From: an uncultured Actinomycetes bacterium
GTDB taxonomy: Bacteria; Actinomycetota; Acidimicrobiia; Acidimicrobiales; Microtrichaceae
DNA length: 64,000 bases
Assembly (NCBI GenBank): GCA_903852755.1
Contig: CAINRS010000057.1
Location: 505-64,504 of the forward strand
Reading direction: 5' to 3'
The translations under genes were made by a program, and so were the position numbers. Below the pieces are notes generated by a model that saw nothing but the letters and a program-made list of their open reading frames with translations, was not told where the DNA came from and did no database searches. This document shows positions 1-64,000 of the stretch, one piece after another (position 1 is the first letter of the stretch; each line of letters begins with the position of its first letter).

Positions 1-1087
1 CCGGGTCGACGAGTGCGGTGTCGGGGTGCAACCGGCCCCGGAGCCCCTCGAGCGGGACCCGGTGCTGCGGCACGGGCGGGAGGTCCTCGGCGTCGAGGTA
101 CCGCACCGCCACCGTGCCGGTGGTGTGCCCTGCGGCGTCGAGCCAGTTGGCCACACCGGGGTCACGGTGGGCCACCACCAGTCGGACGACGCCGTCGGGG
201 TCGGCGACGGCCTGCTCGTGGTTGAGCGAGACCTGCCGGGATCCGACCGATGCCGTCTCCCAGAACCACGTGGCGAGCTGCACGCCCCAGTAGCGGCACA
301 CGGGCGGCCGCAGTTCCAGGACGACCGCCTCGTCGGGGTCGCACCGGTAGCCGGACATTCCGTAGGCCTGTCCGGTCAGGCCGGTCGCCGTGTCGGGGGC
401 GAGGAACGGCTCGACGGGAGCGGGATCCGAGGCCGCGAGCGACCGGCCCCACTCCCACCAGCACCGGGCGCCGTCGTCCAGCCACGTGCGCAGCAGGTCG
501 ACCCGATGCCGCATGTCGGCCTCGCGGTCGGGTGGCGGCGGCAGGGACCGGTCCGTCCGCTCGACGGTCAACCGGGCGGGGCGGGTGTCCCAGTCACCGA
601 AGTACTCCCGCAGGAACAGGTGGGTCACGTCGGGCTCGAACGGACCGACGACCAACTCGAAGCCCCCCGCACCGTCGGGTACCAGGTCGTCGCGCCCCCA
701 CGACGCCCGGCACCTCCACTCGGTGGCACGACCGTCGGCGAAGTGGCCGGTGTTGGCCTGCAGTTCCCACACCGGAGCCGCGCCGGGGTCGCCCCAGATC
801 CTGTAGGTGCCCGAGGGGTCCACGGCGCAGAGCCGGTAGTTGCAGTCCGGGTTGTCCAGCCCCCACGACATCCTCGGGTCGATGAACCGGACGAACTCGG
901 GGTCGTCCGGATCGCTGAACTCGACGCAGGTCAGCACTCCGGCGACGAGGAACCGGAGCAGGTAGCGGACACCGTCCACGCGGTGCCGCTCGTCGGCGGG
1001 CACCTCGGGGCCGAACACCAGCGGACCGAGCCCGGCGACGTCGTCGGCGAGCGAACGCCACAGCTGCTCGTCGAGCCCGTCGCTCAC
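1..1087 (-). CDS. DUF1214-like conserved hypothetical protein (C-terminus runs off the window start; absent from the supplied ORF track)
   Basis: Minus-strand frame is open from GTG at 1087-1085 to the window edge. My translation reads VSDGLDEQLWRSLADDVAGLGPLVFGPEV...RYLLRFLVAG...WGLDNPDCNYRLCAVDPSGTYRIWG...HRDPGVANWLDAAGHTTGTVAVRYLD. The start forms a GTGA overlap with the stop of the upstream hydratase. It is a clear paralog of 23981-25099. Confidence 0.75.
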   Translation of the reverse strand, partial: MSDGLDEQLWRSLADDVAGLGPLVFGPEVPADERHRVDGVRYLLRFLVAGVLTCVEFSDPDDPEFVRFIDPRMSWGLDNPDCNYRLCAVDPSGTYRIWGDPGAAPVWELQANTGHFADGRATEWRCRASWGRDDLVPDGAGGFELVVGPFEPDVTHLFLREYFGDWDTRPARLTVERTDRSLPPPPDREADMRHRVDLLRTWLDDGARCWWEWGRSLAASDPAPVEPFLAPDTATGLTGQAYGMSGYRCDPDEAVVLELRPPVCRYWGVQLATWFWETASVGSRQVSLNHEQAVADPDGVVRLVVAHRDPGVANWLDAAGHTTGTVAVRYLDAEDLPPVPQHRVPLEGLRGRLHPDTALVDP

Positions 1088-1836
1088 CGGTCGCGCCACT
1101 CCGGTTCCCGCCGTTCGGCGAACGCGCGGCCGCCCTCGGCCGTGTCGGCCATGCCCACCAGTTCCACGGCCTGCTGGTGGCCTCGGGCCAGCACCGCCTC
1201 GGGGTGGTCCCAGGTGCCCCGCAGCACGAGTTCCTTGGAGAACCGCACCGCTCGAGGCGCCAGCGACGCGATGCGGTCGGCGAGACCGATGGCGACGTCG
1301 AGCGCGGTCCCGGCCGGCACCACCCGGTTCAACCAACCCATCTCGAGCAGTCGGGACGCATCCACCGGTTCGTCCCCGAGCAGCACCAGCTCGAGCGCGT
1401 GCGCCGGCAGGACCTGCCGGGCGAGCGCACCGAGCCAGTGGCTCGGCAGGTTCCACCGGACCTCGGGCAACCCGAAGCGGGCGTCCGCACCGGCGACGCG
1501 CAGATCGCACCCGCAGGCCAGCATGAACCCGCCGCCCAGGCAGTACCCCTCGATCGCGGCGAGCACCGGCTTGGACGCCACGGGCTCCGCGAGCTCCGGG
1601 TAGGGCGTGTCGGCGAACCCACCCGTGGCCGCCGCCGTCACGTCGGCCCCGGCACAGAACGACGTCCCGGCTCCGGTCAGCACGGCGACACGCAGGTCCG
1701 GGTCGGCGTCGAAGGCCTCCCACACCCGGCCCAGCTCGTGGAGCGCCGCGCCGTCGTAGGCGTTGTGTCGGGGTGGGTCGTCGAGCGTGACCACCAGCAG
1801 GGCTCCCTGCCGCTCGGTCCGCACCTCCGCTGCCAC
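1084..1836 (-). CDS. enoyl-CoA hydratase/isomerase (crotonase family)
   Basis: C-terminal 250 aa of ORF 1084..2283 reads VAAEVRTERQGALLVVTLDDPPRHNAY...LTGAGTSFCAGADV...IEGYCLGGGFMLACGCDLRVA...FGLPEV. The Arg-rich N-terminal extension was discarded and the start placed at GTG 1836. Confidence 0.85.
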   Translation of the reverse strand: MAAEVRTERQGALLVVTLDDPPRHNAYDGAALHELGRVWEAFDADPDLRVAVLTGAGTSFCAGADVTAAATGGFADTPYPELAEPVASKPVLAAIEGYCLGGGFMLACGCDLRVAGADARFGLPEVRWNLPSHWLGALARQVLPAHALELVLLGDEPVDASRLLEMGWLNRVVPAGTALDVAIGLADRIASLAPRAVRFSKELVLRGTWDHPEAVLARGHQQAVELVGMADTAEGGRAFAERREPEWRDR

Positions 1837-1844
1837 CGGCCGAT

Positions 1845-1885
1845 CCTGACACACCGGGTCCGGCGCCCTGACGCACCGGGTACGG
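1845..1885. repeat. 19-bp direct repeat carrying the operator left arm (CCTGACAC / CCTGACGC), in the divergent hydratase / GMC-partner promoter region
   Basis: CCTGACACACCGGGTCCGG (1845-1863) and CCTGACGCACCGGGTACGG (1867-1885), with a 22-bp period. The second copy ends in TACGGT, 10 nt before GTG 1896. Confidence 0.6.
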
Positions 1886-1895
1886 TGCCGGGGCC

Positions 1896-2507
1896 GTGGA
1901 CGACACGACCACCCCGCCGAGCGCACCGCACCTCGACGACGCGCAGCGCCGCACGCTCGTCGCGCTGTTCGACGCCCTCCTGCCACCGGCTCCAGCCGGC
2001 GACGACCCGGCTCCAGCCGGCGACGACCCGGCTCCGGCCGTGCCGGGCGCCGGGACGGCGGGCGGCGACCGCTACGTCGAACAGCTCCTCGGGGCCTTCG
2101 ACCACGACCCGCCGCGCATCTGGGCAGGTGGGCCGACGTCCGGCCGCCACGGCGGCATCGACGGCTTCGGTGACTTCCTGGAACTCTCGGGCTGGGAGGC
2201 GCTGGCCTGGCGGCGACGCATCGAGGGTTGGGCAGAGGCCTACCGCACCGGCCTGACCCAGCTCGGCGAGGACTTCGCGTCACTGGACGAGTCCGGTCGA
2301 CTCGAGCGCATCGAACGACTCGATCCCGGGTTCCGCGATCTGGCGTTCGAGCACGCGTGCGAGTCGTTGTACGGCGACCCGGTCTACGGCGGCAACCGGG
2401 ACGGCTCGGCGTGGGCGGCGATCGACTTCCGGGGGGACACCGCGCCCACCGGCTGGACCGACGACGAGGTCACGAACCCCCACGGCCCCGGTGGTCCGAC
2501 GTGGTGA
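1896..2507 (+). CDS. gluconate 2-dehydrogenase subunit 3-like small subunit (partner of the GMC oxidoreductase)
   Basis: 203-aa ORF containing ...LYGDPVYGGNRDGSAWAAIDFRGD..., typical of this family. Its stop overlaps the GTG start of the GMC gene (GTGGTGA). It contains a 21-bp tandem repeat encoding PAPAGDD twice. Confidence 0.7.
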   Translation: MDDTTTPPSAPHLDDAQRRTLVALFDALLPPAPAGDDPAPAGDDPAPAVPGAGTAGGDRYVEQLLGAFDHDPPRIWAGGPTSGRHGGIDGFGDFLELSGWEALAWRRRIEGWAEAYRTGLTQLGEDFASLDESGRLERIERLDPGFRDLAFEHACESLYGDPVYGGNRDGSAWAAIDFRGDTAPTGWTDDEVTNPHGPGGPTW

Positions 2508-4231
2508 CCGACTGCGACGCGGTGGTCGTCGGCAGCGGACCGGGCGGTTCGACCGCCGCCCACGCACTCACGAGGGCCGGCTGGGACGTGATCGTGCTCG
2601 AGAAGGGACGCAACCACCTGCTCGCACTCGAACCGCCGTTCGGCCCGCTCGGACACATGTCGAACGACGAGTTGAAGTTCACCCGACGCCACGTGCTCGG
2701 CCCGGACCCGATCCTCGAACCCCGCTCGTTCCGCCGTGACGGCGCCGACGGCGAACGGATCCACGTCGGTGACGTCAACAACCTGCCGTCGACCGTCGGC
2801 GGTGGCGGGGTGCACGCCGACGGCAAGCTCCCCCGGTTCCGCGAGGACGACTTCGCGCTCCGCAGCTCGCTCGGTCCCGTCGAGGGTGCCGACGTCGTCG
2901 ACTGGCCCATCGCCTACGCCGACCTGGAGCCGTACTACGCCGAGGCCGAGCGGTTGGTGGGGGTCGCCGGGGAGGAGACCAATCCGTTCGCAGCGTGGCG
3001 CTCCGGTCCGTTCCCCATGCCCCCGGGTGCCGACATGTTCGGAGCGACGCTGTCGGCACCGGCGGCGGAGCGTCTCGGGCTGCACCCCTATCGGGCCCCG
3101 ACCGGGGCCAACTCCGTCCCCTACGACGGGAGGCCGGCGTGCGTGAACTGCGGGTTCTGCGGATACTACGGGTGCCCGGTGGAGGCCAAGGGCGATCCGG
3201 TGGCACTGCTGCGGGCGGCGCTGCGCACCGGTCGTTGCCGGATCGTTCCGGAGTCCCTCGTCGTCGGCGTCACACGCACCCCGGACGGCAGGACGGCGAC
3301 CGGGGTCCGGTACCTCGACCTGTCGGCCGGGCCCGCAGCGGGTGACCCGCCGGTGCGTGAGCTGCGAAGCCGCGTCGTGGTGCTGGCCGGCGGTGCGTTC
3401 GAGACTCCACGGCTGCTGCTTCGTGACGGCCTGGGGAACTCCTCGGACCAGGTGGGCCGCAACCTGATGGTGCACTTCCAGACGCTCACGGTCGGGGCGT
3501 TCCCGTTCCGGGTGTTCGGGGCCAGTCGCGGCCGTTCGGTCACCCACGTGCACGACGACCACATCGTCGGCGACGACGCCCAGCGCGCCGCGGCGCGCGC
3601 CGCCGGCCTGCCCTGGATCCGCGGCGGCCTGGTGGAGCACGGCGGTGCTGCCGGCCCCGTGCAGGAGGCCCTGATCTACGGTCCTGGCCGCCACCACCCC
3701 GACGCCATGCGCGACTCCTCGCTGCGGGAGCGCCTCTGGGTGTTCACGATGCAGGGCGAGGACCTGGCCCGGCCCGAGAACCGGATCGATCTCGACCCGA
3801 CGCTGCGGGACGTCTGGGGCGGACCGGCGGGACGGATGACCTGGTCACCCCACCGACACGAGCTCGCCGCCTCGGCGCACGTCGGACCGATCCTCGAGGC
3901 CGTCCTGTTCGAGGCCGGAGTCGAGTGGGCCGTGACGAGCACCTCGCCACCGCTCGGCGAGGACGCAGCGGCACACCCCATGGGTCTGGCCCCGGCGAGT
4001 CGACACATCGTCGGTACCGCCAGGATGGGGGCGCGCGCCGAGCACTCGGTCGTCGATCCCGAATGCCGACTCTGGGACTGCCCCAACGTCGTGGTGTGCG
4101 ACAGCTCGGTGTTCTGCACCTCCACGGGGTACGGGCCGACGCTCACGCTGATCGCGCTCGCCGCCCGCACGGCGGCGCTGCTCACCGGTGAGCCACTCAG
4201 CGCGGCAGACCCAGGATCCGGTCCCCGATGA
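2501..4231 (+). CDS. GMC family FAD-dependent oxidoreductase
   Basis: Rossmann motif DAVVVGSGPGGSTAAHALTRAGWDVIVLEKG lies just after GTG 2501/2504. The C-terminal GMC signature is ...HIVGTARMG...SVVDPECRLWDCPNVVVCDSSVFCTSTGYGPTLTLIALA. The upstream part of ORF 2228..4231 is treated as non-coding. Confidence 0.9.
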   Translation: MVTDCDAVVVGSGPGGSTAAHALTRAGWDVIVLEKGRNHLLALEPPFGPLGHMSNDELKFTRRHVLGPDPILEPRSFRRDGADGERIHVGDVNNLPSTVGGGGVHADGKLPRFREDDFALRSSLGPVEGADVVDWPIAYADLEPYYAEAERLVGVAGEETNPFAAWRSGPFPMPPGADMFGATLSAPAAERLGLHPYRAPTGANSVPYDGRPACVNCGFCGYYGCPVEAKGDPVALLRAALRTGRCRIVPESLVVGVTRTPDGRTATGVRYLDLSAGPAAGDPPVRELRSRVVVLAGGAFETPRLLLRDGLGNSSDQVGRNLMVHFQTLTVGAFPFRVFGASRGRSVTHVHDDHIVGDDAQRAAARAAGLPWIRGGLVEHGGAAGPVQEALIYGPGRHHPDAMRDSSLRERLWVFTMQGEDLARPENRIDLDPTLRDVWGGPAGRMTWSPHRHELAASAHVGPILEAVLFEAGVEWAVTSTSPPLGEDAAAHPMGLAPASRHIVGTARMGARAEHSVVDPECRLWDCPNVVVCDSSVFCTSTGYGPTLTLIALAARTAALLTGEPLSAADPGSGPR

Positions 4232-5330
4232 TGGTCCGCTGGATCTCCGAGGTCCCTCCGGCGATCGATGCGGCCCGTGACCACAGGTACTGACGGGACC
4301 ACGTGCCGGCGAGCTGACCGTCGTCGCCCAGCACGTCGAGCGCGGCCGCCGAGAGACCCTGGGTCATGTCGGTCCACGCGAGCTTGATCCAGCTCGACTC
4401 CGGTCCGGGTTCCTCCCCCCTCGCGAGACGGGTGAGTGTGCGCAGGTTGTGGAGCCGCAGCACCCGGAGCTCGACGAACGCTCGCGCCAGGGCGTCGGCG
4501 ACCTCGGTCCGGTCGAGGGCACCCGTGGCGGCCGCCGTGCGGTAGAGCTCGTCGAGGAACACCTCGTGGACGACCTGCTCCTTGAACGGGAAGTTGGTCC
4601 CCCGTTCGTGCGCGAGCGTCGTGTTGGCGACCGTCCAGCCGTCGTCGAGACCCCCGACGAGCTGGTCGTCCGGGACGAAGACACCGTCGAGGAACACCTC
4701 GTTGAACTCGGACTCGCCGGTGATCTGGACGAGCGGCCGGACCTCGATACCCGGAGCGGTCATGTCGACCACCAGGTACGAGATCCCGCGGTGCTTGGAC
4801 GCCTCCGGGTTGGTCCGGGCGAGGCAGATCCCCCACCGGGCGACGGTGGCGTAGCTGGTCCAGACCTTCTGGCCGGTCAGCACCCACCCGCCGTCGACCC
4901 GATCAGCCCTGGTCGTCAACGAGGCCAGGTCGCTGCCGGCGTCCGGCTCGCTGAACAGCTGGCACCAGATCTCCGAGGCGTCGACGATCCCGGGCAGCCA
5001 CCGCCGCCGTTGCTCCTCGGAGCCGCAGGCGAGCAGCGTCGGACCCGTCAGGTTGATCCCGACCCGGTTGACCGGCTGGGGCGCTCCGGCGCGGGCGTAC
5101 TCCATGTTGAACAGGGCCACCTGGACCGGCGACGCCCCGCGCCCACCGTGCGCCTCGGGCCAGGTGAGTCCGACCCACCGACCCGACGCGAGCTTCGCCT
5201 GCCAGCGGCGACCCCACTCGATCTCCGCCTCGAGCGTGTCGAACGGCGGTGGCGGCTCGAGGTGCTCGGCCAGCCAGGCCCGGGCCTCGGCGGCGAAGGC
5301 GAGCTCCTCGTCGGTGAACGACAGGTCCAT
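4197..5330 (-). CDS. acyl-CoA dehydrogenase
   Basis: Starts at internal ATG 5330 (MDLSFTDEELAFAAEARAWL...). ACAD motifs are present: CQLFSEPDAGSDLASL, GQKVWTSYA, GGTSEIQRTIIGDRILGLPR. The N-terminal 240 aa of ORF 4197..6050 overlaps the ligase gene in another frame. Confidence 0.9.
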   Translation of the reverse strand: MDLSFTDEELAFAAEARAWLAEHLEPPPPFDTLEAEIEWGRRWQAKLASGRWVGLTWPEAHGGRGASPVQVALFNMEYARAGAPQPVNRVGINLTGPTLLACGSEEQRRRWLPGIVDASEIWCQLFSEPDAGSDLASLTTRADRVDGGWVLTGQKVWTSYATVARWGICLARTNPEASKHRGISYLVVDMTAPGIEVRPLVQITGESEFNEVFLDGVFVPDDQLVGGLDDGWTVANTTLAHERGTNFPFKEQVVHEVFLDELYRTAAATGALDRTEVADALARAFVELRVLRLHNLRTLTRLARGEEPGPESSWIKLAWTDMTQGLSAAALDVLGDDGQLAGTWSRQYLWSRAASIAGGTSEIQRTIIGDRILGLPR

Positions 5331-5331
5331 C

Positions 5332-7080
5332 TCAGATCTCCCAGAGGTTGGCCCGGCCGGCGTCGACCAGTCCCCGGTGGAGGGCGGCCTCGTCCTCGCT
5401 GGTGAACCGTCGGTACGTCCGCTCGCCCCGGTCGCGCACCCAGAGCTCATCGGACCCCACCCGGTCGCGTCGCAGCTTCTGGTGGACGAGCGTGCGCTTG
5501 ACCACCTTGTTGGTACCCGTCGTCGGCAGGTCCCGGGCGATCCGCACGTAGCGCGGCCGCCACTTCGGAGGGAGCCCGGACTCGTCGTCGAGCCAGCGGG
5601 CCAGGGCCGCAGGGTCGAGGGTGCCGTGGTCGCGCAGGACCACGGCCACGGCGAGCTGGTCCCCGGCGTGGACGTCGGGCACCCCGTAGGCGGCGGCCAC
5701 CACCACCTCGGGGTGGGCCGCCACGGCCTCGTCGATCGGACCGGCCGGGAAGTTCTCTCCGTCCACTCGGATCCAATCCGCCGTCCGACCGGCGAAGTAC
5801 AGGTACCGGTCCTCGTCGAGGTAGCCCAGGTCGCCCGACCAGTACCACCCGCGGCGCAGGGCCGCCGCCGTGGCCTCGTCGTTGTTGTAGTACCCCTCGA
5901 ACGGGCCGGCCCCGGCGGTGTTGACGATCTCGCCGACGCACTCCTGCGCGTTGAGCAGCCGTCCCTCGTCGTCGAACCGTGCTGCGGGCAACACGTCCCC
6001 GTCGGGTCCCACCACGACGACGGTCGGCCCGGCCACGCCCATGGCCCCACGTCGTGGCGGAGCGTCCCGGCTGACGGCGATCGCCCCCTCGGTCGAGCCG
6101 AACGCGTCGATCACCCGGACATCGAACCGCTCGGCGAACGTCTCGAGCACCTCGGGTGACCCCTCGTTGCCGAACGCCACCCGGACGGGATTGTCGGCGT
6201 CGTCGTCGGTCCGGGGCGTCGCCAGGATGTAGCTCAGCGGTTTGCCCGTGTAGTTGAAGTAGGTGGCCCCGTGGCGGCGGACGTCGGGGAGCCACCCGGA
6301 TGCGGAGAAGCGGCGCGCCACGGCGACGCTCGCCCCGACCACGATCGAGGGCGCCCACCCGACCATGAGCGCGTTGGAGTGGAACAGCGGCATGCACACG
6401 TAGCCGACGTCATCGGCGGTGAGCTCCATGAGCATGCGCATCCGGTTGCCGGTGACCAGCAGCCTGCGCTGCGTGCACACGACGGCCTTGGGTGCCGAGG
6501 AGGTGCCACTCGTGAAGATCAGGGCCCAGCGGGCATCGGGTCCCGGCTCCAGCCCCGGGTCCTCGGTCGACAGACGACCGAGGGCCTCGTCGAGGTCGGC
6601 CCCGTCGTCGTCCGGGTCTCCATCCCGCGGGAACCGGTGCGACACCAGGAGCTCGATCCCCGACAGCGAGCTCGCGATCCGCGCGACGTCCGGCCAGTGG
6701 CCGGGCTCGGAGACCAGCAGGTCGACGTCGGTGTGGTGGACGTCGCGGGCGAGGTGCTCACCGGTCCGGGTGTGGTTCAGGCCGACGACGGTGGCACCGG
6801 CGAGCGCAGCGCCACCGAGTGCGAACAGGTAGTCGGGTGTGTTGTCGAGCAGCACCCCGACGTGCAGGGGACGGTCGGCCGAGCGGCGACGGTCCACGAA
6901 CAGCTGGGCCCAGCGGCTGGACTCGGCGTGGTACTCGGCGTGCGTCCAGACCCGATCACCGAAGCGGATCGCCGGACGACCGGCGTGCTCACCGTCGGCG
7001 TTGGACCGCAGCAGTTCAGCGGCGTCGGCGGCCGGGAGCGGGGCCTCACCCGGCGCAGGGGCGTGGGGACTCACGGACAC
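5332..7080 (-). CDS. long-chain acyl-CoA synthetase (AMP-binding, FadD-type)
   Basis: 582-aa ORF with IFTSGTSSAPKAV (AMP-binding P-loop), GWYWSGDLGYLDEDRYLYFAGR and PTTGTNKVVKR. GTG start at 7080 lies 8 nt downstream of a TAACCT -10-like box. Confidence 0.9.
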   Translation of the reverse strand: MSVSPHAPAPGEAPLPAADAAELLRSNADGEHAGRPAIRFGDRVWTHAEYHAESSRWAQLFVDRRRSADRPLHVGVLLDNTPDYLFALGGAALAGATVVGLNHTRTGEHLARDVHHTDVDLLVSEPGHWPDVARIASSLSGIELLVSHRFPRDGDPDDDGADLDEALGRLSTEDPGLEPGPDARWALIFTSGTSSAPKAVVCTQRRLLVTGNRMRMLMELTADDVGYVCMPLFHSNALMVGWAPSIVVGASVAVARRFSASGWLPDVRRHGATYFNYTGKPLSYILATPRTDDDADNPVRVAFGNEGSPEVLETFAERFDVRVIDAFGSTEGAIAVSRDAPPRRGAMGVAGPTVVVVGPDGDVLPAARFDDEGRLLNAQECVGEIVNTAGAGPFEGYYNNDEATAAALRRGWYWSGDLGYLDEDRYLYFAGRTADWIRVDGENFPAGPIDEAVAAHPEVVVAAAYGVPDVHAGDQLAVAVVLRDHGTLDPAALARWLDDESGLPPKWRPRYVRIARDLPTTGTNKVVKRTLVHQKLRRDRVGSDELWVRDRGERTYRRFTSEDEAALHRGLVDAGRANLWEI

Positions 7081-7092
7081 GCCGCCGAGGTT

Positions 7093-7110
7093 ACTGACGC
7101 AGGCGTCAGG
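7093..7110. promoter_or_regulatory. dyad operator copy 1 (ACTGACGCAGGCGTCAGG) in the divergent fadD-like / tetR promoter region
   Basis: Perfect 7+2+7 palindrome CTGACGC-AG-GCGTCAG. On the minus strand TAACCT lies 8 nt before the fadD GTG. On the plus strand TAGGGT (7128-7133) lies 7 nt before the tetR GTG. Confidence 0.75.
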
Positions 7111-7139
7111 TCGTCACCACCGGACGCTAGGGTCGCCGT

Positions 7140-7793
7140 GTGCACGCCGACGCCGCCGACACCAGCCCCGCTCCGTCGCGGGGTGAGGCGACCCGCGCCC
7201 GGCTCCTCGACGCCGGACGGACGGTGTTCGCCCGGCGGGGGTACCGAGCCACGCGTGTCGGCGACATCGTGGCCGAGGCCGGCACCTCCCAGGGCACGTT
7301 CTACCTGTACTTCTCATCCAAGGACGACCTGTTCGACTCGCTCCAGTCGGAGGTCACCTCCGAGTTCACACGGCTCGCCGAGTCCCTGCCCGATCTGGGC
7401 CCGGACCCCGATCGGGTGGCGGCCCTGCAGTCGTGGATCCAGCAGCTGCTGCTCGCCAGCGACCGCCACCGACCCATGCTGCGCGCCGGGACCGAGGCCG
7501 ACAGCACCCGGGGTCGCGAGTCGATCGCCGACCACCTCGGGTCGCTGGGATCGGCACTCGCTGCCCGGAGCGGCCTGCGTGGTCGCCGTTCCTTCGACCC
7601 CGAGGTGGCCGCCCTGGCGCTCGTGTCGACCCTGGAGCGGCTCGACCACATGGCGGGTGACGGCCGACTCGACGTCGGCGACGACGACCTGGCCCGGACG
7701 ACCGCCCGCATCGTGACCGACGCGCTCTACGGGCCGTCGGCCACGGGCGGCGGCGACCGGACCTCCGAACGCGAGCGATCGAGCGCAACCTGA
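7140..7793 (+). CDS. TetR/AcrR family transcriptional regulator
   Basis: N-terminal HTH reads RARLLDAGRTVFARRGYRATRVGDIVAEAGTSQGTFYLYFSSKDDLF. It is divergent from the fadD-like gene. The shared dyad operator sits in its promoter (7093-7110) and across its stop codon (7789-7806). Confidence 0.9.
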   Translation: MHADAADTSPAPSRGEATRARLLDAGRTVFARRGYRATRVGDIVAEAGTSQGTFYLYFSSKDDLFDSLQSEVTSEFTRLAESLPDLGPDPDRVAALQSWIQQLLLASDRHRPMLRAGTEADSTRGRESIADHLGSLGSALAARSGLRGRRSFDPEVAALALVSTLERLDHMAGDGRLDVGDDDLARTTARIVTDALYGPSATGGGDRTSERERSSAT

Positions 7794-7806
7794 CGCTAGT
7801 GTCAGC
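7789..7806. promoter_or_regulatory. dyad operator copy 2 (CCTGACGCTAGTGTCAGC) spanning the tetR stop codon, upstream of the ABC operon
   Basis: Arms are CCTGAC / GTCAGC. The tetR TGA (7791-7793) is inside the left arm. TAGTGT (7797-7802) is a possible -10 box for the SBP operon. Confidence 0.7.
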
Positions 7807-7858
7807 TCTCGAGGTGGACCACCGGGGGGACCACCCACACACCGGGGAGGACGACACC

Positions 7859-9208
7859 GTGACCGAGACCACCACACCCCACCGCAGCAGCCCACTGCGG
7901 TCGCTCGCAGTCACCGCCGTCCTCGCCACAGCGGCGCTCCTCGCCGGGGCGTGTGGCAACTCGGAGTCATCGGGCGGCTCGACGACCACCTCTGCGTCCT
8001 CCCCAGAGACCTCCGCGCTCGACCAGACCAACGTCCCGGTCGACCAGCCCGGTGTGACCGACACCGAGATCCGGGTGGGCGGGGTCGCCTCAGTGACCAA
8101 CCCGCTCGGCGGCAAGTACGGCGACACCTTCCTGGGCGCCCGGGCCTACTTCGAGAAGGTCAACAGCGAGGGCGGGATCTACGGACGCGAGCTGAACCTG
8201 GTGGCCGAACGGGACGACAAGCTCGCCAACAACGCCGCCGAGATCGAGGCGCTCCTGCAACAGGACGACGTCTTCGCCATCCTGCCCATCGCCACCCTGC
8301 TGTTCAGCGGCGCCGACAAGCTCGTCGAGTCGGGCGTCCCGGCGTTCGGTTGGACCATCAACCCGGAGTGGCAGGGCACGCCTGAGGAGCCGAAGTCCAA
8401 CCTGTTCGGCCAGAACGGCTCGTACCTGTGCCTGGGATGCGTCCAACCCCAGGTGCCCTGGGCCGCGAAGCAGGCCGGTGCGACCAAGGCCGGGGTGCTC
8501 GGTTACGCCGTACCGCAGTCCTCACAGTGCGCCGACGGTTGGGAGAAGTCGTTCCAGGAGTACCCCGACGCCGGGGTCGAGGTCGCCTTCAAGGACTCCG
8601 CGCTCTCCTACGGGACGACCGACTTCTCGGTCCAGGTCTCCAAGATGAAGGAGGCCGGCGTCGACTTCGTCGTCACCTGCATCGACAACACCGGTGTCGT
8701 CAACCTCGCCAAGGAACTCAAGAAGCAGGGCGTCGAGGCCGTGCAGTTCCTGCCCAATGCCTACGACCAGGAGCTCCTCGACGAGTTCGGCGACCTGTTC
8801 GAGGGCAGCTTCGCCAGCGTCTCGTTCATCCCGCTCGAGGTGGAGGACAAGCCCCAGGGGATGCAGGACTACCTCGAGTGGATCGAGCAGGTCGGCGGCA
8901 CCCCGAACGAGAATTCCATCGTCGGCTGGCTCAACGCCGCCCTGCTCGTCGAGGGCCTCCGTCAGGCCGGCCCCGAGTTCACCCAGCAGAAGGTGATCGA
9001 CGCCATCAACGCGGACACCAACTGGACCGCTGATGGTTTCCTCACCGGGGTCGACTGGACGAAGTCACACAACCAGCGGGCCGACGTCAACTGCACCCCG
9101 ATCGTCAAGGTGGAGAACTCGGCGTTCGTCCCCCAGACCGGCGCCGACGGCAGGCCCTACGTCTGCTTCGACATCCCGTCCGGGTCGCTCGAGCCGATCA
9201 CCCGGTAG
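7859..9208 (+). CDS. ABC transporter substrate-binding lipoprotein (Liv/Peripla_BP_6 type)
   Basis: Start chosen at GTG 7859, preceded by GGAGG at 7846-7850. Signal peptide plus lipobox LLAGAC. LivJ-like body: IRVGGVASVTNPLGGKYGD...YGRELNLVAERDD. Confidence 0.85.
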   Translation: MTETTTPHRSSPLRSLAVTAVLATAALLAGACGNSESSGGSTTTSASSPETSALDQTNVPVDQPGVTDTEIRVGGVASVTNPLGGKYGDTFLGARAYFEKVNSEGGIYGRELNLVAERDDKLANNAAEIEALLQQDDVFAILPIATLLFSGADKLVESGVPAFGWTINPEWQGTPEEPKSNLFGQNGSYLCLGCVQPQVPWAAKQAGATKAGVLGYAVPQSSQCADGWEKSFQEYPDAGVEVAFKDSALSYGTTDFSVQVSKMKEAGVDFVVTCIDNTGVVNLAKELKKQGVEAVQFLPNAYDQELLDEFGDLFEGSFASVSFIPLEVEDKPQGMQDYLEWIEQVGGTPNENSIVGWLNAALLVEGLRQAGPEFTQQKVIDAINADTNWTADGFLTGVDWTKSHNQRADVNCTPIVKVENSAFVPQTGADGRPYVCFDIPSGSLEPITR

Positions 9209-9223
9209 GGCGGTCGGTCCACG

Positions 9224-11281
9224 GTGCAGCTGCTCGAGTACGCGATCCGGGGAGTCCCCACCGGCTGCGTCTTCGCGCTCCTCGCCGTCGGGCTCGTCCT
9301 GACCTACAAGACCTCAGGGGTGTTCAACCTGGCCTTCGCCGGTCAGGCCTACGTCTCGGCGATCGTCTACTACGAGCTCCGCAAGGAGCTCGAGCTGCCG
9401 CTCGTGGCGGCCGGCGTGATCTCGATCCTGATCGTGGCTCCACTCATCGGCCTGCTGCTCGAGCGCGTCCTGTTCCGGTACCTGCGCTCAGCCGGATCGA
9501 TGGCCAAGCTCGTCACCTCACTGGGTCTGCTGATCGCCATCCCCGAGATCGCCAAGCTCCTCTTCGGGAGCGAGACCCGCCGCAATCCACCCCCGCTGTG
9601 GTGGGTCCGCCGGACCGACGAGTGGCTCTGGCCCGAGGGCGCGACGTTCGTGCTGGACGCCGGGCAGGTCGCCACGATCCTGTCGACCGTGGTCGTCGTG
9701 ATCGGCCTGGTGGTGCTGTTCCGCGCCACCAACCTCGGCCTGCGCATGCGGGCCGTGGTCGAGAGTCCGCGACTCGCCGAGCTCAGCGGCGTGGACAGCG
9801 AGCGGGTGTCCATGGCGGCGTGGATGCTCTCGAGTGTGCTGGCCGGACTCGCCGGGGTGCTCGTCGCACCGCTGTTCGCCTCGCTCAACCCGTTCGACCT
9901 GTTCACCCTGCTCGTGGCGGCGCTCGCCGCAACGGTCTTTGGCGGGCTGACCAGCATCCCGCTGACGTTCCTCGGCGGCATCCTGCTCGGGGTGCTGCAG
10001 GCGGTCCTCGCCGGCACGCTGCCGACCGACAGCGTGCTGACCAACGGCCTGCGTCCGTCGCTGCCGTTCGTGGTCCTGTTCCTGCTGCTGTTGTTCCGAC
10101 CCGGCCTGCGCACGACCCGTGAGCTGACCGACCCACTCGCCAGCGTGGACGCACCTCCCCCTCCCCCGGCGGCCCGGGCCAGGCCGCCGTGGATCGCCAC
10201 GAGCGCCCGCGTGTTCGGCACCGTGGTCTCACTCATCGCAGTCGCCCTCTGCTGGTTCGTGCTCGACTCCTACTGGCTGGGACTCGCGATCAGTGGCCTG
10301 GTGCTCTCGGTCACGATGATGTCGCTGATCGTCGTCGTCGGGATGGGCGGCATGCTCTCGCTGTGCCAGGCGGCGCTGGCCGCCATCGGGGCGTTCGCCA
10401 TGGCCCAGGTGGTCGCCGGGACGGGAGTCCCGGTCGTCCTGGGCCTGGTCGTCGGTGTGGTCGTCGCGGCCGCCATCGGTGCGCTGCTCGCCATCCCGGT
10501 CGTCCGGCTCGACGGCGTGTACCTGGCGCTCGCGACCCTGGCGTTCGCGCTCATGTTCCAGTCGATCTTCGTGCCGCTGTCGTGGGTCAGCGGTGGCGCC
10601 GTGCCCATCACCGTGCCCCGACCGGTGATCGGACCGCTCGACCTGTCCGACGACCGGTACTTCCTGGTGTTCGTCATCGTCTGCGCCGTCGCGACCGCGC
10701 TCGTGGTGATCCGCCTGCGTGAGGGCACCACAGGACGGTTCCTCCAGGCGCTGCAGACCAGCGACGTGGCCGCGGCGTCGATCGGCATCAACGGACCCCG
10801 GGCGCGGGTCGTGGCGTTCACCATCGCCGCAGGGATCGCCGGCTTCGGCGGTGGTCTCGCTGCGATCGACCTGGGTCAGGCCAGCTACGAGGCCAGCTTC
10901 CCCTACCTGATCGGCCTGGTCTGGGTCGCGCTGCTCGTCTCGGCCGGCGCGCGCAGCATCCAGGCTGCCGTGCTCTCGGGTCTCTTCTTCTTCCTGTTCC
11001 CGGCCCTGCTCGACAAGCTGTTCGCCCTCCCCGGCAACTGGGTCGACACCAACCCGGATGCCCCGTCGTGGGTGGCCGGGATCGCCGATGCGATCCAGCC
11101 GACGTGGGCCCAGTCCGTGGCATTCATCCTGTTCGGCATCGGCGCCATCACCTACGCCAAGCACCCCGAGGGGAGCATCGAGGCGCAGACCACTGCATCC
11201 GTCAACGCGATCGTCCGCAGGGTCGAGGCCCGGAACGACCGCCACCGGGTCGCCGCCGGAGCCGGGGGGTCGGCACCGTGA
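9224..11281 (+). CDS. fused branched-chain-type ABC permease (LivH-like and LivM-like domains in one polypeptide)
   Basis: 685 aa and highly hydrophobic. The N half (GVPTGCVFALLAVGLVLTYKTSGVFNLAFAGQ) is LivH-like. The C half (MSLIVVVGMGGMLSLCQAALAAIGAFA) is LivM-like. Confidence 0.85.
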   Translation: MQLLEYAIRGVPTGCVFALLAVGLVLTYKTSGVFNLAFAGQAYVSAIVYYELRKELELPLVAAGVISILIVAPLIGLLLERVLFRYLRSAGSMAKLVTSLGLLIAIPEIAKLLFGSETRRNPPPLWWVRRTDEWLWPEGATFVLDAGQVATILSTVVVVIGLVVLFRATNLGLRMRAVVESPRLAELSGVDSERVSMAAWMLSSVLAGLAGVLVAPLFASLNPFDLFTLLVAALAATVFGGLTSIPLTFLGGILLGVLQAVLAGTLPTDSVLTNGLRPSLPFVVLFLLLLFRPGLRTTRELTDPLASVDAPPPPPAARARPPWIATSARVFGTVVSLIAVALCWFVLDSYWLGLAISGLVLSVTMMSLIVVVGMGGMLSLCQAALAAIGAFAMAQVVAGTGVPVVLGLVVGVVVAAAIGALLAIPVVRLDGVYLALATLAFALMFQSIFVPLSWVSGGAVPITVPRPVIGPLDLSDDRYFLVFVIVCAVATALVVIRLREGTTGRFLQALQTSDVAAASIGINGPRARVVAFTIAAGIAGFGGGLAAIDLGQASYEASFPYLIGLVWVALLVSAGARSIQAAVLSGLFFFLFPALLDKLFALPGNWVDTNPDAPSWVAGIADAIQPTWAQSVAFILFGIGAITYAKHPEGSIEAQTTASVNAIVRRVEARNDRHRVAAGAGGSAP

Positions 11282-12042
11282 CCGCGCCGCTCCTGTCCGC
11301 AGTGGGGGTCACCAAGCGCTACGCCGGCATCGTGGCGCTGCAGAACGTGTCCCTCGAGGTCGGACCCGCCGAGTTCGCCGCCGTCATCGGGCCGAACGGT
11401 GCCGGCAAGAGCACGCTGTTCGACTGCCTCACCGGTGTCCAGCGGCCCGACCGGGGACACGTCCACTTCGACGGTCGACCCGTCGACGGACTCCGTCCGG
11501 CGGCGAGGGCCCGAGCCGGCATGGCCCGCACGTTCCAGCGGATCGAGCTGTTCGGCGGCATGAGCGTGCTCGACCACCTGCTCGTCGCAGACCGCGCCCG
11601 TACCCGTCGCGGCGGGTTGCTCACCGACGTGTTCACCGGTTCCCGACCGTCCTCCGACGAGCTCGACCGGTGCTCGGCGGTGCTCGAACTCCTGGGCCTG
11701 CAGGAGTGGGCCGAACGCCCCGCCGAGTCACTGACACTCGGCCGGGGTCGCCTCGTCGAGCTCGCCCGGGCACTGATGTGCGAGCCCAAGCTCCTCTTCC
11801 TGGACGAACCCTCGAGCGGTCTCGACCGGCACGAGACCGACGAGATGGGTGACGCCCTGCTGCGGGTCCAGTCCGAGCGTGGGCTGGCGATCCTGCTGAT
11901 CGAGCACGACGTGCCGCTGGTGCAACGGCTCGCCGAGCGCATGTACGTCCTGGACTACGGCGAGCTGATCGCCGCCGGCCCGACCGACGAGGTCCTGGCC
12001 GACCAGAAGGTCCGGGTGGCCTACCTGGGGGCGTCGACGTGA
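11278..12042 (+). CDS. ABC transporter ATP-binding protein (LivG-like)
   Basis: Start at GTG 11278 forms a GTGA overlap with the permease stop. Walker A GPNGAGKST, signature LTLGRGRLVELARAL, Walker B LLFLDEPSSGLD. Confidence 0.9.
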   Translation: MTAPLLSAVGVTKRYAGIVALQNVSLEVGPAEFAAVIGPNGAGKSTLFDCLTGVQRPDRGHVHFDGRPVDGLRPAARARAGMARTFQRIELFGGMSVLDHLLVADRARTRRGGLLTDVFTGSRPSSDELDRCSAVLELLGLQEWAERPAESLTLGRGRLVELARALMCEPKLLFLDEPSSGLDRHETDEMGDALLRVQSERGLAILLIEHDVPLVQRLAERMYVLDYGELIAAGPTDEVLADQKVRVAYLGAST

Positions 12043-12836
12043 GCGACCCGGTGCTCGAGCTGGACCACGTGGACGCCGCCTACGGTCCGTTCCGGGCGTT
12101 GTTCGACATCAACCTCCGCGTGGGTGCGGGCGAGGCCGTGGCTCTGGTCGGGGCCAACGGCGCCGGCAAGTCGACCATCGCCCGGGTGGCGAGCGGCCTC
12201 CTGGCACCGACCGCCGGAGCCGTGCTCGTGGACGGCACCGACCTGACGGGTGCGCCACCGTTCCGCTTCGCCCGTGCCGGCATCGCGCACGCCCCCGAGG
12301 GGCGCTCGACCTTCGCATCGCTGACCGTGTCCGAGAACCTGCAGCTCGCGTTCCGCGCTGCACGACCGCGGCGCGACGTGGCCGCCGACCTCGACGAGGC
12401 GTTCACCCTGTTCCCCAGGCTCGGCGAACGACGCGACCAGGTCGCCGGCACCCTGTCGGGCGGCGAGCAGCGGATGCTCGCCCTGGCCCGGGTGCTGGTC
12501 CTGCGACCCCGTCTGCTGATCGCCGACGAGCTCTCGCTCGGACTGGCACCGATCGTCACCGCCGAGGTCTACCGGGTCCTGACCCAGGTCCGCGACGCCG
12601 GCACATCGCTGCTCGTCGTCGAACAACACCTCGACCACGCGCTCGCGCTCGCCCACCGTGTGGTGGTGCTCCAGCAGGGCGAGGTCACCTTCGACGGCGG
12701 ACCGGACGAGCTCGGCGAGCTCTCGGCGACCGTGCTGCTCCCCGCCGGGGCGCCGTCGCGCGCCGAGACCGCCGAGGCCGCCGAGACCGCCGAGACCGCC
12801 GAGACCGCCGAGGACCCCGCAGGTGGAGAACCGTGA
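12039..12836 (+). CDS. ABC transporter ATP-binding protein (LivF-like) with a repetitive acidic C-terminal tail
   Basis: GTGA overlap with the upstream gene. Walker A GANGAGKST, signature LSGGEQRMLALARVL, Walker B LLIADELSLGLAP. The tail reads AETAEAAETAETAETAED. Confidence 0.9.
   Translation: MSDPVLELDHVDAAYGPFRALFDINLRVGAGEAVALVGANGAGKSTIARVASGLLAPTAGAVLVDGTDLTGAPPFRFARAGIAHAPEGRSTFASLTVSENLQLAFRAARPRRDVAADLDEAFTLFPRLGERRDQVAGTLSGGEQRMLALARVLVLRPRLLIADELSLGLAPIVTAEVYRVLTQVRDAGTSLLVVEQHLDHALALAHRVVVLQQGEVTFDGGPDELGELSATVLLPAGAPSRAETAEAAETAETAETAEDPAGGEP
12761..12814 (+). repeat. six tandem 9-bp units (GCCGAGACC and variants) encoding the (AET)n tail of the LivF-like protein
   Basis: GCCGAGACC GCCGAGGCC GCCGAGACC GCCGAGACC GCCGAGACC GCCGAGGAC. 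The array ends 19 nt before the ADH start. Confidence 0.9.
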
Positions 12837-13921
12837 CCGGACGACCGACCCGCATTCCCGCCGCCGTGTACCGCCGACGCCGGGAGGTCCCCGTCGAGGA
12901 GCGGGAACTCCCCGTCCCCGGAGACGGCGAGGTGGTCGTCCAGGTCGCCTACTGCGGCGTGTGCGGGAGCGACCTGCACCTGATCGACGAGGGCTGGGGC
13001 ACTCCGGGGGACGTCCTCGGCCACGAGTGGAGCGGAGTCGTCGTCGAGGTCGGTGCGGGCGTGGATCTCGCAGCCGGCGACGCGGTGGTCGGCGGGCCGG
13101 CCCCCAGGTGCGGAACCTGTCCGGCGTGCGTTGCGGGTCGCCCATCGCAGTGCGGCAACCAGCCCAGGATGACCGGTTCGTTCGACGGTGCCTTCGCCAC
13201 CCACGTCGTCCGCGAACGGTCCCACGTGATCCCCGTGCCCCCCGGCCTGGACCTGCGCACCGCTGCACTCGTCGAACCGCTCGCCGTCGCCCTGCACGCC
13301 ATCACGCGTGCGCAGGTGGACCCCGGCGACGAGGTGCTGGTCTCCGGTGCCGGACCGATCGGTGCCCTCGCCGCAGCGGTGCTCCTCGGACGGGGACACC
13401 GGGTCGTCGTCGTCGAACCGGCCGCAAGCCGCCAGGACCTGGCCCGCGCCATCGGCGCCCACGCCGTCCGCTCCCCCGGCGACCTGCCGACGTTCGACAT
13501 GGCGCAGGTCGACGTGATCGCGGACGAGGCCTTCGACGTGGCCATCGAGACCTCGGGGAAGCGCCCGGCGATGGAGACCGCGCTCCAGCAGCTGCGCCGA
13601 GGTGGCCGACTCGTGCTGGTCGGGACCGGCATGGAGCAGCCGTCGTTCGACCCCAACCGGACGATCGTGCTGGAGCTCACCGTCTGCGGATCGTTCGTCT
13701 ACGACGCCGACGGCTTCGAGAGGGCCCTGGACCTGCTGAGCGGCGGCACCCTCCCGACCGATGCGCTGATCGACCGGGTCGAGTACGGGCTCGACGGCGT
13801 TGCCACCGCCGTGGCCCGGCTCGCCCGCGGCGAACACGCCGGCAAGGTGATGGTGCGTCCGGGCCTGTCGCACGACCAGCACGACCAGCACGACCAGCAC
13901 CGTCAGGAGGAGCGTCCGTGA
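12833..13921 (+). CDS. zinc-dependent alcohol dehydrogenase (MDR superfamily)
   Basis: Motifs YCGVCGSDLHL, GHEWSGVVVEVG, CGTCPACVAGRPSQC and VLVSGAGPIGALAA. GTGA overlaps at both ends. The C-terminus carries an HDQHDQHDQH repeat. Confidence 0.9.
   Translation: MTGRPTRIPAAVYRRRREVPVEERELPVPGDGEVVVQVAYCGVCGSDLHLIDEGWGTPGDVLGHEWSGVVVEVGAGVDLAAGDAVVGGPAPRCGTCPACVAGRPSQCGNQPRMTGSFDGAFATHVVRERSHVIPVPPGLDLRTAALVEPLAVALHAITRAQVDPGDEVLVSGAGPIGALAAAVLLGRGHRVVVVEPAASRQDLARAIGAHAVRSPGDLPTFDMAQVDVIADEAFDVAIETSGKRPAMETALQQLRRGGRLVLVGTGMEQPSFDPNRTIVLELTVCGSFVYDADGFERALDLLSGGTLPTDALIDRVEYGLDGVATAVARLARGEHAGKVMVRPGLSHDQHDQHDQHRQEERP
13871..13906 (+). repeat. tandem 9-bp units (CACGACCAG three times plus the variant CACCGTCAG) encoding HDQHDQHDQHRQ at the ADH C-terminus
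   Basis: Read directly from the sequence. The array runs into the AGGAGGAG RBS of the VOC gene. Confidence 0.9.
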
Positions 13922-14361
13922 GACAGGAGCTGTACCCGGCCGGGGTGCCCCGGCTGAACCACGTTGCGGTGTCGCTCCCCCCGGACCGGCTCGACGCCGA
14001 GGGCCGGGCCGCCATCACCGACTTCTACGGTGCGTGCTTCGGGTGGGTTGAGCTCGACTCCGAGACGGTCGACCGGAGGAAGCTGATCCTGGCCATCGGG
14101 CACTGGGACCAGTTCCTGTTCATCCACGCCGAGGACGAACCCATGCGCTCACCACGCATGGACCACTTCGGGGTTTCCGTGAGCTCGCTCGCCGACCTGG
14201 AGGCGACCCACGCCCGGGTCGCCGACCGGGCCGCCACTGACCCGGCCATCGACGTGATCGGGCTGAGCGTCGACGACTTCGACGTGCTCAAGGTCCACTC
14301 GTTCTACGTGCGGCACCTCCTCCCGATCATGGTGGAGGTCCAGTACTGGGAGTTCCCGTGA
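13918..14361 (+). CDS. VOC (glyoxalase/bleomycin-resistance/dioxygenase) family protein
   Basis: C-terminal 147 aa of ORF 12658..14361 reads RLNHVAVSLPPDRL...FYGACFGW...MDHFGVSV. GTG 13918 is preceded by AGGAGGAG and overlaps the ADH stop (GTGA). Confidence 0.7.
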   Translation: MRQELYPAGVPRLNHVAVSLPPDRLDAEGRAAITDFYGACFGWVELDSETVDRRKLILAIGHWDQFLFIHAEDEPMRSPRMDHFGVSVSSLADLEATHARVADRAATDPAIDVIGLSVDDFDVLKVHSFYVRHLLPIMVEVQYWEFP

Positions 14362-15359
14362 GCGGTCAACCCGTCCATCCCGTCCATCCCGTCCGCCACG
14401 GGGCGTTCGTCCCGCAGGGATGGAAACTCGAGTACTCCGGGCTCGGTGCCGCCGAAGCCTGGGCCACGTCGGTCGACTGGGCCCGCACGGCCGAGACGCT
14501 CGGGTACGACCACCTGTGGGTCTACGACCACGTGGAGACCGTCCCGCGCCGGGAGCGGACCCACGTGTTCGAGGCGTTCACCACGCTCGCTGCGCTCTCG
14601 CAGGTCACGGACCACATCGAACTCGGCCAACTCGTGACCTGCGTCGGGTACCGCAACGTGGGCCTGCTGGCCAAGGAGGCCGCCGGCATCGACGTGGTCT
14701 CCGGTGGGCGCCTGATTCTGGGGCTCGGCGCAGGGTGGTACGAGCGGGAGTACCAGGCGTACGGCTACCCGTACCCCTCGGCCCGGGACCGGCTCGGACT
14801 GCTCCGCGAATCGCTCGAGGTGATCCCGAGGCTGTGGTCCGAGGAGACCGTCACCTACGACGGCGAGTTCGTGCAGCTCGACGGCGCCTACTGCGAGCCA
14901 CAGCCGGTGCGCATGCCGCGTCCACCCATCCTGGTGGGTGGCGGCGGCGAGCAGGTCACGCTCCGCATCGCCGCCCGGCACGCGGATGCGACCAACTGGC
15001 AGGTCGGGCTCGACGCCTTCGTCCACAAGTCGGGACTGCTCGAGCGCTACTGCACCGAGATCGACCGGGACCCGGGTGAGATCGTGCGCACCCACGGCCC
15101 CGACTGCCTGATCGTGGACTCCGCAGCCGAGCTGCAGGCCTGGCTCGACGGACCCGACGGCGGTCACCTGTGGGGCGGCGTCGACCACGAGACCTACCTG
15201 CGTGACAACTTCGTGGGGACCGTCGACGAGGTCGCCGAGCGTGCCCAGGCGTTCATCGACGCCGGCTGCTCCGAGTTCATCCTGTGGTTCCGTGACGCAC
15301 CGTCGACCCGTTCGCTCACCGCGTGGATGGAGGGCGTGGTCCCCCAGCTGCGGACCTGA
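14358..15359 (+). CDS. LLM-class (luciferase-like) F420/flavin-dependent oxidoreductase
   Basis: 333 aa containing YDHLWVYDH...FEAFTTLAALSQVT..IELGQLVTCVGYRNVGLLAKEAAGIDVVSGGRLILGLGAGWYEREY. GTGA overlap with the VOC stop. Confidence 0.85.
   Translation: MSGQPVHPVHPVRHGAFVPQGWKLEYSGLGAAEAWATSVDWARTAETLGYDHLWVYDHVETVPRRERTHVFEAFTTLAALSQVTDHIELGQLVTCVGYRNVGLLAKEAAGIDVVSGGRLILGLGAGWYEREYQAYGYPYPSARDRLGLLRESLEVIPRLWSEETVTYDGEFVQLDGAYCEPQPVRMPRPPILVGGGGEQVTLRIAARHADATNWQVGLDAFVHKSGLLERYCTEIDRDPGEIVRTHGPDCLIVDSAAELQAWLDGPDGGHLWGGVDHETYLRDNFVGTVDEVAERAQAFIDAGCSEFILWFRDAPSTRSLTAWMEGVVPQLRT
14371..14397 (+). repeat. tandem 9-bp units (CCGTCCATC twice plus the variant CCGTCCGCC) encoding PVHPVHPVR at the LLM N-terminus
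   Basis: Read directly from the sequence. The array begins 13 nt after the LLM start. Confidence 0.9.
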
Positions 15360-16776
15360 GCTCCTCGAGGTGCTGGTGGAAGGCTGCGAAGAAGCAGTCC
15401 CAGTCGATCCGGTCGCCCTGCCAGTCCCCTCCCGGACCCGTGTCGTCGGCCCGAGGGAGTGACCCCTCGAGGGTCACCGGTTCGGGCACCTGGCCCACCA
15501 CGCACCCGTCGGGTCGACGGAAAACCGGTTCCTGTGCGGTGCCGGTGCAGGACCACCCCCGGTCGTGGACGGCGTGGTGGTGCTTCCGGCACAACAACAG
15601 CAGGTTCGCCATGTCCGAGGCACCGCCGAGCGCCCACCAGACGATGTGGTGCGCGTGCAACCGGTGCCGCGACGCGCAGCCCGGGAACCGACAGTGGACG
15701 TCCCTGGCCAGCAGCGCCCGGAACTGCGCCCGGCTGACGATCCTCGACCTGCGACCCAGATCGAGCTCTGAGCCGTCGGGGAGGTCGGCCACGAACCGGA
15801 GCGTGGAGCCACCGATGGACCCGGCGAGCCGACGGGCCGACCAGTGGACCCCACCCTCGCTCCGGATGGGCCAGCGGGTGAGCTCACCCGGTCGGTCCGC
15901 TCCGAGGGCCGAGAGCTCGACGTGGACCACGACCTCGGGTTGGGGGTCTCCCTCCCCCGTCGGACGTGCCAGGAAGGTCTGGGCGATCGCGAGGAGTCCG
16001 TCGACGAGACGGCGCGCCAGCGGTTCCGGCCCGCCGTCACCGGAAGGGGCCGCACCCTGTTCGACGGCGAGCTGGAGCGCACGCGTGACGACCTCGGCGT
16101 CGGCCGCCGGCAGCTGGAACGCCCCCCGGACCGAGCCCCGTTCCGTCCGTGACAGGTTGAGGAATCGGTGCTCAGCCGCCTCCGACTCGCCGTCGCGTAC
16201 CGATGCCTCCTCGACGATCCGATCACCCGTCCGCCGGAGTGCCGAACACATCCGTTCGAGCTGACCAGCGGTCGACACATCTGCCAGGTCCAGCAGGTGC
16301 TGCTCGGTACCGGGCGTGCAGACCCGGGAGATCGCCCGGACCTTGGAGTACGAGATGCGACCTTCGGCGAACGCCTGCGTCACGAGGGGCATCTCTGCGA
16401 GCCGGCGCGCCACCCGCACCTGCTCACGAGCGGCGGTGCGACCGACGCCACACTGCCAGGCCAGCCAGTGGGCCGCCGAACGACACTCCCAGCGATCCGG
16501 GCCACCGAGACGATCGAACTCGGCGAGCATCAGCAGGAACTCGCACGTCCCTGCAGCGATGCGCGCGGCAACCCGGCGGAGCCGGAGCGCGAGCTCGTCG
16601 AGGTCGACGGGATCGACCTGCGGGACGGGAGCAGCGGGAGCATCGGGAGCAGCGGGAGCAGCGGGAGCAGGCACCGGTGCGGAGCGGGGAGCGGGAGGAG
16701 ACAGCGGAACAGACGCAGGAGCAGCCGCAGGTACAGGGGCAGCGGCAGGTACAGGGGCAGGTGGGTGATCGAACAT
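15316..16776 (-). CDS. DUF222 + HNH endonuclease domain protein (13E12-repeat-like, selfish-element type)
   Basis: 486 aa. The N-terminus is a Pro/Ala low-complexity repeat, followed by a DUF222-like region (AAHWLAWQCGVGRTAAREQVRVARRL). The C-terminal HNH motif is HCRFPGCASRHRLHAHHIVWWALGG...NLLLLCRKHHHAVH. Its 3' end overlaps the LLM gene by 44 nt. Confidence 0.85.
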   Translation of the reverse strand: MFDHPPAPVPAAAPVPAAAPASVPLSPPAPRSAPVPAPAAPAAPDAPAAPVPQVDPVDLDELALRLRRVAARIAAGTCEFLLMLAEFDRLGGPDRWECRSAAHWLAWQCGVGRTAAREQVRVARRLAEMPLVTQAFAEGRISYSKVRAISRVCTPGTEQHLLDLADVSTAGQLERMCSALRRTGDRIVEEASVRDGESEAAEHRFLNLSRTERGSVRGAFQLPAADAEVVTRALQLAVEQGAAPSGDGGPEPLARRLVDGLLAIAQTFLARPTGEGDPQPEVVVHVELSALGADRPGELTRWPIRSEGGVHWSARRLAGSIGGSTLRFVADLPDGSELDLGRRSRIVSRAQFRALLARDVHCRFPGCASRHRLHAHHIVWWALGGASDMANLLLLCRKHHHAVHDRGWSCTGTAQEPVFRRPDGCVVGQVPEPVTLEGSLPRADDTGPGGDWQGDRIDWDCFFAAFHQHLEELRSAAGGPRPPSTR

Positions 16777-16851
16777 GTGTTCTGCCTACTGCCGGGGTGC
16801 GACAGTGACGTGGAGGCAGCTCCGACCGGGCACCGGCCGGGATCCCACTGC

Positions 16852-16865
16852 GCTTCCGCGGAAGC
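16852..16865. repeat. 14-bp perfect palindrome GCTTCCGCGGAAGC, copy 1
   Basis: Lies in the non-coding 16777-17038 region upstream of the HNH gene. A second identical copy is at 16946-16959. Confidence 0.85.
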
Positions 16866-16945
16866 GCCCCACTCGGACCAGCACCTTCCGCCGGACCCCT
16901 CCCGCCGGACCTTCCCACCCGACCCTCCCACCGGGCAGACACCGA

Positions 16946-16959
16946 GCTTCCGCGGAAGC
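16946..16959. repeat. 14-bp perfect palindrome GCTTCCGCGGAAGC, copy 2
   Basis: Identical to 16852-16865 and 94 bp from it. C/T-rich direct repeats (CCGCCGGACC..TCCC) lie between the two copies. Confidence 0.85.
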
Positions 16960-17038
16960 ACCCGCGCCGGTCGCAGCAGGTCACCGCAGACCGTCGCCGA
17001 TCCCGCGTCCGGTGTCGTGCGACCGCGGGAATCCCACC

Positions 17039-17426
17039 GTGAGCGCCTTCGTCTACCTCACGGCCACCTCGGTCAACGGCTGCATCGCCGATGAGGGTGG
17101 CTCGCTGCAGTGGCTCTTCGACGTCGGGGAAGGTGACACCGGCGACGACCTCGTTCGGGTTCTGCCGGGGGCCCGTGGACGACCACGAGGCGGAGCTCCG
17201 TGCACTGGCCGGTGACCGCAACGTGTGGATCGTGGGCGGCGGTGACCTCGCGGGGCAGTTCCTCGACGTCGGACTCCTCGACCGCATCGAACTGACGGTC
17301 GCGCCGGTGTTCCTCCCCGGCGGCGCTCCGTTGCTCCCCGGGTTCGTCGCCGCCACCTCGCTGCGGCTGGTGGCGACCCGGCGGCAGGGCGCCTTCGTCA
17401 CGATCGTCGACGACGTGATCCGGTGA
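17039..17426 (+). pseudogene. dihydrofolate reductase-like (RibD C-terminal domain family) gene remnant with a frameshift and internal deletion
   Basis: The N-terminal motif VSAFVYLTATSVNGCIADEGGSLQWLFDV is in the frame starting at GTG 17039. The C-terminal motif NVWIVGGGDLAGQFLDVGLLDRIELTVAPVFLPGGAPLL is in a different frame (ORF 17091..17426). The combined length of about 129 codons is well below the roughly 180 aa I expect for the family. Confidence 0.55.
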
Positions 17427-17451
17427 CGTGAACGGCTGGGCAGGCTTCGAA

Positions 17452-17469
17452 CCTGACACGCACGTCAGG
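17452..17469. promoter_or_regulatory. dyad operator copy 3 (CCTGACACGCACGTCAGG) upstream of the Ltp-type thiolase gene
   Basis: Perfect arms. Directly followed by TACTGT (17470-17475), with ATG 17483 eight nt further on. Confidence 0.75.
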
Positions 17470-17482
17470 TACTGTGCCCACC

Positions 17483-18643
17483 ATGACGAGACGGGTTGCA
17501 ATCGTCGGGGTGGCGCTCTCCGACACCGGCCGGGTCGACGACCTGACCCCCTTCCACCTGCACAGCCAGGCCGTCCGGCGTGCGGTGGAGGACTCGGGCC
17601 TGAGCAAGGACGACGTCGACGGCTTCGCCTCCAACGGCACCGGGACGCTGCCCCCCATCGAGGTCGCCGAGTACCTGGGGCTCCGGCCCCGCTGGATCGA
17701 CTCGACCGGCGTGGGGGGTGGCACCTGGGAGGTCATGGCCGCGCACGCAGTCGACGCAATCGCGCAGGGTCACGCCGATGTGATCGTCCTGTCCTACGGC
17801 TCCACCACGCGGGCCGACCTGAAGAAGGGACGCCGAACGGCCAACCTGAGCTTCGGCGCCCGGGGTCCGCTGCAGTACGAGGTGCCCTACGGCCACACGC
17901 TCATCGCCAAGTACGGCATGTCGACGCTGCGCCACATGCACGAGTACGGCACCACCATCGAGCAGCTCGCCGAGATCGCCGTGTCCTCCCGGTACAACGC
18001 CGGGTTCAACCCCGACGCCTACTACCGCGACCCCATCACGGTCGACGAGGTGCAGTCGGGCCGGATGATCGCCGATCCGTTCACCAAGCTCCACTGCTGC
18101 ATCCGCTCCGACGGAGGGTGCGCCGTGGTGCTCGCCGCCGAGGACCGGATCCCCGACACGCGTCACCGGCCGGTGTGGGTGCTCGGGACGGGACAGTTCG
18201 GTAGCCACACGTCCATGTCGCAGTGGCCGGACTTCACCGCCGGACCGGCGTCGATCAGTGGACCGATGGCGTTCGAGCGGGCTGGTCTGACCCCGGCCGA
18301 CATGGACCTGGCGTGCGTCTACGACGCGTTCACGTTCATGTGCATGGTCACCATCGAGGACCTCGGGTTCTGCGCCAAGGGTGAGGGCGGGGCATTCCTC
18401 GCCGACGGCCGCATGAGGCTGGGCGGTGACCTGCCCGTCAACCCGGACGGTGGTGGACTCTCCGCCTGCCACCCCGGCATGCGAGGACTGTTCCTGATCG
18501 TCGAGGCGACCCGACAGCTGCGGCACCAGTACGCCGAGGAGGGCACGCCCGAACGTCAGGTGCCGGACGCCGAGCTGGCCGTTGCCTCGGGGACGGGTGG
18601 CTGGTTCTGCTCCAACGGCACCCTGGTGCTGGGTCGGGGCTGA
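17483..18643 (+). CDS. thiolase-fold lipid-transfer-protein (Ltp/SCP-x type) enzyme; the nucleophilic Cys position appears replaced
   Basis: MTRRVAIVGVALSD..., later GGGLSACHPGMRGL. The position where thiolases carry xCASG reads STGVGGGTWEV. ATG 17483 lies 8 nt downstream of the TACTGT -10 box that abuts operator 17452-17469. Confidence 0.85.
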   Translation: MTRRVAIVGVALSDTGRVDDLTPFHLHSQAVRRAVEDSGLSKDDVDGFASNGTGTLPPIEVAEYLGLRPRWIDSTGVGGGTWEVMAAHAVDAIAQGHADVIVLSYGSTTRADLKKGRRTANLSFGARGPLQYEVPYGHTLIAKYGMSTLRHMHEYGTTIEQLAEIAVSSRYNAGFNPDAYYRDPITVDEVQSGRMIADPFTKLHCCIRSDGGCAVVLAAEDRIPDTRHRPVWVLGTGQFGSHTSMSQWPDFTAGPASISGPMAFERAGLTPADMDLACVYDAFTFMCMVTIEDLGFCAKGEGGAFLADGRMRLGGDLPVNPDGGGLSACHPGMRGLFLIVEATRQLRHQYAEEGTPERQVPDAELAVASGTGGWFCSNGTLVLGRG

Positions 18644-18658
18644 CCCGCCCGGGCCGGA

Positions 18659-18703
18659 TCAGGTGAGCCGGCAGTCAGGTGGGTCAGGATTCAGGTGAGC
18701 CGG
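18659..18703. repeat. cluster of four TCAGG(T) motifs, including a 13-bp duplication of the DUF35 gene 3' end
   Basis: TCAGGTGAGCCGG occurs at 18659-18671 and at 18691-18703; the second copy includes the DUF35 stop codon. TCAGGTGG (18675) and TCAGGA (18684) lie between them. The region sits in the 47-nt gap between convergent genes. Confidence 0.8.
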
Positions 18704-19134
18704 AAGACCGGCATGCACTGCTCGCCGTCGAACGGCTGGAACGCGACCGTCACCGGTGCACCGATCTCCACGTCCTCACCGGTGCAGTCGACCAGCCGGG
18801 TCATCATCCGCGGACCCTCGTCGAGTTCGACCACCGCGGCGACGTACGGCACCTCGGGACCGAACGGCGGCAGATCGTTCACGTAGACCGTCGAGTACGA
18901 GTAGACGGTTCCGCCACCGGAGGCCTCAACCCACTCGACCTCCTCGCTCCAGCACTTCGGACAGAACGGCCGGGGGTAGTGGTGGTTCGCCCCGCAGGCG
19001 GTGCAGCACTTGATCAGCAGGCGCCCCTGGTTGGCCGCATCCCAGTAGGGCTGGGACTCATCCTCGATGACGGGCTGGTCGAACCGGGCGCCGGAGAGGT
19101 CCTGCCGGAGCGGAGGCGGGTCGGAAACTGACAC
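18691..19134 (-). CDS. DUF35 OB-fold / zinc-ribbon protein
   Basis: Zn-ribbon CCTACGANHHYPRPFCPKC, followed by an OB fold (GTVYSYSTVY...YVAAVVELDEGPRMMTRLV). GTG start 19134 lies inside operator 19127-19144, 8 nt downstream of TAACCT. Confidence 0.8.
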   Translation of the reverse strand: MSVSDPPPLRQDLSGARFDQPVIEDESQPYWDAANQGRLLIKCCTACGANHHYPRPFCPKCWSEEVEWVEASGGGTVYSYSTVYVNDLPPFGPEVPYVAAVVELDEGPRMMTRLVDCTGEDVEIGAPVTVAFQPFDGEQCMPVFRLT

Positions 19135-19144
19135 GCTCGTCAGG
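19127..19144. promoter_or_regulatory. dyad operator copy 4 (ACTGACACGCTCGTCAGG) between divergent DUF35 and ACAD genes
   Basis: Contains the DUF35 GTG start (19134). The plus-strand TAGCAT (19146-19151) precedes ACAD GTG 19160. Confidence 0.75.
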
Positions 19145-19159
19145 TTAGCATCGGGTTCC

Positions 19160-20326
19160 GTGGACACCCTCGTCGACGCCACCGCCACTGCCACTGCGGC
19201 GTACCGGAGCGAGCTGCGTGCGTGGCTCGCCGACAACCTGACCGACCGGTACCGGGGCCTGCTGTTCCGGAGCGAGCCGGACGAGGACTGGCTCACCAGG
19301 ATGCGGGAGTGGAACCTCCTGCTCGCGGACGCCGGATACGCCGCACCGTCGTGGCCCCTCGAGCACGGCGGACGTGCCATCGGAGTGCTCGAGCAGGCCG
19401 CCCACGCCGAGGAGATGGCTGCGGCCGAGGCGCCGGGACCCATCAACGCACTCGGCATCCCGAACATCGCACCGGCGATCATGAGCTACGGAACGCCCGA
19501 GCAGCAGGAGCGGTTCCTGGGCCCCCTGCTGCGTGGCGAGGAGATCTGGTGCCAGGGCTTCTCCGAGCCCGACTCCGGCAGCGACCTGGCATCACTGCAG
19601 TGCCGGGCCGAGCGGGACGGCGACGACTACGTCGTGACGGGACAGAAGGTCTGGACGACGCTCGGTCAGGTGGCGGACTTCTGCGAGCTCCTCGTGCGGA
19701 CCGACCCCGGAGCGAGCCGGGCGAGCGACGGGATCACCTGCCTGCTGGTCGACGTGCGGTCGCCGGGGATCGAGATCCGTCCCCTGCGGACGATCACCGG
19801 GTCGGCGGAGTTCAACGAGATGTTCTTCGACGAGGTTCGCGTCCCGGTGTCGTCCCGGCTCGGCGACGAACACGCCGGGTGGGCGGTTGCCATGTCGACG
19901 CTGTCGAACGAACGGGGTGGTGTGGCGACGCTCCACCTGCGCCTCCGGGCCCGGATCCGCAGCCTCATCGACACTGCACGCGAACTCGGGCTCACCGAGG
20001 ACCCCGTGGTGCGCGACCGTCTGGCGGACCTGTGGTCCGAAGGGGAGCGGCTGCGCTTCCTCGCCGACCGGTCGCTCGCCCGGGCGGCGGCCGGACTGCC
20101 TCCCGGCCCCGAGAGCAGCGTCATCAAGATCGCCTGGTCGCAGCTCGGGGCGCGACTCCCCGTCGTGGCGGTCGACGTGCTCGGCCTGGCAGGCCTCGAG
20201 GGACCGTGGGGGCTCGACCTGCTGCACGGCCGGTCACTCCCGATCGCCGGCGGGACGACCGAGGTGAACCGCAACATCGTCGGGGAGCGGGTGCTGGGAC
20301 TCCCCCGCGAGCCCCGGATCAGCTGA
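19160..20326 (+). CDS. acyl-CoA dehydrogenase
   Basis: Start at GTG 19160, 9 nt after the TAGCAT -10-like box. Motifs CQGFSEPDSGSDLASL, GQKVWTTLG and GGTTEVNRNIVGERVLGLPRE. Confidence 0.9.
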   Translation: MDTLVDATATATAAYRSELRAWLADNLTDRYRGLLFRSEPDEDWLTRMREWNLLLADAGYAAPSWPLEHGGRAIGVLEQAAHAEEMAAAEAPGPINALGIPNIAPAIMSYGTPEQQERFLGPLLRGEEIWCQGFSEPDSGSDLASLQCRAERDGDDYVVTGQKVWTTLGQVADFCELLVRTDPGASRASDGITCLLVDVRSPGIEIRPLRTITGSAEFNEMFFDEVRVPVSSRLGDEHAGWAVAMSTLSNERGGVATLHLRLRARIRSLIDTARELGLTEDPVVRDRLADLWSEGERLRFLADRSLARAAAGLPPGPESSVIKIAWSQLGARLPVVAVDVLGLAGLEGPWGLDLLHGRSLPIAGGTTEVNRNIVGERVLGLPREPRIS

Positions 20327-21827
20327 CGATCCGGTTCACGTCCCCCTCGGCGGCCAGCGTGACGGTCCGCCCGACCCACTCCTCGGCTTCGAGCGCCGCG
20401 CACACGGCGACGTCGTCGGTGCGGCCGTAGCTCCGGCTGCCGTCGGGCAGGTCCACCACCACGAGCCCCCACGCCGGGGCACCGTCGCGGCCGTGGACCA
20501 CCGAGTACGCGGCGACCACGGCGTCACCGGTGTGGTGGTCGGTGATCGAACGGGCCGGGTGCCCTGCGTCGAGCCCGGCCTGCACCCCGGTCTCGTCCGG
20601 ACGGACGACGGGACCGGGCAGCGTCGAGTAGACGGCGTGGACGTGCTTGGTCGTGTGCATGCCGACCCCGGAGACCAGACCGTACGATCCAGGGTCGGAG
20701 CGCAGGCGTTCGACCATGGCGGACACGGAGTGCGTCAGGTAGTTCGACGCCGGCCCGCCGGAGTAGGGCAGGCCACCGGTCACGGTGAGCGCACGGGAGT
20801 CCTCCCCACCGATGCGCAGCGCGTCCCGGGCGAAGTCGACCGACGACGCGAAGCACGAGTACAGGTCCAGGTGGGCGACGTCGTCGGCGTCGATGCCGGC
20901 GCAACGCAGCGCCTCGGCCGATGCCGCTGCGAGCGCCGGCGAGCGGGCCAGATCGTCGTGCTCGGCGACGTAGACCGGATCGGTGGCGTAGCACCAGCCG
21001 CGCAGCACGACCCGCTGCTCCTCGGGCACCCCGAGTCGGTCGGCGGCAGCCCAGCTGGTGAGGATCACCGCTGCGGCCATGTCGACGTCCATGACCGCCA
21101 CCATCCGCTTGGTGTACGGGTAGCCGACCATCCGGTTGTCCGCGGTCGGGGTGACGAGCTCGTCTGCGGACCGTCGCTCCGGGTACCAGGCGTACGGGTT
21201 GGCGGCGGCGACGTCGGTCATCGGTGCGAGGAGCCGGCCGAGCGCCTGCCGGTGCGCGTCGGGGGCCTCGCCCCGAGCCGCGCGCCGGGCGACGTCCCGC
21301 ACGGCGAAGGTCAACCAGGCCTGGAAGACCTCGTGGGCGATCTCAGCGGGGTGGAACGGCGCCTCGAACGGGAACCCCGGCGGATCCGGGTGACGGTGCG
21401 ACCAGGCCGGCCGCTCCCCCGCCCGCTTGAGGCGGCGCTTGGTGTCGAGTGCCTCGGCGCCGACCACCACCTGCACCTCGGCCTGCCCGTCGAGGATGCG
21501 GGCCGCTGCTGCATCGAGCAGCTGCTGGGGGACGGTGCCACCGATGCCGGAGTAGCCGGTGCGGGCCGGGGAGATGCCGAGCGCCTCGGACAGGCGTCCG
21601 GCCGGGTCGTCGTACGGCCACGACATGCAGTACACGACGTCCAGGCCGTCGATTGCGCCGAGCAGGCCACCGGTCGCTCCGGAGTCGTCGGCCGCGGCCC
21701 GCACGACCTCGACCTGCATGGCGAGGGGCTCGGGTGCCTCCTCGTCACCGGAGAGGTGCCAGGTGCGCTGGGCGACCCCGACGATGCACGGGGTCCGGGG
21801 GTCGACCGTGTCCACGCCGGTGCTCAC
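20319..21827 (-). CDS. thiolase-like protein of about 500 aa (acetyl-CoA acetyltransferase-like, no obvious nucleophilic Cys motif)
   Basis: Start at GTG 21827 forms a GTGA overlap with the upstream hydratase stop. Sequence: PCIVGVAQRTWH...DVVYCMSWPYD...LDLYSCFASSV...GGLPYSGGPASNY. Confidence 0.75.
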   Translation of the reverse strand: MSTGVDTVDPRTPCIVGVAQRTWHLSGDEEAPEPLAMQVEVVRAAADDSGATGGLLGAIDGLDVVYCMSWPYDDPAGRLSEALGISPARTGYSGIGGTVPQQLLDAAAARILDGQAEVQVVVGAEALDTKRRLKRAGERPAWSHRHPDPPGFPFEAPFHPAEIAHEVFQAWLTFAVRDVARRAARGEAPDAHRQALGRLLAPMTDVAAANPYAWYPERRSADELVTPTADNRMVGYPYTKRMVAVMDVDMAAAVILTSWAAADRLGVPEEQRVVLRGWCYATDPVYVAEHDDLARSPALAAASAEALRCAGIDADDVAHLDLYSCFASSVDFARDALRIGGEDSRALTVTGGLPYSGGPASNYLTHSVSAMVERLRSDPGSYGLVSGVGMHTTKHVHAVYSTLPGPVVRPDETGVQAGLDAGHPARSITDHHTGDAVVAAYSVVHGRDGAPAWGLVVVDLPDGSRSYGRTDDVAVCAALEAEEWVGRTVTLAAEGDVNRIVS

Positions 21828-22654
21828 GACGCGGTCCACCGGGGGGCTCGCTTCTCCTTGAACGCCGCCGGACCCTCCTTGGCGTCGTTGGTGGCGAAGA
21901 TCTGCTGCGACAGCTCCTGTTCGATCCCGTAGGCCTCGGCCAGGGTGACGTTGAGGCCTCTGATGACCGACTCCTTGGTGGCCTGCACCGCCAGCGGGGC
22001 GTTGGACAGGATCCGGCGGGCCCACTCCCCGGCACGCTGCAGCAGCTCGTCAGGTTCGACGATCTCGTTGAGGAGTCCGAGCTCGAGGGCCCGCGACGCC
22101 GGAAAGGCCTCGGCGGTCAGCAGGAACTCCATGGCCGCCGGGAAGCTCAGCTGACGCGGCAACCGGGCGGTCGTGCCGCCACCGGCGAAGAGGCCACGCT
22201 TGGGCTCCATCACCCCGAAGGTGGCGTTCGGTGTGGCGATCCGGATGTCGACACCGCCCAGCATCTCCATCCCGCCAGCGACGCACGGACCGTCGATCGC
22301 GGCGATCACCGGCTTGTAGAGCTTCACGTCCCGCAGCACCGCGCGGGTGCCGTCCTCGAGCCTGCAGCCGTCGATCTCGGTGACCTCGCCCTTGCCGATC
22401 TCCTTGGCCAGCTCGGTGATCTGGGGGATGTAGGTCTTCAGGTCGGCACCCGACATGAAGTTGCCGGGCACACCGGTGACGATCCCGAGCCACAGGTCGT
22501 CGTCGAAACGCAGTTCCTTCCAGGCGCCGGCGAGGTCCCGGAAGTGGTACAGGTCCAGGGAGTTGCGGGCCTCGGGCCGGTCGATGGTGATGAGGAGCGC
22601 GTGCTCGACGACCTGGCCGCCGATGGTCGGGTTGCGCTCGACGTGGATGGCCAC
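21824..22654 (-). CDS. enoyl-CoA hydratase/isomerase
   Basis: Start at GTG 22654, preceded by GGAGGA. Sequence: LLITIDRPEARNSL...GNFMSGADL...IDGPCVAGGMEMLGGVDIRIA...FGVMEPKRGL. Confidence 0.88.
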   Translation of the reverse strand: MAIHVERNPTIGGQVVEHALLITIDRPEARNSLDLYHFRDLAGAWKELRFDDDLWLGIVTGVPGNFMSGADLKTYIPQITELAKEIGKGEVTEIDGCRLEDGTRAVLRDVKLYKPVIAAIDGPCVAGGMEMLGGVDIRIATPNATFGVMEPKRGLFAGGGTTARLPRQLSFPAAMEFLLTAEAFPASRALELGLLNEIVEPDELLQRAGEWARRILSNAPLAVQATKESVIRGLNVTLAEAYGIEQELSQQIFATNDAKEGPAAFKEKRAPRWTAS

Positions 22655-22691
22655 AGGTCCTCCCGGGGTGCGGGCGCCGGCCCACGATTGG

Positions 22692-22709
22692 ACTGACGCT
22701 CGTGTCAGG
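22692..22709. promoter_or_regulatory. dyad operator copy 5 (ACTGACGCTCGTGTCAGG) between divergent hydratase and sulfotransferase genes
   Basis: Arms are ACTGAC / GTCAGG, in the 47-nt gap between 22654 and 22702. Confidence 0.7.
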
Positions 22710-23970
22710 TTTCTGGCAGGATCGTATCGTGTCGTGGACACCACCACCCCGGGCGGCCTGGGTCGACAAGCTCGCCGTGACCGGGCGCAGCCTGGGCGAC
22801 GACGGACGCTCCGTCGTCTCGCTCGAACCGGCCGACCTGCTCGCCGCCGCCGAGGCAACCACCGGCCTGGAGGACTGGGGCGACGACTGGTTCCGCACCC
22901 CCCTGCAGGTCCTGACCGACGCCATCGAGTCCGAGGCCCGGCTCCACCTGGCGGGGCGACTGCGAGCCCGGACCGAGCTGCAGCGGATCCTCGCGGGTCG
23001 ACTGCAGCTCGTCGACCTGTGGGAGCGTCACCCCGAGGTGCTCGACACCGCCGTGGACTCCCCGATCTTCGTCACCGGGCTCGGACGCTCCGGCACGACG
23101 CTCCTGCACGAGCTGCTGGCACTCGACCCCGCAGCCCGGGCCCCGGCGCTGTGGGAGTTCACCCACCCGGTGCCACCGCCCGAGGCGACGAGTGCGGCGC
23201 AGGACCCGCGGATCGCCGTGGCCGACGACGAGATCACGCTGATGGACGAGATGGTTCCGGCGTTCACCGGGATGCACGAGAACCGGGGGTTCCTCCCGAC
23301 CGAGTGCATCTTCGCGTTCGCCTACCAGTGCTCCACCGACATGTACACCGGCCTCTACGACGTCCCGAGCTACACGATGCACCGGGCCGGGGGCGACCGC
23401 GCACCGGAGTACGCCTGGCACCGTCGACTGCTCGCCACCCTGGGCAGCCGCCACCCCGGACAGTGGGTCCTCAAGGCGCCCTCGCACCTCTCGGCGTTGC
23501 CGACGCTGTTCGCGGAGTACCCCGACGCCCGGGTGGTCGTGACCCACCGCGACCCGCTCCGGGTCGTCGGATCGCTGACCGACATGATGGCGACGCTGCG
23601 GTGGATGCACTCCGACCACGTCGACCACGCAGCGATCGCCGAACTGCTCGGCATGGGTCTGGTGTTCCAGATGGACCACGTGAGCGAGGCCCGGGACTCC
23701 GGGGCGGTCCCCGAGGAGCAGGTGTGGGACGTGCGCTACTCCGACCTGGTCGCCGATCCGGTCGCCACGGTCGAGGCGCTCTACGGCGACTGGGATCGCG
23801 AGGTGACCCCGGAGTTCCGCGGCCGACTCGAGGCGTACGTCGAACAGCGCCACCGCGGGCATGCGAGTGGTCACGACTACTCCTTCGACGACACCGGACT
23901 CGACCGCGAGGCACTCCGGGAACAGCTCCGCAACTACCAGGAGCGCTACGCGGTGGCCTCCGAGGTGTGA
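22702..23970 (+). CDS. sulfotransferase family protein (start uncertain; GTG 22729 is an alternative)
   Basis: PAPS-binding 5'-PSB-like motif FVTGLGRSGTTLLHELLA. The later segment VVVTHRDPLRVVGS is 3'-PB-like. Operator 22692-22709 overlaps the annotated start. Confidence 0.75.
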   Translation: MSGFWQDRIVSWTPPPRAAWVDKLAVTGRSLGDDGRSVVSLEPADLLAAAEATTGLEDWGDDWFRTPLQVLTDAIESEARLHLAGRLRARTELQRILAGRLQLVDLWERHPEVLDTAVDSPIFVTGLGRSGTTLLHELLALDPAARAPALWEFTHPVPPPEATSAAQDPRIAVADDEITLMDEMVPAFTGMHENRGFLPTECIFAFAYQCSTDMYTGLYDVPSYTMHRAGGDRAPEYAWHRRLLATLGSRHPGQWVLKAPSHLSALPTLFAEYPDARVVVTHRDPLRVVGSLTDMMATLRWMHSDHVDHAAIAELLGMGLVFQMDHVSEARDSGAVPEEQVWDVRYSDLVADPVATVEALYGDWDREVTPEFRGRLEAYVEQRHRGHASGHDYSFDDTGLDREALREQLRNYQERYAVASEV

Positions 23971-23980
23971 CGGTGGCGAC

Positions 23981-25099
23981 TCAGTACCGGACCACCCGGG
24001 CCTGCGGCAACGGGGCGTCGGTCGCCAGTGCCCAGCGCAGGATCATGTAGCCCTCTCTGCGGCCACCGGTGTCGATCCAGTTGGGGTGGTCCACCCGATC
24101 CGGTGACAGCAGCAGCGTCCAGGTGCCGTCCGGTTCGGTCACGGCGGTGCGGTCGTTCAGATGGGTGCGGCGGTGACGGGAGTCGTAGGACTCCATCCAG
24201 GGGTTGGTGGTGGTCAGGCCCCAGTACGTGCAGGGCTGCTCCGGGGGACGGACCCTGATCTCGAGGGCCTCACCCGGGTCCAGCCGGAACAAGCCGCCGT
24301 GGTAGGTCATGTCGGCGTCCGAGTGCGACCGGAGCTCGGACTCCTGCGACTCGACGTGCGACGAGCCACTCGCTCCCGAGAAGGCGTTCACCGAGGCCGA
24401 GGCCCCTCGCCAGATCTCGTCACAGGCCAGGCCCACGAACGCCAGGAACAGCGCGGCGAACTCGAGCGACGGGGCCAGGTCGTCCGCCGTGCACACCGGC
24501 GGTGGGACGTCGCCGACCAGTTCGACGCGCAGGTCCGAGGGTCGCTGCACCGTCCGGTCGTGGAAGGTCTCGCGCACCGCCAGCTGTCCGCAGTCCGGGT
24601 GCAACGGGACCCAGTGCTCCGCGCCCTCGGGTCGCTCCGGTGCGATCCACACGTCGATCTGCTCACCCGGACCGATGCCGAAGGCGTCGAGGTGGACCTG
24701 GTGGACGGTCCCGGTGCGACCGGCGATGGCGCCCTTGCCCACCGGTGTGCCGAAGGTCAGACCGACGTAGGCGGCGTCACCGCGGGTGCCCCGCAGCCGG
24801 TAGGTGCGGTCGGCCTGCAGGGCGCAGAACCAGTAGGTGACGTCGGGGTTGTCGACCATCAGCTTGCGGTGTGCCGACTGGCTGACGAACAGCTCGGGGT
24901 GCAACGGGTCGTTGCGCTCGACGAACCACTCCTGGGCGAGCGACGCCAGACGGGTCACCCAGCGGTACCCCTCGGCGAGGTCCTCGGGGGTGTGCGGGAC
25001 CGGTGCGCCGAGCATCCAGTCACGTGCGGTGCGCTGGGCCTCGAGCCAGGACTCGAACGCCGCGGCGAGCCGTTCGGCGTCGCCTGCGGCACCGGACAC
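23981..25099 (-). CDS. DUF1214-like conserved hypothetical protein (paralog of 1-1087)
   Basis: Start placed at GTG 25099, 1 nt after the ALDH stop. Sequence: EGYRWVTRLASL...LMVDNPDVTYWFCALQADRTYRLRG...DRVDHPNWIDTGGRREGYMILRW. The motif order matches the 1-1087 protein. Confidence 0.75.
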   Translation of the reverse strand: MSGAAGDAERLAAAFESWLEAQRTARDWMLGAPVPHTPEDLAEGYRWVTRLASLAQEWFVERNDPLHPELFVSQSAHRKLMVDNPDVTYWFCALQADRTYRLRGTRGDAAYVGLTFGTPVGKGAIAGRTGTVHQVHLDAFGIGPGEQIDVWIAPERPEGAEHWVPLHPDCGQLAVRETFHDRTVQRPSDLRVELVGDVPPPVCTADDLAPSLEFAALFLAFVGLACDEIWRGASASVNAFSGASGSSHVESQESELRSHSDADMTYHGGLFRLDPGEALEIRVRPPEQPCTYWGLTTTNPWMESYDSRHRRTHLNDRTAVTEPDGTWTLLLSPDRVDHPNWIDTGGRREGYMILRWALATDAPLPQARVVRY

Positions 25100-25100
25100 G

Positions 25101-26609
25101 TCAGTACGCACCTTCGCCCAGGTTGACCATGATCGTCTTGGTCTCGAGGAAGGCGTCGATGCCCTCGGCGCCGCCCTCACGGCCCAGGCCGGAATGCTTG
25201 GTCCCACCGAAGGGCACGTTGGGCATGACCGTGTAACCGTTGACGCCGAAGGTGCCCGACCGGACCGCACGGGCGACCCGGAGTGCCCGGCGGACGTCGT
25301 TGGTCTGCACCGACGCCCCCAGCCCGTAGACGGTGGCGTTGGCGAGCTCGACGGCGTGTGCCTCGTCCCGGAACGGGATCACCGAGAGCACCGGGCCGAA
25401 GATCTCCTCCTGGGCCACCCGCATGTCGTTGGACACGCCCGTCAGCAGGGTCGGGTTGACGAAGTTGCCGGAGGCCAGGTCGCCACCCGGCCGGTCACCG
25501 CCGATGACGAGTTCGGCGCCCTCGGCCACACCGGCCTCGATCAGGCCACAGACCTTGTCGACCTGCCGCTGGTTGATGAGCGCGGCCGAGGTGGTGGCCG
25601 GGTCGAAGGGATCGCCGTAGGTGGTCAGGGCCGCCATCGCGGCGGCCCGCTCGACCAGGTCGTCGTGGATCGACTCGTGCACGAGCAACCTGGTGTGGCA
25701 GACGCACCCCTGGCCCGACAGGCCCATGGTGACCATGCCCATGGCCACCATGGCCGTGGCGTCCAGGTCCACGTCGGGGAACACGATGTTCGGGCTCTTG
25801 CCGCCGAGCTCCAGGCTCACCCGGGCGACACGGTCGGCGGCGGCGTGGAGCATTCGGGTGCCGACCGCACGCGAGCCGGTGAAGCTGATCTTGTCGACCC
25901 TGGGGTCGGTGATGAGCGCCTCTCCGGTCGGCTCGGGCGGCCCCGTCACCAGGTTGATGACACCGTCGGGCACCCCGGCCTCGAGCAGCAGCTCGACGAG
26001 GCGGACCGAGGTCAGCGACGCGAACTCCGAGGGCTTCAGCACGACGGTGCACCCGGCGGCGAGCGCAGGCGCGACCTTCTGCGCGAACAGCATGACGGGC
26101 GCGTTCCACGGGATCACCGCCGCGACCACCCCGACCGGCTCCCGGAGGGTCATGGGCATCCAGGCCGACCCGGTGTAGTCGGGCAGGGTCTGGCCGGCGA
26201 TCTTGTCGATCCAGCCGGCGTGGTGGTCGAAGACGTCGGCGGCGATGGTCGAGGACAGCTGGTAGACGCTGGTGAACCCGACGGGAACCCCGTTGTCGAG
26301 CGTCTGCAGGTGGTTGAGCTCATCGGCGTGGGCGTCGATCAGCGACGCCACCCGCTGGAGCAGCCGCTGGCGGTCACGTGCGGTGAGCGAGGTCCACTCC
26401 CCGTCGTCGAAGGCCCTGCGGGCGGCACCCACGGCCTCGGCCACATCGTCCGCCGTGGCCACGGCGATCGTCGTGACCTCCTCGTTGGTGGCCGGGTGGA
26501 CGTGGGTCCAGGTCTCGCCGTCGCCCCCGTCACGCCAGGTGCCGTCGATCAGGAGTCGACCGGGGCGGACACCGAGTCGTTCGACGTGCGGGAGGATGGT
26601 GAGGGTCAT
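25101..26609 (-). CDS. NAD(P)-dependent aldehyde dehydrogenase
   Basis: 502 aa with VIPWNAP, KPSEFASLT, ELGGKSPNIVFPD, GQGCVCHTRLLV and EEIFGPV. Confidence 0.93.
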   Translation of the reverse strand: MTLTILPHVERLGVRPGRLLIDGTWRDGGDGETWTHVHPATNEEVTTIAVATADDVAEAVGAARRAFDDGEWTSLTARDRQRLLQRVASLIDAHADELNHLQTLDNGVPVGFTSVYQLSSTIAADVFDHHAGWIDKIAGQTLPDYTGSAWMPMTLREPVGVVAAVIPWNAPVMLFAQKVAPALAAGCTVVLKPSEFASLTSVRLVELLLEAGVPDGVINLVTGPPEPTGEALITDPRVDKISFTGSRAVGTRMLHAAADRVARVSLELGGKSPNIVFPDVDLDATAMVAMGMVTMGLSGQGCVCHTRLLVHESIHDDLVERAAAMAALTTYGDPFDPATTSAALINQRQVDKVCGLIEAGVAEGAELVIGGDRPGGDLASGNFVNPTLLTGVSNDMRVAQEEIFGPVLSVIPFRDEAHAVELANATVYGLGASVQTNDVRRALRVARAVRSGTFGVNGYTVMPNVPFGGTKHSGLGREGGAEGIDAFLETKTIMVNLGEGAY

Positions 26610-26630
26610 GGATGGGACTCTAGCGAGTGC

Positions 26631-27053
26631 TCAGTCCGCGACGGCCACCGCCGTACCGGCGACCTTGACCTCACCGTCACCGTTGGCGACCTCGATCTCG
26701 AGGTCGACCAGGCGACGGCCGTCCTCCTCGCGTTTGTCGGTCACGACGACCTTGGTGGTCAGGACCTCATCCGGCCAGGTCTGCTTGGTGAACCGGACCT
26801 TCAGGTTGGTCAGGTTGCCCACGCCGACGTAGTCCGAGATGGCCTTGGCCAGGATCCCGGCGGTGAACATGCCGTGGCCGAACACGCTCGGCAGGCCGGC
26901 GGCCTGGGCGGCGACCTCGTCGGTGTGCATCGGGTTGAAGTCGCCGGAGGCCCCGGCGTACGCGACCAGATCGGTCCGGGTCAGCTTGTGGCTGAACTCG
27001 GGGGCGGCGTCGCCCACGTTCACCTGATCGAACTGCAGTGCGGCCTCGGCCAT
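26631..27053 (-). CDS. MaoC-like (R)-specific enoyl-CoA hydratase hotdog protein
   Basis: Start at ATG 27053, preceded by GGGGAG. The hydratase-2 motif region reads YAGASGDFNPMHTDEVAAQAAGLPSVFGHGM. Confidence 0.85.
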   Translation of the reverse strand: MAEAALQFDQVNVGDAAPEFSHKLTRTDLVAYAGASGDFNPMHTDEVAAQAAGLPSVFGHGMFTAGILAKAISDYVGVGNLTNLKVRFTKQTWPDEVLTTKVVVTDKREEDGRRLVDLEIEVANGDGEVKVAGTAVAVAD

Positions 27054-27096
27054 CTGTGCTCCCCTGTCTCCGGATCCGGTCTGGACGCCCATGCTA

Positions 27097-27114
27097 CCTG
27101 ACGCCCGTGTCAGG
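27097..27114. promoter_or_regulatory. dyad operator copy 6 (CCTGACGCCCGTGTCAGG) upstream of the MaoC gene
   Basis: It is the exact reverse complement of copy 7. On the minus strand it is followed by TAGCAT. It is also followed by a tandem array of GTCAGG half-sites (27124-27192). Confidence 0.75.
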
Positions 27115-27123
27115 TCGCATCCG

Positions 27124-27192
27124 AGGCGGCCAGGTGGCGTCCGGGGAGGCGGTCAGGTGGCGTCCGGGGAGGCGGTCAGGTCGCATCCGAGA
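27124..27192. repeat. three tandem 23-bp units, each carrying a GTCAGG (or CCAGG) operator half-site; the last unit forms the SDR stop codon and final codons
   Basis: The units are AGGCGGCCAGGTGGCGTCCGGGG, AGGCGGTCAGGTGGCGTCCGGGG and AGGCGGTCAGGTCGCATCCGAGA. GTCAGGTCGCATCCGAG also occurs at 27109-27125, continuing from operator copy 6. Confidence 0.85.
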
Positions 27193-28090
27193 AGATCGAC
27201 GCCATGGCCACCATCTCCTCACCGGCGGCGGCAGGGACGATGAACGGGTCGGTGGCCCGGATCTCGTCGAGGTGGGCGACCACGTCCTCGGGGGTCGGGG
27301 CGACGCCCCGGCCGGCGATCCACCCCGGGCCCAGGCCCACGAACGCCCGGGCGATTCGCCCGCCGCCCACGCTGAAGACCTCGTGGGTGGGCTCACAGCC
27401 GGAGGACGCCAGGTACGCCACCAGGCCGGACACCTGCTCGGGAGCGAGCAGGCTCGCCATGGCCTCGCCCATGAGCTGCTCGGTGAGGCGGGTCGTGGCG
27501 AGCGGGGCGATGACGTTGCTCCGGATGTTGGACTTGGCTCCCTCGATGGCGATCACGCTCGACAGACCGACCAGGCCCATCTTGGCGCCGGCGTAGTTGG
27601 CCTGACCGAAGTTGCCGAACAACCCGGCGGCCGAGGTGGTGTGGACGAACCGCCCGTAGCCCTGCTCCTTCATGTGGGCGAACGCCGGACGGCTCACGTA
27701 GAACGCGCCCTTCAGGTGCACGTCGATGATGTCGTCGATGTTCTCGGTGGTCATCTTGGCGAAGGACTGGTCGCGCAGGAACCCGGCGTTGTTGACCACC
27801 ACGTCGACGGTGCCGAACGCCTCGAGGGCGGAGCGCACGATGGACTCCCCACCCTCGGCGGTGCTCACGCTGTCGTGGTTGGCCACCGCCTCGCCGCCGG
27901 CGTCGACGATCTCGTCGACCACGCGCTGGGCTGCCGAGGCGTCAGCACCCTCGCCGGCCGCCGTGCCACCCAGGTCGTTCACGACCACCCGTGCACCCCG
28001 CTCGGCGAGGAGGAGGGCGTGCGAACGCCCCAGCCCGCCTCCGGCGCCGGTCACGATCGCCACCTGTCCGTCGAACGTCACATCACTCAC
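27176..28090 (-). CDS. SDR-family 3-hydroxyacyl-CoA dehydrogenase (MFE-2 / Hsd4A N-terminal-domain-like)
   Basis: Motifs VAIVTGAGGGLGRSHALLLAERGARVVVNDLGG, VVNNAGFLRD and GQANYGAAKMGLVGL. Confidence 0.88.
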   Translation of the reverse strand: MSDVTFDGQVAIVTGAGGGLGRSHALLLAERGARVVVNDLGGTAAGEGADASAAQRVVDEIVDAGGEAVANHDSVSTAEGGESIVRSALEAFGTVDVVVNNAGFLRDQSFAKMTTENIDDIIDVHLKGAFYVSRPAFAHMKEQGYGRFVHTTSAAGLFGNFGQANYAGAKMGLVGLSSVIAIEGAKSNIRSNVIAPLATTRLTEQLMGEAMASLLAPEQVSGLVAYLASSGCEPTHEVFSVGGGRIARAFVGLGPGWIAGRGVAPTPEDVVAHLDEIRATDPFIVPAAAGEEMVAMASIFSDAT

Positions 28091-28119
28091 CGGGTACCTC
28101 CGTGATCTCTCCGTGCGAA

Positions 28120-29133
28120 TCAGTCGAGCAGCAGTCCGGCGAGTTGGTCACGGTGCCAGTCCGCGTCGCCGAGCAGGTGGTCGCCGCCGTAGGCGCGGCG
28201 CAGGCGCAGGTGCAGGTCGTGCTCCCACGTGTAGCCGATGCCGCCGTGCGCCTGGAGCCCGGTGCGGGCCCAGTGACGGGCCGCACCACCAGCGGCCGCC
28301 TTGGCGACGTGAACCGCCGAGGACCGGTCGTCGTCGTCGGCGTCGACGCACATGGCGGCGTAGGCGACCGCCGCCGCGGCCCGCTCCTGGTGCAGCGAGG
28401 CGTCGACGAGCTTCCACTGCAGTCCCTGGAACGACCCGACCGGCTTGCCGAACTGCTCACGCTCGGCGACGTAGGCCAACGTGGACTCCTGGAGCCACCG
28501 GCCGACGCCCACGAGTTCGGCGGCGAGCCCCACGGTCGCCCGGTCGAGTGCGTCACGGACCGCTCCCGACTCGACCGGGACCGCCGTTCCGGCCGGTACC
28601 CGCACCCGCCACAACGGCCGGGTGCGGTCGAGGGCCTCGATGGGTGCGGAGTCCAGGCCGTCGGCGTCGACGACGAGCACCGACGGTCCCGAGCGGAGGA
28701 ACACCACCCGGTCCACCTGGTCGAGGTGCGGCACGAACCAGCACTCGTCGTGGTCGCCCGGCTCCCAGACGCCCGCTGCGTCAGCGACGGCGACCGTGGC
28801 ACTGAGCGTGCCCTCGGCCACTGCGTCGGCATCGGGGTGGCCGGCGGCGCGCAGCAGCGGGAGCGCCCAGGACGCCGTGACCCAGAGCGGGCCGGGGGCG
28901 AGCACCACACCGGACTCCTCGAGGAACAGGGCCAGGTCGACCAGCGGGCCGTCGCCGAGTGCCGACCACTCGCTCAGGTGGGTCGCGTGGAACGACCGGG
29001 CCGTGGCGGGGCCGTCCGGGGTCACGTCGTAGCAGGCATCACGGACCAGCGACGGTGGGCACTCCCTGGTGAACATCGACCGGGCGGTGTCACGCAGGAG
29101 CTCCTGCTCGTCGGAGAGCGCGAAGTCAACCAC
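28120..29133 (-). CDS. acyl-CoA dehydrogenase family protein, beta-type subunit (FadE27/FadE29-like)
   Basis: 337 aa, shorter than canonical ACADs. C-terminal GGIGYTWEHDLHLRLRRAYG. Start GTG 29133 overlaps the upstream ACAD by 8 nt (GTGGTTGA). Confidence 0.8.
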   Translation of the reverse strand: MVDFALSDEQELLRDTARSMFTRECPPSLVRDACYDVTPDGPATARSFHATHLSEWSALGDGPLVDLALFLEESGVVLAPGPLWVTASWALPLLRAAGHPDADAVAEGTLSATVAVADAAGVWEPGDHDECWFVPHLDQVDRVVFLRSGPSVLVVDADGLDSAPIEALDRTRPLWRVRVPAGTAVPVESGAVRDALDRATVGLAAELVGVGRWLQESTLAYVAEREQFGKPVGSFQGLQWKLVDASLHQERAAAAVAYAAMCVDADDDDRSSAVHVAKAAAGGAARHWARTGLQAHGGIGYTWEHDLHLRLRRAYGGDHLLGDADWHRDQLAGLLLD

Positions 29134-30295
29134 GGGGCAACCCCAGGACCCGGTTGGCGACGATGTTGCGCTGGACCTCCGACGTGCCCCCGCCGATCGT
29201 GGCAGCGAGCGACACCTGCCAGGCCGCCTGGAAGCGGCCGCCCTGCGCTGCGAGCTCCGGATCCGTCACCGTGGCGTAGGCGCCCTGCAGGTCCATCCCG
29301 AACTCGTTCAGGCGCTGCCGCAGCTCCGAGGCGGCGAGCTTCATGTAGGAGTGCTCCGGGGCCGACGAACCCTGGGCGAACGAGGCGAATCCCTTGTAGC
29401 CGAGGGCCCGGATCGACCGGACCTCCTCGTGCAGTTCACCGATCCGACGTCGGACGACCGGATCGGCGGCCAGTCCGCGGTCGCGAACCAGGGTGACCAG
29501 CCCGTCGAGCGCACGCTGGGCGTAGCCGACGCCCTCGAGCCACAACCCGCCGCGCTCGTGGGCGAGCGAGCCCATGGTGATGCGCCAGCCGTTGTCGAGT
29601 TCACCGACCAGGTTGGAGCGGGGCACGACGGCGTCGACCAGGAACACCTCGGCGAACTCGGCGTTGCCGGTGATGTGGCGCAGGGGCCGGACCTCGACGC
29701 CGGGGGTGTCCATGTCGAGGATCAACACCGAGATGCCCTTGTGCTTGGGGGCCGACGGGTCGGTGCGCACGTAGAGGAAGCACCGTTCGGCCCACTCGGC
29801 GTAGCTGGTCCAGACCTTCTGTCCGTTGACGACGAACGAGTCGCCGTCGAGCTCGGCCCGGGTCGACAGGCTGCCCAGGTCCGAGCCGGCATCCGGTTCG
29901 CTCATCCCGACGCACCAGACGGTGTCGCCACGGATGGCAGCCGGAGCGAGCGCCCGCTGCTCCTCGTTGCCGAACTCGAGCAGCGACGGGCCCACGATGC
30001 CGTACCCGCCGAAGTGCACCGAGCGGGGGACGCCCCGGGCGGCGAGTTCCTCCTGGTACACCAGGGTCTGCAGTGGGGTGGCGTTGCGACCGCCGAGCTC
30101 GGGCGGGTAGGCCGGGATCATCCACCCGGAGTCGAACAACAGGGCCTGCCAGTCCCGGGCCCAACCCGGGACCTCGTCGGCCTCCTCGCCGATCCAGTCC
30201 CGGCCGTCACGCAACTGCTCAGGGGTGTGCTCGTCCAGGAAGGCGGCGATCTCGGCGCGGAACGCCTCGGACTCCGGATCCCACGAGAGCCTCAC
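29126..30295 (-). CDS. acyl-CoA dehydrogenase, alpha-type subunit (FadE26/FadE28-like)
   Basis: 389 aa with CVGMSEPDAGSDLGSL, GQKVWTSYA and GGTSEVQRNIVANRVLGLPRG. Operator 30314-30331 lies 19 nt upstream. Confidence 0.88.
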   Translation of the reverse strand: MRLSWDPESEAFRAEIAAFLDEHTPEQLRDGRDWIGEEADEVPGWARDWQALLFDSGWMIPAYPPELGGRNATPLQTLVYQEELAARGVPRSVHFGGYGIVGPSLLEFGNEEQRALAPAAIRGDTVWCVGMSEPDAGSDLGSLSTRAELDGDSFVVNGQKVWTSYAEWAERCFLYVRTDPSAPKHKGISVLILDMDTPGVEVRPLRHITGNAEFAEVFLVDAVVPRSNLVGELDNGWRITMGSLAHERGGLWLEGVGYAQRALDGLVTLVRDRGLAADPVVRRRIGELHEEVRSIRALGYKGFASFAQGSSAPEHSYMKLAASELRQRLNEFGMDLQGAYATVTDPELAAQGGRFQAAWQVSLAATIGGGTSEVQRNIVANRVLGLPRG

Positions 30296-30313
30296 CGGCG
30301 GGACCGCCTCGCA

Positions 30314-30331
30314 CCTGACACGGGCGTCAGG
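30314..30331. promoter_or_regulatory. dyad operator copy 7 (CCTGACACGGGCGTCAGG) upstream of the ACAD alpha/beta pair
   Basis: Lies in the 36-nt gap between the thiolase stop (30332) and the ACAD start (30295). TAACCT on the minus strand abuts it. Confidence 0.75.
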
Positions 30332-31573
30332 TTAGTCCGTGCGCAACAGGAACGCCGCAGCGAGGGGGCCTCCACCGGCCGCTGCGATGCCGACGCTCGG
30401 GTCGCCACCGTCGATGCGGACCTGCCGCTCCCCCGCCTCACCCCAGAGCTGCAGGCACGCCTCGTGCAGGAACCCGAACCCGTGGAGCCGGCCCGCGGAC
30501 AGCTGGCCGCCGTGCGTGTTGAGCGCAACCGATCCCGGCACGCCCGCCGCCTCCCGGGCGATCCGGGTGCCGCCGTCGACGAACGGACCACCCTCGCCCC
30601 GCGCGCAGAACCCGAGCGCCTCGAGCCAGGACAGCGTGATGAAGCTGAAGCCGTCGTAGAGCTCGGCCACGTGGACCTGCTCGGGCGTCAGGTCGGTTCG
30701 CTCCCACATCATGGCGGCTGCGTCCCGCAGCGCCATGGTGGTCAGGTCGTCGAACTGGTCCCAGCTCGGGCGACCGCGCAGCGCCGTGCCCAGCGCCTCG
30801 ATGCGCACGGGCGGTCGACGCAGATCCGCAGCGGCGTCGCCGCGCGAGACGATGACCGCCGTCGAGCCGTCGGCCGGGACGTCACAGTCGTACAGGCAGA
30901 GCGGATCCGAGATCATGCGGACCCCGAGGTAGTCGTCCATGGTCATGGGCGTGCGGTAGATGGCCGTCGGGTTGATCTCCGCGTTGCGCCGGGAGTTGAG
31001 GGCGATCCACGCCAGCTGCTCGCGGGTGGTGCCGTACCGGTGGAAGTGGAGGTTGGCCATCATCCCGATCCAGTTGGCCGCCGACGGCGCACCGAACGGC
31101 AGGGACCACTGCATGAAGCTCGTCGCCCGGTAGCCGCCACCGCCTCCGCCACCGCCACCGCCACCCATGGTCACGCTCGCCCGGCCGGCGTCGCCCTGGG
31201 CGGACGCCTCCCACACGGTCCGGAAGCACAGCACGTGGTTGCACAGGCCGGTGGCCACGGCAGCCACGGCGTTGGCGACCGCCCCCAGCTGCCCGGGGAG
31301 CTCGAGTCCGCCGGCGAACCAGTTCAGCTCGAGTCGCAGGGCGTCGTGGACCTCGGCGATGCCGACGCCGGAGAACCCCGGCGGGATGTTCATGTTCCCC
31401 GGGTACGTGGCCAGGCCGTCGATGTCGGACAGCTGGAGACCGGCGTGCTCGACCGCGGCCAGGCATGCGTCGAGCGTCAGGCCCAGCGGGTCCCGGTAGA
31501 TGCGTCGACCGATCTGGGACTGGCCGACGCCGGACACCACGGCGCGCCGCTCACCGATCTCGGTCCAGCTCAC
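30332..31573 (-). CDS. thiolase-fold Ltp/SCP-x type protein with an internal Gly11 run
   Basis: 413 aa: RRAVVSGVGQSQIGRR..., NTHGGQLSAGRLHGFG. No xCxSG nucleophile motif at the expected place. The poly-Gly insert reads MGGGGGGGGGGGY. Coupled to the upstream DUF35 gene by a 4-nt overlap. Confidence 0.82.
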   Translation of the reverse strand: MSWTEIGERRAVVSGVGQSQIGRRIYRDPLGLTLDACLAAVEHAGLQLSDIDGLATYPGNMNIPPGFSGVGIAEVHDALRLELNWFAGGLELPGQLGAVANAVAAVATGLCNHVLCFRTVWEASAQGDAGRASVTMGGGGGGGGGGGYRATSFMQWSLPFGAPSAANWIGMMANLHFHRYGTTREQLAWIALNSRRNAEINPTAIYRTPMTMDDYLGVRMISDPLCLYDCDVPADGSTAVIVSRGDAAADLRRPPVRIEALGTALRGRPSWDQFDDLTTMALRDAAAMMWERTDLTPEQVHVAELYDGFSFITLSWLEALGFCARGEGGPFVDGGTRIAREAAGVPGSVALNTHGGQLSAGRLHGFGFLHEACLQLWGEAGERQVRIDGGDPSVGIAAAGGGPLAAAFLLRTD

Positions 31574-32037
31574 GGCGTACCACCCTGCGCGCCCCGAGCA
31601 ACCGGACCACCGGCATCGGGGTCCGGCTCGAAGAATGGCAGCCAGACCGAACCGTCACGGTCCGGGTACTCCTCGAACGTGACCCGGACGCGCTGGTCGA
31701 ACTCCACGCGGTCCGGTTCGATGCCGACGATGTTGGTCGTGAGGCGCAGGCCCTCCTGGTCGTCGAGCTCGACGATCGCCACCACGTAGGGCGGGTCGAG
31801 GCCCGGGTACCAGGGCTGGTGGTTGACCGTGTAGGTCAGGACACGACCGCGGCCGGAGCTGGCCCGGGGAGCCACCTCGGTCGAGAGGCAGGAGGGACAC
31901 CGCGGCTGGGGCGGGTGGATCCACGTCCCGCAGGCGGCACAGTGCAGGAACCGGAGCTCACCGTGCTCACCACCCCGCCAGAAGTGCTCGTTGTCGGAGG
32001 TGACGGCCGGGAGCACCCGGAAGGGCTGGTCCGGCAT
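31570..32037 (-). CDS. DUF35 OB-fold / zinc-ribbon protein
   Basis: Zn-ribbon HCAACGTWIHPPQPRCPSC, followed by an OB fold (GRVLTYTVNH...YVVAIVELDDQEGLRLTTNIV). Confidence 0.85.
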   Translation of the reverse strand: MPDQPFRVLPAVTSDNEHFWRGGEHGELRFLHCAACGTWIHPPQPRCPSCLSTEVAPRASSGRGRVLTYTVNHQPWYPGLDPPYVVAIVELDDQEGLRLTTNIVGIEPDRVEFDQRVRVTFEEYPDRDGSVWLPFFEPDPDAGGPVARGAQGGTP

Positions 32038-32040
32038 CGC

Positions 32041-32394
32041 TCAGTCGGCCTGACGGCCGGCCTCGTAGCCGGCCCGCGCGAACGGGAGCATCTCCCGGGC
32101 GGGTACCAGCCCGAAGCTCGGCTGGGTCAGCACGAGCACGCCGAGGACCTCCTGCCAGGAGGCGCCGAACTCCGCGGCGAGCTGGGCGTGGCGCTGCACA
32201 CCCGGTCCGGACCGGAGCACGACGGTGCACGCGAGCCGGACGAGCTCGTGGGTGCGGCGGTCCAGGCCCGGCAGGTCGTCGAGTGCCGACAGGTACGCCG
32301 AGAGGCCGGCCGCAGCGGCCGGGAAGGCCTCCTGGATGGACGGCAGTTCGTCGCGGAAGTCGCTCACCTCGTCCACCCTAGGACCGCCCACCAT
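32041..32394 (-). CDS. carboxymuconolactone decarboxylase (AhpD-like) family protein
   Basis: 117 aa: LDRRTHELVRLACTVVLRSGPGVQRHAQLAAEFGASWQEV. The start is uncertain; ATG 32394 overlaps the upstream SDR by 17 nt, and GTG 32376 or 32367 are alternatives. Confidence 0.7.
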   Translation of the reverse strand: MVGGPRVDEVSDFRDELPSIQEAFPAAAAGLSAYLSALDDLPGLDRRTHELVRLACTVVLRSGPGVQRHAQLAAEFGASWQEVLGVLVLTQPSFGLVPAREMLPFARAGYEAGRQAD

Positions 32395-33301
32395 CCGACC
32401 GTGCCGTGTCCTGGCTGAGCCCCTTGGGCATGACCATGCCGACCGGCTGCAGGTGCTGGCCGAGCATCGAGTCGAACTCCTCCGCCACCGACGCCACGTC
32501 CCAGCCGCCGTCCCGGTGCATCCAGGCGATCTGCCGGGGGTGCTGGAACAGCGTGTAGCTGAACTCGGTGCGGCCGAACACCTGACCGTTGACGTGGCCG
32601 GCCTGCTCCGAGGCGAGGAAGGTCACGAGCGGTGCGTTGAGGGACGGGTCGAGGGTCGGCGGCACCTCGACCTCCTCGCCGTCGTCGCTCAGGTTCGCCG
32701 TCATGCGGGTGATTCCCGCAGGGGCGAGGGCGTTCACCGTGATGCCCGACCGGGCCAGTTCGAGCGCCCAGACGAAGGTGAGACCCATGATCCCCGCCTT
32801 GGCGGCTCCGTAGTTGCTCTGGCCGAAGTTGCCGCGCAGCCCGGCCGAGGACGTGATGTTGACCACACGGCCGTAGCCCGCCTCCTTCATGATCGGCGCC
32901 GCGTGGCGCGTGACGTTGAACGTGCCCTTGAGGTGGGTGGCGATCACGGCGTCGAAATCGGACTCCTCCATCTTGACGAGCGTGCGGTCACGGACGATGC
33001 CGGCGTTGTTGACCACGATGTCGACCTGGCCGAACGTGTCGACGGCGGCCGCCACGATGCGGCCCGCACCCTCGAAGTCGGCGACCGACTCACGTGCGGC
33101 CACGGCCCGGCCGCCAGCCGCCTCGATCTCGGCGACCACCGAGCCCGCCGGGTCCTCGCCCGTGCCCTCTCCCCGGAGCGAGACACCGACGTCGTTGACG
33201 ACGACGGCCGCGCCCTCCCGGGCCAGGCTGAGGGCGAACTCCCGACCGAGGCCCCGGCCGGACCCCGTGACCACTGCGACACGTCCGTTGAGGATTCCCA
33301 T
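32378..33301 (-). CDS. SDR-family dehydrogenase (MFE-2 / Hsd4A-like 3-hydroxyacyl-CoA dehydrogenase)
   Basis: Start at ATG 33301 (MGILNGRVAVVTGSGRGLGREFALSLAREGAAVVVNDVG). Motifs VNNAGIVRD and GQSNYGAAKAGIMGL. Operator 33317-33334 lies 16 nt upstream. Confidence 0.88.
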   Translation of the reverse strand: MGILNGRVAVVTGSGRGLGREFALSLAREGAAVVVNDVGVSLRGEGTGEDPAGSVVAEIEAAGGRAVAARESVADFEGAGRIVAAAVDTFGQVDIVVNNAGIVRDRTLVKMEESDFDAVIATHLKGTFNVTRHAAPIMKEAGYGRVVNITSSAGLRGNFGQSNYGAAKAGIMGLTFVWALELARSGITVNALAPAGITRMTANLSDDGEEVEVPPTLDPSLNAPLVTFLASEQAGHVNGQVFGRTEFSYTLFQHPRQIAWMHRDGGWDVASVAEEFDSMLGQHLQPVGMVMPKGLSQDTARSDGGRS

Positions 33302-33316
33302 GACGGCGCACACTAA

Positions 33317-33334
33317 CCTGACACGCACGTCAGA
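33317..33334. promoter_or_regulatory. dyad operator copy 8 (CCTGACACGCACGTCAGA) between divergent SDR and MaoC_N/ACAD/ligase operons
   Basis: Shares 17 of 18 positions with copy 3. Plus-strand TAACCT (33314-33319) and minus-strand TAGTGT flank it. Confidence 0.72.
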
Positions 33335-33354
33335 TCCGTCGCCCGAGACGGATC
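33333..33354 (+). other. perfect 8-bp stem / 6-nt loop inverted repeat (GATCCGTC GCCCGA GACGGATC) in the 5' leader of the MaoC_N-ACAD-ligase operon
   Basis: Read directly from the sequence. It overlaps the last 2 nt of operator copy 8 and precedes the RBS at 33382-33389. Confidence 0.6.
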
Positions 33355-33393
33355 GTGGCCGGGGGAACGAGCGGGGAGAACGAGGAGGACACC

Positions 33394-33837
33394 GTGGCAC
33401 TCACCGAACTGCAGGGGCAGGAACTCGGCAGCCAGACCATCGTGATCGAGCAGGGTCCGGTGCGGGCCTTCGCCAAGTCGGTCAAGGACGATCCGGACCG
33501 CTACACGGGCGTGGGGGCTCCCACCCCACCGACGTGGCCGTTCGTCATGAGCTACTGGGGCTCGATGGGCCAGGGTGGCGCCGCCGGCCTGCCGATCGAC
33601 CGGCTGCGCGGGCCGGGGCGCATGATCCTCCACGGTGAGCAGGAGTTCGACTTCGTCCGGCCGCCGCAGGTCGGCGAGACGCTGACCGGCACGGGCCGGA
33701 TCTCCGAGGTGTACGAGCGGGACACGTCCTCGGCGACCATGGAGTTCTACGTGCGGGAGACCGAGTGGCGCGACACCTCGGGTGAGATCGTGTGCACCGA
33801 CCGCTTCACGCTGATCGTCCGGGCCAAGAAGGGCTGA
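33394..33837 (+). CDS. MaoC-dehydratase N-terminal-type hotdog protein (HadA/ChsH1-like)
   Basis: Start at GTG 33394, preceded by GAGGAGGA. Sequence: VIEQGPVRAFAKSV.D...PPTWPFV...ILHGEQEFDFVRPPQVGETL. Confidence 0.75.
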   Translation: MALTELQGQELGSQTIVIEQGPVRAFAKSVKDDPDRYTGVGAPTPPTWPFVMSYWGSMGQGGAAGLPIDRLRGPGRMILHGEQEFDFVRPPQVGETLTGTGRISEVYERDTSSATMEFYVRETEWRDTSGEIVCTDRFTLIVRAKKG

Positions 33838-33840
33838 GCC

Positions 33841-35058
33841 GTGGCCGACGCCGTGGGCCGGGACCCGTTCGCCGAGGACGACGACCAGCAGGCGCTGCGC
33901 GAGCTCGCCCGCGACGTCACCGCCCGCGAGGTGCTCCCCCGTGCCGCACACGGCGACGAGACCGGCGACCCGCCCCGGGTGGCGGCCAAGGCGCTCGCCG
34001 AGGCCGACCTGCTGAGGGTCACGATCGGTGAGGAGTGGGGCGGGTTCGGCTACGGCGACGTCGAGGCGTCCATCGTGCTCGAGGAGGTCGCCCGGGCCGA
34101 CGTCTCCACGGCGATCTGGTGCCAGCTCACCTACAACGGCCCGCCCCGCGGGATCGAGCACCTGGGACCACCGGCCATGCGCGAGCGGTGGCTGCCTGCC
34201 GTGGCGAACGGCGAGGCACTGCTGTCGATCGGGATCACCGAGCCGGACGCCGGCTCCGCCGTGCACGAGATGCGGACCGCGCTGCGGGCCGACGGGTCCG
34301 GGTACCGGCTGAACGGCTACAAGAACTACTCCACGCTCGGCCACGTGGCCGACGGCTTCCTGGTGTGGTGCCGCTGGCCGGGTGGTGAGGGGGCCCGGGG
34401 CATCGGTGCCGTGGTCGTTCCCGCGGATCGACCCGGGGTGTCGCTCACCGGCGTGCACTCGTCCATGGGCGTGCACGCCGCCACCGAGGCCGAGGTGGCG
34501 TTCGACGACGTCGAGATCACCCCGGACGACATCCTGATCGCCGGCGACCCCCGGTCGACCGAACCGTTCAAGCTGCTGCTGGCCCACCTGAACCACGAAC
34601 GGTGCGGTAACGCGTCCATGTGCATCGGTGCCGCACAGGGCGCGCTCGAGTACGCGGTGCGCTACCTGAACGAACGTGTCATCGGCGGCGAGGCACTCGC
34701 CACCCGCCAGGGCCTGCAGTGGAAGCTCGCCGACATGGCGATCGAACTCGAGTCGGCCCGGCTGCTCCTCCGACGGGCCGTGCACCTGGCGGGTCCGGGC
34801 GGCACGCCCCCGGCGCTCGAGACGGCCATGGCCAAGGCGGCCGCCAACCGGGCCGCCAAGTTCGTCTGCGACGAGGCGATGCAGGTCCTCGGGGGCTACG
34901 GGTACTCGCGTGAGTACCCGCTCGAGCGCGCCTACCGCGACATCCGCGGACTGTGCATCGGCGCGGGAACCATCGAGGCGCAGCTCAACTACGTCGGGTC
35001 CAACGTGGTCCGCGGCCGGACCACCACCTCCCCGGCGTGGATCGAACAGCGATTCTGA
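33841..35058 (+). CDS. acyl-CoA dehydrogenase
   Basis: 405 aa with GITEPDAGSAV, GYKNYSTLG and YGYSREYPLERAYRDIRGLCIGAGTIEAQ. Confidence 0.9.
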   Translation: MADAVGRDPFAEDDDQQALRELARDVTAREVLPRAAHGDETGDPPRVAAKALAEADLLRVTIGEEWGGFGYGDVEASIVLEEVARADVSTAIWCQLTYNGPPRGIEHLGPPAMRERWLPAVANGEALLSIGITEPDAGSAVHEMRTALRADGSGYRLNGYKNYSTLGHVADGFLVWCRWPGGEGARGIGAVVVPADRPGVSLTGVHSSMGVHAATEAEVAFDDVEITPDDILIAGDPRSTEPFKLLLAHLNHERCGNASMCIGAAQGALEYAVRYLNERVIGGEALATRQGLQWKLADMAIELESARLLLRRAVHLAGPGGTPPALETAMAKAAANRAAKFVCDEAMQVLGGYGYSREYPLERAYRDIRGLCIGAGTIEAQLNYVGSNVVRGRTTTSPAWIEQRF

Positions 35059-35067
35059 GCCGGGACC

Positions 35068-36444
35068 GTGGCTGAGCGGCTCGAGCCGACCTGGCCGCAC
35101 GCCCTGGGCCCGACCACCGGCCGCATCAGCGACCTCGAGCCGGACGACCCGCGCATCGCCCGGCTCGCCGGCGGGCTCGCCCGCTCGGGGGTCGGCCGCG
35201 GCGACCTGGTGGCGTGGCAGCTGCCCAACGGTGAGCCGGCCGCGCTGGCCCTGTGGGCGTGCTGGCGACTGGGGGCGGTCGCTGCGCCGATCCACCACCG
35301 CGCCACCGCCGCCGAGGTCGACCGGATGCTCGGCGCCCTGCCGGCGGCGACGGTGCTCGACGACGGGTGGATCGGTCGGCTCGTCGAGGAGTCGCCACCG
35401 CACCCGGGAGGGCCGGTGGCACCGGACGAGCCGGCGCTCGTCCTGCACACATCCGGGTCCTCCGGGACCCCCAAGGGCGTCGTGCACACGCACGCCGGCC
35501 TGGCGCACAAGGCCCGCTCGATGGTGCGCATCCACGGACTCCACGCCCGGGACGTCGTGCTGATGCCGGCACCGCTCGGACACGTGTCCGGGGTGCTGAA
35601 CGGGGTCCTCGTCCCTGCGGCGGCGCAGATGCGAGCGGTGCTGCTCCCACGGTGGGACCCGGACGAGGCGCTCGCGATCATCGAGGCCGAACGGGTCTCG
35701 TTCATGGTCGGCCCACCGACGTTCTTCACCGGTCTCCGCGACGCATCCGGGTGGGCGCCCGAGCGGGTCGCCTCGCTGCGGATCGTGTCCGCCGGCGGCG
35801 CCGGGGTGACGCCGGCGTTCTGCGAGCGGACCGCCGGGGAGTTCGGCGCCACCGTGAAGCGCAGCTACGGCTCGACCGAGGCGCCCACCGTGGCCACCAA
35901 CCACGCGACCGACGACGCCCGACTCGGCTGGCACACCGACGGCCGCGCCGTCGACGGCGTGTCGTTCCGGATCGGGGACGCGGGTGGACTCGAGGTGCAG
36001 GGACCGGAGCTGTTCGTGGGCTACACCGACGCGGCGCGCACGGCCGAGGCGATCACCGACGACGGCTGGTTCCGTACCGGCGACACCGCCGAACTGGGCG
36101 ACGACGGCCGGGTGACCATCACGGGTCGCCTGAGCGAGGTGATCATCCGCGGTGGCGAGAACATCTCGCCCGCCGAGGTCGAGGCCGTCCTCGAGGCCCA
36201 CCCCGGGGTCCGTGCCGCGGTGGCGGTGGGAGTGCCCGACGAACGGCTCGGTGAACGGACCGCGGCGGTGGTCGTCCCCGTGCCCGGAGCCACGCCGAAC
36301 CTCGAGGACCTGACGGCGTGGTGCGACACCCGGGGTCTCGCCCGCTACAAGTGGCCGGAACGACTCGAGGTCGTCGAGGCCCTGCCGGTGCTGCCCTCGG
36401 GCAAGGCCGACCGGGCCGCCCTGCGGGACCGGCTCACCCGCTAG
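35068..36444 (+). CDS. AMP-dependent acyl-CoA synthetase/ligase
   Basis: Motifs LHTSGSSGTPKGVVHTH, YGSTE, GWFRTGDTAELGDDGRVTITGR and PSGKADR. Confidence 0.9.
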   Translation: MAERLEPTWPHALGPTTGRISDLEPDDPRIARLAGGLARSGVGRGDLVAWQLPNGEPAALALWACWRLGAVAAPIHHRATAAEVDRMLGALPAATVLDDGWIGRLVEESPPHPGGPVAPDEPALVLHTSGSSGTPKGVVHTHAGLAHKARSMVRIHGLHARDVVLMPAPLGHVSGVLNGVLVPAAAQMRAVLLPRWDPDEALAIIEAERVSFMVGPPTFFTGLRDASGWAPERVASLRIVSAGGAGVTPAFCERTAGEFGATVKRSYGSTEAPTVATNHATDDARLGWHTDGRAVDGVSFRIGDAGGLEVQGPELFVGYTDAARTAEAITDDGWFRTGDTAELGDDGRVTITGRLSEVIIRGGENISPAEVEAVLEAHPGVRAAVAVGVPDERLGERTAAVVVPVPGATPNLEDLTAWCDTRGLARYKWPERLEVVEALPVLPSGKADRAALRDRLTR

Positions 36445-38108
36445 CGCAGGAAGAACCCCTGCGGGTCCCAGGTCCGCAGCGAGCGGAGCTCAGCGGGCGT
36501 GGGAGGTGCCAGTTCGGCCACGTCCTCCGCCACCTCCGCGTCCCACGCCAGTCGGGACCGGAGCACGTCGAGCGCACCGGGGACGACGGCCGTGACCGCG
36601 AACCCCCCGTCTCGTCGCTCGAGGACGCCGAGGTCGGTGGCGATCGCCACCACCCGGCCGCCCGGTGAGGTCACGTACTCGCAGCGCTCGACGGTCCGTC
36701 GGTCGGTGAGGGTCGTGACGACGACGACCTCGTCGGCGGTCGACGCCACGTCGTTGCCGCCGCCCGAGCCGACCAGGAACGTCCGGCCGGGCACCACCGT
36801 CGAGTTGATGTTGCCGGCGGCGTCGACCTGCGCCGCACCCAGACAGGCGAGCGCCACCGTGCCCGGTCCCGGGACGAGTGCGCCCAGCACCCACGACGCG
36901 TCGTGCAGTGCCGTCGAGGACGGGAAGGCCCGGTGGTTGAACACGAACGGGTCGGCGGGTGTCGGCGTGTAGCCGAGCAGGCCCAGCTCTGCGGTGAGCA
37001 CCGCGTCGGCCCCCCGGTCACGGGCCTGTTCCACCCCCAGCCAGGTCGCCAGGTTGGCGACCCCGGCACCGGCGAGCACCACGTCCGCGCGGGTCGCCAG
37101 GATCCGGTCGGCCAGCACCCGGGCACCGTGGACCGCGGCGTGCTCCCAGTCGTTGGGGTCCGGGGCCAGGTCGGGCGGGTGCGCCCGGGCGTCGGCCCGC
37201 CACGACTCCCGGTCGGCGCGGGCCCGCAGCGCCGCCACCCGATCCGGGCCGAGCCGGTCCAGGTAGGCCGCCTGGTCCTCGGGCTCGAGCACCCAGTGTC
37301 GTATCCACTCGTCGAACCCGTCGTCGTCGAGCCGGCTGGCGGTCCTGGCCTCGGCCCAGAACCCGACGTCCTCGGCGTAGGGCACCGCCGGGGTGAAGGT
37401 CCCCGAGAGCCCGCCGGGATGCGCACCCATCGGGCACTCGGCCACCGCCAGGGTCCGGTGACCGGGCACCACGACCAGGTGGGACCACGGGGTGATGTCG
37501 TCGACCACCAGCTCGGCGGTGGCGACGACACCGCGCCGGGCGGCGAGAGCGCCCCACACGCCCTCGAGCAACGGCGGGTGCAGCGCCAGGTTGCCGGCAC
37601 AGTCGGCGACCGCCGCGTGCACGATCGCCACGTCCGGGGCGGCGGCCCGGACCAGCCCCACCTCCCCGAACGGCGTGTCGAGCAGCACGTAGCCGTCGTT
37701 GTCGGCCATGGAGGAACCGGCCAGCGAGGAGGTGGTGAGCGCGGGCAGGCCCCGGGCGGCCGCCTCGAGCCGCTGGGCGAAGGTGAGGAACGACCAGTGC
37801 TCGACCTCGACCTCACCCGAGAGGTAGGCGCGCCCGAATCGGGGGTTGGGCGTGAAGTTGGGGAAGACGTCACCCGAGTAGCCCGTCACGACCCGCCGGA
37901 CCAGGCCGCCGCGGAAGAACAACGTGCCCAGACTCGACAGCGAGAGCATGTCGAGCGTCCAACCCGGATCCCGGCCCCACCACTGCCGGACGAGCTCTCG
38001 CACCGCCGCCGACCAGCGCGTGTGCGAGCAGACCACGTGCACCGTGTCCCCCGCCCGGACGTGTCCGACGACGTCGGTGAGGCCCACCACCTTGGAAGCG
38101 GCACCCAT
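36441..38108 (-). CDS. family I CoA-transferase with fused alpha and beta subunit domains
   Basis: 555 aa. The N half is VVGLTDVVGHVRAGDTVHV...VVTGYSGD. The C half is AGVANLATWLG...FLVGSGGGNDVAS. Its stop shares a CTAG with the convergent ligase stop. Confidence 0.75.
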   Translation of the reverse strand: MGAASKVVGLTDVVGHVRAGDTVHVVCSHTRWSAAVRELVRQWWGRDPGWTLDMLSLSSLGTLFFRGGLVRRVVTGYSGDVFPNFTPNPRFGRAYLSGEVEVEHWSFLTFAQRLEAAARGLPALTTSSLAGSSMADNDGYVLLDTPFGEVGLVRAAAPDVAIVHAAVADCAGNLALHPPLLEGVWGALAARRGVVATAELVVDDITPWSHLVVVPGHRTLAVAECPMGAHPGGLSGTFTPAVPYAEDVGFWAEARTASRLDDDGFDEWIRHWVLEPEDQAAYLDRLGPDRVAALRARADRESWRADARAHPPDLAPDPNDWEHAAVHGARVLADRILATRADVVLAGAGVANLATWLGVEQARDRGADAVLTAELGLLGYTPTPADPFVFNHRAFPSSTALHDASWVLGALVPGPGTVALACLGAAQVDAAGNINSTVVPGRTFLVGSGGGNDVASTADEVVVVTTLTDRRTVERCEYVTSPGGRVVAIATDLGVLERRDGGFAVTAVVPGALDVLRSRLAWDAEVAEDVAELAPPTPAELRSLRTWDPQGFFLR

Positions 38109-38113
38109 CGGGA

Positions 38114-38131
38114 ACTGACACTAACGTCAGG
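38114..38131. promoter_or_regulatory. dyad operator copy 9 (ACTGACACTAACGTCAGG) between divergent CoA-transferase and acyl-CoA ligase genes
   Basis: Occupies most of the 28-nt gap 38109-38136. The internal TAACGT (38122-38127) lies 10 nt before ATG 38137. Confidence 0.75.
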
Positions 38132-38136
38132 TCGCC

Positions 38137-39654
38137 ATGGCCGGGTACACCGAGAACTACCGCGACCTCACCGACCGGCCGGCGGTCCGACACGGACCGG
38201 TGACCCTGACCTACGGAGACCTGCACCGGCGGGCGTCCCGGCTGGCGTCGGTGCTCCGGTCGGACGGACTCTCCCCCGGTGGGCGGCTCGCCGTCATGCT
38301 GCCCAACCGGATCGAGTTCCTCGAGTGCCTCGCCGCCTCGGCCAAGGTCGAGTGCTCGGCCCTCTCGGTCAACTGGCACCTGGCCCCCGGTGAGCTCGCC
38401 TACGTGCTGGCCGACTCCGGCTCGGGTGCGCTCGTCGCCGACGCCGCCCTGCGCGACGTGGTCGAGGCGGCCGACCCGGCCTGCCCGGTGCTGTACGTGG
38501 ACGACCCGGGTGCACACGGCTACGAGGCGCGCCTCGCCGGGGGCGAGGACGACCTGCCCACCCCGTGGCCCTGCTCCTGGCCCGTCATCTACACCTCGGG
38601 CACCACCGGCCGACCCAAGGGGGTCGTCCACGGTGCACTCGCCGACCCCGAGGTCCTCCGCGCCACCCAGGAGGCACTCGTCGCGTTGTGGGGGTACACC
38701 CCGGACGACGTCCACCTGGTGGCCGGTCCCCTCTACCACGCCGGCCCACAGGGGTACGCCGCGCTCACCCTCTACTCGGGCGGCACCGTCGAGCTCACCG
38801 GCGGCTGGGACGCGCGTGAGTTCCTGCGGTTGGTGGAGGAGCGCCGGGTGACCACCACCTTCCTGACCCCGGCGCACTTCATCCGCCTGCTCGAGGTGCC
38901 CGTCGCCGAGCGGTCGCGGTTCGACGTCGGCTCCCTGCGCCACGTGATCCACGCCGGAGCGCCGTGTCCGGTCGGGGTCAAGCGCCAGATCCTGGAGTGG
39001 TGGGCGCACACCGAGGTCTGGGAGCTCTACGGCATGAGCGAGGGCGGCGCGACCCGCGTGTCGCCGACGGAGTGGCTCGAGCGCCCCGGGACGGTCGGAC
39101 GCCCGTGGCCGGGCACCGAGGTGCGCATCCTCGACCCGTCGACGCTCGAGCCGCTGCCCCCCTGCGAGGACGGCCTCATCTACGTCCGTCCGCCACGCGG
39201 CCGGTTCCACTACCACGATGATCCCGACAAGACCGACGACGCGTGGCACGGCGACGCCTTCACCGTCGGCGACGTCGGACACCTCGACGACGACGGCTGG
39301 CTCTACCTGACCGACCGAGCCGCGGACCTGGTCATCAAGGGCGGCGTGAACGTCTACCCGCGCACCGTCGAGGACGTCCTCCACGACCACCCCGACGTGG
39401 TCGACTGCGCCGTGTTCGGGGTGCCGCACGACCGTGACGGCGAGCACCTGCACGCCGTGGTCGAGCTCCGCGGCGAACGGGACGCCGAGGTGGTGGTCGC
39501 GGAACTCCAGGAGCTGTGCCGCGAGCGACTCGATGCGTGGTCGTGCCCGTCGAGCGTCGAGGTCGTCGACGAGCTCCCCCGCGACCCGAACGGCAAGGTC
39601 CTCAAGCGGCACCTGCGCGAGCCCCACTGGGCCGACACCGAGCGACGGATCTGA
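38137..39654 (+). CDS. AMP-dependent acyl-CoA synthetase/ligase
   Basis: Motifs IYTSGTTGRPKGVVH, YGMSEGG, FTVGDVGHLDDDGWLYLTDR and PNGKVLKR. ATG 38137 lies 6 nt after operator 38114-38131. Confidence 0.9.
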   Translation: MAGYTENYRDLTDRPAVRHGPVTLTYGDLHRRASRLASVLRSDGLSPGGRLAVMLPNRIEFLECLAASAKVECSALSVNWHLAPGELAYVLADSGSGALVADAALRDVVEAADPACPVLYVDDPGAHGYEARLAGGEDDLPTPWPCSWPVIYTSGTTGRPKGVVHGALADPEVLRATQEALVALWGYTPDDVHLVAGPLYHAGPQGYAALTLYSGGTVELTGGWDAREFLRLVEERRVTTTFLTPAHFIRLLEVPVAERSRFDVGSLRHVIHAGAPCPVGVKRQILEWWAHTEVWELYGMSEGGATRVSPTEWLERPGTVGRPWPGTEVRILDPSTLEPLPPCEDGLIYVRPPRGRFHYHDDPDKTDDAWHGDAFTVGDVGHLDDDGWLYLTDRAADLVIKGGVNVYPRTVEDVLHDHPDVVDCAVFGVPHDRDGEHLHAVVELRGERDAEVVVAELQELCRERLDAWSCPSSVEVVDELPRDPNGKVLKRHLREPHWADTERRI

Positions 39655-39659
39655 CGGCC

Positions 39660-40097
39660 GTGACCGATCCCGCCCCGCCCCTGAGCGACGGACTGTTCCG
39701 CGCCGGACCCGGAGCCGCCGACGACGGGACCATCACCCTGGTCGGTGGACGGTCGGCCAGTGGCGGCCGTCTGCACTTCCCCCGCTCCCCGGTGTGCCCG
39801 TGGACCGGCGCCGACGACGTCGAGGACGCCGACCTGCCCCGGACCGGGCGACTGTGGGCGTGGACCACCGTGACCGCCGCTCCGCCGGGGTACTCCGGCC
39901 CCGTGCCCTACGGCTTCGGGGTGGTCGAGTTCGACGACGCAGACGGGGTGCTCCGGGTGGTCGGCCGGCTCACCGTCGCCGACGCAGCCGCACTCCGGTT
40001 CGGCGAGCCGATGGTGGTCGTTGCCGTGGAGCTCCCGACCGAGCGCGGACCGGTCACCACCTGGGCGTTCGCCCCCGACGGAACGGACCGTCCGTGA
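39660..40097 (+). CDS. DUF35 OB-fold protein with a degenerate zinc ribbon
   Basis: Start at GTG 39660. OB-fold part: GRLWAWTTVT...YGFGVVEFDDADGVLRVVGRL. The ribbon region reads GGRLHFPRSPVCPWTG, with only one Cys. Confidence 0.7.
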   Translation: MTDPAPPLSDGLFRAGPGAADDGTITLVGGRSASGGRLHFPRSPVCPWTGADDVEDADLPRTGRLWAWTTVTAAPPGYSGPVPYGFGVVEFDDADGVLRVVGRLTVADAAALRFGEPMVVVAVELPTERGPVTTWAFAPDGTDRP

Positions 40098-41230
40098 CCG
40101 CCGTTGCCGTCGCCGGCGTCGGGATCCACCCGTTCGGCCGCCACGGCGAGCTGACCGCCACCGCCATGGGGGCCGCGGCGCTGCGCGACGCCATGGCCGA
40201 GGCGTCGGTGGGTCGGGGTGGGTTCCAGGCCGCGTTCTGCGCGACGGCCTACGGCGGGGTCGCCGCAGGGCACCGGGTGCTGGGCGCGCTCGGGCTGACC
40301 GGGGTCCCGATCGTCGACGTCGAGGCCGGGTGCGCCTCGGGTGGTGCGGCGTTGGCGCTCGCCGCCGGGGCGATCCGGGCAGGGCAGTACGACACGGTGC
40401 TGGTGGTGGGGATCGAGAAGATGCCCAAGGGCGTCATCCGGTCGTCGTTCTTCCCGCAGTGGATGGAGGAGGGCGGCCTCGCCGCCACGCCGGCGTACTT
40501 CGCGCTGCGGGCGCAGCGGCTGCTGCGCGAGCAGGACGTCACGGTCGACGACCTGGCTGCGGTGGTGGTGAAGAACCGCGCCCACGGAGTCCACAACCCC
40601 GACGCCATGTTCACCTCGGCCGTGACCGCGGAGCAGGTCCTCGGCTCCCGCGTCGTGAGCCCTCCGCTGCACCTGTGGATGCTGTGCTCCCCCAACGAGG
40701 GTGCCGCCGCCGTGGTGCTCCGCCGGGCGGACCTGGCGGGCCCCGGCGCCGTGCGGTTGGACGCAGCTGCGCTGCGCAGCCACCTGCCCGGATCGGTCCT
40801 GGACGAGTCCACCCCGCTGTCGGGTGTCGAGGACCAGAGGATCACCCCGCCGACGCAGTTGGCTGCCACCGACGCCTACGAGGCGGCCGGACTCGGACCC
40901 GGAGACGTCGACGTGGTCGAGTGCCAGGACACCGACGCCGCCCGGGAGCTCATCAGCTGGGTCGAACTGGGTCTGTGCCCACCGGGCGGACAGTCGGCCG
41001 TGCTCGCATCGGGTGGGGCGTCGATCGGCGGGACGCTGCCGATCAACCCCTCGGGGGGACTGTTGTCCAAGGGTGAGCCGCTCGGCGCATCGGCGCTCGG
41101 ACAGGTCGTCGAACTCGTCCGCCAGCTCCGGGGACAGGCCGGCGCCCGCCAGGTCGACGGCGCCAGGGTCGGCCTGGCGCACACGATCGGCCGGGGCGCG
41201 AACGCCTCGGTGGCGCTGCTCACCACGTGA
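40094..41230 (+). CDS. thiolase (SCP-x/Ltp type, catalytic Cys present)
   Basis: Start at GTG 40094 forms a GTGA overlap with the DUF35 stop. Sequence: VAVAGVGIHPFGRH, VEAGCASGGAALALAAGAI, NPSGGLLSKGEPLGASALGQ. Confidence 0.88.
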   Translation: MTAVAVAGVGIHPFGRHGELTATAMGAAALRDAMAEASVGRGGFQAAFCATAYGGVAAGHRVLGALGLTGVPIVDVEAGCASGGAALALAAGAIRAGQYDTVLVVGIEKMPKGVIRSSFFPQWMEEGGLAATPAYFALRAQRLLREQDVTVDDLAAVVVKNRAHGVHNPDAMFTSAVTAEQVLGSRVVSPPLHLWMLCSPNEGAAAVVLRRADLAGPGAVRLDAAALRSHLPGSVLDESTPLSGVEDQRITPPTQLAATDAYEAAGLGPGDVDVVECQDTDAARELISWVELGLCPPGGQSAVLASGGASIGGTLPINPSGGLLSKGEPLGASALGQVVELVRQLRGQAGARQVDGARVGLAHTIGRGANASVALLTT

Positions 41231-41255
41231 ACCGGCGGGGCCACCGGCTGGGGTG

Positions 41256-41273
41256 ACTGACACGGGCGTCAGG
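41256..41273. promoter_or_regulatory. dyad operator copy 10 (ACTGACACGGGCGTCAGG) upstream of the HMGCS-like/DUF35 fusion operon
   Basis: Followed by TACTGT (41274-41279) and GTG 41287, the same geometry as copy 3. Confidence 0.75.
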
Positions 41274-41286
41274 TACTGTGTCGCCC

Positions 41287-42744
41287 GTGGTGCGTGCACG
41301 AGCCCTCGACGTGTCGATCGCCGCCGTCGGCGTGGCGGCCCCCGAGTGGCGGGTCCCCGTCGCATCGATCGACGCGGCCTGGGGTCGCTCCCCCGGCCGC
41401 GGAACCCTCGCCGTGTGCAGATCCGACGAGGATCCACTCACCCTCGCGTGGGCCGCTGCGGACCGGGCGGTCGCCGCCGCCGGAGTCGCACCATCCGGCA
41501 TCGACGGGATGTGGTGGGGCTGCACCCGGCCGCCCTTCGCCGAGGGGCCGAGCTGGTCGACGCTCGCCGCGACCCTGCACCTCGCGCCCGAGGCCGACGG
41601 CGCGCTCCTGTCGGGGTCCACCCACGCCGGTCTCGACGCCCTGCTCGCTGCGGCCGACGCCGTGGCGGCCGGTCGCGTCGACACCGCGCTCGTGGTCACC
41701 TCGGACGCGCTCCTGCCGGCGACCGGCACCGGCCACGAGACCTCGGCCGGGGCCGGCGCCGCTGCGTTGCTGCTCCGGCGCGACGGCGGCCCAGCCCGGC
41801 TGGTGCACACCGCCCACCGCTGGGAACCCCGGCTCGACCGCTACCGGGGCGACCGCGAGCCCGAGACACGGGAGACCTACGACGGCCGCCTGTTCCGGGA
41901 GCAGGCCTACCTGCCCATGCTCGGCGCCGTGGGCGACGCCCTGCTCGTCGACGCGACGGACGCCGGGCGCTGGTCGCTCCCCGACCCGGACGGTCGGCTC
42001 GCCCGGGCACTCGCCAAGCGCTTGCGGGCCGGCACGACCTCGGCCCAGGACGTCGCGGCAGCCGACCGCACCCGACTCGGTGACCTCGGCAGCGCCGCGA
42101 CGCTCGTCGGCGCCGCCGCAGCACTCGGCAGCCCCGGTCCGCTGCACCTGCTCGGCGTGGGCGGTGGTCGGGCGACGGGGTGCACCGTGATCGTCGACGC
42201 CCCGGTGCCGGGGGCCGAGCGGGTCACTGCGGACCTGTCCGGCGGCGAGGAGGTCGCCTACACCCGGGTGCTCCGGTCCCGCGGGGTGCTGCGCCCCACC
42301 GGCGAGTCGGTCGAGATGGCCGTGCCGCCCGGGAGCGCCATGTTCGGACGGGGCGCCGGCGAGATGCTGGGACTGCTCGCCGCCCGCTGCGTCGACTGCG
42401 GGACGATGAACACTCCGCCCGACGTGCACCCCACCTGCATCTCGTGCGGGTCCACGAAGTTCGACGTGGTGCCGCTCGGCCGGACCGGCACGGTGCAGAC
42501 GTTCGTGGTCAACCGCACCATGCCGTCACCGTTCGAGGCTCCCCTGCCGCTCGTGGTCGTGGACCTCGACGACGGCGGGCGGATCCAGCTCCAGGGCGGC
42601 GACGACGGTGCCGAGCTGTCCATCGGCGCCCCGGTCGACCTGGTGCTGCGCAGGTACGCCGTGGAGCGCGGGGTGCCGGTCTACGGCTGGAAGGTCCTGA
42701 CCCGCCGGCCGGTGGCCGGGACCGACGAGGAGGTCACGTCGTGA
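41287..42744 (+). CDS. HMG-CoA synthase / KAS III-fold domain fused to a C-terminal DUF35 module (catalytic residues apparently missing)
   Basis: N domain: ASIDAAWGRSPGRG..., GCTRPPFAEGP, SGSTHAGLDALLAA, HETSAGAGAAALLL. C domain: Zn-ribbon RCVDCGTMNTPPDVHPTCISCGS plus an OB fold (GTVQTFVVNR...LVVVDLDDGGRIQLQG). GTG 41287 lies 8 nt after the TACTGT -10 box. GTG 41278 or 41290 are alternatives. Confidence 0.75.
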   Translation: MVRARALDVSIAAVGVAAPEWRVPVASIDAAWGRSPGRGTLAVCRSDEDPLTLAWAAADRAVAAAGVAPSGIDGMWWGCTRPPFAEGPSWSTLAATLHLAPEADGALLSGSTHAGLDALLAAADAVAAGRVDTALVVTSDALLPATGTGHETSAGAGAAALLLRRDGGPARLVHTAHRWEPRLDRYRGDREPETRETYDGRLFREQAYLPMLGAVGDALLVDATDAGRWSLPDPDGRLARALAKRLRAGTTSAQDVAAADRTRLGDLGSAATLVGAAAALGSPGPLHLLGVGGGRATGCTVIVDAPVPGAERVTADLSGGEEVAYTRVLRSRGVLRPTGESVEMAVPPGSAMFGRGAGEMLGLLAARCVDCGTMNTPPDVHPTCISCGSTKFDVVPLGRTGTVQTFVVNRTMPSPFEAPLPLVVVDLDDGGRIQLQGGDDGAELSIGAPVDLVLRRYAVERGVPVYGWKVLTRRPVAGTDEEVTS

Positions 42745-43919
42745 GCTGGAACCGGGTGGCCGTGGTCGGCGCCGGCCTCATCCACATGGGCGAACTGTTC
42801 GACCAGTCCTACGAGCAGATGGCGCGGGGCGCGTTCGACGCCGCGGTCGACTCGGTCGACCACGGGTTCGACCCGACGGCGATCGACGCCGTGTTCGTCG
42901 CCACCCAGCGGGGGACGCTGTGGGGCCAGGAGGGCATCGGCGGCAACACCATCCCGTCGGCCATCGGCCTCGCCGGGGTCGCCTGCACCCGGGTCGAGAA
43001 CGCGTGTCCGACCGGGTCCGACGCCTTCCGGGTGGGATGCATGGCCGTCGCCTCGGGCGTCCACGACGTCGTGCTCGTGATCGGGGTCGAGAAGATGCGC
43101 GACAAGTCCTCCGACGAGGGCCTGCTCGCGCGGGCGGCCGCCGGGCACCCCGTCTACACCAGGGGTGAGTCGGCACCGGTGCTGTTCGCCCCGTTCGCGA
43201 CCCGGCACATGCACGAGTTCGGCACGACCCGCGAGATGCTGGCCTCGGTGGCGGTCAAGAACCACCACAACGGCGTGCTCGACCCGTACGCGCACTTCCG
43301 CAACGAGGTCACCATCGAGCAGGTCCTCGCCGCGCCGCCGGTGTGCTCACCACTGCACCTGCTCGACTGCTGCCCGCAGACCGACGGCGCGGCGGCGATC
43401 ATCATCACCGCTCCCGAACGGGCGGCGGACTTCACCGACCGGCCCGTGTTCGTGGCGGGCTTCGGCGTGGCCACCGACCACCCGTACCTGCACGAGAAGT
43501 CGACCTACGTCGGACTCCCGGCGACGGTCGAGGCGTCCCGCCGGGCCTACGAGATGGCAGGCATCTCACCGGCCGACGTCGACGTCGCCGAGGTCCACGA
43601 CTGCTTCACGATCACCGAGATCCTGGACATCGAGGACCTGGGGTTCGTCGAGAAGGGCCGGGGCGGGGTGGCGTCGCTCGAGGGTGAGACGGTGCTCGAC
43701 GGGAGGATCCCGGTCAACCCGTCCGGCGGCCTGCTCGCCAAGGGGCACCCGATCGGCGCCACCGGGATCGCCCAGCTCACCGAGTGCTGGTGGCAGCTCC
43801 GGGGCCAGGCCGACGAACGACAGGTGGCGATCCGCAACGGGTTCGCACTGCAGCACAACGTGGGGGGACGCGGGTCCGGCGTCTCGGTGGTGAACATCCT
43901 CACCACCAACGCGTCGTGA
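42741..43919 (+). CDS. thiolase (SCP-x/Ltp type, catalytic Cys present)
   Basis: Start at GTG 42741 forms a GTGA overlap. Sequence: RVAVVGAGLIHMGE, VENACPTGSDAF, NPSGGLLAKGHPIGATGIAQ, QHNVGG. Confidence 0.88.
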   Translation: MSWNRVAVVGAGLIHMGELFDQSYEQMARGAFDAAVDSVDHGFDPTAIDAVFVATQRGTLWGQEGIGGNTIPSAIGLAGVACTRVENACPTGSDAFRVGCMAVASGVHDVVLVIGVEKMRDKSSDEGLLARAAAGHPVYTRGESAPVLFAPFATRHMHEFGTTREMLASVAVKNHHNGVLDPYAHFRNEVTIEQVLAAPPVCSPLHLLDCCPQTDGAAAIIITAPERAADFTDRPVFVAGFGVATDHPYLHEKSTYVGLPATVEASRRAYEMAGISPADVDVAEVHDCFTITEILDIEDLGFVEKGRGGVASLEGETVLDGRIPVNPSGGLLAKGHPIGATGIAQLTECWWQLRGQADERQVAIRNGFALQHNVGGRGSGVSVVNILTTNAS

Positions 43920-44713
43920 TCCGCTTCGACGTCGGCGACGACCACGTCGGCCGCATCACCCTGGACCGGCCCGACGCCGCCAACGCCCTCACGGTCGAGA
44001 TGCGCGACGAGATCGTCGAGCGGGTGCGCGAGTGCCGGGAGCGTGACGATGTCCGCGCCGTGCTGCTGACGGCCACCGGCGAGTCGTTCTGCTCGGGCAT
44101 GGACCTGCGGGGCTCCACCGTTGCGAAGGCGGGAACCGAGGACTTCGACCCCCGCTCCACCTCGCAGGCGCTCCGGGTCGGCGTGCAGACGTTCATCCGG
44201 GAGCTGTGGGAACTCGACAAGCCGACCGTGGCCGCCGTGCAGGGCGCGGCCGTCGGACCCGGGGCGCACCTGGCCCTGGCGTGCGACTTCGTGCTGACCT
44301 GCGACCGCACCACCTTCATGTGGAGCTTCGCCCGGTGGGGGCTCGTCGTCGACGCGGGCGGTGCGTACCTGCTCCCCCGGCTGGTCGGTCTGCCGCGTGC
44401 CAAGGCGATGGTCATGCTCGGCGAGCGGGTGTCCGGCACCGAGGCGGTCGACCTGGGACTCGCCTACCGCCACGTCGGGATGGCCGACACCATGGCGACG
44501 ACCGCCGACGAGCTCGCCGTGCAACTCGCCGCCGGTCCGACCCGCTCGCTGGGCCTGTCCAAGGCACTGCTCAACCGGTCGTTCGAGACCTCACTCCCCG
44601 ACAGCCTGGAGCTCGAGGGTCACTTCCAGTCGCTCGCCACCGCGTCGGCCGACCTGGTCGAGGGCATGGCGGCGTTCCGGGAGAAGCGACCGCCCGACTT
44701 CACCGGCCACTGA
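43916..44713 (+). CDS. enoyl-CoA hydratase/isomerase
   Basis: Start at GTG 43916 forms a GTGA overlap. Sequence: GRITLDRPDAANAL, TGESFCSGMDL, VQGAAVGPGAHLALACDFVL, AFREKRPPDF. Confidence 0.88.
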   Translation: MIRFDVGDDHVGRITLDRPDAANALTVEMRDEIVERVRECRERDDVRAVLLTATGESFCSGMDLRGSTVAKAGTEDFDPRSTSQALRVGVQTFIRELWELDKPTVAAVQGAAVGPGAHLALACDFVLTCDRTTFMWSFARWGLVVDAGGAYLLPRLVGLPRAKAMVMLGERVSGTEAVDLGLAYRHVGMADTMATTADELAVQLAAGPTRSLGLSKALLNRSFETSLPDSLELEGHFQSLATASADLVEGMAAFREKRPPDFTGH

Positions 44714-44774
44714 CCGGTGCCGTGGCGCACCGCCGCCGAGGTGGCGGCACCACCGCTGTGACACCATCGTCGGA

Positions 44775-46811
44775 GTGAGCGGGACCGACCACCACCGTCC
44801 CGACGTCCAGGGCCTCCGGGCCGTGGCAGTGCTCGCTGTGGTGGCATTCCACGTCGGCGACAGTCCGATCGCCCGCAACCGGGGCGTGGGCGGGGTCGAA
44901 CTGCTCCCCGGCGGGTTCACCGGAGTCGACGTCTTCTTCGTCATCTCCGGGTTCGTGATCACGGCGCTCCTGCTGCGCCGTGCCGACCGGGACGGGGGTG
45001 TGGCCCTGCGGGACTTCGCCGCTCGCCGGGTCCGACGGATCCTGCCGGCGCTCGCTCTGATGTCGGTGGTCGTGCTGGCGCTCGGCATCGTCGTCCTCGA
45101 CCCGTTCGGGGCGCAGCAGTTCGCAGCCCGGACATCGATGGCCGCGGCCCTGCTCGGTGCCAACGTCTACCTGTACCGCCACACCGGCTACTTCGACTCA
45201 TCGGCGGCCGCCAACCCGTTCCTGCACACCTGGTCGCTGTCGGTCGAGGAGCAGACGTACCTGCTCCTGCCACTCGGCGTCGCACTCGCCGCCGCGGTCG
45301 CGCTCCGACGGCGTCGGTCGACGGCGTGGTGCGTCGGAGCGGGTGCAGTCGCCGTCGCCGCGACCTCGTTCGCGCTCGCGGTCGCGCTCAGCGCCGGTTG
45401 GGGAACATCGGTGGTCCAGGCGCCGGAGCGCCTGTCCTTCCTGGCCGCACCGACCCGGTGGTGGGAGTTCGCGGCGGGAGCGCTGGTGGCTGCGTGGGCG
45501 TCGCACCCGCGGCAGCTCCCCCGTCGGGTCGCCGCAGTGCTCGGGATCGCCGGGCTGGTGGCCATCGTCGGCGGTGCCCTCCGACTGGGACCCGGAACAC
45601 CCTGGCCCTCGCTGTGGACACTCGTGCCGGTACTGGGAACGGTCGGCGTCCTGGTGGCCGGGGCGACGACCAACCCCGCCGGTCAGCTCCTGTCGAGTCG
45701 ACCCCTCGGGTGGATCGGCGACCGCTCGTACGCCTGGTACCTGTGGCACTGGCCCTGCATCGTGCTCGCCGCCGCCATCTGGCCCAGCCTGGCGTGGATC
45801 CCCGCCGTTGCCGCCGTCGCGTCGCTGCTGCCGGCGGCCGCGTCGTACCGCTGGGTGGAGCAACCGCTTCGACACGACTCCTCGATCGTCGGACGGCGGG
45901 CGGCGCTCCTGGGAGCCGTGTGCACCGGGGCGGTCCTGCTCGTCGGGCTGATCGTGCTCACCGGGGCCGACCGGGGCTGGGGACTGCGCGAGGAGGACGG
46001 CTGGTACGACCGACCCGAGGGACGCAACGTCGGATGCCTCCAGCTCAACCGGGATCTGCGCGCCGACTGGCCCGAGACCGCATGCACGTCTCCCCCGCCT
46101 CCCGGAGGCGCCGGTACGGTGCTGGTGCTCGGTGATGCGCAGGCGAGCGGCGTCACCCCGGCCGTGATCGATGCAGCGGCGTCGCTCGGGCTCGGGACCA
46201 CCGAGTGGAACCGCGCAGGATGCCCGTTCCTGGCGCGGGCACCGCTCGACGCACCGGGATGCGGCGACTGGCAGGTGCAGGCGTGGTCACTGGTCGAACG
46301 GCTGCGCCCAGCGGCCGTGGTGCTCGCCGCCGACGAGTCCGCCTACACGGGTGTCGCCGGCTCCGGGGAGTTGCTGGGTGACGCGGACGGGAACGCACCG
46401 GCGACGGATGCAGACGCAGCCGCCAACTGGGCTGGGGCGCTGGCAGCGACGCTCGACAGGCTCGACGCACTCGGCATCCCCGCAGTCGTGGTCGGCGGTG
46501 CACCGGATCTCGGCCCGACGTTCCCTCGGGACGTGCAGTCGCTGCTCCGACCCCATCCACCTGTCCCACAGGTCGACCTCACAGCAGCGCAACGGCGTCG
46601 CAGCAGCGTGTGGGAGCAGCAGGAGCAGACGGTCCGGGATCACCCGACGGCGACGCTGGTCGACCCGCTGCCGGTGCTGTGCGACCCCGTGTGCCGGGGG
46701 GTCGTCGACGGCGTGTGGCGATTCCACGAGCGCAATGAACTCACCAACGCCGGGAGCCGACTGCTGACGGACGAACTCCGGACGGCACTCGGCCGACTGA
46801 CCGGCCGCTGA
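44775..46811 (+). CDS. membrane acyltransferase family 3 (OafA/YrhL type) with a C-terminal SGNH-like domain
   Basis: GLRAVAVLAVVAFH, VDVFFVISGFVIT, HTWSLSVEEQTYL, followed by about 10 TM segments. The extracytoplasmic tail contains VLVLGDAQASG. Start GTG 44775 is tentative. Confidence 0.8.
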   Translation: MSGTDHHRPDVQGLRAVAVLAVVAFHVGDSPIARNRGVGGVELLPGGFTGVDVFFVISGFVITALLLRRADRDGGVALRDFAARRVRRILPALALMSVVVLALGIVVLDPFGAQQFAARTSMAAALLGANVYLYRHTGYFDSSAAANPFLHTWSLSVEEQTYLLLPLGVALAAAVALRRRRSTAWCVGAGAVAVAATSFALAVALSAGWGTSVVQAPERLSFLAAPTRWWEFAAGALVAAWASHPRQLPRRVAAVLGIAGLVAIVGGALRLGPGTPWPSLWTLVPVLGTVGVLVAGATTNPAGQLLSSRPLGWIGDRSYAWYLWHWPCIVLAAAIWPSLAWIPAVAAVASLLPAAASYRWVEQPLRHDSSIVGRRAALLGAVCTGAVLLVGLIVLTGADRGWGLREEDGWYDRPEGRNVGCLQLNRDLRADWPETACTSPPPPGGAGTVLVLGDAQASGVTPAVIDAAASLGLGTTEWNRAGCPFLARAPLDAPGCGDWQVQAWSLVERLRPAAVVLAADESAYTGVAGSGELLGDADGNAPATDADAAANWAGALAATLDRLDALGIPAVVVGGAPDLGPTFPRDVQSLLRPHPPVPQVDLTAAQRRRSSVWEQQEQTVRDHPTATLVDPLPVLCDPVCRGVVDGVWRFHERNELTNAGSRLLTDELRTALGRLTGR

Positions 46812-46812
46812 G

Positions 46813-47004
46813 TCACCCCTCGATCGTCAGGGCGTCCTCCGGGCAGGACGCCACCGCCAGACGGGCCGCCGCCTCCAACTCGGCCGGCGGTTCGGTGAGC
46901 AGCACCACGCAGTGTCCCAGGTCGTCGGCATCGAACACCTGCGGGGCCAGGGCGTAGCACCGTCCGTGACCGACGCAGGCCTGCTCGTCGAACACGATCC
47001 GCAT
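46813..47004 (-). CDS. small single-cluster ferredoxin (3Fe-4S type, P450 redox partner)
   Basis: Start at ATG 47004 shares one nucleotide with the P450 stop (TGATG). Sequence: MRIVFDEQACVGHGRCYALAP...ASCPEDALTIEG. Confidence 0.85.
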   Translation of the reverse strand: MRIVFDEQACVGHGRCYALAPQVFDADDLGHCVVLLTEPPAELEAAARLAVASCPEDALTIEG

Positions 47005-48224
47005 CACTCCACCGCCTCGGCGACCACCGGGTCGAACACGAGTGGGAGCGACACGATCTCCCGGATTCCCGGTGAGTACTCCAGGTGCGCCCCCTCGGCG
47101 ACGGTGTAGTCGGGGATCCGGCGGTGCCACTCCTCGAGTGCGACACGGAGTTCGAGGCGCGCGAGGTGCGAGCCGAGACAGCGGTGCGGACCACCCCCGA
47201 ACGCCAGGTGCCGGTTGACCTCACGGGTGGCATCGAACTCCGAGGCGTCCTCGCCGAACTCGGACGGATCGGTGTCCGCGGAGCCGAGCATCAACATGAC
47301 GGTGTCACCGACCTCGAACTGGTGCCCGTGCAACTCGACCGGCTGGGCCACCGCCCGCAGGATCTGCATGACCGGGGTGTGGAAGCGGAGCATCTCCTCC
47401 ACGGCCGCCGGCACGATGGACGGGTCGTCCGCGATGAGCGCCCGCTGCACCGGGTCCTGGGCCAGGTGGGCCAGCGAGCAGTCCAGGGTCGAGGTCACCG
47501 TGTCCAGTCCGCCGAGGATGAACAGGTAGCAGATGTCGAGCATCTCCTCCTTGGACATCGTGCGGCCGTCGACCTCGGAGGTGAGGAACCGGGTGAGCAG
47601 ATCGGTGCCGGTGCCGCCGCGCCGCTGCTCGATGGCGTCCTCGAAGTACGCGTACAGCGCCGCTCCGGTGGCCCGCCGGACCCTGGCGTCCTCCTCGGGA
47701 TCACCCGTGTTGGGCCGGATGATGTTGTCCTTGAACTCGAGGAGTTGCTGGAGGTGCTCGAGAGGGAGGCCGCACATGCTCAGGAAGACGATGCACGGGA
47801 GCGGCACGGTGAACTCGGCGTGGGCGTCCACGGTGCCCCGGCCCACGAAGCCATCGAGGATCTCGTTGACGACCGACCGGAGCTCGTCCTCGAGCGGGGC
47901 CACCTCGTGCGGGCCGATGGTCGGATCGATCACCCGGCGGTACTTCGCGTGCTCGGGCGGGTCGATCTGCAGCGGGATGAGCGGCCGGTCCTGGCCGATG
48001 TCGACGGCAACGAAGTCCGAGCTGAAGATCTCCGGGTGCTTGAGGGCCCAGCGGACGTCCTCGTACCGGCTGATGATCCAGGTCCCCCGTCCGAAGCCCT
48101 CGAACATCGCCACCGGCAGGTGGTCCCGCAGCCGCTCGTAGAACGGGATCGGGTTGGCTGCGACCTCGGGCAGGTACGGGTTCGCCTCGCCCGTGTCCGG
48201 GTTGACGGCGGCTCCGGGATCCAT
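47004..48224 (-). CDS. cytochrome P450 monooxygenase
   Basis: 406 aa. I-helix LFILGGLDTVTS, EEMLRF (ExxR), heme loop FGGGPHRCLGSHLA. RBS GGGGAGG lies 6 nt upstream of the ATG. Confidence 0.93.
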   Translation of the reverse strand: MDPGAAVNPDTGEANPYLPEVAANPIPFYERLRDHLPVAMFEGFGRGTWIISRYEDVRWALKHPEIFSSDFVAVDIGQDRPLIPLQIDPPEHAKYRRVIDPTIGPHEVAPLEDELRSVVNEILDGFVGRGTVDAHAEFTVPLPCIVFLSMCGLPLEHLQQLLEFKDNIIRPNTGDPEEDARVRRATGAALYAYFEDAIEQRRGGTGTDLLTRFLTSEVDGRTMSKEEMLDICYLFILGGLDTVTSTLDCSLAHLAQDPVQRALIADDPSIVPAAVEEMLRFHTPVMQILRAVAQPVELHGHQFEVGDTVMLMLGSADTDPSEFGEDASEFDATREVNRHLAFGGGPHRCLGSHLARLELRVALEEWHRRIPDYTVAEGAHLEYSPGIREIVSLPLVFDPVVAEAVE

Positions 48225-48267
48225 CGTGACCTCCCCGGGGGACCCTGCGTCCCCGCGAGCGACACTC

Positions 48268-48285
48268 TATGACACGCGTGTCAGG
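48268..48285. promoter_or_regulatory. dyad operator copy 11 (TATGACACGCGTGTCAGG) upstream of the P450-ferredoxin operon
   Basis: The inner 14 bp, TGACACGCGTGTCA, is a perfect palindrome. On the minus strand the degenerate arm merges into TAGAGT, a -10-like box about 40 nt upstream of the P450 ATG. Confidence 0.7.
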
Positions 48286-48386
48286 TCGGTGGGCCGAGCA
48301 CCTGGCGCAGCTGCCCGCCCGTTCAGGTGTCGTCCCGGTCAGATGCCATGCAGGAGACCCCCCCCGATGGAACCGAACCTGAGGCG

Positions 48387-48460
48387 TGGGCGTAACAGGA
48401 CTCGAACCTGTGACCTCTGCCGTGTGAAGGCAGCGCTCTAGCCGTCTGAGCTATACGCCC
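48387..48460 (-). tRNA. tRNA-Val: tRNA-Val (anticodon CAC)
   Basis: The reverse complement is GGGCGTATAGCTCAGACGGCTAGAGCGCTGCCTTCACACGGCAGAGGTCACAGGTTCGAGTCCTGTTACGCCCA. It folds as a cloverleaf with a 7-bp acceptor stem, anticodon stem CTGCC/GGCAG, loop TTCACAC and a GGTTCGAGTCC T-arm. CCA is not encoded. Confidence 0.93.
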
Positions 48461-48513
48461 GGTAGCCGGCACTGTAGCCCTGCCGGGCCGTCCGGGTGCA
48501 GCCCGGGGACGGT

Positions 48514-49254
48514 TCAGGGACCCTCGACCCAGCCGTCCAGCGTGCGCAGGCAGACACCCTCGTTGGTGTTGAGGCGGGCGAACCGCTCCCCGTCACGACA
48601 CGACTGCTGCGAGGTCACTCCCGGGAGCTCGATGACGGCCTCGTGGTCGTACTCGCAGCCGACCGTGCGCAGACTGCCGTCGGCCTGCCGGGTGACGCAG
48701 GTGGAGTCGGCGTCGAGCGGTGGGGGCCGCTCCTCGGTGGGACCGGACCGTCCTCTGGCGCCGCCCCCGGCGACCGCGGTGCCGACGAACAGGATGGCGG
48801 CGACGACCAGGGCGGCCACGATCGGCCCCCGTCGGAGCAGCCAGAACGAGGCCGCACCCATCGGCGGCTCGTCGGGGTCGACCTCGGCCGCCCGGCGCCG
48901 TGCCCACTCGGCGTCCGGATCGTCGAACTCGTCACCGGGTGCGGTCCGTTCGGCACCGGACGCCGCGCTCGCCGAGCCGGCCGACGCCGTCGGACCGGAG
49001 GGTCCCGTCCGATCCGCACGGAGTGAGCGGTCGTAGGCCGCCCGGCGGTCGGGATCCGACAGGACCGTCCACGCGGCGTTGACCTCCCGCATCCGACGCT
49101 CGGCGAGCTGGCGCTCGGCCGGGGAGGCGCCCGCCTGCCGGTCCGGGTGCAGGCGTTGGGCGAGCCGGCGGTGCGCCGTACGCACCTGCTCGGGTGAAGC
49201 GGTCGACGCCACACCGAGCACCTCGTAGTGCGTTCGTCCCGCCGGACCTGCCAC
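48514..49254 (-). CDS. J-domain (DnaJ-like) membrane-anchored protein with a Cys-containing extracytoplasmic domain
   Basis: J domain: THYEVLGVASTASPEQVRTAHRRLAQRLHPDR...AAWTVLSDPDRRAAYD, with the HPD motif. One TM segment (IVAALVVAAILFVGTAV). The C-terminal region has 4 Cys. Confidence 0.8.
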   Translation of the reverse strand: MAGPAGRTHYEVLGVASTASPEQVRTAHRRLAQRLHPDRQAGASPAERQLAERRMREVNAAWTVLSDPDRRAAYDRSLRADRTGPSGPTASAGSASAASGAERTAPGDEFDDPDAEWARRRAAEVDPDEPPMGAASFWLLRRGPIVAALVVAAILFVGTAVAGGGARGRSGPTEERPPPLDADSTCVTRQADGSLRTVGCEYDHEAVIELPGVTSQQSCRDGERFARLNTNEGVCLRTLDGWVEGP

Positions 49255-49294
49255 GCGTGCAGCCTACGACGCCACCCCGGGGTATCCTGAGAGC

Positions 49295-50563
49295 GTGGCT
49301 GTAGTTCGGTCATCAAATGATTCGACCAGCGAATCGCAGGAGTCCGGCACAGGGCCGCGTCCGGGCACGATCGCCGCAACCCTGCGCCACCAGCCGTTCC
49401 GGCGGGTCTGGATCGGACAGCTCACCTCGAACACCGGGTCGTGGATGCAGAACGTCGTGCTGGGCCTGCTCGCCTACGACCTCACCGGTGCGGCGTGGTT
49501 CGTCGGCGTCCTGACCTTCGCCCAGCTGGGTCCGATGCTGCTGCTGTCCCCGTGGGGCGGACTGCTGGCCGATCGATTCGACCGGCGGCGACTGCTCGTG
49601 ACCATCGCCTGCGTGCAGCTCGTGCTCAGCCTCGGACTGGCGGTGACCACGCTGGACGACACCCCGAGCAAGCTCGTCATCACGCTCCTGGTCGCCGGGA
49701 TCGGCATCGGGGCTGCGCTGTACGTGCCGATCCTGACCGCGACGATCCCCGCGCTCGTCGGCAGCCGGGACATCCAGGGAGCGGTGGCGCTCAACTCCGT
49801 CGCCCTCAACGGGAGCAGGATCATCGGTCCGCTCGTCGGGGGTGCCCTGGCCGCGGTGTGGGCGACCTCTGTGGTGTTCGTGGTCAACGCGCTCACCTTC
49901 CTGGTCGCCGTGTGGGCGCTGCTGACGGTGCACGCCGACTTCCGCCCGGCCGGCCGGCCGGTGGGCAGCCCGCTGGCCGACCTGCGCGAGGGCTTCCGCG
50001 CCGCAGCGGCGGACCCGGTCATCTCCCGGGTGCTCATCACGATCGGCACGTTCTCGTTCGCCTCGCTCGTGTTCATCTACGAGATGCCCCTGATCGCCGG
50101 CGAACGACTGGGTCTCGACGAGTTCGGCTACACCCTGTTGTTCTCGACGTTCGCCGTCGGTGCGGCCATCGGTGCGCTGCTGGCGGGCTCGTACCTGGTG
50201 CAGCACGACCGCTGGGTGGTCGCACGCGTCGCCCTGGGCACCTTCGCCGTCGGTCTCGCCGTCCTGGCGCTCAGCACCAGCGTGCCGCTGGCCGGCCTGG
50301 GCGCGTTCGTGGCCGGCCTCTGCTACTTCACGATCGTCACGACGCTGCTGACCACGCTCCAACTCCACGCCGACGACGCCGTCCGCGGCCGCATCATGGG
50401 ACTGTGGATGATGGCGTGGGCCGGGCTGGTCCCGGTGGGTGCGCTCATCGCCGGTCCGGCGATCGACGCCATCGGACTGGTTCCGGTCCTGCTCGCCGGG
50501 GCCGCCGTCGCCGTGGTGCTCGCCGTCACGCTGCGGGACCCGGACCACCGGGCGAGTCGCTGA
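49295..50563 (+). CDS. MFS transporter (EntS/MFS_3-like)
   Basis: 422 aa with about 12 predicted TM segments. Sequence: FRRVWIGQLTSNTGSWMQ, LLADRFDRRRLL. The start codon is uncertain. Confidence 0.8.
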   Translation: MAVVRSSNDSTSESQESGTGPRPGTIAATLRHQPFRRVWIGQLTSNTGSWMQNVVLGLLAYDLTGAAWFVGVLTFAQLGPMLLLSPWGGLLADRFDRRRLLVTIACVQLVLSLGLAVTTLDDTPSKLVITLLVAGIGIGAALYVPILTATIPALVGSRDIQGAVALNSVALNGSRIIGPLVGGALAAVWATSVVFVVNALTFLVAVWALLTVHADFRPAGRPVGSPLADLREGFRAAAADPVISRVLITIGTFSFASLVFIYEMPLIAGERLGLDEFGYTLLFSTFAVGAAIGALLAGSYLVQHDRWVVARVALGTFAVGLAVLALSTSVPLAGLGAFVAGLCYFTIVTTLLTTLQLHADDAVRGRIMGLWMMAWAGLVPVGALIAGPAIDAIGLVPVLLAGAAVAVVLAVTLRDPDHRASR

Positions 50564-51893
50564 GCGCAGCGGCGATCCGCTCGAGTCCGGCGCTCCGGGA
50601 GGCCTTGACGAGCACGGCGTCTCCCGCTCCCAGACCGGCGAGCGCCTGCAGGACCCCGTCGATCCCGTCGACCGGGGGCACCCCGTACAGGTCGGTCCCG
50701 ACGGTCACGACCTCGAGCCCGAGTTCAGCCGCCGCACCCGCCACCCGGCGGTGCTCGGTCGCCTCGTCGGCACCGAGCTCCGCCATGTACCCGAGGACCG
50801 CCACCCGTCGAGCGGCGTCGAGCGCAGCGAGCGACCGGAGCGCGGCGAGCATCGACGTCGGATTGGCGTTGTAGGCGTCGTTGAGCACGACCAGGCCCGA
50901 CGGTGCGTGGGTGAGCTCCATGCGCCACGGCGACAACTCGGGGTCGGCGAGTCCGGCGGCGATCTCCCCCACCTCCACACCGAGCACCCCGGCAGCGGCC
51001 GCAGCGGCCAGGGCGTTGGCAACGTTGTGCTCACCCCGGACCCCCAGCCTGACGGCTGCCGAGCCTCCGGGGACGTGCAGGGTGAACCGTGCGCACAGGT
51101 CGTCGTCGAGCCGGACGTCAGTGGCCCGGACGTCGCCGGCCGTCCCGAAGGTCACGACACGAGCTGCCGTGACCCCGGCCATCGCAGCGACCCGCGGGTC
51201 GTCGGCGTTGAGGACCGCGACACCGTCGGCGGGCAGGGACTCGACCAGCTCGGACTTGGCCTCGGCGATGCGGTCGACCCCGCCCATGAACTCGGAGTGC
51301 ACCGCCGCAACCAGCGTGACCACGCCGACCGACGGCGCCGCCAGGTCGCACAGCGTCCGCACGTGCCCGTGGCCCCGGGCTCCCATCTCGACGACGACCG
51401 CCTCGACCCCGTCGGGAGCATTCGCGAGTGTGAGCGGCACCCCGAGCTCGTTGTTGAACGACTTCTCGGACGCAGCGGTGAGGAACCGGCGGCGCAGGAC
51501 GGAGGCGAGCAGGTCCTTGGTCGTGGTCTTGCCGACCGAGCCGGTGACCCCCACGACCCGACCGGATGCCGTGGCGTCGATCCGGCTGCGGACCAACCGT
51601 GCGAGGTCGGCCAGTGCCCGGTCGACCGAGGGCACCACGATCGCCGGCGTCCCGGCGAGCGCACCGGCGTCGACGCGTTCCACCAGGCACGCCCCGGCGC
51701 CCGCGGCCACTGCGTCGGCCACGTAGTCGTGGCCGTCCCGGGCACCGGACACGGCTGCGAAGAGCTGGCCCGGTCGCAGCGTGCGGGAGTCGATCGAGAG
51801 GCCGTCGACGACGACCGTCGATCCGTCGGGTCCGCCACCGGGTTCCACCCGACCTCCCAGGGCAGCGGCTGTGTCCTCCAGTTGGATGCGCAC
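50526..51893 (-). CDS. murF: UDP-N-acetylmuramoyl-tripeptide--D-alanyl-D-alanine ligase
   Basis: Start at GTG 51893. Sequence: DSRTLRPGQLFAAV.G...DGHDYV, VTGSVGKTTTKD, NNELGVPLTL, VVEMGARGHG, DAYNANPTSM. Confidence 0.9.
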   Translation of the reverse strand: MRIQLEDTAAALGGRVEPGGGPDGSTVVVDGLSIDSRTLRPGQLFAAVSGARDGHDYVADAVAAGAGACLVERVDAGALAGTPAIVVPSVDRALADLARLVRSRIDATASGRVVGVTGSVGKTTTKDLLASVLRRRFLTAASEKSFNNELGVPLTLANAPDGVEAVVVEMGARGHGHVRTLCDLAAPSVGVVTLVAAVHSEFMGGVDRIAEAKSELVESLPADGVAVLNADDPRVAAMAGVTAARVVTFGTAGDVRATDVRLDDDLCARFTLHVPGGSAAVRLGVRGEHNVANALAAAAAAGVLGVEVGEIAAGLADPELSPWRMELTHAPSGLVVLNDAYNANPTSMLAALRSLAALDAARRVAVLGYMAELGADEATEHRRVAGAAAELGLEVVTVGTDLYGVPPVDGIDGVLQALAGLGAGDAVLVKASRSAGLERIAAALSDSPGGPGPAA

Positions 51894-51979
51894 GGTGGGA
51901 GTCTGACACCCCGGACGGAAACACCCGGAGCACCGCGGCGGGCGGTAGTGTCTCGGCGTCCATCGACCGAGGAGGCCCC

Positions 51980-52483
51980 GTGGGACTCGGCTCCTTCGCC
52001 TACAACCTCGTGCTCCTGCTGCACATCGTCTGCGTGATCGTCGGGTTCGGCGGCGTGATCCTGAACGGGGTCTACGCATCCCGGGCCCAGCAGTTGCCAC
52101 CCGAGCAGAACCTCGCCGTGATGGAGGTCAACTCCTTCGTGAGCATGAAGGTCGCCGAGATCTTCATCTACCTCGTCCCGATCTTCGGGTTCGGACTGGT
52201 GAGCATGAGCGACGGGGCGTACGGGTGGGGCGACCTGTGGGTCTGGCTGTCGATCGTCATCTACGTGATCTCGCTCGGCGTGTCCCACGGACTGCTCATG
52301 CCGACCGTCAAGAAGATGCTCGACCTCCAACGCGGGATGGTCGCTGCCGGACCGCCCAGCGCCGGTCCCCCGCCGGAGGTGGCTCAGCTCCAGGCGATGG
52401 GCAAGCGGATCGGCGGGACGTCCATGCTGCTGCACCTGTCGCTGGTGGTCATCCTCATCCTGATGATCTGGAAGCCGACCTGA
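51980..52483 (+). CDS. small integral membrane protein (DUF2269-like)
   Basis: Start at GTG 51980, preceded by GAGGAGG. Four hydrophobic segments (NLVLLLHIVCVIVGFGGVIL...LHLSLVVILILMIW). The family name comes from memory of similar 4-TM proteins and is low-certainty. Confidence 0.6.
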   Translation: MGLGSFAYNLVLLLHIVCVIVGFGGVILNGVYASRAQQLPPEQNLAVMEVNSFVSMKVAEIFIYLVPIFGFGLVSMSDGAYGWGDLWVWLSIVIYVISLGVSHGLLMPTVKKMLDLQRGMVAAGPPSAGPPPEVAQLQAMGKRIGGTSMLLHLSLVVILILMIWKPT

Positions 52484-52485
52484 CC

Positions 52486-53592
52486 GTGCTCCCCGAACGG
52501 GTGCGGCTGGTCGTGCTCTTCGGGGGGCGCTCCGCCGAGCACGAGGTGAGCTGCACCTCGGCCGCCAACGTGGTGCGGGCCCTCGACCCCGGACGCTACG
52601 CCGTCGAGCTCGTCGGCATCGACCAGTCCGGGCGCTGGCACCGGTCCGAGGCGGCGCAGTCGATGCTCTCCGGCGGACCCGGCGCCATCCCGGCGGCGCT
52701 CCCGGTCGACGGACCCGACGTGGACCGCGAAGCGGTGCTCCGCAGCGACCGGAGCCCCGAGGACGCGGCCGCTCCGACCGTGGTGTTCCCCGTCCTCCAC
52801 GGCCCGAACGGCGAGGACGGCACCGTGCAGGGGTTCCTCGAGCTGCTCGACCTGCCCTACGTCGGCTCGGGCGTGCTCGGCTCCGCACTGTGCATGGACA
52901 AGGCGGCCGCCAAGACCGTGCTCGGCGCACACGACATCCCCCAGGGGCGCTGGCTGCAGGTCGACCGGGGCATCCTGCACGACGAGGCACGACGCGTCGA
53001 CCTGCTGTCGCGGCTGGGGCAGACCGTCTTCGTCAAGCCCGCGAACCTGGGCTCGTCGGTCGGCATCAGCAGGCGGTCGGGCATCGAGGACCTGCTCGCA
53101 GGCCTGCAGGTGGCGTTCGACTACGACGACGTCGTCGTCGTCGAGGAGGCCCTCTCGGTGCGCGAGCTCGAGACCGCCGTGCTGGGCGCACCCGACGGGC
53201 TGCGGGTGTCGCTCGTCGGCGAGGTGGTCACGGGGGGAGCGTTCTACGACTACGAGGAGAAGTACCTCAAGGGCGATGCCAGGACCGTCGTCCCCGCCGA
53301 CATCGCCGACGACGTGGCCGAGGCCGCACGATCGCTCGCCATCCGGGCGGCATGGGCGCTCCGGGTCGACGGCATGGCGCGGGTCGACCTGTTCCTCACC
53401 GACGACGGACGACTGCTCGTCAACGAGGTGAACACCATCCCGGGGTTCACGGACATCTCGATGTACCCGATGCTGTGGGCGGCGAGTGGCGTCCCCTACC
53501 CCGAACTGCTCGACGAACTGGTCCGACTGGCACTCGAGCGCCACGCCCGCAGGGCTCAGCTGCAGCGGTCCCGCACCGACGGCGCGCAGTAG
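52486..53592 (+). CDS. ddl: D-alanine--D-alanine ligase
   Basis: Start at GTG 52486. Sequence: VVLFGGRSAEHEVS, VLHGPNGEDGTVQGFLELLDLPYVGSGV, KPANLGSSVGI, FYDYEEKY, EVNTIPGFT. Confidence 0.92.
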   Translation: MLPERVRLVVLFGGRSAEHEVSCTSAANVVRALDPGRYAVELVGIDQSGRWHRSEAAQSMLSGGPGAIPAALPVDGPDVDREAVLRSDRSPEDAAAPTVVFPVLHGPNGEDGTVQGFLELLDLPYVGSGVLGSALCMDKAAAKTVLGAHDIPQGRWLQVDRGILHDEARRVDLLSRLGQTVFVKPANLGSSVGISRRSGIEDLLAGLQVAFDYDDVVVVEEALSVRELETAVLGAPDGLRVSLVGEVVTGGAFYDYEEKYLKGDARTVVPADIADDVAEAARSLAIRAAWALRVDGMARVDLFLTDDGRLLVNEVNTIPGFTDISMYPMLWAASGVPYPELLDELVRLALERHARRAQLQRSRTDGAQ

Positions 53593-55028
53593 ACGGCGAA
53601 CCCGTCCACGGTCGCCGCCCGGGCCCACGCACCCGAGGCGTCGAGCAGGGGCACGAGCGGCTTGTCCTCGCGGAACACCAGCACGTCCGGGCCGATCCGG
53701 TCGAGCACCTCGGGCCAGTCGCTGCGGGCCTGGTCGAGCGACCGGTGGTCGAGCATCGTGTCGACCGAGGGCCGGTCGTCGGCGAACGCGTTGGCAGCGG
53801 TGCCGTAGCGCCAGACCAGGTAGTTGCCGACGTCCACGTGGCTCACCACCCGGACGTCCGGAGTGGCCACCAGTCCGCGGGCCTCGAGCCAGTCGACCGC
53901 CGCCACGGGGTACCGGTCGAGCTCGTAGGCCGGACCACGACACGCCGAGAACACGGCGGCGACGAGCAGCGCGACGCCGGCGATCCGCACCGGCGTGGCC
54001 AGCCGTCGTGACCGGAGGCCGGGCCCGATCTTGGCGAAGGTCCCGGACGCCCACGGCAGGAGCGAGATGGCCGCAACCGGCAGCAGCCGGCCGGCGCTCA
54101 GCCCGAGGACCACGAGCACCACGGCGACCGCCACGCTCGGCCAGCGCCGGGCCCGGACCAGTGTGACGGCCGCCGCCAGCCCGAGCAGCACGACCGCCCA
54201 CGTGAGCGGATGCCCCCACCCCGCCGGGGCCCACTCCTGGTACGAGGAGATGGCCTCACGGGCCCGGTCGTCCCCGAGCTGCTCGAACGGGAGCACCACG
54301 AGCCGCAGGCGTTCCGGGTACAGCAGTCCGCCCAGCGCCACACCGGCCCCGGCGGCGAGCACCGCCGGCACCCGGACCCAACGCCGCCGCTCGAGCGACG
54401 CCGCAGCGCTGAGCATGACCAGGACGGCGAGGCCGTAGAGCCAGGTCCCGTGCACGTTCACCCACACGGCGAACACCGGCAGCATCCACCAATGGGACCG
54501 GTCGTCACGCCAGAGCACCAGCGCTGCGGCGAGGAGCAGGAACCCGGCGATGTGGGGACGTGGCGTGGTGAACGGCGAGAGCGTGACGACCACCAGTGCG
54601 ACCGGGACGACGACACCGAGCAGTGACACCGGCTCGCCCGAGGAACGCTCGGGTCGGGCGAGCGTCACCAGTGCGGCGCCGAGCAACGCCCCGAGACCCA
54701 CGAGCAGGAGCCTGATCCCGGCACCGCCCGCCAGGTCCTCGACGACCGACAGCGCTCCGGAGAACCACCAACTCGGTACCGGGAAGTCCCCGCCGGTGAA
54801 CAGGAACGGATTGGTCGCAGGGAGTCCTTGCTCCTGCAGCAACCGACCGGTGGCCAGGTGCGTCAGGAAGCTGTTGTCGGCGAGCGGTCCGCTCGACATG
54901 AGCGCCACCGTCCCGGCGCAGGCCCAGGTGAGCGCCCCGAGGAGCGGCAGGGAGGAACCGGCCGCGGTCGGCCCCGGAGTTCGCTCACCGTCGAGGGCCG
55001 CTCCCGTCAGCTCGGTCACGGCGTCCAC
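53556..55028 (-). CDS. polytopic membrane protein of unknown function with a C-terminal soluble domain
   Basis: 490 aa with about 10 hydrophobic segments, followed by a tail of about 130 aa (YPVAAVDWLEARGL...GNYLVWRYG...). It lies directly downstream of tadC on the same strand and overlaps the ddl 3' end by 37 nt. Confidence 0.6.
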   Translation of the reverse strand: MDAVTELTGAALDGERTPGPTAAGSSLPLLGALTWACAGTVALMSSGPLADNSFLTHLATGRLLQEQGLPATNPFLFTGGDFPVPSWWFSGALSVVEDLAGGAGIRLLLVGLGALLGAALVTLARPERSSGEPVSLLGVVVPVALVVVTLSPFTTPRPHIAGFLLLAAALVLWRDDRSHWWMLPVFAVWVNVHGTWLYGLAVLVMLSAAASLERRRWVRVPAVLAAGAGVALGGLLYPERLRLVVLPFEQLGDDRAREAISSYQEWAPAGWGHPLTWAVVLLGLAAAVTLVRARRWPSVAVAVVLVVLGLSAGRLLPVAAISLLPWASGTFAKIGPGLRSRRLATPVRIAGVALLVAAVFSACRGPAYELDRYPVAAVDWLEARGLVATPDVRVVSHVDVGNYLVWRYGTAANAFADDRPSVDTMLDHRSLDQARSDWPEVLDRIGPDVLVFREDKPLVPLLDASGAWARAATVDGFAVYCAPSVRDRCS

Positions 55029-55041
55029 TGTGGCACTTCAG

Positions 55042-55965
55042 TCACATCGACATGATGTTGATCAACGCCGGGCCGAGGATGATGGCGAACAGCGCCGGGA
55101 AGATGCAGAACACCATCGGGATGAGCATCTTCACGGGCGCCTTCTGCGCACGTTCCTCGGCGAGCTGCCGCCGCTTGACCCGCATCTCCTCGGCCTGGGA
55201 CCGCAGCACCCGGCCGATCGAGACGCCGAAGGTGTCGGCCTGGATGATCGACATGACGAACGACCGGAGCTCGGGGACCTCGCAGCGGGCGTCCATGGCC
55301 CGCATCGCCTCGGCCCGTGCGGCTCCGGCTCGGGTCTCACCGAGGACACGGGCGAACTCGTCGCTGAGTGGACCGGGCACCGAGTGGATCACCCGGTCCA
55401 TGGCCTGCTCGAAGCCCAGCCCCGCCTCGACCGAGATCACGAGCAGGTCGAGCACGTCCGGCAACGAGGACTGGATCGCCCGTTGGCGGGCCTCGACCTG
55501 CTTGTTGATCCAGCTGTCGGGGCCGAGCAGCAGCACAGCGGCGAGCAGACCGGGGACGGCGACCCTCGCCATGCCGGTGAGCCCGAGCAGGTTGCTCCCG
55601 AGCAGCAGCACGACGACGAACACGGCGCCGACCACGGTCGCCACCCGAACGGCGAGGAACCGGTCGACCGCCGACGGGTCGTTCATGCCCGCCACGGTGA
55701 ACTTCCGGCGGACCTTCTCGACGTACCCGACCGGCGTGAACCGGCGGCCGAGCGAGCTGAGCGAGCCGAGGAGTGGATCGATCGCCCGGGCCCGGAGCGG
55801 ATCGAGCAGTTCCCGGTCGCGGTCGTTGTCGACCACGGGACCGGTCACCTCGCGCAGGGAACGACGCAGTTCGGCACGTTCGGTGAGGCCCCCGACGACG
55901 ACCGCGACGATCGCGCCGACTGCGGTCGCCAGCAGGAGCACCGGGATCAATGCAGCGGGTCCCAC
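55042..55965 (-). CDS. tadC: Tad/Flp pilus assembly inner-membrane protein TadC (T2SS F family)
   Basis: 307 aa. T2SSF domain: LPDVLDLLVISVEAGLGFEQAM. TM segments at both ends. GTG start lies 1 nt after the tadB stop. Confidence 0.85.
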   Translation of the reverse strand: MGPAALIPVLLLATAVGAIVAVVVGGLTERAELRRSLREVTGPVVDNDRDRELLDPLRARAIDPLLGSLSSLGRRFTPVGYVEKVRRKFTVAGMNDPSAVDRFLAVRVATVVGAVFVVVLLLGSNLLGLTGMARVAVPGLLAAVLLLGPDSWINKQVEARQRAIQSSLPDVLDLLVISVEAGLGFEQAMDRVIHSVPGPLSDEFARVLGETRAGAARAEAMRAMDARCEVPELRSFVMSIIQADTFGVSIGRVLRSQAEEMRVKRRQLAEERAQKAPVKMLIPMVFCIFPALFAIILGPALINIMSM

Positions 55966-55966
55966 C

Positions 55967-57895
55967 TCAGATCTCCACCGTGATGAGCTTCTTCATCCAG
56001 ATGAAGCCCACGAGCATCGACACGAGCGAACCGCCGAGCATCAGGTAGCCGAGCCCCGGAGTGAGGAGCGCCGTCACGTACTCCGGATTGACGACGTACA
56101 TGACGGCGCCGAGGATGAACGGCATCAACCCCAGGACCATGGCGCTCATCCGACCCTCGGCGGTGAGCGATGCCACGTCACGGCGCAGGCGATCCCGCTG
56201 CGTCATGGTCTTCGACACGGTGAGCAGGAGCTCGGCCAGGTTGCCGCCGACCTCGCGCTGGATGCGGATCGCCATGACCGCCCACGCGAAGTCCTCGCTG
56301 CCCATGCGGTCCGCGACCCCCTCGAGTGACTCCTCGAGCGACCGGCCCAGCCGGTGCTCGTTGACGACCCGCTGCAGCTCCCGACCCATCGGATCGGGGA
56401 TCTCCTTGGACACGGCGTCGATCCCCTGTGAGATCGAGTAGCCCGCCCGGAGCGTCCCGGCGAGCAGGTCGAGCATGTCGGGGAGCTGCGACTCAAAGGA
56501 GGCGACGCGACGGCGGATGCGGATGTTGATCACCACCCGGGGGAGCATCACCCCGATGAGCAGCGCGGCCACCGCGACCAGGAGGCTGCCGCTCAGCAGG
56601 AACACGAGCGCCGAACCCAGGACGGCGGCGGCGAGGCCGAAGAACAGGGCCTCGGCTGCACGCAGTGGCAGGTTCGCCCGCTCGAGTTCGTGCTCGAGGC
56701 GTTCGAGGAGCCCCTGACGGTCGGCGATGCTGCCGGTGATCGCCACGGCTCGCTGCAGGATCGGCACTGTCGCCACCTCGGCGACGGGCGGTCCGTCTGG
56801 GGCGACCACGGCCGACTCGTCGTAGGCCTCGAGCCGCTCCGCGAGCTGGCGGCGGCCGAGCAGCATCGAGACCAGCATCCAGGCGGCCAGGACCAGCGCT
56901 GCGGCGCCCGTCAGGGCGACCAGCGCCACGACCACCGGGTTGTCGAGCACCCGCCCGACCACCGACGGCGAGTCCACCACGGGCGGAGCGAGCGCCGCTG
57001 GACCGCGCCGGTCGAACCCGGGGGCGAGGGTGACTGCCGTGGCCGCCCCGTCCAGGCCGACGGTCAACGTGCGTTCGACCGGTCCCGCACCGGGGTCGAC
57101 CTCGGTCCGGAAGCGGCTCGCGAAGAGCGCCCCGATACGGCCGACCCCCTCCTCGTACTGCTCGTCCGAACCGAGCGGCAGCACCTCGCCGCCGGAGGCG
57201 TCCACCAGCCGGGCGAGCTGGCCGACAGGAGCGGAGCGTCCGACCACCAGCGCCTCGACCGACGCACCGGCGCCGACCAGTGCCCGCTCGGCCGCCCCGA
57301 TGGTCGCGGTGCCCCGCTCGGGTGTGGCGGCGAGCACCACCACCGCACGACGCGCCGTCGGGTCGCCACGTCCGAGCAGATCCGCTGCGGCGGTGACGGT
57401 CCCGAGCAGGTCGGAGCCCGTGGAGTCGCTGAGCGCCACCCGGTCGAGCGCGGCACGGACGGCCTCCGGGTCCTCGCTCAGCGGCACCAGGACGTCGGGT
57501 CCGCCGCTCGTGGTGAGGACGGTGGCGCGCACCGGACCACCGGATCCGGGCAGGAGCTGCTCGAGTGCGTCAGCGGCGAGCTGCACCGTCCCGTTCGGCT
57601 GGCCGGCTGCATCGTCGACCACGAATGCGACCTCGAGCGGGATCCGATCGGCACCGACGGTCCCGGCGGCCAGCTCCCGGTCGCCGGATGCGACGGTGAC
57701 CGGGCCCGCGGTGAGACCCGGGGCGAACCCTTCGAGGACGACGGGACCCCCGGCGGCCCGGACCGAGTCGATGCGGAGCTCACCCTGGACGTCACCGGCG
57801 GCGGCGGCGCCGGATCCCAGCGCGGCCACGCCCAGGACGCACAGGACGGCTGCCGCCCCGAAGGCCACCCTGACGCGGGGGGTGACGACCATCAC
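55967..57895 (-). CDS. tadB: TadB (T2SS F family) fused to an N-terminal secreted VWA-like domain of about 330 aa
   Basis: 642 aa. Signal-like N-terminus (AFGAAAVLCVLGVAALGSGAAAAG), then an alternating beta/alpha region (VAFVVDDAAG...RAVVVLAATPERG...VEALVVG), a TM segment, and a T2SSF domain (LPDMLDLLAGTLRAGYSISQGI). GTGA overlap with the cpaF stop. Confidence 0.8.
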   Translation of the reverse strand: MMVVTPRVRVAFGAAAVLCVLGVAALGSGAAAAGDVQGELRIDSVRAAGGPVVLEGFAPGLTAGPVTVASGDRELAAGTVGADRIPLEVAFVVDDAAGQPNGTVQLAADALEQLLPGSGGPVRATVLTTSGGPDVLVPLSEDPEAVRAALDRVALSDSTGSDLLGTVTAAADLLGRGDPTARRAVVVLAATPERGTATIGAAERALVGAGASVEALVVGRSAPVGQLARLVDASGGEVLPLGSDEQYEEGVGRIGALFASRFRTEVDPGAGPVERTLTVGLDGAATAVTLAPGFDRRGPAALAPPVVDSPSVVGRVLDNPVVVALVALTGAAALVLAAWMLVSMLLGRRQLAERLEAYDESAVVAPDGPPVAEVATVPILQRAVAITGSIADRQGLLERLEHELERANLPLRAAEALFFGLAAAVLGSALVFLLSGSLLVAVAALLIGVMLPRVVINIRIRRRVASFESQLPDMLDLLAGTLRAGYSISQGIDAVSKEIPDPMGRELQRVVNEHRLGRSLEESLEGVADRMGSEDFAWAVMAIRIQREVGGNLAELLLTVSKTMTQRDRLRRDVASLTAEGRMSAMVLGLMPFILGAVMYVVNPEYVTALLTPGLGYLMLGGSLVSMLVGFIWMKKLITVEI

Positions 57896-59454
57896 TGGGC
57901 CCGGTTCGTGGCCGTGAACACCTCGGGTCCGAGGTGGAGTCCGTGGTCGGCGAGCTGCTCGGCGAATCGCGGTCGGACGCCGGTCGGCTGCAGCTGTCCG
58001 AGGTACCGGCCCTCCGGATCGACGCCGGCGGCGAAGTCGAACAGGAAGATGTCCTGCAGTGTGATGACCTCGCCCTCCATCCCCTGCACCTCCGTGATGT
58101 GGGTGACCCGCCGCGTCCCGTCGCTCAAGCGGGTGAGCTGCACGATCAGGTCGACCGCCGACGAGAGCTGTTCCCGGATGGCCCGGACGGGCAGGTCGAA
58201 TCCTGCCATCAGGACCAGGGTCTCGAGACGGGAGAGCGCATCACGCGGGCTGTTGGAGTGGACGGTGGTCAGCGAACCGTCGTGACCGGTGTTCATGGCC
58301 TGGAGCATGTCGAGCGCCTCACCCGAGCGACACTCCCCCACGACGATCCGGTCGGGACGCATGCGGAGCGTGTTCTTGACCAGGTCACGGATGGTCACCT
58401 CGCCCCGGCCCTCGACGTTGGCCGGACGGGACTCCAGGCTGAGCACGTGCTCCTGGTGCAGCTGGAGCTCCTTGGCGTCCTCGACGGTGATGATCCGCTC
58501 GTCGCTGGGGATGAAGCTGCTGAGGACGTTGAGCAGGGTCGTCTTGCCGGTACCGGTGCCGCCCGAGACGATCACGTTCAGGCGACCGAGGATGCAGGCC
58601 TGCAGGAACCTCGCCGACCGCGCGTCGAGCGATCCGAACCGGATCAGGTCGTCGACCTGGAGCGGGTCGGCCGAGAACTTCCGGATCGTGAGGAACGGAC
58701 CGCCGATCGCCAGCGGGGCGATCACGGCGTTGACACGGGAACCGTCGGGGAGCCGTGCATCGACCATCGGTGCCGACTCGTCGATGCGCCGACCGACCTG
58801 CGAGACGATCTTGTCGATCACCCGACGGACGTGGTCGGCGTCGAGGAACCTGATCGACGGATCGCGGGTGAGCTTGCCCTTCCGCTCGACGAAGACGTCG
58901 TCGGGGCCGTTGACCATGACCTCGGTGACGTCGTCGTCGCGCAGGATCGGGTCGATCGGTCCGTACCCCAGGATGTCGTCGGTGACGTCCTGGATCAACT
59001 GGGCCTTGTCGGATGCCGACAGTGGCGCCTGCTCAGCGACGAGCGCCGTCTGCAGCTGTTCCTGCACCCGGCGGCGGAGTTCGTCCTCGTCGAGGGACCG
59101 GTCGAGCAGCAGCGGGCCGAGCTCGTCGATCAGCAGCTGGTGGATGCGGTGGCGGAGCGCCCCGATGGCCGGGTCGATCCGTCGCGCCGGCGCAGTGGTC
59201 GGCAGCCCGGCCTCGATGGGTCCCGACAGCAGCGACTCGTCGACCTGACCGAACGGAGACGGAGCGGCCGTCGGCGCCGGCGGGGGTGCCGGGGCGCCGG
59301 CGGGGGCGACCGGCGCCTCCTCGACGGTTCCGACGTGCTCGTCGTCTGGAGTCGGCGTCGAGGTCGGATCCGGCGCAGGAGTCGGCGTCGAGGTCGGGGG
59401 CGACGGCGCAGGCGGCGTGCCCTGACGCTGGCTGATCCTCTCGTAGAGCGACAC
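57892..59454 (-). CDS. cpaF: CpaF/TadA secretion ATPase with a Pro/Thr/Ala-rich N-terminal extension
   Basis: Walker A VSGGTGTGKTTLLN. Sequence: VEDAKELQL, RMRPDRIVVGECRSGEALDMLQAMNTGHDGSLTTVH. Confidence 0.93.
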   Translation of the reverse strand: MSLYERISQRQGTPPAPSPPTSTPTPAPDPTSTPTPDDEHVGTVEEAPVAPAGAPAPPPAPTAAPSPFGQVDESLLSGPIEAGLPTTAPARRIDPAIGALRHRIHQLLIDELGPLLLDRSLDEDELRRRVQEQLQTALVAEQAPLSASDKAQLIQDVTDDILGYGPIDPILRDDDVTEVMVNGPDDVFVERKGKLTRDPSIRFLDADHVRRVIDKIVSQVGRRIDESAPMVDARLPDGSRVNAVIAPLAIGGPFLTIRKFSADPLQVDDLIRFGSLDARSARFLQACILGRLNVIVSGGTGTGKTTLLNVLSSFIPSDERIITVEDAKELQLHQEHVLSLESRPANVEGRGEVTIRDLVKNTLRMRPDRIVVGECRSGEALDMLQAMNTGHDGSLTTVHSNSPRDALSRLETLVLMAGFDLPVRAIREQLSSAVDLIVQLTRLSDGTRRVTHITEVQGMEGEVITLQDIFLFDFAAGVDPEGRYLGQLQPTGVRPRFAEQLADHGLHLGPEVFTATNRAQ

Positions 59455-59474
59455 GGGTCTCCCTCTCCCTCAGG

Positions 59475-60833
59475 TCACTTCCGCCGCCGGCTGCGGACCG
59501 GTTGCGGTGCTGCGTACAGGTCGGCGAGCGCCGAGATGGCCTTGGCCACCCCTGATCGGGGGGCGTGGGTCACGACGGGTTCGCCGCGGTTGACGGACTG
59601 CGGCACGACGACGTCGGAGGGGATCATGGCGTGTGCCTCGAACTGGAGGGCCCGCTCCACCTCCGACACGTCGAGCTTGACCTTGCTGTCGGCTCGGTTG
59701 AGCACGAGGTGCAGCCGCTCCTCCGGCAGGTCGAGCAGCCGGAGGGTCTGCAGGGTGACCTTGAGGTTCTTGACGCTGGGGATGTCGAGTCCGGCGACCA
59801 GCTCGATGCTGTCGGACTCGTCGAGGACGCTGAGCACCACGTCGTCGAGGTGCGAGGGGGTGTCCACGACGACGTACTCGCACATCTCCCGCAGGATCCC
59901 GATGATCCGCACGAGGTCCCGGGCCCCCACCTGGTCGGCGTAGGCGGGCTCGAGCGGCGCCGGGAGGACGCGCAGACCGGAGCGCTCGTGGGTCACGAGC
60001 ATCGAGTCGAGCATCGCCGCGTCGAGGCGGTCGATCGAGGCGACGGCGTCGACCACCGTGTGGTGCGGGGCGAGCTTCAGCGTCACGGCGACGTCACCGA
60101 ACTGCAGGTCGGCGTCGACGATGCACACCGGCCGGGACGAGCGCTCGGCGAGCGCCACCGCGAGCGACGTGGCCAGGACCGTCGTCCCGGTACCACCCTT
60201 GGGCGAGAAGACGGTGATGACCGAGCCGCGAGTGTGCTCCGACGCACCGTCCGGCACCGGCGTGTCCGTCGACGGAGCCCCGGCGCCGGTTGCCGGGGCG
60301 ACCGGCACGGCGTGCTCCACCGCCTGCGACACCCGCTGGACGGCCTCGGCGAGCGTCGCCGGTCCGGCGTGCACGGCGACGACGTCACGGACGCCGGCAC
60401 GGAGCGCCTCCTGGAGCAGGGCCGTCGTCACCTGGTCGGTGACGAGGATGCACCCCACCATCGGGTAGCGGGCCACGAGCTCGGCGACTCCGGCGAACGA
60501 GACCGGATCTGCGCACGACGGGCCGAGCAGGGCCACGACGGGCGCTGCCCCGGTCAGGCGGGCGGTGAGCTCTGCGACCGACTCGAACGAGGACGCCTCA
60601 CCACCGAGCTGCTCGATGAGGTCGGCCCGGGCGGCCGGTGACGGGTCCACCACGGCGAGGGAGGAGTTGATCATCTGGCGGACCGTCACGACCGGCGCGG
60701 TCGGGCCCACGGGAACGGCCGGCGACTCCGGGGCGAGCGACCGGAGGTCGGTGGTCGGCTCGACCACCGGTGCCGGGTCCACCACCTCGGGCTCCACGGG
60801 GCCGAGGTCCTCAGGTGCCACGACCCAACTCAC
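59475..60833 (-). CDS. cpaE: CpaE/TadZ-like pilus localisation protein (receiver-like N domain plus ParA/MinD-type ATPase)
   Basis: Deviant Walker A VFSPKGGTGTTVLATSLA. The N-terminal domain is CheY-like (VALLGPS...ILVTD). GTGA overlap with the cpaB stop. Confidence 0.85.
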   Translation of the reverse strand: MSWVVAPEDLGPVEPEVVDPAPVVEPTTDLRSLAPESPAVPVGPTAPVVTVRQMINSSLAVVDPSPAARADLIEQLGGEASSFESVAELTARLTGAAPVVALLGPSCADPVSFAGVAELVARYPMVGCILVTDQVTTALLQEALRAGVRDVVAVHAGPATLAEAVQRVSQAVEHAVPVAPATGAGAPSTDTPVPDGASEHTRGSVITVFSPKGGTGTTVLATSLAVALAERSSRPVCIVDADLQFGDVAVTLKLAPHHTVVDAVASIDRLDAAMLDSMLVTHERSGLRVLPAPLEPAYADQVGARDLVRIIGILREMCEYVVVDTPSHLDDVVLSVLDESDSIELVAGLDIPSVKNLKVTLQTLRLLDLPEERLHLVLNRADSKVKLDVSEVERALQFEAHAMIPSDVVVPQSVNRGEPVVTHAPRSGVAKAISALADLYAAPQPVRSRRRK

Positions 60834-61744
60834 TGCCCGCCGGTCCCCGTGGTGGCCAGATCCGAATCGCTCGACGTGCCGGCCTCACCCGGGAGGCTCG
60901 GGATGTCGGTCACGAACGGGATCGGCGCCGGCTGGTAACCCGTCGGGTTGAGCGTCAGGTACAGGTTGCCCGGCGGGATCGAGAGCAGGAGCGCGGCCTC
61001 GGCCGGCTGGAGCTCGAAGGTGAACAACCGCTCGTTGCCGGCCGGCACCGTGGTCTCGGTCGGCTCGGCGTCGGACGGCGCCTCGGCGGCGACGGGCTGG
61101 CCGAAGCGGTCGCCGACGGCGATCACCTTGACGGACTGGAACAGGGCGCGGGCCGGGCGCTGGCTGAGCGGGGTCCCCCCGCTGGCGTTGATCTGACAGG
61201 GGCCCACCGGAGCGGTGGACGACGTCCCGCCGGCGGCTCCGGCGCAGTCGACCATGGCGAAGACGTTGACCTTGTCGCCGACCTCGATCAGCCCCCCGAG
61301 GCTGGCCGCCTCGTCGAGCTGGACCGACACGGCGACGTAGCCGGGGGTGATCTCGTTGGTGTTGGACGACTCCGCGACCGAGTCCGTCTCGAACATCGCC
61401 GTGGTGAGGATCTCGCCACCGCTGAGCTCGAGCGCGGCCCGCTGGCCCTGGATGTCGGCGAGGCGACGCACGGCGCCCTGGGGCACCTCCTGCTGGGGGC
61501 GCTCGGCCATGGCGATCCGCCCGGCGCCGATGGCGGCGTCCGCAGCGACGCCGGCCGGGAGCGGCCCGGTTGCGACGGCGACCTCGACGAGCGTGTCGGC
61601 GGCCGCGGCCCGACGCTCGACCCCTTGGACGTAGCGCAGCAGGAGCAGCCCGGCCAACGCCGCCACCACGACCGCACCCACCAGCGTCACGGTTCGTCGC
61701 GAACCCACCTGCCTCACTCCGATCCCGGCCCGGCGGGCCGTCAC
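60830..61744 (-). CDS. cpaB: Flp pilus assembly protein CpaB/RcpC (SAF domain)
   Basis: 304 aa. N-terminal TM segment (LVGAVVVAALAGLLLL), then a SAF-like region (VAVATGPLPAGVAA) and an RcpC-like region (GYVAVSVQLDEAASLGGLIEVGDKVNVFA). The start may be an internal GTG. Confidence 0.8.
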   Translation of the reverse strand: MTARRAGIGVRQVGSRRTVTLVGAVVVAALAGLLLLRYVQGVERRAAAADTLVEVAVATGPLPAGVAADAAIGAGRIAMAERPQQEVPQGAVRRLADIQGQRAALELSGGEILTTAMFETDSVAESSNTNEITPGYVAVSVQLDEAASLGGLIEVGDKVNVFAMVDCAGAAGGTSSTAPVGPCQINASGGTPLSQRPARALFQSVKVIAVGDRFGQPVAAEAPSDAEPTETTVPAGNERLFTFELQPAEAALLLSIPPGNLYLTLNPTGYQPAPIPFVTDIPSLPGEAGTSSDSDLATTGTGGQ

Positions 61745-61829
61745 CGATAGGTCATTCGGCCTGTTCGCGGTGGACCTTGACCCTTCAGGAGGGGGATTTT
61801 CCGGATCCGGTGGCCCGGATCACGCCGGC

Positions 61830-63197
61830 TCAGCCCTCGCCGGCGTCCTCGACGCTCGCCCCGTCGGCCTCGTCGGACCCCTCAGCGGCCGCATCGTCAG
61901 CGGCGTCGTCCGCCGACTCGGCCGTGGCCTCGTAGACGCCCTCCCAGGCGGCCTGGGCCTCGGTGGGCTCGCCGTCGGCCTCGAAGTCGGTGACCGGTCC
62001 CAGGTAGTTGCCCTCGGCGTCGTAGTTGTGTTCGCCGAAGTGCTCCTGGAACTCCGCCGCAACGGTGCCACCCTCGGCGGCCTGCTTGATGGACAGGCTG
62101 ATCCTGCGTCGATCGACGTCGAGGTCGATGATCTTGACCCAGAGCTCCTCGCCCGGGGTGACGACCTGCTCGGGCAGGTCCACGTGGTGGGCCGACATCT
62201 CCGAGATGTGCACCAGGCCCTCGATGCCGTCACCCACCTGGATGAACGCGCCGAAGGGCACCAGCTTGGTGACCCGGCCGTAGACGAGTTCGTCGACGGC
62301 GTGCGTCGAGGCGAACTCCTGCCACGGATCCTGCTGGGTCGCCTTGAGCGACAGCGAGATGCGCTCACGGTCGAGATCGACCTCGAGCACCTCGACGTCC
62401 ACCTCGTCGCCGACGGCGACGACGGAACCCGGGTGGTCGATGTGCTTCCAGGACAGCTCCGACACGTGGATGAGGCCGTCCATCCCGCCCAGGTCGACGA
62501 AGGCGCCGAAGTTGACCACGCTCGACACGACACCGCGGCGGCGCTCCCCCGGCTTGAGGTTGGTCAGGAACTCGTCGCGCTGCTCCTTCTGGGTCTCCTC
62601 GAGCCACGCCCGGCGGGACAGCACGACGTTGTTGCGGTTCTTGTCGAGCTCGATGATCTTCGCCTCGATCACCTTGCCGATGTACGGCTGCAGGTCGCGG
62701 ACCCGACGGAGCTCGACGAGCGACGCCGGCAGGAAGCCGCGCAGCCCGATGTCGACGATCAGGCCACCCTTGACGACCTCGATCACCGGGCCCTGCACCA
62801 TCTCGCCGCGCTCCTTGCGCTCCTCGATGTCGCCCCAGGCCCGCTCGTACTGCGCCCGCTTCTTGGACAGCACCAGACGGCCGTCCTTGTCCTCCTTCTG
62901 GAGGACGAGCGCCTCGACGCTCTCACCCAGGTCGACGACCTCGCTCGGGTCGACGTCATTGCGGATGGAGAGCTCCTTGACCGGGATGACACCCTCGGAC
63001 TTGAAGCCGATGTCGAGGAGCACCTCGTCGCGGTCGATCTTGACGACCGTCCCCGTGACCAGCTCGCCGTCCTCGACCGAGACCATCGTCGCGGCGTAGG
63101 CCTCGTCGAGGGTCATGCCCCCGAGGTCGTCGTCGATGATCTGTCGGGGGACGTAGTCGTCGGCGTCGATCGTGGGGGTGCTGGTCTGGTCGGACAA
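61830..63197 (-). CDS. rpsA: 30S ribosomal protein S1
   Basis: Four or more S1 repeats (GTVVKIDRDEVLLDIGFKSEGVIP, GPVIEVVKGGLIVDIGLRGFLPAS, GVVSSVVNFGAFVDLGGMDGLIHVSE, GRVTKLVPFGAFIQVGDGIEGLVHISE). Acidic C-terminal tail. The annotated start is TTG 63197, which is uncertain. Confidence 0.93.
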   Translation of the reverse strand: MSDQTSTPTIDADDYVPRQIIDDDLGGMTLDEAYAATMVSVEDGELVTGTVVKIDRDEVLLDIGFKSEGVIPVKELSIRNDVDPSEVVDLGESVEALVLQKEDKDGRLVLSKKRAQYERAWGDIEERKERGEMVQGPVIEVVKGGLIVDIGLRGFLPASLVELRRVRDLQPYIGKVIEAKIIELDKNRNNVVLSRRAWLEETQKEQRDEFLTNLKPGERRRGVVSSVVNFGAFVDLGGMDGLIHVSELSWKHIDHPGSVVAVGDEVDVEVLEVDLDRERISLSLKATQQDPWQEFASTHAVDELVYGRVTKLVPFGAFIQVGDGIEGLVHISEMSAHHVDLPEQVVTPGEELWVKIIDLDVDRRRISLSIKQAAEGGTVAAEFQEHFGEHNYDAEGNYLGPVTDFEADGEPTEAQAAWEGVYEATAESADDAADDAAAEGSDEADGASVEDAGEG

Positions 63198-63236
63198 GGG
63201 GAACTCTTCACGCTCGGGGACAGGGACCCTGCGAGG

Positions 63237-64000
63237 CTAGCCGAGACGCTGATCCTCAGGAAATGCGGGATCGGGGCCCGGACGACGGGCGAGGAGGAGG
63301 AACTCCTGGTCGTCGAGGCCGGGGGCGGCGGTCGAGTAGGCCCCGGGGGCGACCGAGTGGATCGCCTCGACCGTCAGCCCGACCCGGTCGGCGAGCAGCC
63401 GGAGTTCCCGGGGCGTGTAGCACGTCGTCCACAGGTCCGCCGGAACCGACCGACCCTCCGGATCCCGCACCTCCGTCCGCTCGTGGTTGACACCCCCCGA
63501 GGCGTCGAAGTCGTCCGTCTCCTCGAGCCAGCGCACCTGGAAGTACGCCGAGAACGCGCTCACCGCCAGTCGACCGCCGGGCCGCAACAACGCCCGCACC
63601 CCCCGGAGCACGGCGTCGTCGGCGGCGAGGTGCTGCGGATCGTCCGGGCCGACCGGCCCGCCCAGGCCGAACGCCCCCTGGCACAGCGAGATGGCCGCGT
63701 CGAAGTGCCCTGCGTCCGGACCGACGGCGACCGGACCGGTGAGTCCCAGGGCAGCGGGGTCCAGCCGCCGGGCGTCGTGGCGGACGAAGCGCACCCGGTC
63801 GGCGAGCCCGGCCGCCGCGGCGAGCCGGCTCCCGACCTCGACGAACCGCTCGCTGACGTCGACGCCCACCACGTCGGCGCCGCGCCGGGCGAGTTCGAGC
63901 GCGTGTCGTCCCGGACCGCAGCCGACGTCGAGGACCCGGCTGCCGGGCGCCAGGCCGAGCGCCGACCAGAGGAAGTCGACCTCCTGTCCGGTGCCCTTGG
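63237..64000 (-). CDS. class I SAM-dependent methyltransferase (N-terminus runs off the window end)
   Basis: The frame stays open upstream of the tracked ORF 63237..63872 up to position 64000. My translation of 63873-63998 gives KGTGQEVDFLWSALGLAPGSRVLDVGCGPGRHALELARRGADV, which contains SAM motif I. Confidence 0.8.
   Translation of the reverse strand, partial: KGTGQEVDFLWSALGLAPGSRVLDVGCGPGRHALELARRGADVVGVDVSERFVEVGSRLAAAAGLADRVRFVRHDARRLDPAALGLTGPVAVGPDAGHFDAAISLCQGAFGLGGPVGPDDPQHLAADDAVLRGVRALLRPGGRLAVSAFSAYFQVRWLEETDDFDASGGVNHERTEVRDPEGRSVPADLWTTCYTPRELRLLADRVGLTVEAIHSVAPGAYSTAAPGLDDQEFLLLARRPGPDPAFPEDQRLG

Follow-up and report, generated by a model that had tools for sequence, protein, structure and literature searches.

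What controls a 41-kb cluster of genes for the breakdown of fat-like acids in an uncultured freshwater member of the Acidimicrobiales (Actinomycetota), and does the short palindrome repeated along it serve as an operator? We analysed the 64-kb stretch of DNA which contains the cluster (the window), together with related loci. The dyad is very probably the operator of the TetR-family repressor g7 (7140–7793), which would control the acyl-CoA catabolic cluster.

Genes and transcription units

The units below are based on gene calls and Pfam, and those from 17483 onwards also on the operators.

4197–7080, minus strand: g6–g5, acyl-CoA ligase and acyl-CoA dehydrogenase
7140–7793, plus strand: g7 (tetR), TetR-family regulator of 217 aa (PF00440 at 5e-18)
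7859–15359, plus strand: g8–g14 (start placed at 7859 in the public collection), branched-chain-amino-acid-type ABC importer (binding protein, fused permease, two ATPases), Zn-dependent alcohol dehydrogenase, unknown 147-aa protein and luciferase-like monooxygenase
17483–27053: six units at operators 3–6, g17 (plus), g18 (minus), g19 (plus), g21–g20 (minus), g22 (plus) and g25–g23 (minus)
27176–48224: seven units at operators 7–11, g28–g26 (minus), g32–g29 (minus), g33–g35 (plus), g36 (minus), g37–g39 (plus), g40–g42 (plus, g43 possibly included; HMG-CoA-synthase-like/DUF35 fusion, thiolase, enoyl-CoA hydratase) and g45–g44 (minus)

The earlier note had read the gene content as CoA-thioester catabolism, with which Pfam agrees. 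It had compared the cluster with a sterol/lipid side-chain degradation regulon; a sterol substrate is not indicated, and no ring-degradation genes are found by Pfam in the window. It had also counted at least 12 transcription units; we count 16 promoters served by 11 operators, five of which are shared by two divergent promoters each.

The only regulator found by Pfam in the 41-kb cluster is g7. Its AlphaFold2 model (pLDDT 87) has an all-helical TetR fold. Concerning the named TetR families of NCBIfam, g7 scores under the cut-off of each. In the structure search KstR, FasR, PfmR, FadR, EthR and DarR are all found at about E=1e-5; the search points to no effector.

The palindrome and its position

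The pattern CTGACNNNNNNGTCAG occurs in 10 exact copies in the 64-kb window (0.14 expected), a number reached in none of 100 shuffles. These are operators 1–10 in the list below; an eleventh, at 48269, departs from the pattern at one base (ATGAC...GTCAG). At the two-mismatch level there is no enrichment in the window (46 observed vs 53 expected) and the motif is therefore all-or-none. Lone half-sites are also near chance (9 seen, 7.7 expected). When the 64 kb were scanned with a symmetrised weight matrix of 28 columns the scores were bimodal: the 11 sites score 24.7–33.4 bits and stand apart from all other positions, the best of which scores 8.8 bits. In the remaining 23 kb of the window, beyond the cluster, the scan finds no copy. 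The complete element is a 20-bp palindrome, A-C-CTGAC-R-C-N-N-G-Y-GTCAG-G-T, beyond which similarity among the sites ends.

The eleven copies claimed previously are thus recovered, one of them imperfect. The 18-bp form given for them, (A/C)CTGAC-N6-GTCAGG, fails at three sites (7790 GTCAGC, 33318 GTCAGA and 48268 TATGAC), and the inner bases described as usual (ACGNNC/GNNCGT) are present in seven of the 11. Copy 27097 is indeed the exact reverse complement of copy 30314, and copies 17452 and 33317 do differ at a single base.

The operators, listed without strand, are:

7094–7109: operator 1, CTGACGCAGGCGTCAG, between divergent g6 (acyl-CoA ligase) and tetR, 24.7 bits; minus strand, TAACCT directly adjoining, then 7 nt to the g6 GTG (7080)
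7790–7805: operator 2, CTGACGCTAGTGTCAG, overlapping the tetR stop codon and 5' of the ABC-importer operon, 29.3 bits; -10-like TAGTGT within the spacer
17453–17468: operator 3, 5' of g17 (SCP-x-type thiolase-like), 33.4 bits; TACTGT at dyad position 18, 7 nt, ATG 17483
19128–19143: operator 4, between divergent g18 (DUF35) and g19 (acyl-CoA dehydrogenase), 30.9 bits; plus strand, TAGCAT, 8 nt, GTG 19160; minus strand, TAACCT over the dyad edge, g18 GTG 19134 at dyad positions 10–12
22693–22708: operator 5, between divergent g21 (enoyl-CoA hydratase) and g22 (sulfotransferase), 29.6 bits; first in-frame start of g22, GTG 22702, at dyad positions 10–12; TAnnnT on neither side
27098–27113: operator 6, 5' of g25–g24–g23 (MaoC hydratase, aldehyde dehydrogenase, DUF1214), 32.3 bits; minus strand, TAGCAT at position 18, a Shine-Dalgarno sequence preceding ATG 27053
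30315–30330: operator 7, 5' of g28–g27–g26 (acyl-CoA dehydrogenase pair, short-chain dehydrogenase), 30.6 bits; minus strand, TAACCT over the upstream dyad edge
33318–33333: operator 8, between the divergent units g32–g29 and g33–g35, 32.8 bits; minus strand, TAGTGT, 8 nt, ATG 33301; plus strand, TAACCT at the edge
38115–38130: operator 9, CTGACACTAACGTCAG, in most of the 28-bp gap between divergent g36 (CoA-transferase) and g37 (acyl-CoA ligase), 30.2 bits; -10-like TAACGT and TAGTGT both within the spacer; ATG 38137 and ATG 38108, each 6 nt off the dyad
41257–41272: operator 10, 5' of g40–g42, 27.8 bits; TACTGT, 7 nt, GTG 41287
48269–48284: operator 11, ATGACACGCGTGTCAG (one mismatch), 5' of g45–g44 (P450, ferredoxin), 25.6 bits; minus strand, the mismatched T being the first base of a -10-like TAGAGT

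All 11 sites lie outside gene calls and the coding regions of the window contain no complete dyad, both as the earlier note had described. Three dyads touch gene ends: dyad 7790 contains the tetR TGA stop, and dyads 19128 and 22693 contain the start codons (GTG) of g18 and g22, respectively. The hexamer TAnnnT occurs 34 times in the window (both strands), 14 of them at dyads. It overlaps or abuts the element as a -10-like sequence in 13 of the 16 orientations which face a gene start, at dyad position -3, 8 or 16–19, and in one of the six which do not. It is missing from three gene-facing orientations, 7094 (plus strand) and 22693 (both strands). At tetR's own promoter the dyad sits at about the -35 region. 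The start codon follows 7–9 nt past the hexamer in seven cases, and seven of the genes with a -10-like hexamer are probably leaderless; g17 is read in this way because its TACTGT is only 7 nt from the ATG.

Conservation and the candidate regulator

Dyads flank tetR orthologues in five further loci, with identities to g7 of 79% (L001), 68% (L083), 41% (L163), 41% (L164) and 37% (L084, from a genome of 57% G+C); g7 or its orthologue is bracketed by dyads in all six loci containing it. Operator 1 has counterparts in L001 (4251) and L083 (9932). Operator 2 is identical in L083 (10627), has one mismatch in L001 (4918), and has equivalents at the tetR 3' end in L163 and L164. Also, a site adjoins the g6–g5 orthologues in L084 (2661), and orthologues of the importer binding protein have sites 5' of them in L084 (15490) and L163 (17206).

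In four other Acidimicrobiales loci (L165, L166, L167 and L168) operators are retained at orthologous promoters despite gene rearrangement. Sites orthologous to operator 8 are found in L165 (18008) and L167 (17444), and to operator 10 in L165 (4668) and L166 (6898). All 16 bases of operator 9, spacer included, recur in L165 (9992) and L166 (9979). The G-to-T change which creates the P450 -10 hexamer is also conserved in this set, the GTCAT variant of operator 11 being present in L166 (1920) and L167 (4608). Sites of at least 18 bits are concentrated in orthologous loci: 22 in 140 kb, vs four in 2.0 Mb of other loci. All 68 half-sites (34 sites, nine loci) have the invariant TGAC-R...Y-GTCA, a figure which is partly circular because the sites were chosen with the matrix.

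The helix-turn-helix class of g7 goes with TGAC-N6-GTCA dyads. Among 142 TetR homologues, such a dyad lies near the homologue's own gene in 31 of the 48 with the helix-2 type of g7, and in five of the 94 with other types (p=4e-14). We tie the dyad to g7 because it flanks tetR in orthologous loci, persists at orthologous promoters and is associated with this helix-2 type. The repressor regulon put forward in the earlier note is supported by the promoter-only placement, the flanking of tetR, the conserved orthologous sites and the rarity of the dyad elsewhere, and the dyad appears to behave as the operator of a local one.

A g7 homodimer would occupy each 20-bp palindrome (ACCTGAC-RC-NN-GY-GTCAGGT). 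Because the operators overlap or touch the -10 hexamer or transcription start, we propose that bound g7 would exclude RNA polymerase from the 16 promoters. About 38 genes would be shut off jointly, among them tetR itself, the ABC importer, three acyl-CoA ligases, the CoA-transferase, acyl-CoA dehydrogenases, hydratases, short-chain dehydrogenases, thiolase/DUF35 pairs and the P450 with its ferredoxin. An effector would free the repressor; the likeliest candidate is either the CoA thioester formed by the ligase of the pathway or the acid in the form in which it is imported.

Binding by a regulator encoded outside the window, perhaps a TetR protein of the same class with g7 merely one of its targets, is unlikely. 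TetR proteins of the TGAC-N6-GTCA class are numerous and found in several phyla, L165–L168 have operators with no tetR within the 20 kb examined, and LuxR- or SARP-type regulators lie nearby in L165 and L167. However, the bracketing of g7 or its orthologue holds down to 37% identity, the inner RC-NN-GY signature is confined to g7-type loci whereas other homologues have TGACTGA-type dyads, and Pfam shows no second regulator in the 41 kb.

That g7 binds the dyad as an activator or dual regulator is less probable still. Some TetR-family proteins are known to activate transcription, and FasR is of the TetR type. FasR is among the structural neighbours of g7 and the position of the dyad at tetR would suit activation, but in 13 of the 16 promoters it overlaps the -10 hexamer or start site, as is typical of steric repression, and two start codons lie within dyads. 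For KstR, a site overlapping the promoter has been argued to mean steric repression (PMC1995591).

It is hardly credible that the palindrome is an RNA/DNA hairpin (terminator, processing site) or a REP-/MITE-like repeat: the sequence could fold into a 7-bp stem and a 6-nt loop and five sites lie between co-directional genes, but no T-run follows any of the 11 sites, the terminator scan is negative at all of them, five lie between divergent start codons (where there is nothing to terminate), the stem bases are invariant without compensatory changes, the would-be loop positions R6, C7, G10 and Y11 are conserved too, and the 20-bp limit of similarity, the chance level of half-sites and the 23 kb without copies all speak against a repeat.

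Comparison with known systems

The proposed repression by g7 can be compared with that by PfmR (TTHB023) and SbtR (TTHA0167) of Thermus thermophilus. These TetR-family proteins repress fatty-acid and phenylacetate genes and bind their sites, some of them in bidirectional promoters, at about 2 nM (PMC7022988). Their operators are CTGACCGATCGGTCAG and TGACYrnnyRGTCA, respectively, and point mutants of the PfmR operator at inner positions lower affinity 25- to 130-fold (PMC7022988). These operators are identical to the present dyad in outer half-sites and spacing, whereas their inner bases are CCGATCGG or Y-r-n-n-y-R instead of R-C-N-N-G-Y. The earlier note had called the regulon distinct; its motif differs from that of KstR but shares these outer features with PfmR and SbtR. 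Also, g7 is related to them at the fold level only (3vpr at rank 18, 22% identity).

The operators of TetR-type FadR proteins (Bacillus, Sulfolobus acidocaldarius) are not known to resemble the present dyad in sequence. Bacillus FadR matches the DNA-binding domain of g7 at E=1e-8, but g7 reaches 38.8 bits vs the NCBIfam FadR cut-off of 200. Bacillus FadR/YsiA and S. acidocaldarius FadR are described, in PMC5397183 and PMC6449355, as TetR-family regulators of fatty-acid metabolism, the Bacillus protein being dependent on fatty acyl-CoA.

KstR (Rv3574) of Mycobacterium and Rhodococcus is a self-regulating TetR-family repressor. In M. tuberculosis its palindrome is found 16 times between genes, in many cases in divergent gaps and over the -10 hexamer, and it controls genes for acyl-CoA ligases, acyl-CoA dehydrogenases, hydratases, thiolases and P450s (PMC1995591). 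The present cluster shares the short palindrome at many promoters, the divergent gaps, the -10 overlap, similar target enzyme classes and a TetR gene probably regulating itself, and the structure search with the g7 model ranks KstR first. However, as had been claimed, the operators differ, TnnAACnnGTTnnA in KstR (PMC1995591) vs ACCTGACRCNNGYGTCAGGT here. KstR is absent among the 60 best PDB sequence matches of g7, and its structure match has only 20–23% identity. Neither an Mce4 transporter nor steroid-ring genes are present in the window, the importer of which is a branched-chain-amino-acid-type ABC system, and the hosts are Mycobacteriales and Acidimicrobiales, respectively. The system would work like KstR, yet g7 belongs to neither the KstR nor the PfmR/SbtR family. 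This type of switch is already well known, and the present cluster is an additional clear case in an uncultured freshwater actinobacterium.

The palindrome and the genes of the window

The palindrome CTGAC-N6-GTCAG (hereafter the dyad or operator) is found exactly at ten of the eleven positions where the earlier note had placed it; shuffled sequences contain it 0.14 times on average, and no shuffle reached ten. The eleventh copy is also present (48269), but with one mismatch to CTGAC-N6-GTCAG. The core of the motif described there is real, but the conserved element is longer: a 20-bp palindrome, A-C-CTGAC-R-C-N-N-G-Y-GTCAG-G-T. The placement between genes also holds, with all 11 dyads between called genes and none inside a coding region, and a weight-matrix scan gives no dyad outside the cluster in the remaining 23 kb of the window. 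With the symmetrised matrix derived from the 11 sites, these reach 24.7–33.4 bits, whereas the next best window position reaches 8.8, and a search allowing two mismatches returns 46 matches against 53 expected, which is the chance level; the motif is thus all-or-none. Isolated half-sites in the window are likewise at the chance level (9 vs 7.7 expected).

Concerning the inner bases, all 68 of the half-sites compared have a purine at dyad position 6, and 55 of the 68 have C at position 7; these sites were picked with the matrix, so that the figures are partly circular. An A/G asymmetry at position 6, seen in 9 of the 11 window sites, was dropped because it is found in just 13 of 23 sites in other loci (our own tally from the site list). 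No paper containing the motif was found in the literature; searches with the motif string gave only primers and unrelated sequences.

The window has a G+C content of about 72%. Gene calling used a codon-usage model for which the window was the training set, and gave 58 genes, which were annotated with Pfam.

Genes of the window by region
4.2–15.4 kb: acyl-CoA dehydrogenase, acyl-CoA ligase, TetR gene g7 (7140–7793), branched-chain-amino-acid-type ABC importer, Zn-dependent alcohol dehydrogenase, luciferase-like monooxygenase
15.3–17.4 kb: DUF222 ORF and RibD_C fragment; no operator
17.5–48.2 kb: several thiolase-like/DUF35 pairs, TLP1-type thiolase-like protein, acyl-CoA dehydrogenases (one two-gene pair), enoyl-CoA hydratases, MaoC-type hydratases, short-chain dehydrogenases, aldehyde dehydrogenase, two further acyl-CoA ligases, fused CoA-transferase, sulfotransferase, HMG-CoA-synthase-like/DUF35 fusion, acyltransferase-3/SGNH protein, ferredoxin, P450
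Beyond 48.3 kb: tRNA-Val, then housekeeping genes (Mur ligase, D-Ala-D-Ala ligase, Tad pilus genes, ribosomal protein S1)

The only operator-free stretch of the cluster (15316–17426) comprises the DUF222 ORF, the RibD_C fragment and about 600 bp without a convincing gene, with several short tandem repeats at 16626–16934; it may represent inserted or decayed DNA between the importer operon and g17. The right border of the catabolic cluster is the tRNA-Val gene (anticodon CAC; 48386–48460, minus strand), about 100 bp past the last operator and followed by the housekeeping genes. It could be an old integration point; no G+C break was seen at this gene. The g40 protein (41287–43919) combines an HMG-CoA-synthase-like N-terminal part (NCBIfam PRK04262 at 2.5e-25, below the cut-off) with a C-terminal DUF35 OB-fold domain, and its gene is followed by thiolase g41. 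The arrangement is reminiscent of the archaeal complex of thiolase, HMG-CoA synthase and DUF35, here in a catabolic context.

The ribosomal protein S1 of the window scores 571 bits against mycobacterial S1 and 397 against that of E. coli, homologues of the CoA-transferase g36 at 65–72% identity carry the labels Acidimicrobiales or Microtrichaceae, and the nearest contigs come from metagenome assemblies of JGI and ENA. This makes the host an uncultured member of the Acidimicrobiales (Actinomycetota).

The TetR protein g7 as candidate binder of the dyad

The sole transcription factor found in the cluster is g7 (217 aa), which contains the TetR_N helix-turn-helix domain (PF00440, 5e-18, residues 22–67). 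Its AlphaFold2 model (pLDDT 87) has ten helices in an all-helical two-domain fold, and a structure search with it gave 210 PDB matches at E<=1e-3, the best 50 listed being all of the TetR family. None of the named NCBIfam TetR families passes its cut-off for g7. Palindromic operators at 7094 and 7790 bracket the tetR gene, and dyads are found in the same arrangement in every locus with a g7 orthologue.

Loci with a g7 orthologue: identity to g7 and operator sites (positions within each locus)
L001: 79%; 4251, 4918
L083: 68%; 9932, 10627, 77
L163: 41%; 9996, 10741, 17206
L164: 41%; 6572, 7311
L084: 37%; 2661, 9956, 15490

The genome of L084 has a G+C content of only 57%; its sites are at a ligase/dehydrogenase unit, in the divergent region between MaoC-SDR and tetR, and 5' of the ABC importer binding-protein gene. 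In the metagenome scan with g7, L083 was the single close orthologue and L084 the single distant one; all other matches are confined to the helix-turn-helix region and were reused as a control set. Scanning of the GTDB representative genomes returned nothing above 35% identity, the exact-peptide-word query showing the absence of close relatives only, and in the plasmid collection no relative that covers most of the protein exceeds 34%.

The recognition helices were compared in 142 distinct TetR homologues with sufficient upstream sequence, all with the helix-3 motif QGTFYLYF, by searching from -250 to +40 of each homologue's own gene. A TGAC-N6-GTCA dyad is present in 31 of the 48 homologues with the helix-2 type of g7 (...V-S/G-D-I-V) and in 5 of the 94 others (Fisher p=4e-14). 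The g7-type TetR proteins would be a DNA-specificity class crossing phyla, and the correspondence between this helix-2 type (with QGTFYLYF) and TGAC-N6-GTCA offers a usable rule to predict the operators of uncharacterised TetR proteins. Homologues with the helix-2/helix-3 type of g7 are seen in Paenibacillus, Desulfobacterales, Chloroflexota, Myxococcota and other groups (L003–L162), and have TGAC-N6-GTCA dyads, often CTGACTGA...TCAGTCAG, just 5' of their own genes (e.g. L008 at 9963, L093 at 964 and L138 at 9934; also L036 and L067).

Three independent lines, namely position and co-occurrence, helix-turn-helix class and precedent, point to g7 as the probable dyad-binding protein. That the dyad is bound instead by a different regulator of the same specificity is improbable.

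Predicted promoters at the dyads and their conservation

Counting both strands (128 kb), the actinobacterial -10 core TAnnnT is found 34 times, and the dyads account for 14 of these. Facing a gene start, 13 of 16 dyad orientations have it, compared with one of the six facing none. It takes three fixed placements: dyad position -3 (TAACCT, at the upstream edge), position 8 (in the 6-bp spacer) and positions 16–19 (directly after the dyad). The predicted operators thus overlap the predicted core promoters of their targets, and we infer that the 11 operators serve 16 predicted promoters and about 38 genes. Because TAnnnT is so rare in DNA of 72% G+C, its presence at the operators in effect maps the promoters. 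Across the window, 18 of the 34 TAnnnT fall within 2.2 kb of intergenic DNA; TAnnnT alone is probably close to serving as a promoter marker in this host. No shared -35 element was seen upstream of the -10 hexamers, and a standard promoter scan found nothing at the dyads, the sigma-70 consensus being a poor model for this organism.

By our reading of the sequence, the distance from hexamer to start codon is 7–9 nt in seven genes, so that these look leaderless. The predicted leaderless genes are g6, g17 (ATG 17483), g18 (GTG 19134), g19 (GTG 19160), g32 (ATG 33301), g40 (GTG 41287) and the divergent pair g36/g37 (CoA-transferase, ATG 38108, and acyl-CoA ligase, ATG 38137); such starts would aid start-codon annotation in Acidimicrobiia. 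In g18 and g22 the GTG start is operator positions 10–12, and g18 has no alternative in-frame start codon ahead of its conserved domain. The ATGs of g36 and g37 are 28 bp apart, of which the dyad takes up 16, with the -10 hexamers TAACGT and TAGTGT in the spacer. At the P450 operator, the single mismatch (G to T) gives rise to the -10 hexamer TAGAGT by supplying its initial T. With two -10 hexamers in a 6-bp spacer and two GTG starts supplied by the operator, the predicted control regions appear extremely compact. The predicted tetR hexamer TAGGGT is conserved (window 7094–7140; L001 4251–4298) but lies 4 nt from the annotated GTG in the window and 9 nt from it in L001, which leaves the tetR start codon or transcription start in the window uncertain.

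Activation instead of repression has very little probability, since the dyads are positioned over the -10 hexamer and the start site. Weakest of all, and practically negligible, is the reading of the dyad as a hairpin, terminator or REP/MITE-like repeat: no T run follows any site, the terminator scan is negative at all of them and five lie between divergent start codons with nothing to terminate; the stem is invariant in sequence and not just in pairing, with the would-be loop positions also conserved; and the sites lack the features of the generic REP-like repeat that the earlier note had set as a check, since isolated half-sites are at chance, likeness between copies stops at 20 bp without common flanks beyond, and the sites are found at predicted promoters only, with none inside genes of the window.

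Repeats containing half-sites occur at two places in the window. Two units of a 22-bp direct repeat, CCTGAC(A/G)CACCGGGT, lie at 1845–1889, in the gap that separates g2 (enoyl-CoA hydratase) from the divergent gene g3. Each has one perfect operator half-site without the second half; then follow TACGGT, 9 nt and the g3 GTG (1896). The orthologous gap of L083 (about 4703) keeps one half-site copy, then TAGTGT. The repeat could represent a relic or else a twelfth target, of half-site type. Next to operator 27098, a 23-bp tandem repeat (2.9 copies, unit GAGGCGGTCAGGTGGCGTCCGGG, 27123–27189) extends into the 3' end of the short-chain dehydrogenase gene g26, with the half-site GTCAGGT in each unit; it looks like a local duplication of the flank of this operator.

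Conservation of the operators was followed in loci fetched around orthologues of g36.

Loci with a g36 orthologue: identity to g36 and operators
L166: 87%; at the P450 unit, the g40 unit and the g36/g37 region
L165: 80%; at the g40 unit, the g36/g38 region and the g33/g32 region
L167 (record named Microtrichaceae): 72%; at the P450 unit; a strong site by the orthologue of DUF35 gene g38 (9327), a weak one (12 bits) just 5' of g36, one where the ACAD (g34) orthologue begins (15910) and one upstream of the g32 orthologue (17444)
L168 (GCA_025490995.1, JAOQHZ010000003.1): 69%; four sites (787, 5768, 12954, 21188), of which one separates the two genes of a divergent acyl-CoA dehydrogenase pair, another is between acyl-CoA dehydrogenase and SDR genes, and a third is where a PhyH-family dioxygenase gene begins
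L169: 66%; no operator (2.9-Mb contig)

Operators are kept across the g36 loci despite differing gene order. Three genomes have the g36/g37 operator identical over all 16 bp, spacer included, and three retain GTCAT as the variant of the P450 promoter; both fit -10 hexamers embedded in the operator. Orthologous loci contain 22 sites per 140 kb, other TetR-homologue loci 4 per 2.0 Mb. Since L169 is without a site, the regulon spans only part of the Acidimicrobiales. In the Acidimicrobiales MAG of L168 the operator adjoins a partly different gene set, with a family III CoA-transferase gene (PF02515) downstream of another site.

Substrate and comparison with known systems

An importer, a ligase, an acyl-CoA dehydrogenase, a MaoC hydratase and a short-chain dehydrogenase form the operator-bearing set shared with L084, L163 and L164, and its conservation in such distant loci suggests beta-oxidation of an unusual carboxylate. 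The PhyH gene of L168 hints at a methyl-branched (isoprenoid-type) acid as the possible substrate. The nearest structures to the P450 are CYP101D, CYP143 and CYP125, which identify no substrate, and a PDB sequence search with the importer binding protein g8 gave no solved relative. The neighbours of the g7 model (KstR, FasR, PfmR, FadR, EthR, DarR) are all at about E=1e-5, so that acyl-CoA-sensing TetRs are inseparable from others and no effector is identified.

It is possible, though on balance doubtful, that an undescribed pathway for a bulky or methyl-branched isoprenoid or cyclic carboxylic acid has the operator and g7 as its master switch and is confined to a clade of uncultured freshwater Acidimicrobiales. 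In its favour are the HMG-CoA-synthase-like/DUF35 fusion by a thiolase, the fused CoA-transferase of about 555 aa, the sulfotransferase and the CYP101-like P450, as well as the PhyH-family dioxygenase and family III CoA-transferase (PF02515) in the related genome. The predicted regulon groups about 38 genes into a single functional unit, in a lineage without cultured representatives or genetics, and thereby defines a pathway to seek in lake metatranscriptomes and a defined protein–DNA pair. The understanding of TetR regulons is unchanged by these findings.

The operator of KstR2 is AnCAAGnnCTTGnT, and KstR2 matches g7 in the helix-turn-helix region only (E=2.6e-6). KstR (Rv3574) is not among the top 60 sequence matches of g7 in PDB, and no NCBIfam equivalog is over its cut-off. 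The content resembling a sterol/lipid regulon, as the earlier note had put it, is borne out for the lipid-CoA genes but not for sterols: steroid-ring and Mce4 genes (Mce4, kshA, kstD, hsa) are absent among all 58 called genes of the window by Pfam. The difference from the KstR operator was correctly noted, the consensus here being ACCTGACRCNNGYGTCAGGT and that of KstR TnnAACnnGTTnnA (PMC1995591). Membership of the KstR/KstR2 family was rejected, as the operator differs, g7 is not an orthologue (Rv3574/Rv3557c) and the steroid genes are absent. The likeness to KstR is one of design: a TetR repressor proposed here to regulate itself, a short palindrome at many, often divergent promoters, an operator overlapping the -10 hexamer, and control over lipid-CoA genes (PMC1995591). 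Mce3R is reported to bind a non-palindromic site (PMC11667970). Judged from sequence, the TetR regulon of the window is genuine and unusually clean, and it belongs to an uncultured lineage.

In Thermus thermophilus, two TetR proteins, PfmR and SbtR, recognise CTGACCGATCGGTCAG and TGACYrnnyRGTCA, respectively, with dissociation constants of about 2 nM (PMC7022988). The dyad here differs from these in its inner bases, which are CCGATCGG in PfmR and Y-r-n-n-y-R in SbtR, and PfmR (3vpr) ranks 18th against the g7 model at 22% identity, a fold-level likeness outside the top 60 sequence matches; the outer half-sites (C)TGAC and GTCA(G) and their 6-bp spacing, however, are equal to those of the dyad (PMC7022988).

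Follow-up and report, generated by a model that had tools for sequence, protein, structure and literature searches.

What an enzyme domain is kept for once its catalytic residues have gone is the question raised by a gene in which an HMG-CoA synthase (HMGS)-like domain is joined to a DUF35 module. The gene lies in a 64,000-nucleotide stretch of DNA from an uncultured Actinomycetes bacterium (the window), directly upstream of a thiolase and a crotonase gene (Table 1). An earlier note, made from the letters alone, had read the locus as a pseudoenzyme-scaffolded thiolase within an operator-controlled catabolic operon. Here, we propose that the fusion product is probably a non-catalytic partner of the downstream thiolase, in a thiolytic complex that closes a β-oxidation cycle.

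Table 1. Positions (in the window) of the fusion gene, its parts and the associated genes.
Feature	Position	Strand	Details
Palindrome CACGGGCGTCA-N7-TGTCGCCCGTG in intergenic motif	41261..41289	.	motif conserved in two closest relatives
Fused pseudo-HMGS–DUF35 gene	41278..42744	+	488 aa from first GTG (ORF list)
Alternative in-frame starts	GTG 41287, GTG 41311	+	41311 is the public gene call, 477 aa
HMGS-fold domain, residues ~12–336	41311..42285	+	PRK04262, 6esq_I profile match, Foldseek
Replaced tetrad codons	T83 41524, T115 41620, P235 41980, D269 42082	+	
Interdomain linker	42286..42342	+	pLDDT 62–75, model residues ~331–350; lowest-confidence internal stretch
DUF35 module: zinc ribbon, then OB fold	42343..42702	+	OB_ChsH2_C, zf-ChsH2, 6ok1_B, 6esq_E
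Zinc-ribbon C371, C374, C387, C390	codons 42388–42447	+	four Cys
SCP2/archaeal-type thiolase (thiolB), predicted catalytic subunit	42741..43919	+	392 aa; 6esq_A E 1.9e-78, motifs aligned
Crotonase-family enoyl-CoA hydratase/isomerase	43916..44713	+	265 aa; ECH_1 E 1.6e-49
SDR, candidate 3-hydroxyacyl-CoA dehydrogenase of module	27176..28090	-	Pfam adh_short
Two-subunit acyl-CoA dehydrogenase (ACAD)	28120..30295	-	Pfam Acyl-CoA_dh domains
ACAD small subunit	28120–29133	-	
ACAD large subunit	29126–30295	-	

Architecture of the fusion protein

The N-terminal domain matches the NCBIfam model PRK04262 with an E-value of 2.5e-25 (89 bits, against a far higher equivalog cutoff of 244 bits) and the HMGS subunit of the archaeal thiolase/HMGS/DUF35 complex, 6esq_I, with E-values of 2e-12 (single sequence) and 2.7e-23 (family profile), while its Pfam match is to ACP_syn_III alone, at a sub-threshold E of 0.008. 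An AlphaFold model of the protein (pLDDT 93.7, pTM 0.93) has 6esq_I as its top Foldseek match (E 8.7e-23, target-normalised TM 0.85), with PhlA and MucA ranking next. The C-terminal module passes the Pfam cutoff for OB_ChsH2_C (E 2.5e-9), falls below that for zf-ChsH2 (E 0.0035), and matches both the DUF35 of ChsH2 (6ok1_B, E 7.9e-9) and an archaeal DUF35 (6esq_E, E 5.8e-7) in the PDB; its four zinc-ribbon cysteines are invariant across 92 family members, and the module is complete. The reading of an HMGS-type fold and a complete DUF35 in one protein is thus borne out.

Residue-level alignment to the family profile using HMMER places T83, T115, P235 and D269 of the fusion protein at E82, C114, H238 and N270 of the 6ESQ HMGS. 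In it, the Glu of GSESHPY falls on Thr83 of GCTRPPF and the Cys of ACKAG on Thr115 of STHAG, reproducing the by-eye alignment from which loss of the catalytic Cys and Glu had been claimed, and the replacement of His238 by Pro235 completes the loss of the triad, with Asn270 to Asp269 in addition. With all four HMGS catalytic residues replaced, the domain is predicted to be catalytically dead. The start of the gene is left among the three candidate GTG codons, including that at 41287 used in the earlier note, because the closest homologue also conserves residues ahead of 41311; from 41311 the protein is 100% identical to the public call.

A conserved β-oxidation module

The fusion, thiolase and crotonase genes are translationally coupled through GTGA overlaps, the thiolase starting on the fusion-gene stop (42741–42744) and the crotonase on the thiolase stop (43916–43919). 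The thiolase retains C89 (ENACPTGS), H286 (EVHDCF) and H336 (KGHPIG), and across 81 loci the Cys, HDxF and GHP motifs are kept in every sequence that covers them; the crotonase has a PaaG-like model as its top NCBIfam match, below cutoff. The earlier description of both partner genes therefore stands.

A survey of the fusion's distribution, foreseen as a check, recovered at least 885 homologues, about 470 aa in length, and every match listed is a fusion. Among 106 full-length fused representatives, with identities as low as 27%, none has the nucleophile Cys, and these span Actinomycetota, Chloroflexota, Bacillota and haloarchaea. A thiolase lies immediately 3' of the fusion gene in 69/69 loci, a crotonase comes next in 56/64, and an SDR is found downstream of the trio in 34/51. 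In relatives, homologues of the window's SDR (directly after the crotonase) and of its two ACAD subunits complete a six-gene module, arranged in one string as fusion–thiolase–crotonase–SDR–ACAD large–ACAD small. In loci L085 and L086, the SDR after the trio shares 52% and 43% identity, respectively, with that of the window, and the genes that follow it share 64–66% with the large and 48% with the small ACAD subunit; the top NCBIfam match of the window's large subunit is pimC_large, below cutoff. The thiolase is usually accompanied by a crotonase, an SDR and a two-subunit ACAD, together a full β-oxidation cycle. A haloarchaeal plasmid homologue with the tetrad T-T-Q-D also sits beside a canonical thiolase, with genes for paaK, paaI, a 3-hydroxyacyl-CoA dehydrogenase and an enoyl-CoA hydratase as neighbours.

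The surrounding island encodes acyl-CoA ligases, a CoA-transferase, MaoC hydratases, SDRs, an aldehyde dehydrogenase and a P450 with ferredoxin; none of the neighbouring enzymes reaches an NCBIfam equivalog cutoff, and gene calls within 10 kb of the fusion locus include no PKS or NRPS gene. Judged by these genes and the conserved module, the catabolic setting proposed earlier is real; the freshwater actinobacterium most likely has here a large island for the catabolism of lipids or alicyclic acids.

Measured against the two closest relatives, dN/dS is lowest in the thiolase (0.04), higher in DUF35 (0.13–0.14) and highest in the HMGS-like domain (0.16–0.21), although the genome's GC content of 72% makes the dS estimates poor. 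The dead HMGS-like domain therefore appears to be maintained by purifying selection, under weaker constraint than the thiolase.

Comparison with characterised complexes

A complex of the same build, the Pseudomonas fluorescens ACAT/HMGS-DUF35 complex, was expressed and purified in work published in January 2026 (Nat Commun, PMC12960953). The kind is therefore already known, and of the pseudoenzyme-scaffolded thiolase envisaged earlier, the dead domain, the fusion and the coupling hold, while its status as uncharacterised does not. The P. fluorescens complex synthesised neither HMG-CoA nor acetoacetyl-CoA but cleaved acetoacetyl-CoA thiolytically, dependent on the HDxF His, and was regarded as an ‘evolutionary intermediate’ with no pathway given (PMC12960953). 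Likened by published description rather than by sequence, it and the window share a fused HMGS-like and DUF35 polypeptide that has lost the E-C-H-N tetrad, an adjacent thiolase with Cys, HDxF and GHx, and no neighbouring PKS/NRPS. In contrast to the Pseudomonas system, the pair in our Actinomycetota MAG lineage is co-translated with, and embedded in, a conserved β-oxidation module. New here are the large family of dead fusions, the apparent purifying selection on the dead domain and the conserved thiolase/β-oxidation synteny, which argue for a working catabolic thiolase over an ‘evolutionary intermediate’.

In line with the parallel drawn in the earlier note, the three parts in the window have their closest known counterparts, in sequence and structure, in the three subunits of the archaeal complex (6esq_I, 6esq_E and 6esq_A), which shares conserved thiolase catalytic residues and adjacent genes. 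However, the 6ESQ HMGS is active (E82, C114, H238, N270), its DUF35 is a separate 130 aa chain, and the complex is anabolic, channeling acetoacetyl-CoA into the exergonic second condensation of the mevalonate pathway, a step impossible in the window. In PhlACB (PpATase, 5M3K/5MG5) and MucABC (SmaATase, 9VBO/9VBT), too, a thiolase-fold enzyme and DUF35 require a non-catalytic HMGS-like partner without catalytic Cys and Glu; dead subunits of this HMGS-like kind were thus known before, as PhlA and MucA, and PhlA also has the tetrad Asn to Asp change. Catalysis falls to the thiolase-like subunit alone, although every subunit is required, in both PhlACB (PMC6392133) and MucABC (PMC12960953). They differ in that DUF35 is its own chain, the genes lie in PKS or NRPS-PKS clusters, and the thiolase-like subunit, without the HDxF His, performs Friedel–Crafts C-acylation.

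On the degradative side, BbsAB benzoylsuccinyl-CoA thiolase (7PXP) and other DUF35 plus SCP2-thiolase pairs likewise have an SCP2-type thiolase that needs DUF35 and uses HDxF, and BbsA and BbsB are weak matches of the two window proteins; BbsAB, however, has no HMGS-like component and a free 145 aa DUF35 subunit. In Ltp2–ChsH2(DUF35) (6OK1) and Sal–Shy, a fused DUF35 also tethers a thiolase-fold enzyme in a catabolic CoA-ester pathway, but the fusion is to a MaoC hydratase instead of an HMGS fold, and what DUF35 tethers there is a Cys-less retro-aldolase, not a thiolase.

Proposed role and alternatives

In our model the fusion protein, its HMGS-fold domain no longer capable of Claisen chemistry and permanently tethered to the DUF35 zinc-ribbon/OB module, would form with dimers of the downstream thiolase a hetero-oligomer resembling the archaeal complex, PhlACB and MucABC, with the two thiolase-fold dimers clamped together by DUF35. 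The dead domain would maintain the solubility and proper shape of the thiolase and would line a shared interfacial substrate chamber, while the sole chemistry, CoA-dependent thiolytic cleavage of a 3-oxoacyl-CoA, would come from thiolase Cys89, His286 (HDxF) and His336 (GHP). The complex would stand at the end of a dedicated β-oxidation cycle, with the two-subunit ACAD, the co-translated crotonase and the SDR carrying out the remaining reactions. By analogy with the solved homologous complexes, a physical complex of fusion protein and thiolase is most likely, as is the thiolytic direction of the reaction; the ‘retro-Claisen’ activity suggested earlier is simply thiolysis.

Could the HMGS-like domain instead have acquired, through residues conserved in this family, a new role, either catalytic (such as a hydrolase or lyase step) or specifically ligand-binding (such as holding a bulky acyl or carboxylate group of the substrate)? 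Within the close family many of its residues do not vary (WW-G-x-x-R-P-P-F-A-E-G-P, H116, DRYRG and DPDGR, among them W79, W80, R84, D187-R188-Y189-R190 and D236-P237-D238-G239-R240), which could mean a function beyond scaffolding. In addition, H, R or K stands right after the lost nucleophile in most representatives listed, the dN/dS points to real constraint, and a continuous cavity crosses PhlA, PhlB and PhlC in PhlACB (PMC6392133). We nevertheless consider a new role rather unlikely: the tetrad-replacing positions vary, the Cys site holding T/P/S/A in close relatives and T/P/S/A/L/V across the wider family, which leaves the site without a fixed new nucleophile; the DED, D-x-W/Y-R and G-D/N-x-G motifs are not new but go back to active HMGS or PhlA; and the HMGS-like subunit accounts for no activity in any of the three characterised complexes.

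The thiolase reaction is reversible, and DUF35 mediates a ketothiolase/reductase/MaoC-dehydratase assembly driving Claisen condensation in the archaeal FAS of Sulfolobus acidocaldarius (bioRxiv 10.1101/2024.07.05.601840). With SDRs and MaoC-type hydratases present in the island, the locus might thus encode a thiolase/DUF35-centred reverse-β-oxidation or CoA-dependent FAS-like assembly, to which the dead HMGS–DUF35 protein recruits ketoreductase and dehydratase. This condensing direction is unlikely, as the conserved module has FAD-type two-subunit ACADs and a crotonase but no enoyl-CoA reductase, the ligases, CoA-transferase, aldehyde dehydrogenase and P450 give the island a catabolic signature, the P. 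fluorescens complex thiolyses acetoacetyl-CoA and does not condense acetyl-CoA (PMC12960953), and an unfavourable condensation would have no pull without the exergonic HMGS step.

A Friedel–Crafts C-acyltransferase of the PhlACB/MucABC type, CoA-independent or acetyl-CoA-dependent and with a small molecule of secondary metabolism as its acceptor, is very improbable. In its favour, PhlA homologues score no lower with the family profile than archaeal HMGS does (9skh_A, E 2.1e-24), the GD(T/L)G motif is common to PhlA and a P450 gene is nearby. Against it, PhlC and MucB are without the HDxF His that the window thiolase (HDCF) and all relatives covered there keep, the best PDB match of that thiolase is 6esq_A (Table 1), far nearer than PhlC (E 2.6e-31), the acyltransferase complexes have DUF35 on a chain of its own, and PKS/NRPS genes are absent within 10 kb. 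We give equally little credence to a retro-aldol lyase of the steroid side-chain type (Ltp2–ChsH2/Sal–Shy), for which the ChsH2 match of the DUF35 domain and steroid-pathway-like island components (two-subunit ACADs, MaoC hydratases, other Ltp-like proteins) might speak, given that the thiolase matches Ltp2 weakly (6ok1_A, E 7e-32), that the DUF35 of the steroid systems is fused to a MaoC hydratase (Shy), and that it is a neighbouring Ltp2-like protein (thiolC), not the thiolase at 42741, that is without the nucleophile Cys and both His.

The proposed thiolytic complex may not be confined to one pair of proteins: the same island holds two further DUF35/thiolase-like pairs, with which subunits may cross-pair.

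An intergenic palindrome

The description of the operon as operator-controlled could not be verified: no regulator gene was called within ~10 kb of the fusion gene and the only candidate is the conserved intergenic motif with its palindrome, which shows no significant recurrence elsewhere in the window. The palindrome overlaps the candidate start codons of the fusion gene and may represent a putative operator or an mRNA hairpin.

Domain organisation and fold of the fusion protein

A single open reading frame (residues are given in its 488-aa numbering) encodes a protein whose N-terminal part resembles the HMGS chain (6esq_I), and whose C-terminal part resembles the DUF35 chain (6esq_E), of the archaeal thiolase/HMGS/DUF35 complex 6ESQ; the C-terminal part also matches the DUF35 of ChsH2 (6ok1_B). 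PDB searches with the fusion returned E-values of 7.9e-9 for 6ok1_B and 5.8e-7 for 6esq_E, the latter improving to 8.8e-15 with a profile, and the zinc-ribbon residues C371, C374, C387 and C390 are among just 11 invariant columns of an alignment of 92 sequences, the most distant at 25% identity. The C-terminal part is a DUF35 module, in which a four-Cys rubredoxin-like zinc ribbon is followed by an OB fold. For the N-terminal part, the single fusion sequence matched 6esq_I at E 2e-12 and a 22-sequence family profile did so at E 2.7e-23; the same profile matched a PhlA homologue (9skh_A, E 2.1e-24), PhlA (5m3k_A, E 1.9e-21) and MucA (9vbo_A, E 3.3e-15).

An AlphaFold2 single-chain model built from the 92-sequence alignment has a mean pLDDT of 93.7 and a pTM of 0.93, with the sole dip in confidence at the interdomain linker. 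In a Foldseek search of the PDB the HMGS chain of 6ESQ ranks first (E 8.7e-23, target-normalised TM 0.85, rmsd 2.7 Å), above PhlA homologues, MvaS and MucA. The protein thus combines an HMGS-type fold with a complete DUF35 in one chain, as an earlier note made from the sequence alone had proposed. The HMM searches suggested there recover these domains in part: Pfam OB_ChsH2_C lies above its gathering cutoff (E 2.5e-9, 37.4 bits versus 27.1), but zf-ChsH2 is sub-threshold (E 0.0035, 17.6 bits versus 23.2), the N-terminal part has no Pfam match above threshold (ACP_syn_III, E 0.008), and NCBIfam PRK04262, although matched there at E 2.5e-25, reaches 89 bits where its equivalog cutoff is 244.

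Loss of the catalytic tetrad

The catalytic tetrad of archaeal HMGS has been named as E82, C114, H238 and N270 (PMC12960953), and a profile alignment of the fusion to 6esq_I places a different residue at every one of these positions. E82 is replaced by T83 (motif GSESHPY to GCTRPPF), C114 by T115 (ACKAG to STHAG), H238 by P235 (FHQPNG to LPDPDG) and N270 by D269 (GNT to GDL). The losses of Glu and Cys had been called by eye in the earlier note; the alignment bears out both calls and shows that the remaining pair of tetrad residues is lost too. Close relatives (22 sequences) have T, P, S or A in place of the nucleophile and T, S, A or G in place of the Glu. A search of 1.84 billion representative proteins gave 536 matches at E ≤ 1e-10, from which we aligned 106 full-length fusions (440–520 aa, 27–56% identity). 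A Cys at the nucleophile site was found in 0/106, as was the E-C-H-N combination; the loss is a trait of the whole fused family and not a local accident. With all four residues replaced, and 89 rather than 244 bits to PRK04262, the fusion is predicted to contain no active HMG-CoA synthase subunit, and that candidate was rejected for want of the tetrad.

Dozens of JGI/IMG records and some NCBI records in the homologue list label family members 'hydroxymethylglutaryl-CoA synthase'. No full-length member examined has the tetrad, which makes the label misleading: fusions so annotated cannot be HMGS, and mevalonate-pathway inferences drawn from such metagenome annotations would be wrong.

The dead HMGS-like domain is nevertheless kept by purifying selection. 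Nei–Gojobori dN/dS values against the two closest loci (L004 and L005) are 0.16–0.21 for the HMGS-like domain, 0.13–0.14 for the DUF35 domain, 0.10 for the crotonase and 0.04 for the thiolase; the more distant L010 and L035 gave saturated or unreliable values and were left out. Constraint on the HMGS-like domain is thus three to five times weaker than on the thiolase, dS being imprecise at this G+C, and a domain that is maintained yet more loosely constrained fits a structural or binding role.

Gene starts, translational coupling and the partner thiolase

The G+C content of the window is ~72% throughout, and three in-frame GTG codons are candidate starts of the fusion gene. The ORF list begins at 41278, the earlier note used 41287, and public gene callers choose 41311, giving a 477-aa product that is 100% identical to the homologue P0001, found on 12 metagenome contigs. 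Residues encoded 5' of 41311 are conserved in P0002, an 82% identical homologue; the choice among the three starts has no effect on the other results.

Overlapping the candidate starts is an intergenic motif, CTGACACGGGCGTCAGGTACTGTG, which L004 and L005, the two nearest relatives, have kept and which holds the inverted repeats CTGAC/GTCAG and CACGGGCGTCA/TGTCGCCCGTG. A role as an operator or as an mRNA hairpin is possible. Recurrence of its palindrome elsewhere in the window is not above chance, no regulator gene is found among the gene calls of the neighbourhood, and a promoter/terminator scan of 36300–45200, uninformative for an actinobacterial genome of 72% GC, returned nothing.

The fusion stop codon and the GTG start of the downstream thiolase share the GTGA at 42741–42744 (…ACGTCGTGAGC…), and in the same manner the thiolase stop and the crotonase start share that at 43916–43919, so the coupling of the trio reported from the sequence alone stands. 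The thiolase scores 417.6 bits against NCBIfam PRK06064 (cutoff 420), and among solved structures it is closest to the archaeal complex's own thiolase chain (6esq_A, E 1.9e-78). In the alignment of these two, the nucleophile motif ENACPTGS corresponds to EAACASGS, the EVHDCF (HDxF) motif is identical and the GHx motif is aligned, giving catalytic residues C89, H286 (HDCF) and H336 (GHP). Across 81 loci, every covered copy of the three motifs is identical. Coordinates of these and other features are collected in the table.

Features of the island and of a related plasmid locus (window positions unless an accession is given)
Feature	Position	Strand	Remarks
Fusion gene	41278–42744	+	GTG to TGA, 488 aa (ORF list)
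Thiolase (thiolB)	42741–43919	+	SCP2/archaeal-type; Pfam Thiolase_C_1 E 4.5e-43
Crotonase	43916–44713	+	ECH_1 E 1.6e-49; best NCBIfam model PaaG isomerase, below cutoff
SDR	27176–28090	−	43–52% identical to SDRs in gene strings of two relatives
ACAD small subunit	28120–29133	−	48% identical to relatives' counterpart
ACAD large subunit	29126–30295	−	64–66% identical to relatives' counterpart
Intergenic motif	41255–41289		palindrome 41261–41289
Upstream DUF35	~39660–40097	+
thiolA	40094–41230	+	thiolase-like
Thiolase-like protein	30332–31573	−	with the next row, pair 30332–32037
DUF35	31570–32037	−
CoA-transferase	36441–38108	−	555 aa
P450 and ferredoxin	46813–48224	−	P450 406 aa; ferredoxin small
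Aldehyde dehydrogenase and MaoC dehydratase	25101–27092	−	502 aa and 153 aa
TLP1-type ORF	20319–22025	−	568 aa
Thiolase and fused homologue, Halorubrum sp. PV6 plasmid pHrrPV6 (L084)	NZ_CP030065.1 38625–52046		genes at 4820–7425

Comparison with characterised complexes

In the archaeal complex, according to the passages on it in PMC12960953 and PMC6392133, an unfavourable thiolase condensation is coupled to the favourable HMGS step via a shared CoA site. The window likewise encodes the three components together, as homologous chains from overlapping genes, but the HMGS subunit of 6ESQ is active whereas the tetrad of the fusion is replaced. The HMGS-like subunits of PhlACB and MucABC also lack the catalytic Cys and Glu. 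In PhlACB, PhlA lacks both residues, the substrate is touched by PhlC residues only and co-expression of all three subunits is required (PMC6392133); MucABC is similar, its thiolase-like MucB being insoluble or inactive alone, and PhlC and MucB have both lost the HDxF histidine (PMC12960953). The window thiolase, in contrast, keeps HDCF. PhlACB and MucABC are moreover sited in PKS or NRPS-PKS clusters, unlike the window locus, where gene calls and Pfam over ±10 kb gave no PKS or NRPS and solely β-oxidation-type, P450 and housekeeping genes. A PhlACB-type acyltransferase was rejected on these two counts. In the Ltp2–ChsH2(DUF35) and Sal–Shy systems the thiolase-fold partner has no nucleophilic Cys and DUF35 is fused to a MaoC hydratase, whereas the window thiolase has Cys89 and its DUF35 partner is fused to an HMGS fold; an Ltp2-type aldolase was rejected because the thiolase Cys is retained.

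The nearest counterpart comes from a survey in which 1,030 bacterial HMGS/ACAT/DUF35 loci were mined, 1,001 of them without biosynthetic neighbours, and one from P. fluorescens was characterised (PMC12960953). That complex consists of a fused HMGS-DUF35 lacking E-C-H-N and an ACAT with Cys, HDxF and GHx; it cleaved acetoacetyl-CoA to acetyl-CoA, cleavage being nearly abolished in the HDxF His mutant H294Y, and made no HMG-CoA. This one published study of the architecture saw thiolysis in vitro but identified no physiological role, and the wording of the paper contains neither 'catabol…' nor 'degradation' (PMC12960953). In architecture the window shares with this type the HMGS fold and DUF35 in a single polypeptide, the tetrad loss (T83/T115/P235/D269), an adjacent thiolase with Cys, HDxF and GHx, and the absence of an adjacent PKS/NRPS. 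The observation of the earlier note holds in all its details; its pseudoenzyme-scaffolded thiolase was right in substance but not uncharacterised, as the homologous architecture was published in January 2026 (PMC12960953), and the window pair is an actinobacterial addition to it. Four findings are new here: none of the full-length fused representatives examined keeps the tetrad, the family spans a wide phylogenetic range, selection maintains the dead domain, and the pair belongs to a complete and conserved β-oxidation module. The last of these speaks for a functioning catabolic role.

Genomic context and distribution

The distribution survey that the earlier note had called for took one genome per species and turned up 209 loci with genes for relatives. 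Nearly all belong to metagenome-assembled genomes (MAGs) of Acidimicrobiia and other Actinomycetota, together with Mycobacterium nebraskense (L051), and the closest relatives (79–82%) are lake MAGs. Window proteins were mapped on 80 kept loci, counting for each gene only those loci with room for it. A thiolase orthologue (75–97% identical) lies downstream of the fusion in 69/69, a crotonase in 56 of 64 and an SDR in 34 of 51; the 21/51 for an acyl-CoA dehydrogenase (ACAD) large-subunit orthologue is a lower bound limited by the flanks. On the long contigs of two relatives the string runs fusion, thiolase, crotonase, SDR, ACAD (392 aa) and ACAD C-terminal-type subunit (334 aa). Homologues of the SDR and of both ACAD subunits occur in the window, which therefore holds the same six genes in two blocks 11 kb apart. 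Together the six are predicted to encode one complete β-oxidation cycle. The rest of the island comprises two acyl-CoA ligases, a fused CoA-transferase, further ACADs, MaoC hydratases, an aldehyde dehydrogenase and a P450 with ferredoxin; when 15 neighbouring proteins were scanned against NCBIfam, every match stayed below its cutoff (PaaG-like crotonase, PimC-like ACAD, StyD-like ALDH, FadD-like ligases).

More distant fused relatives are named cluster members from Desulfotomaculales, Chloroflexota, Bacillota, Clostridia and Rokubacteria, and a plasmid search gave three matches, of which two are full-length haloarchaeal megaplasmid homologues at 30–31% identity. The homologue on Halorubrum plasmid pHrrPV6, annotated merely as 'zinc ribbon domain-containing protein', reads T-T-Q-D at the tetrad, and its gene is overlapped by that of a canonical thiolase (ENAC, HDCF, GHP), the order (thiolase, then fusion) being the reverse of that in the window. 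Its neighbours (paaK, paaI, a MaoC/PaaZ-C protein, aldehyde dehydrogenase, 3-hydroxyacyl-CoA dehydrogenase and enoyl-CoA hydratase) form a phenylacetate-type cluster, again a catabolic CoA-ester context.

Putative role of the fusion

We consider it likely that the fusion is a non-catalytic subunit that assembles with the downstream thiolase for 3-oxoacyl-CoA thiolysis. It would join thiolase dimers into a hetero-oligomer like those of 6ESQ and PhlACB, with DUF35 as the clamp and the dead HMGS dimer as a chaperoning, chamber-forming partner, and the assembly would thiolyse the 3-oxoacyl-CoA that the module's own ACAD, crotonase and SDR produce. A physical fusion–thiolase complex is suggested by three solved homologous complexes and by the insolubility or inactivity of their lone subunits; the assay on the Pseudomonas complex, together with the catabolic genes present, points to the thiolytic direction, and synteny to a role in the β-oxidation cycle.

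It is possible instead that the HMGS-like domain has been neofunctionalised, as the many residues invariant among close relatives might indicate, but no replacement nucleophile has been fixed. The ACADs speak against a condensing, archaeal-FAS-like role, as do the absence of an enoyl-CoA reductase and the lack of any exergonic step to pull the reaction.

As a non-catalytic subunit, the fusion would offer a clean natural case of pseudoenzyme retention, a dead catalytic domain that stays on as an obligatory partner of the enzyme beside it in its former pathway, and would be a relic of the archaeal mevalonate-pathway complex put to new use in bacterial catabolism. The conserved six-gene context gives it a testable physiological role, and M. 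nebraskense is a cultured host carrying the pair. A wider reading, which we hold only tentatively and think rather doubtful, is that dead HMGS–DUF35 proteins are not 'evolutionary intermediates' but ancient, widespread specificity/scaffold subunits through which a thiolase of archaeal type becomes the last enzyme in β-oxidation modules specialised for acyl-CoAs that are bulky or unusual (such as alicyclic, aromatic-derived, dicarboxylic), the former HMGS cavity forming part of the substrate chamber. Such subunits could extend across Actinomycetota, Chloroflexota, Bacillota, Rokubacteria and haloarchaea and, if the reading is true, would set the range of substrates open to degradation by the Acidimicrobiia that abound in fresh water and soil.

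Other features of the island

A second DUF35/thiolase-like pair lies directly upstream of the fusion. Its thiolA keeps the nucleophile Cys (EAGCASGG), while Gln replaces the HDxF His (ECQDTD) and Glu the GHP His (SKGEPLG); 15 orthologues share this C/Q/E pattern, which makes thiolA a fixed non-canonical thiolase-fold protein. In a third pair, on the opposite strand, the thiolase-like protein carries an insertion and lacks the Cys at the nucleophile site, while its HDxF His is Tyr (ELYDGF) and its GHP His is Arg; it looks like an Ltp2/Sal-type retro-aldolase. With thiolB, the island therefore has three differently equipped DUF35-partnered thiolase-fold proteins.

The CoA-transferase is one protein with two CoA-transferase halves (Pfam CoA_trans in two stretches), i.e. 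fused A/B subunits, and its gene is divergent between two acyl-CoA ligase genes, as in L004, L005, L010, L013 and L035. Downstream of the operon, the P450, which might carry out the first oxidation of the pathway substrate, is syntenic in closer relatives at 69–94% identity (L004, L005, L009, L010, L013, L014). The aldehyde dehydrogenase, whose best sub-cutoff match is phenylacetaldehyde dehydrogenase StyD, lies beside a MaoC dehydratase, a pairing also seen in the Halorubrum plasmid cluster. Another thiolase-superfamily member of the island is an ORF with a TLP1-type thiolase-like C-terminal domain (PF18313).
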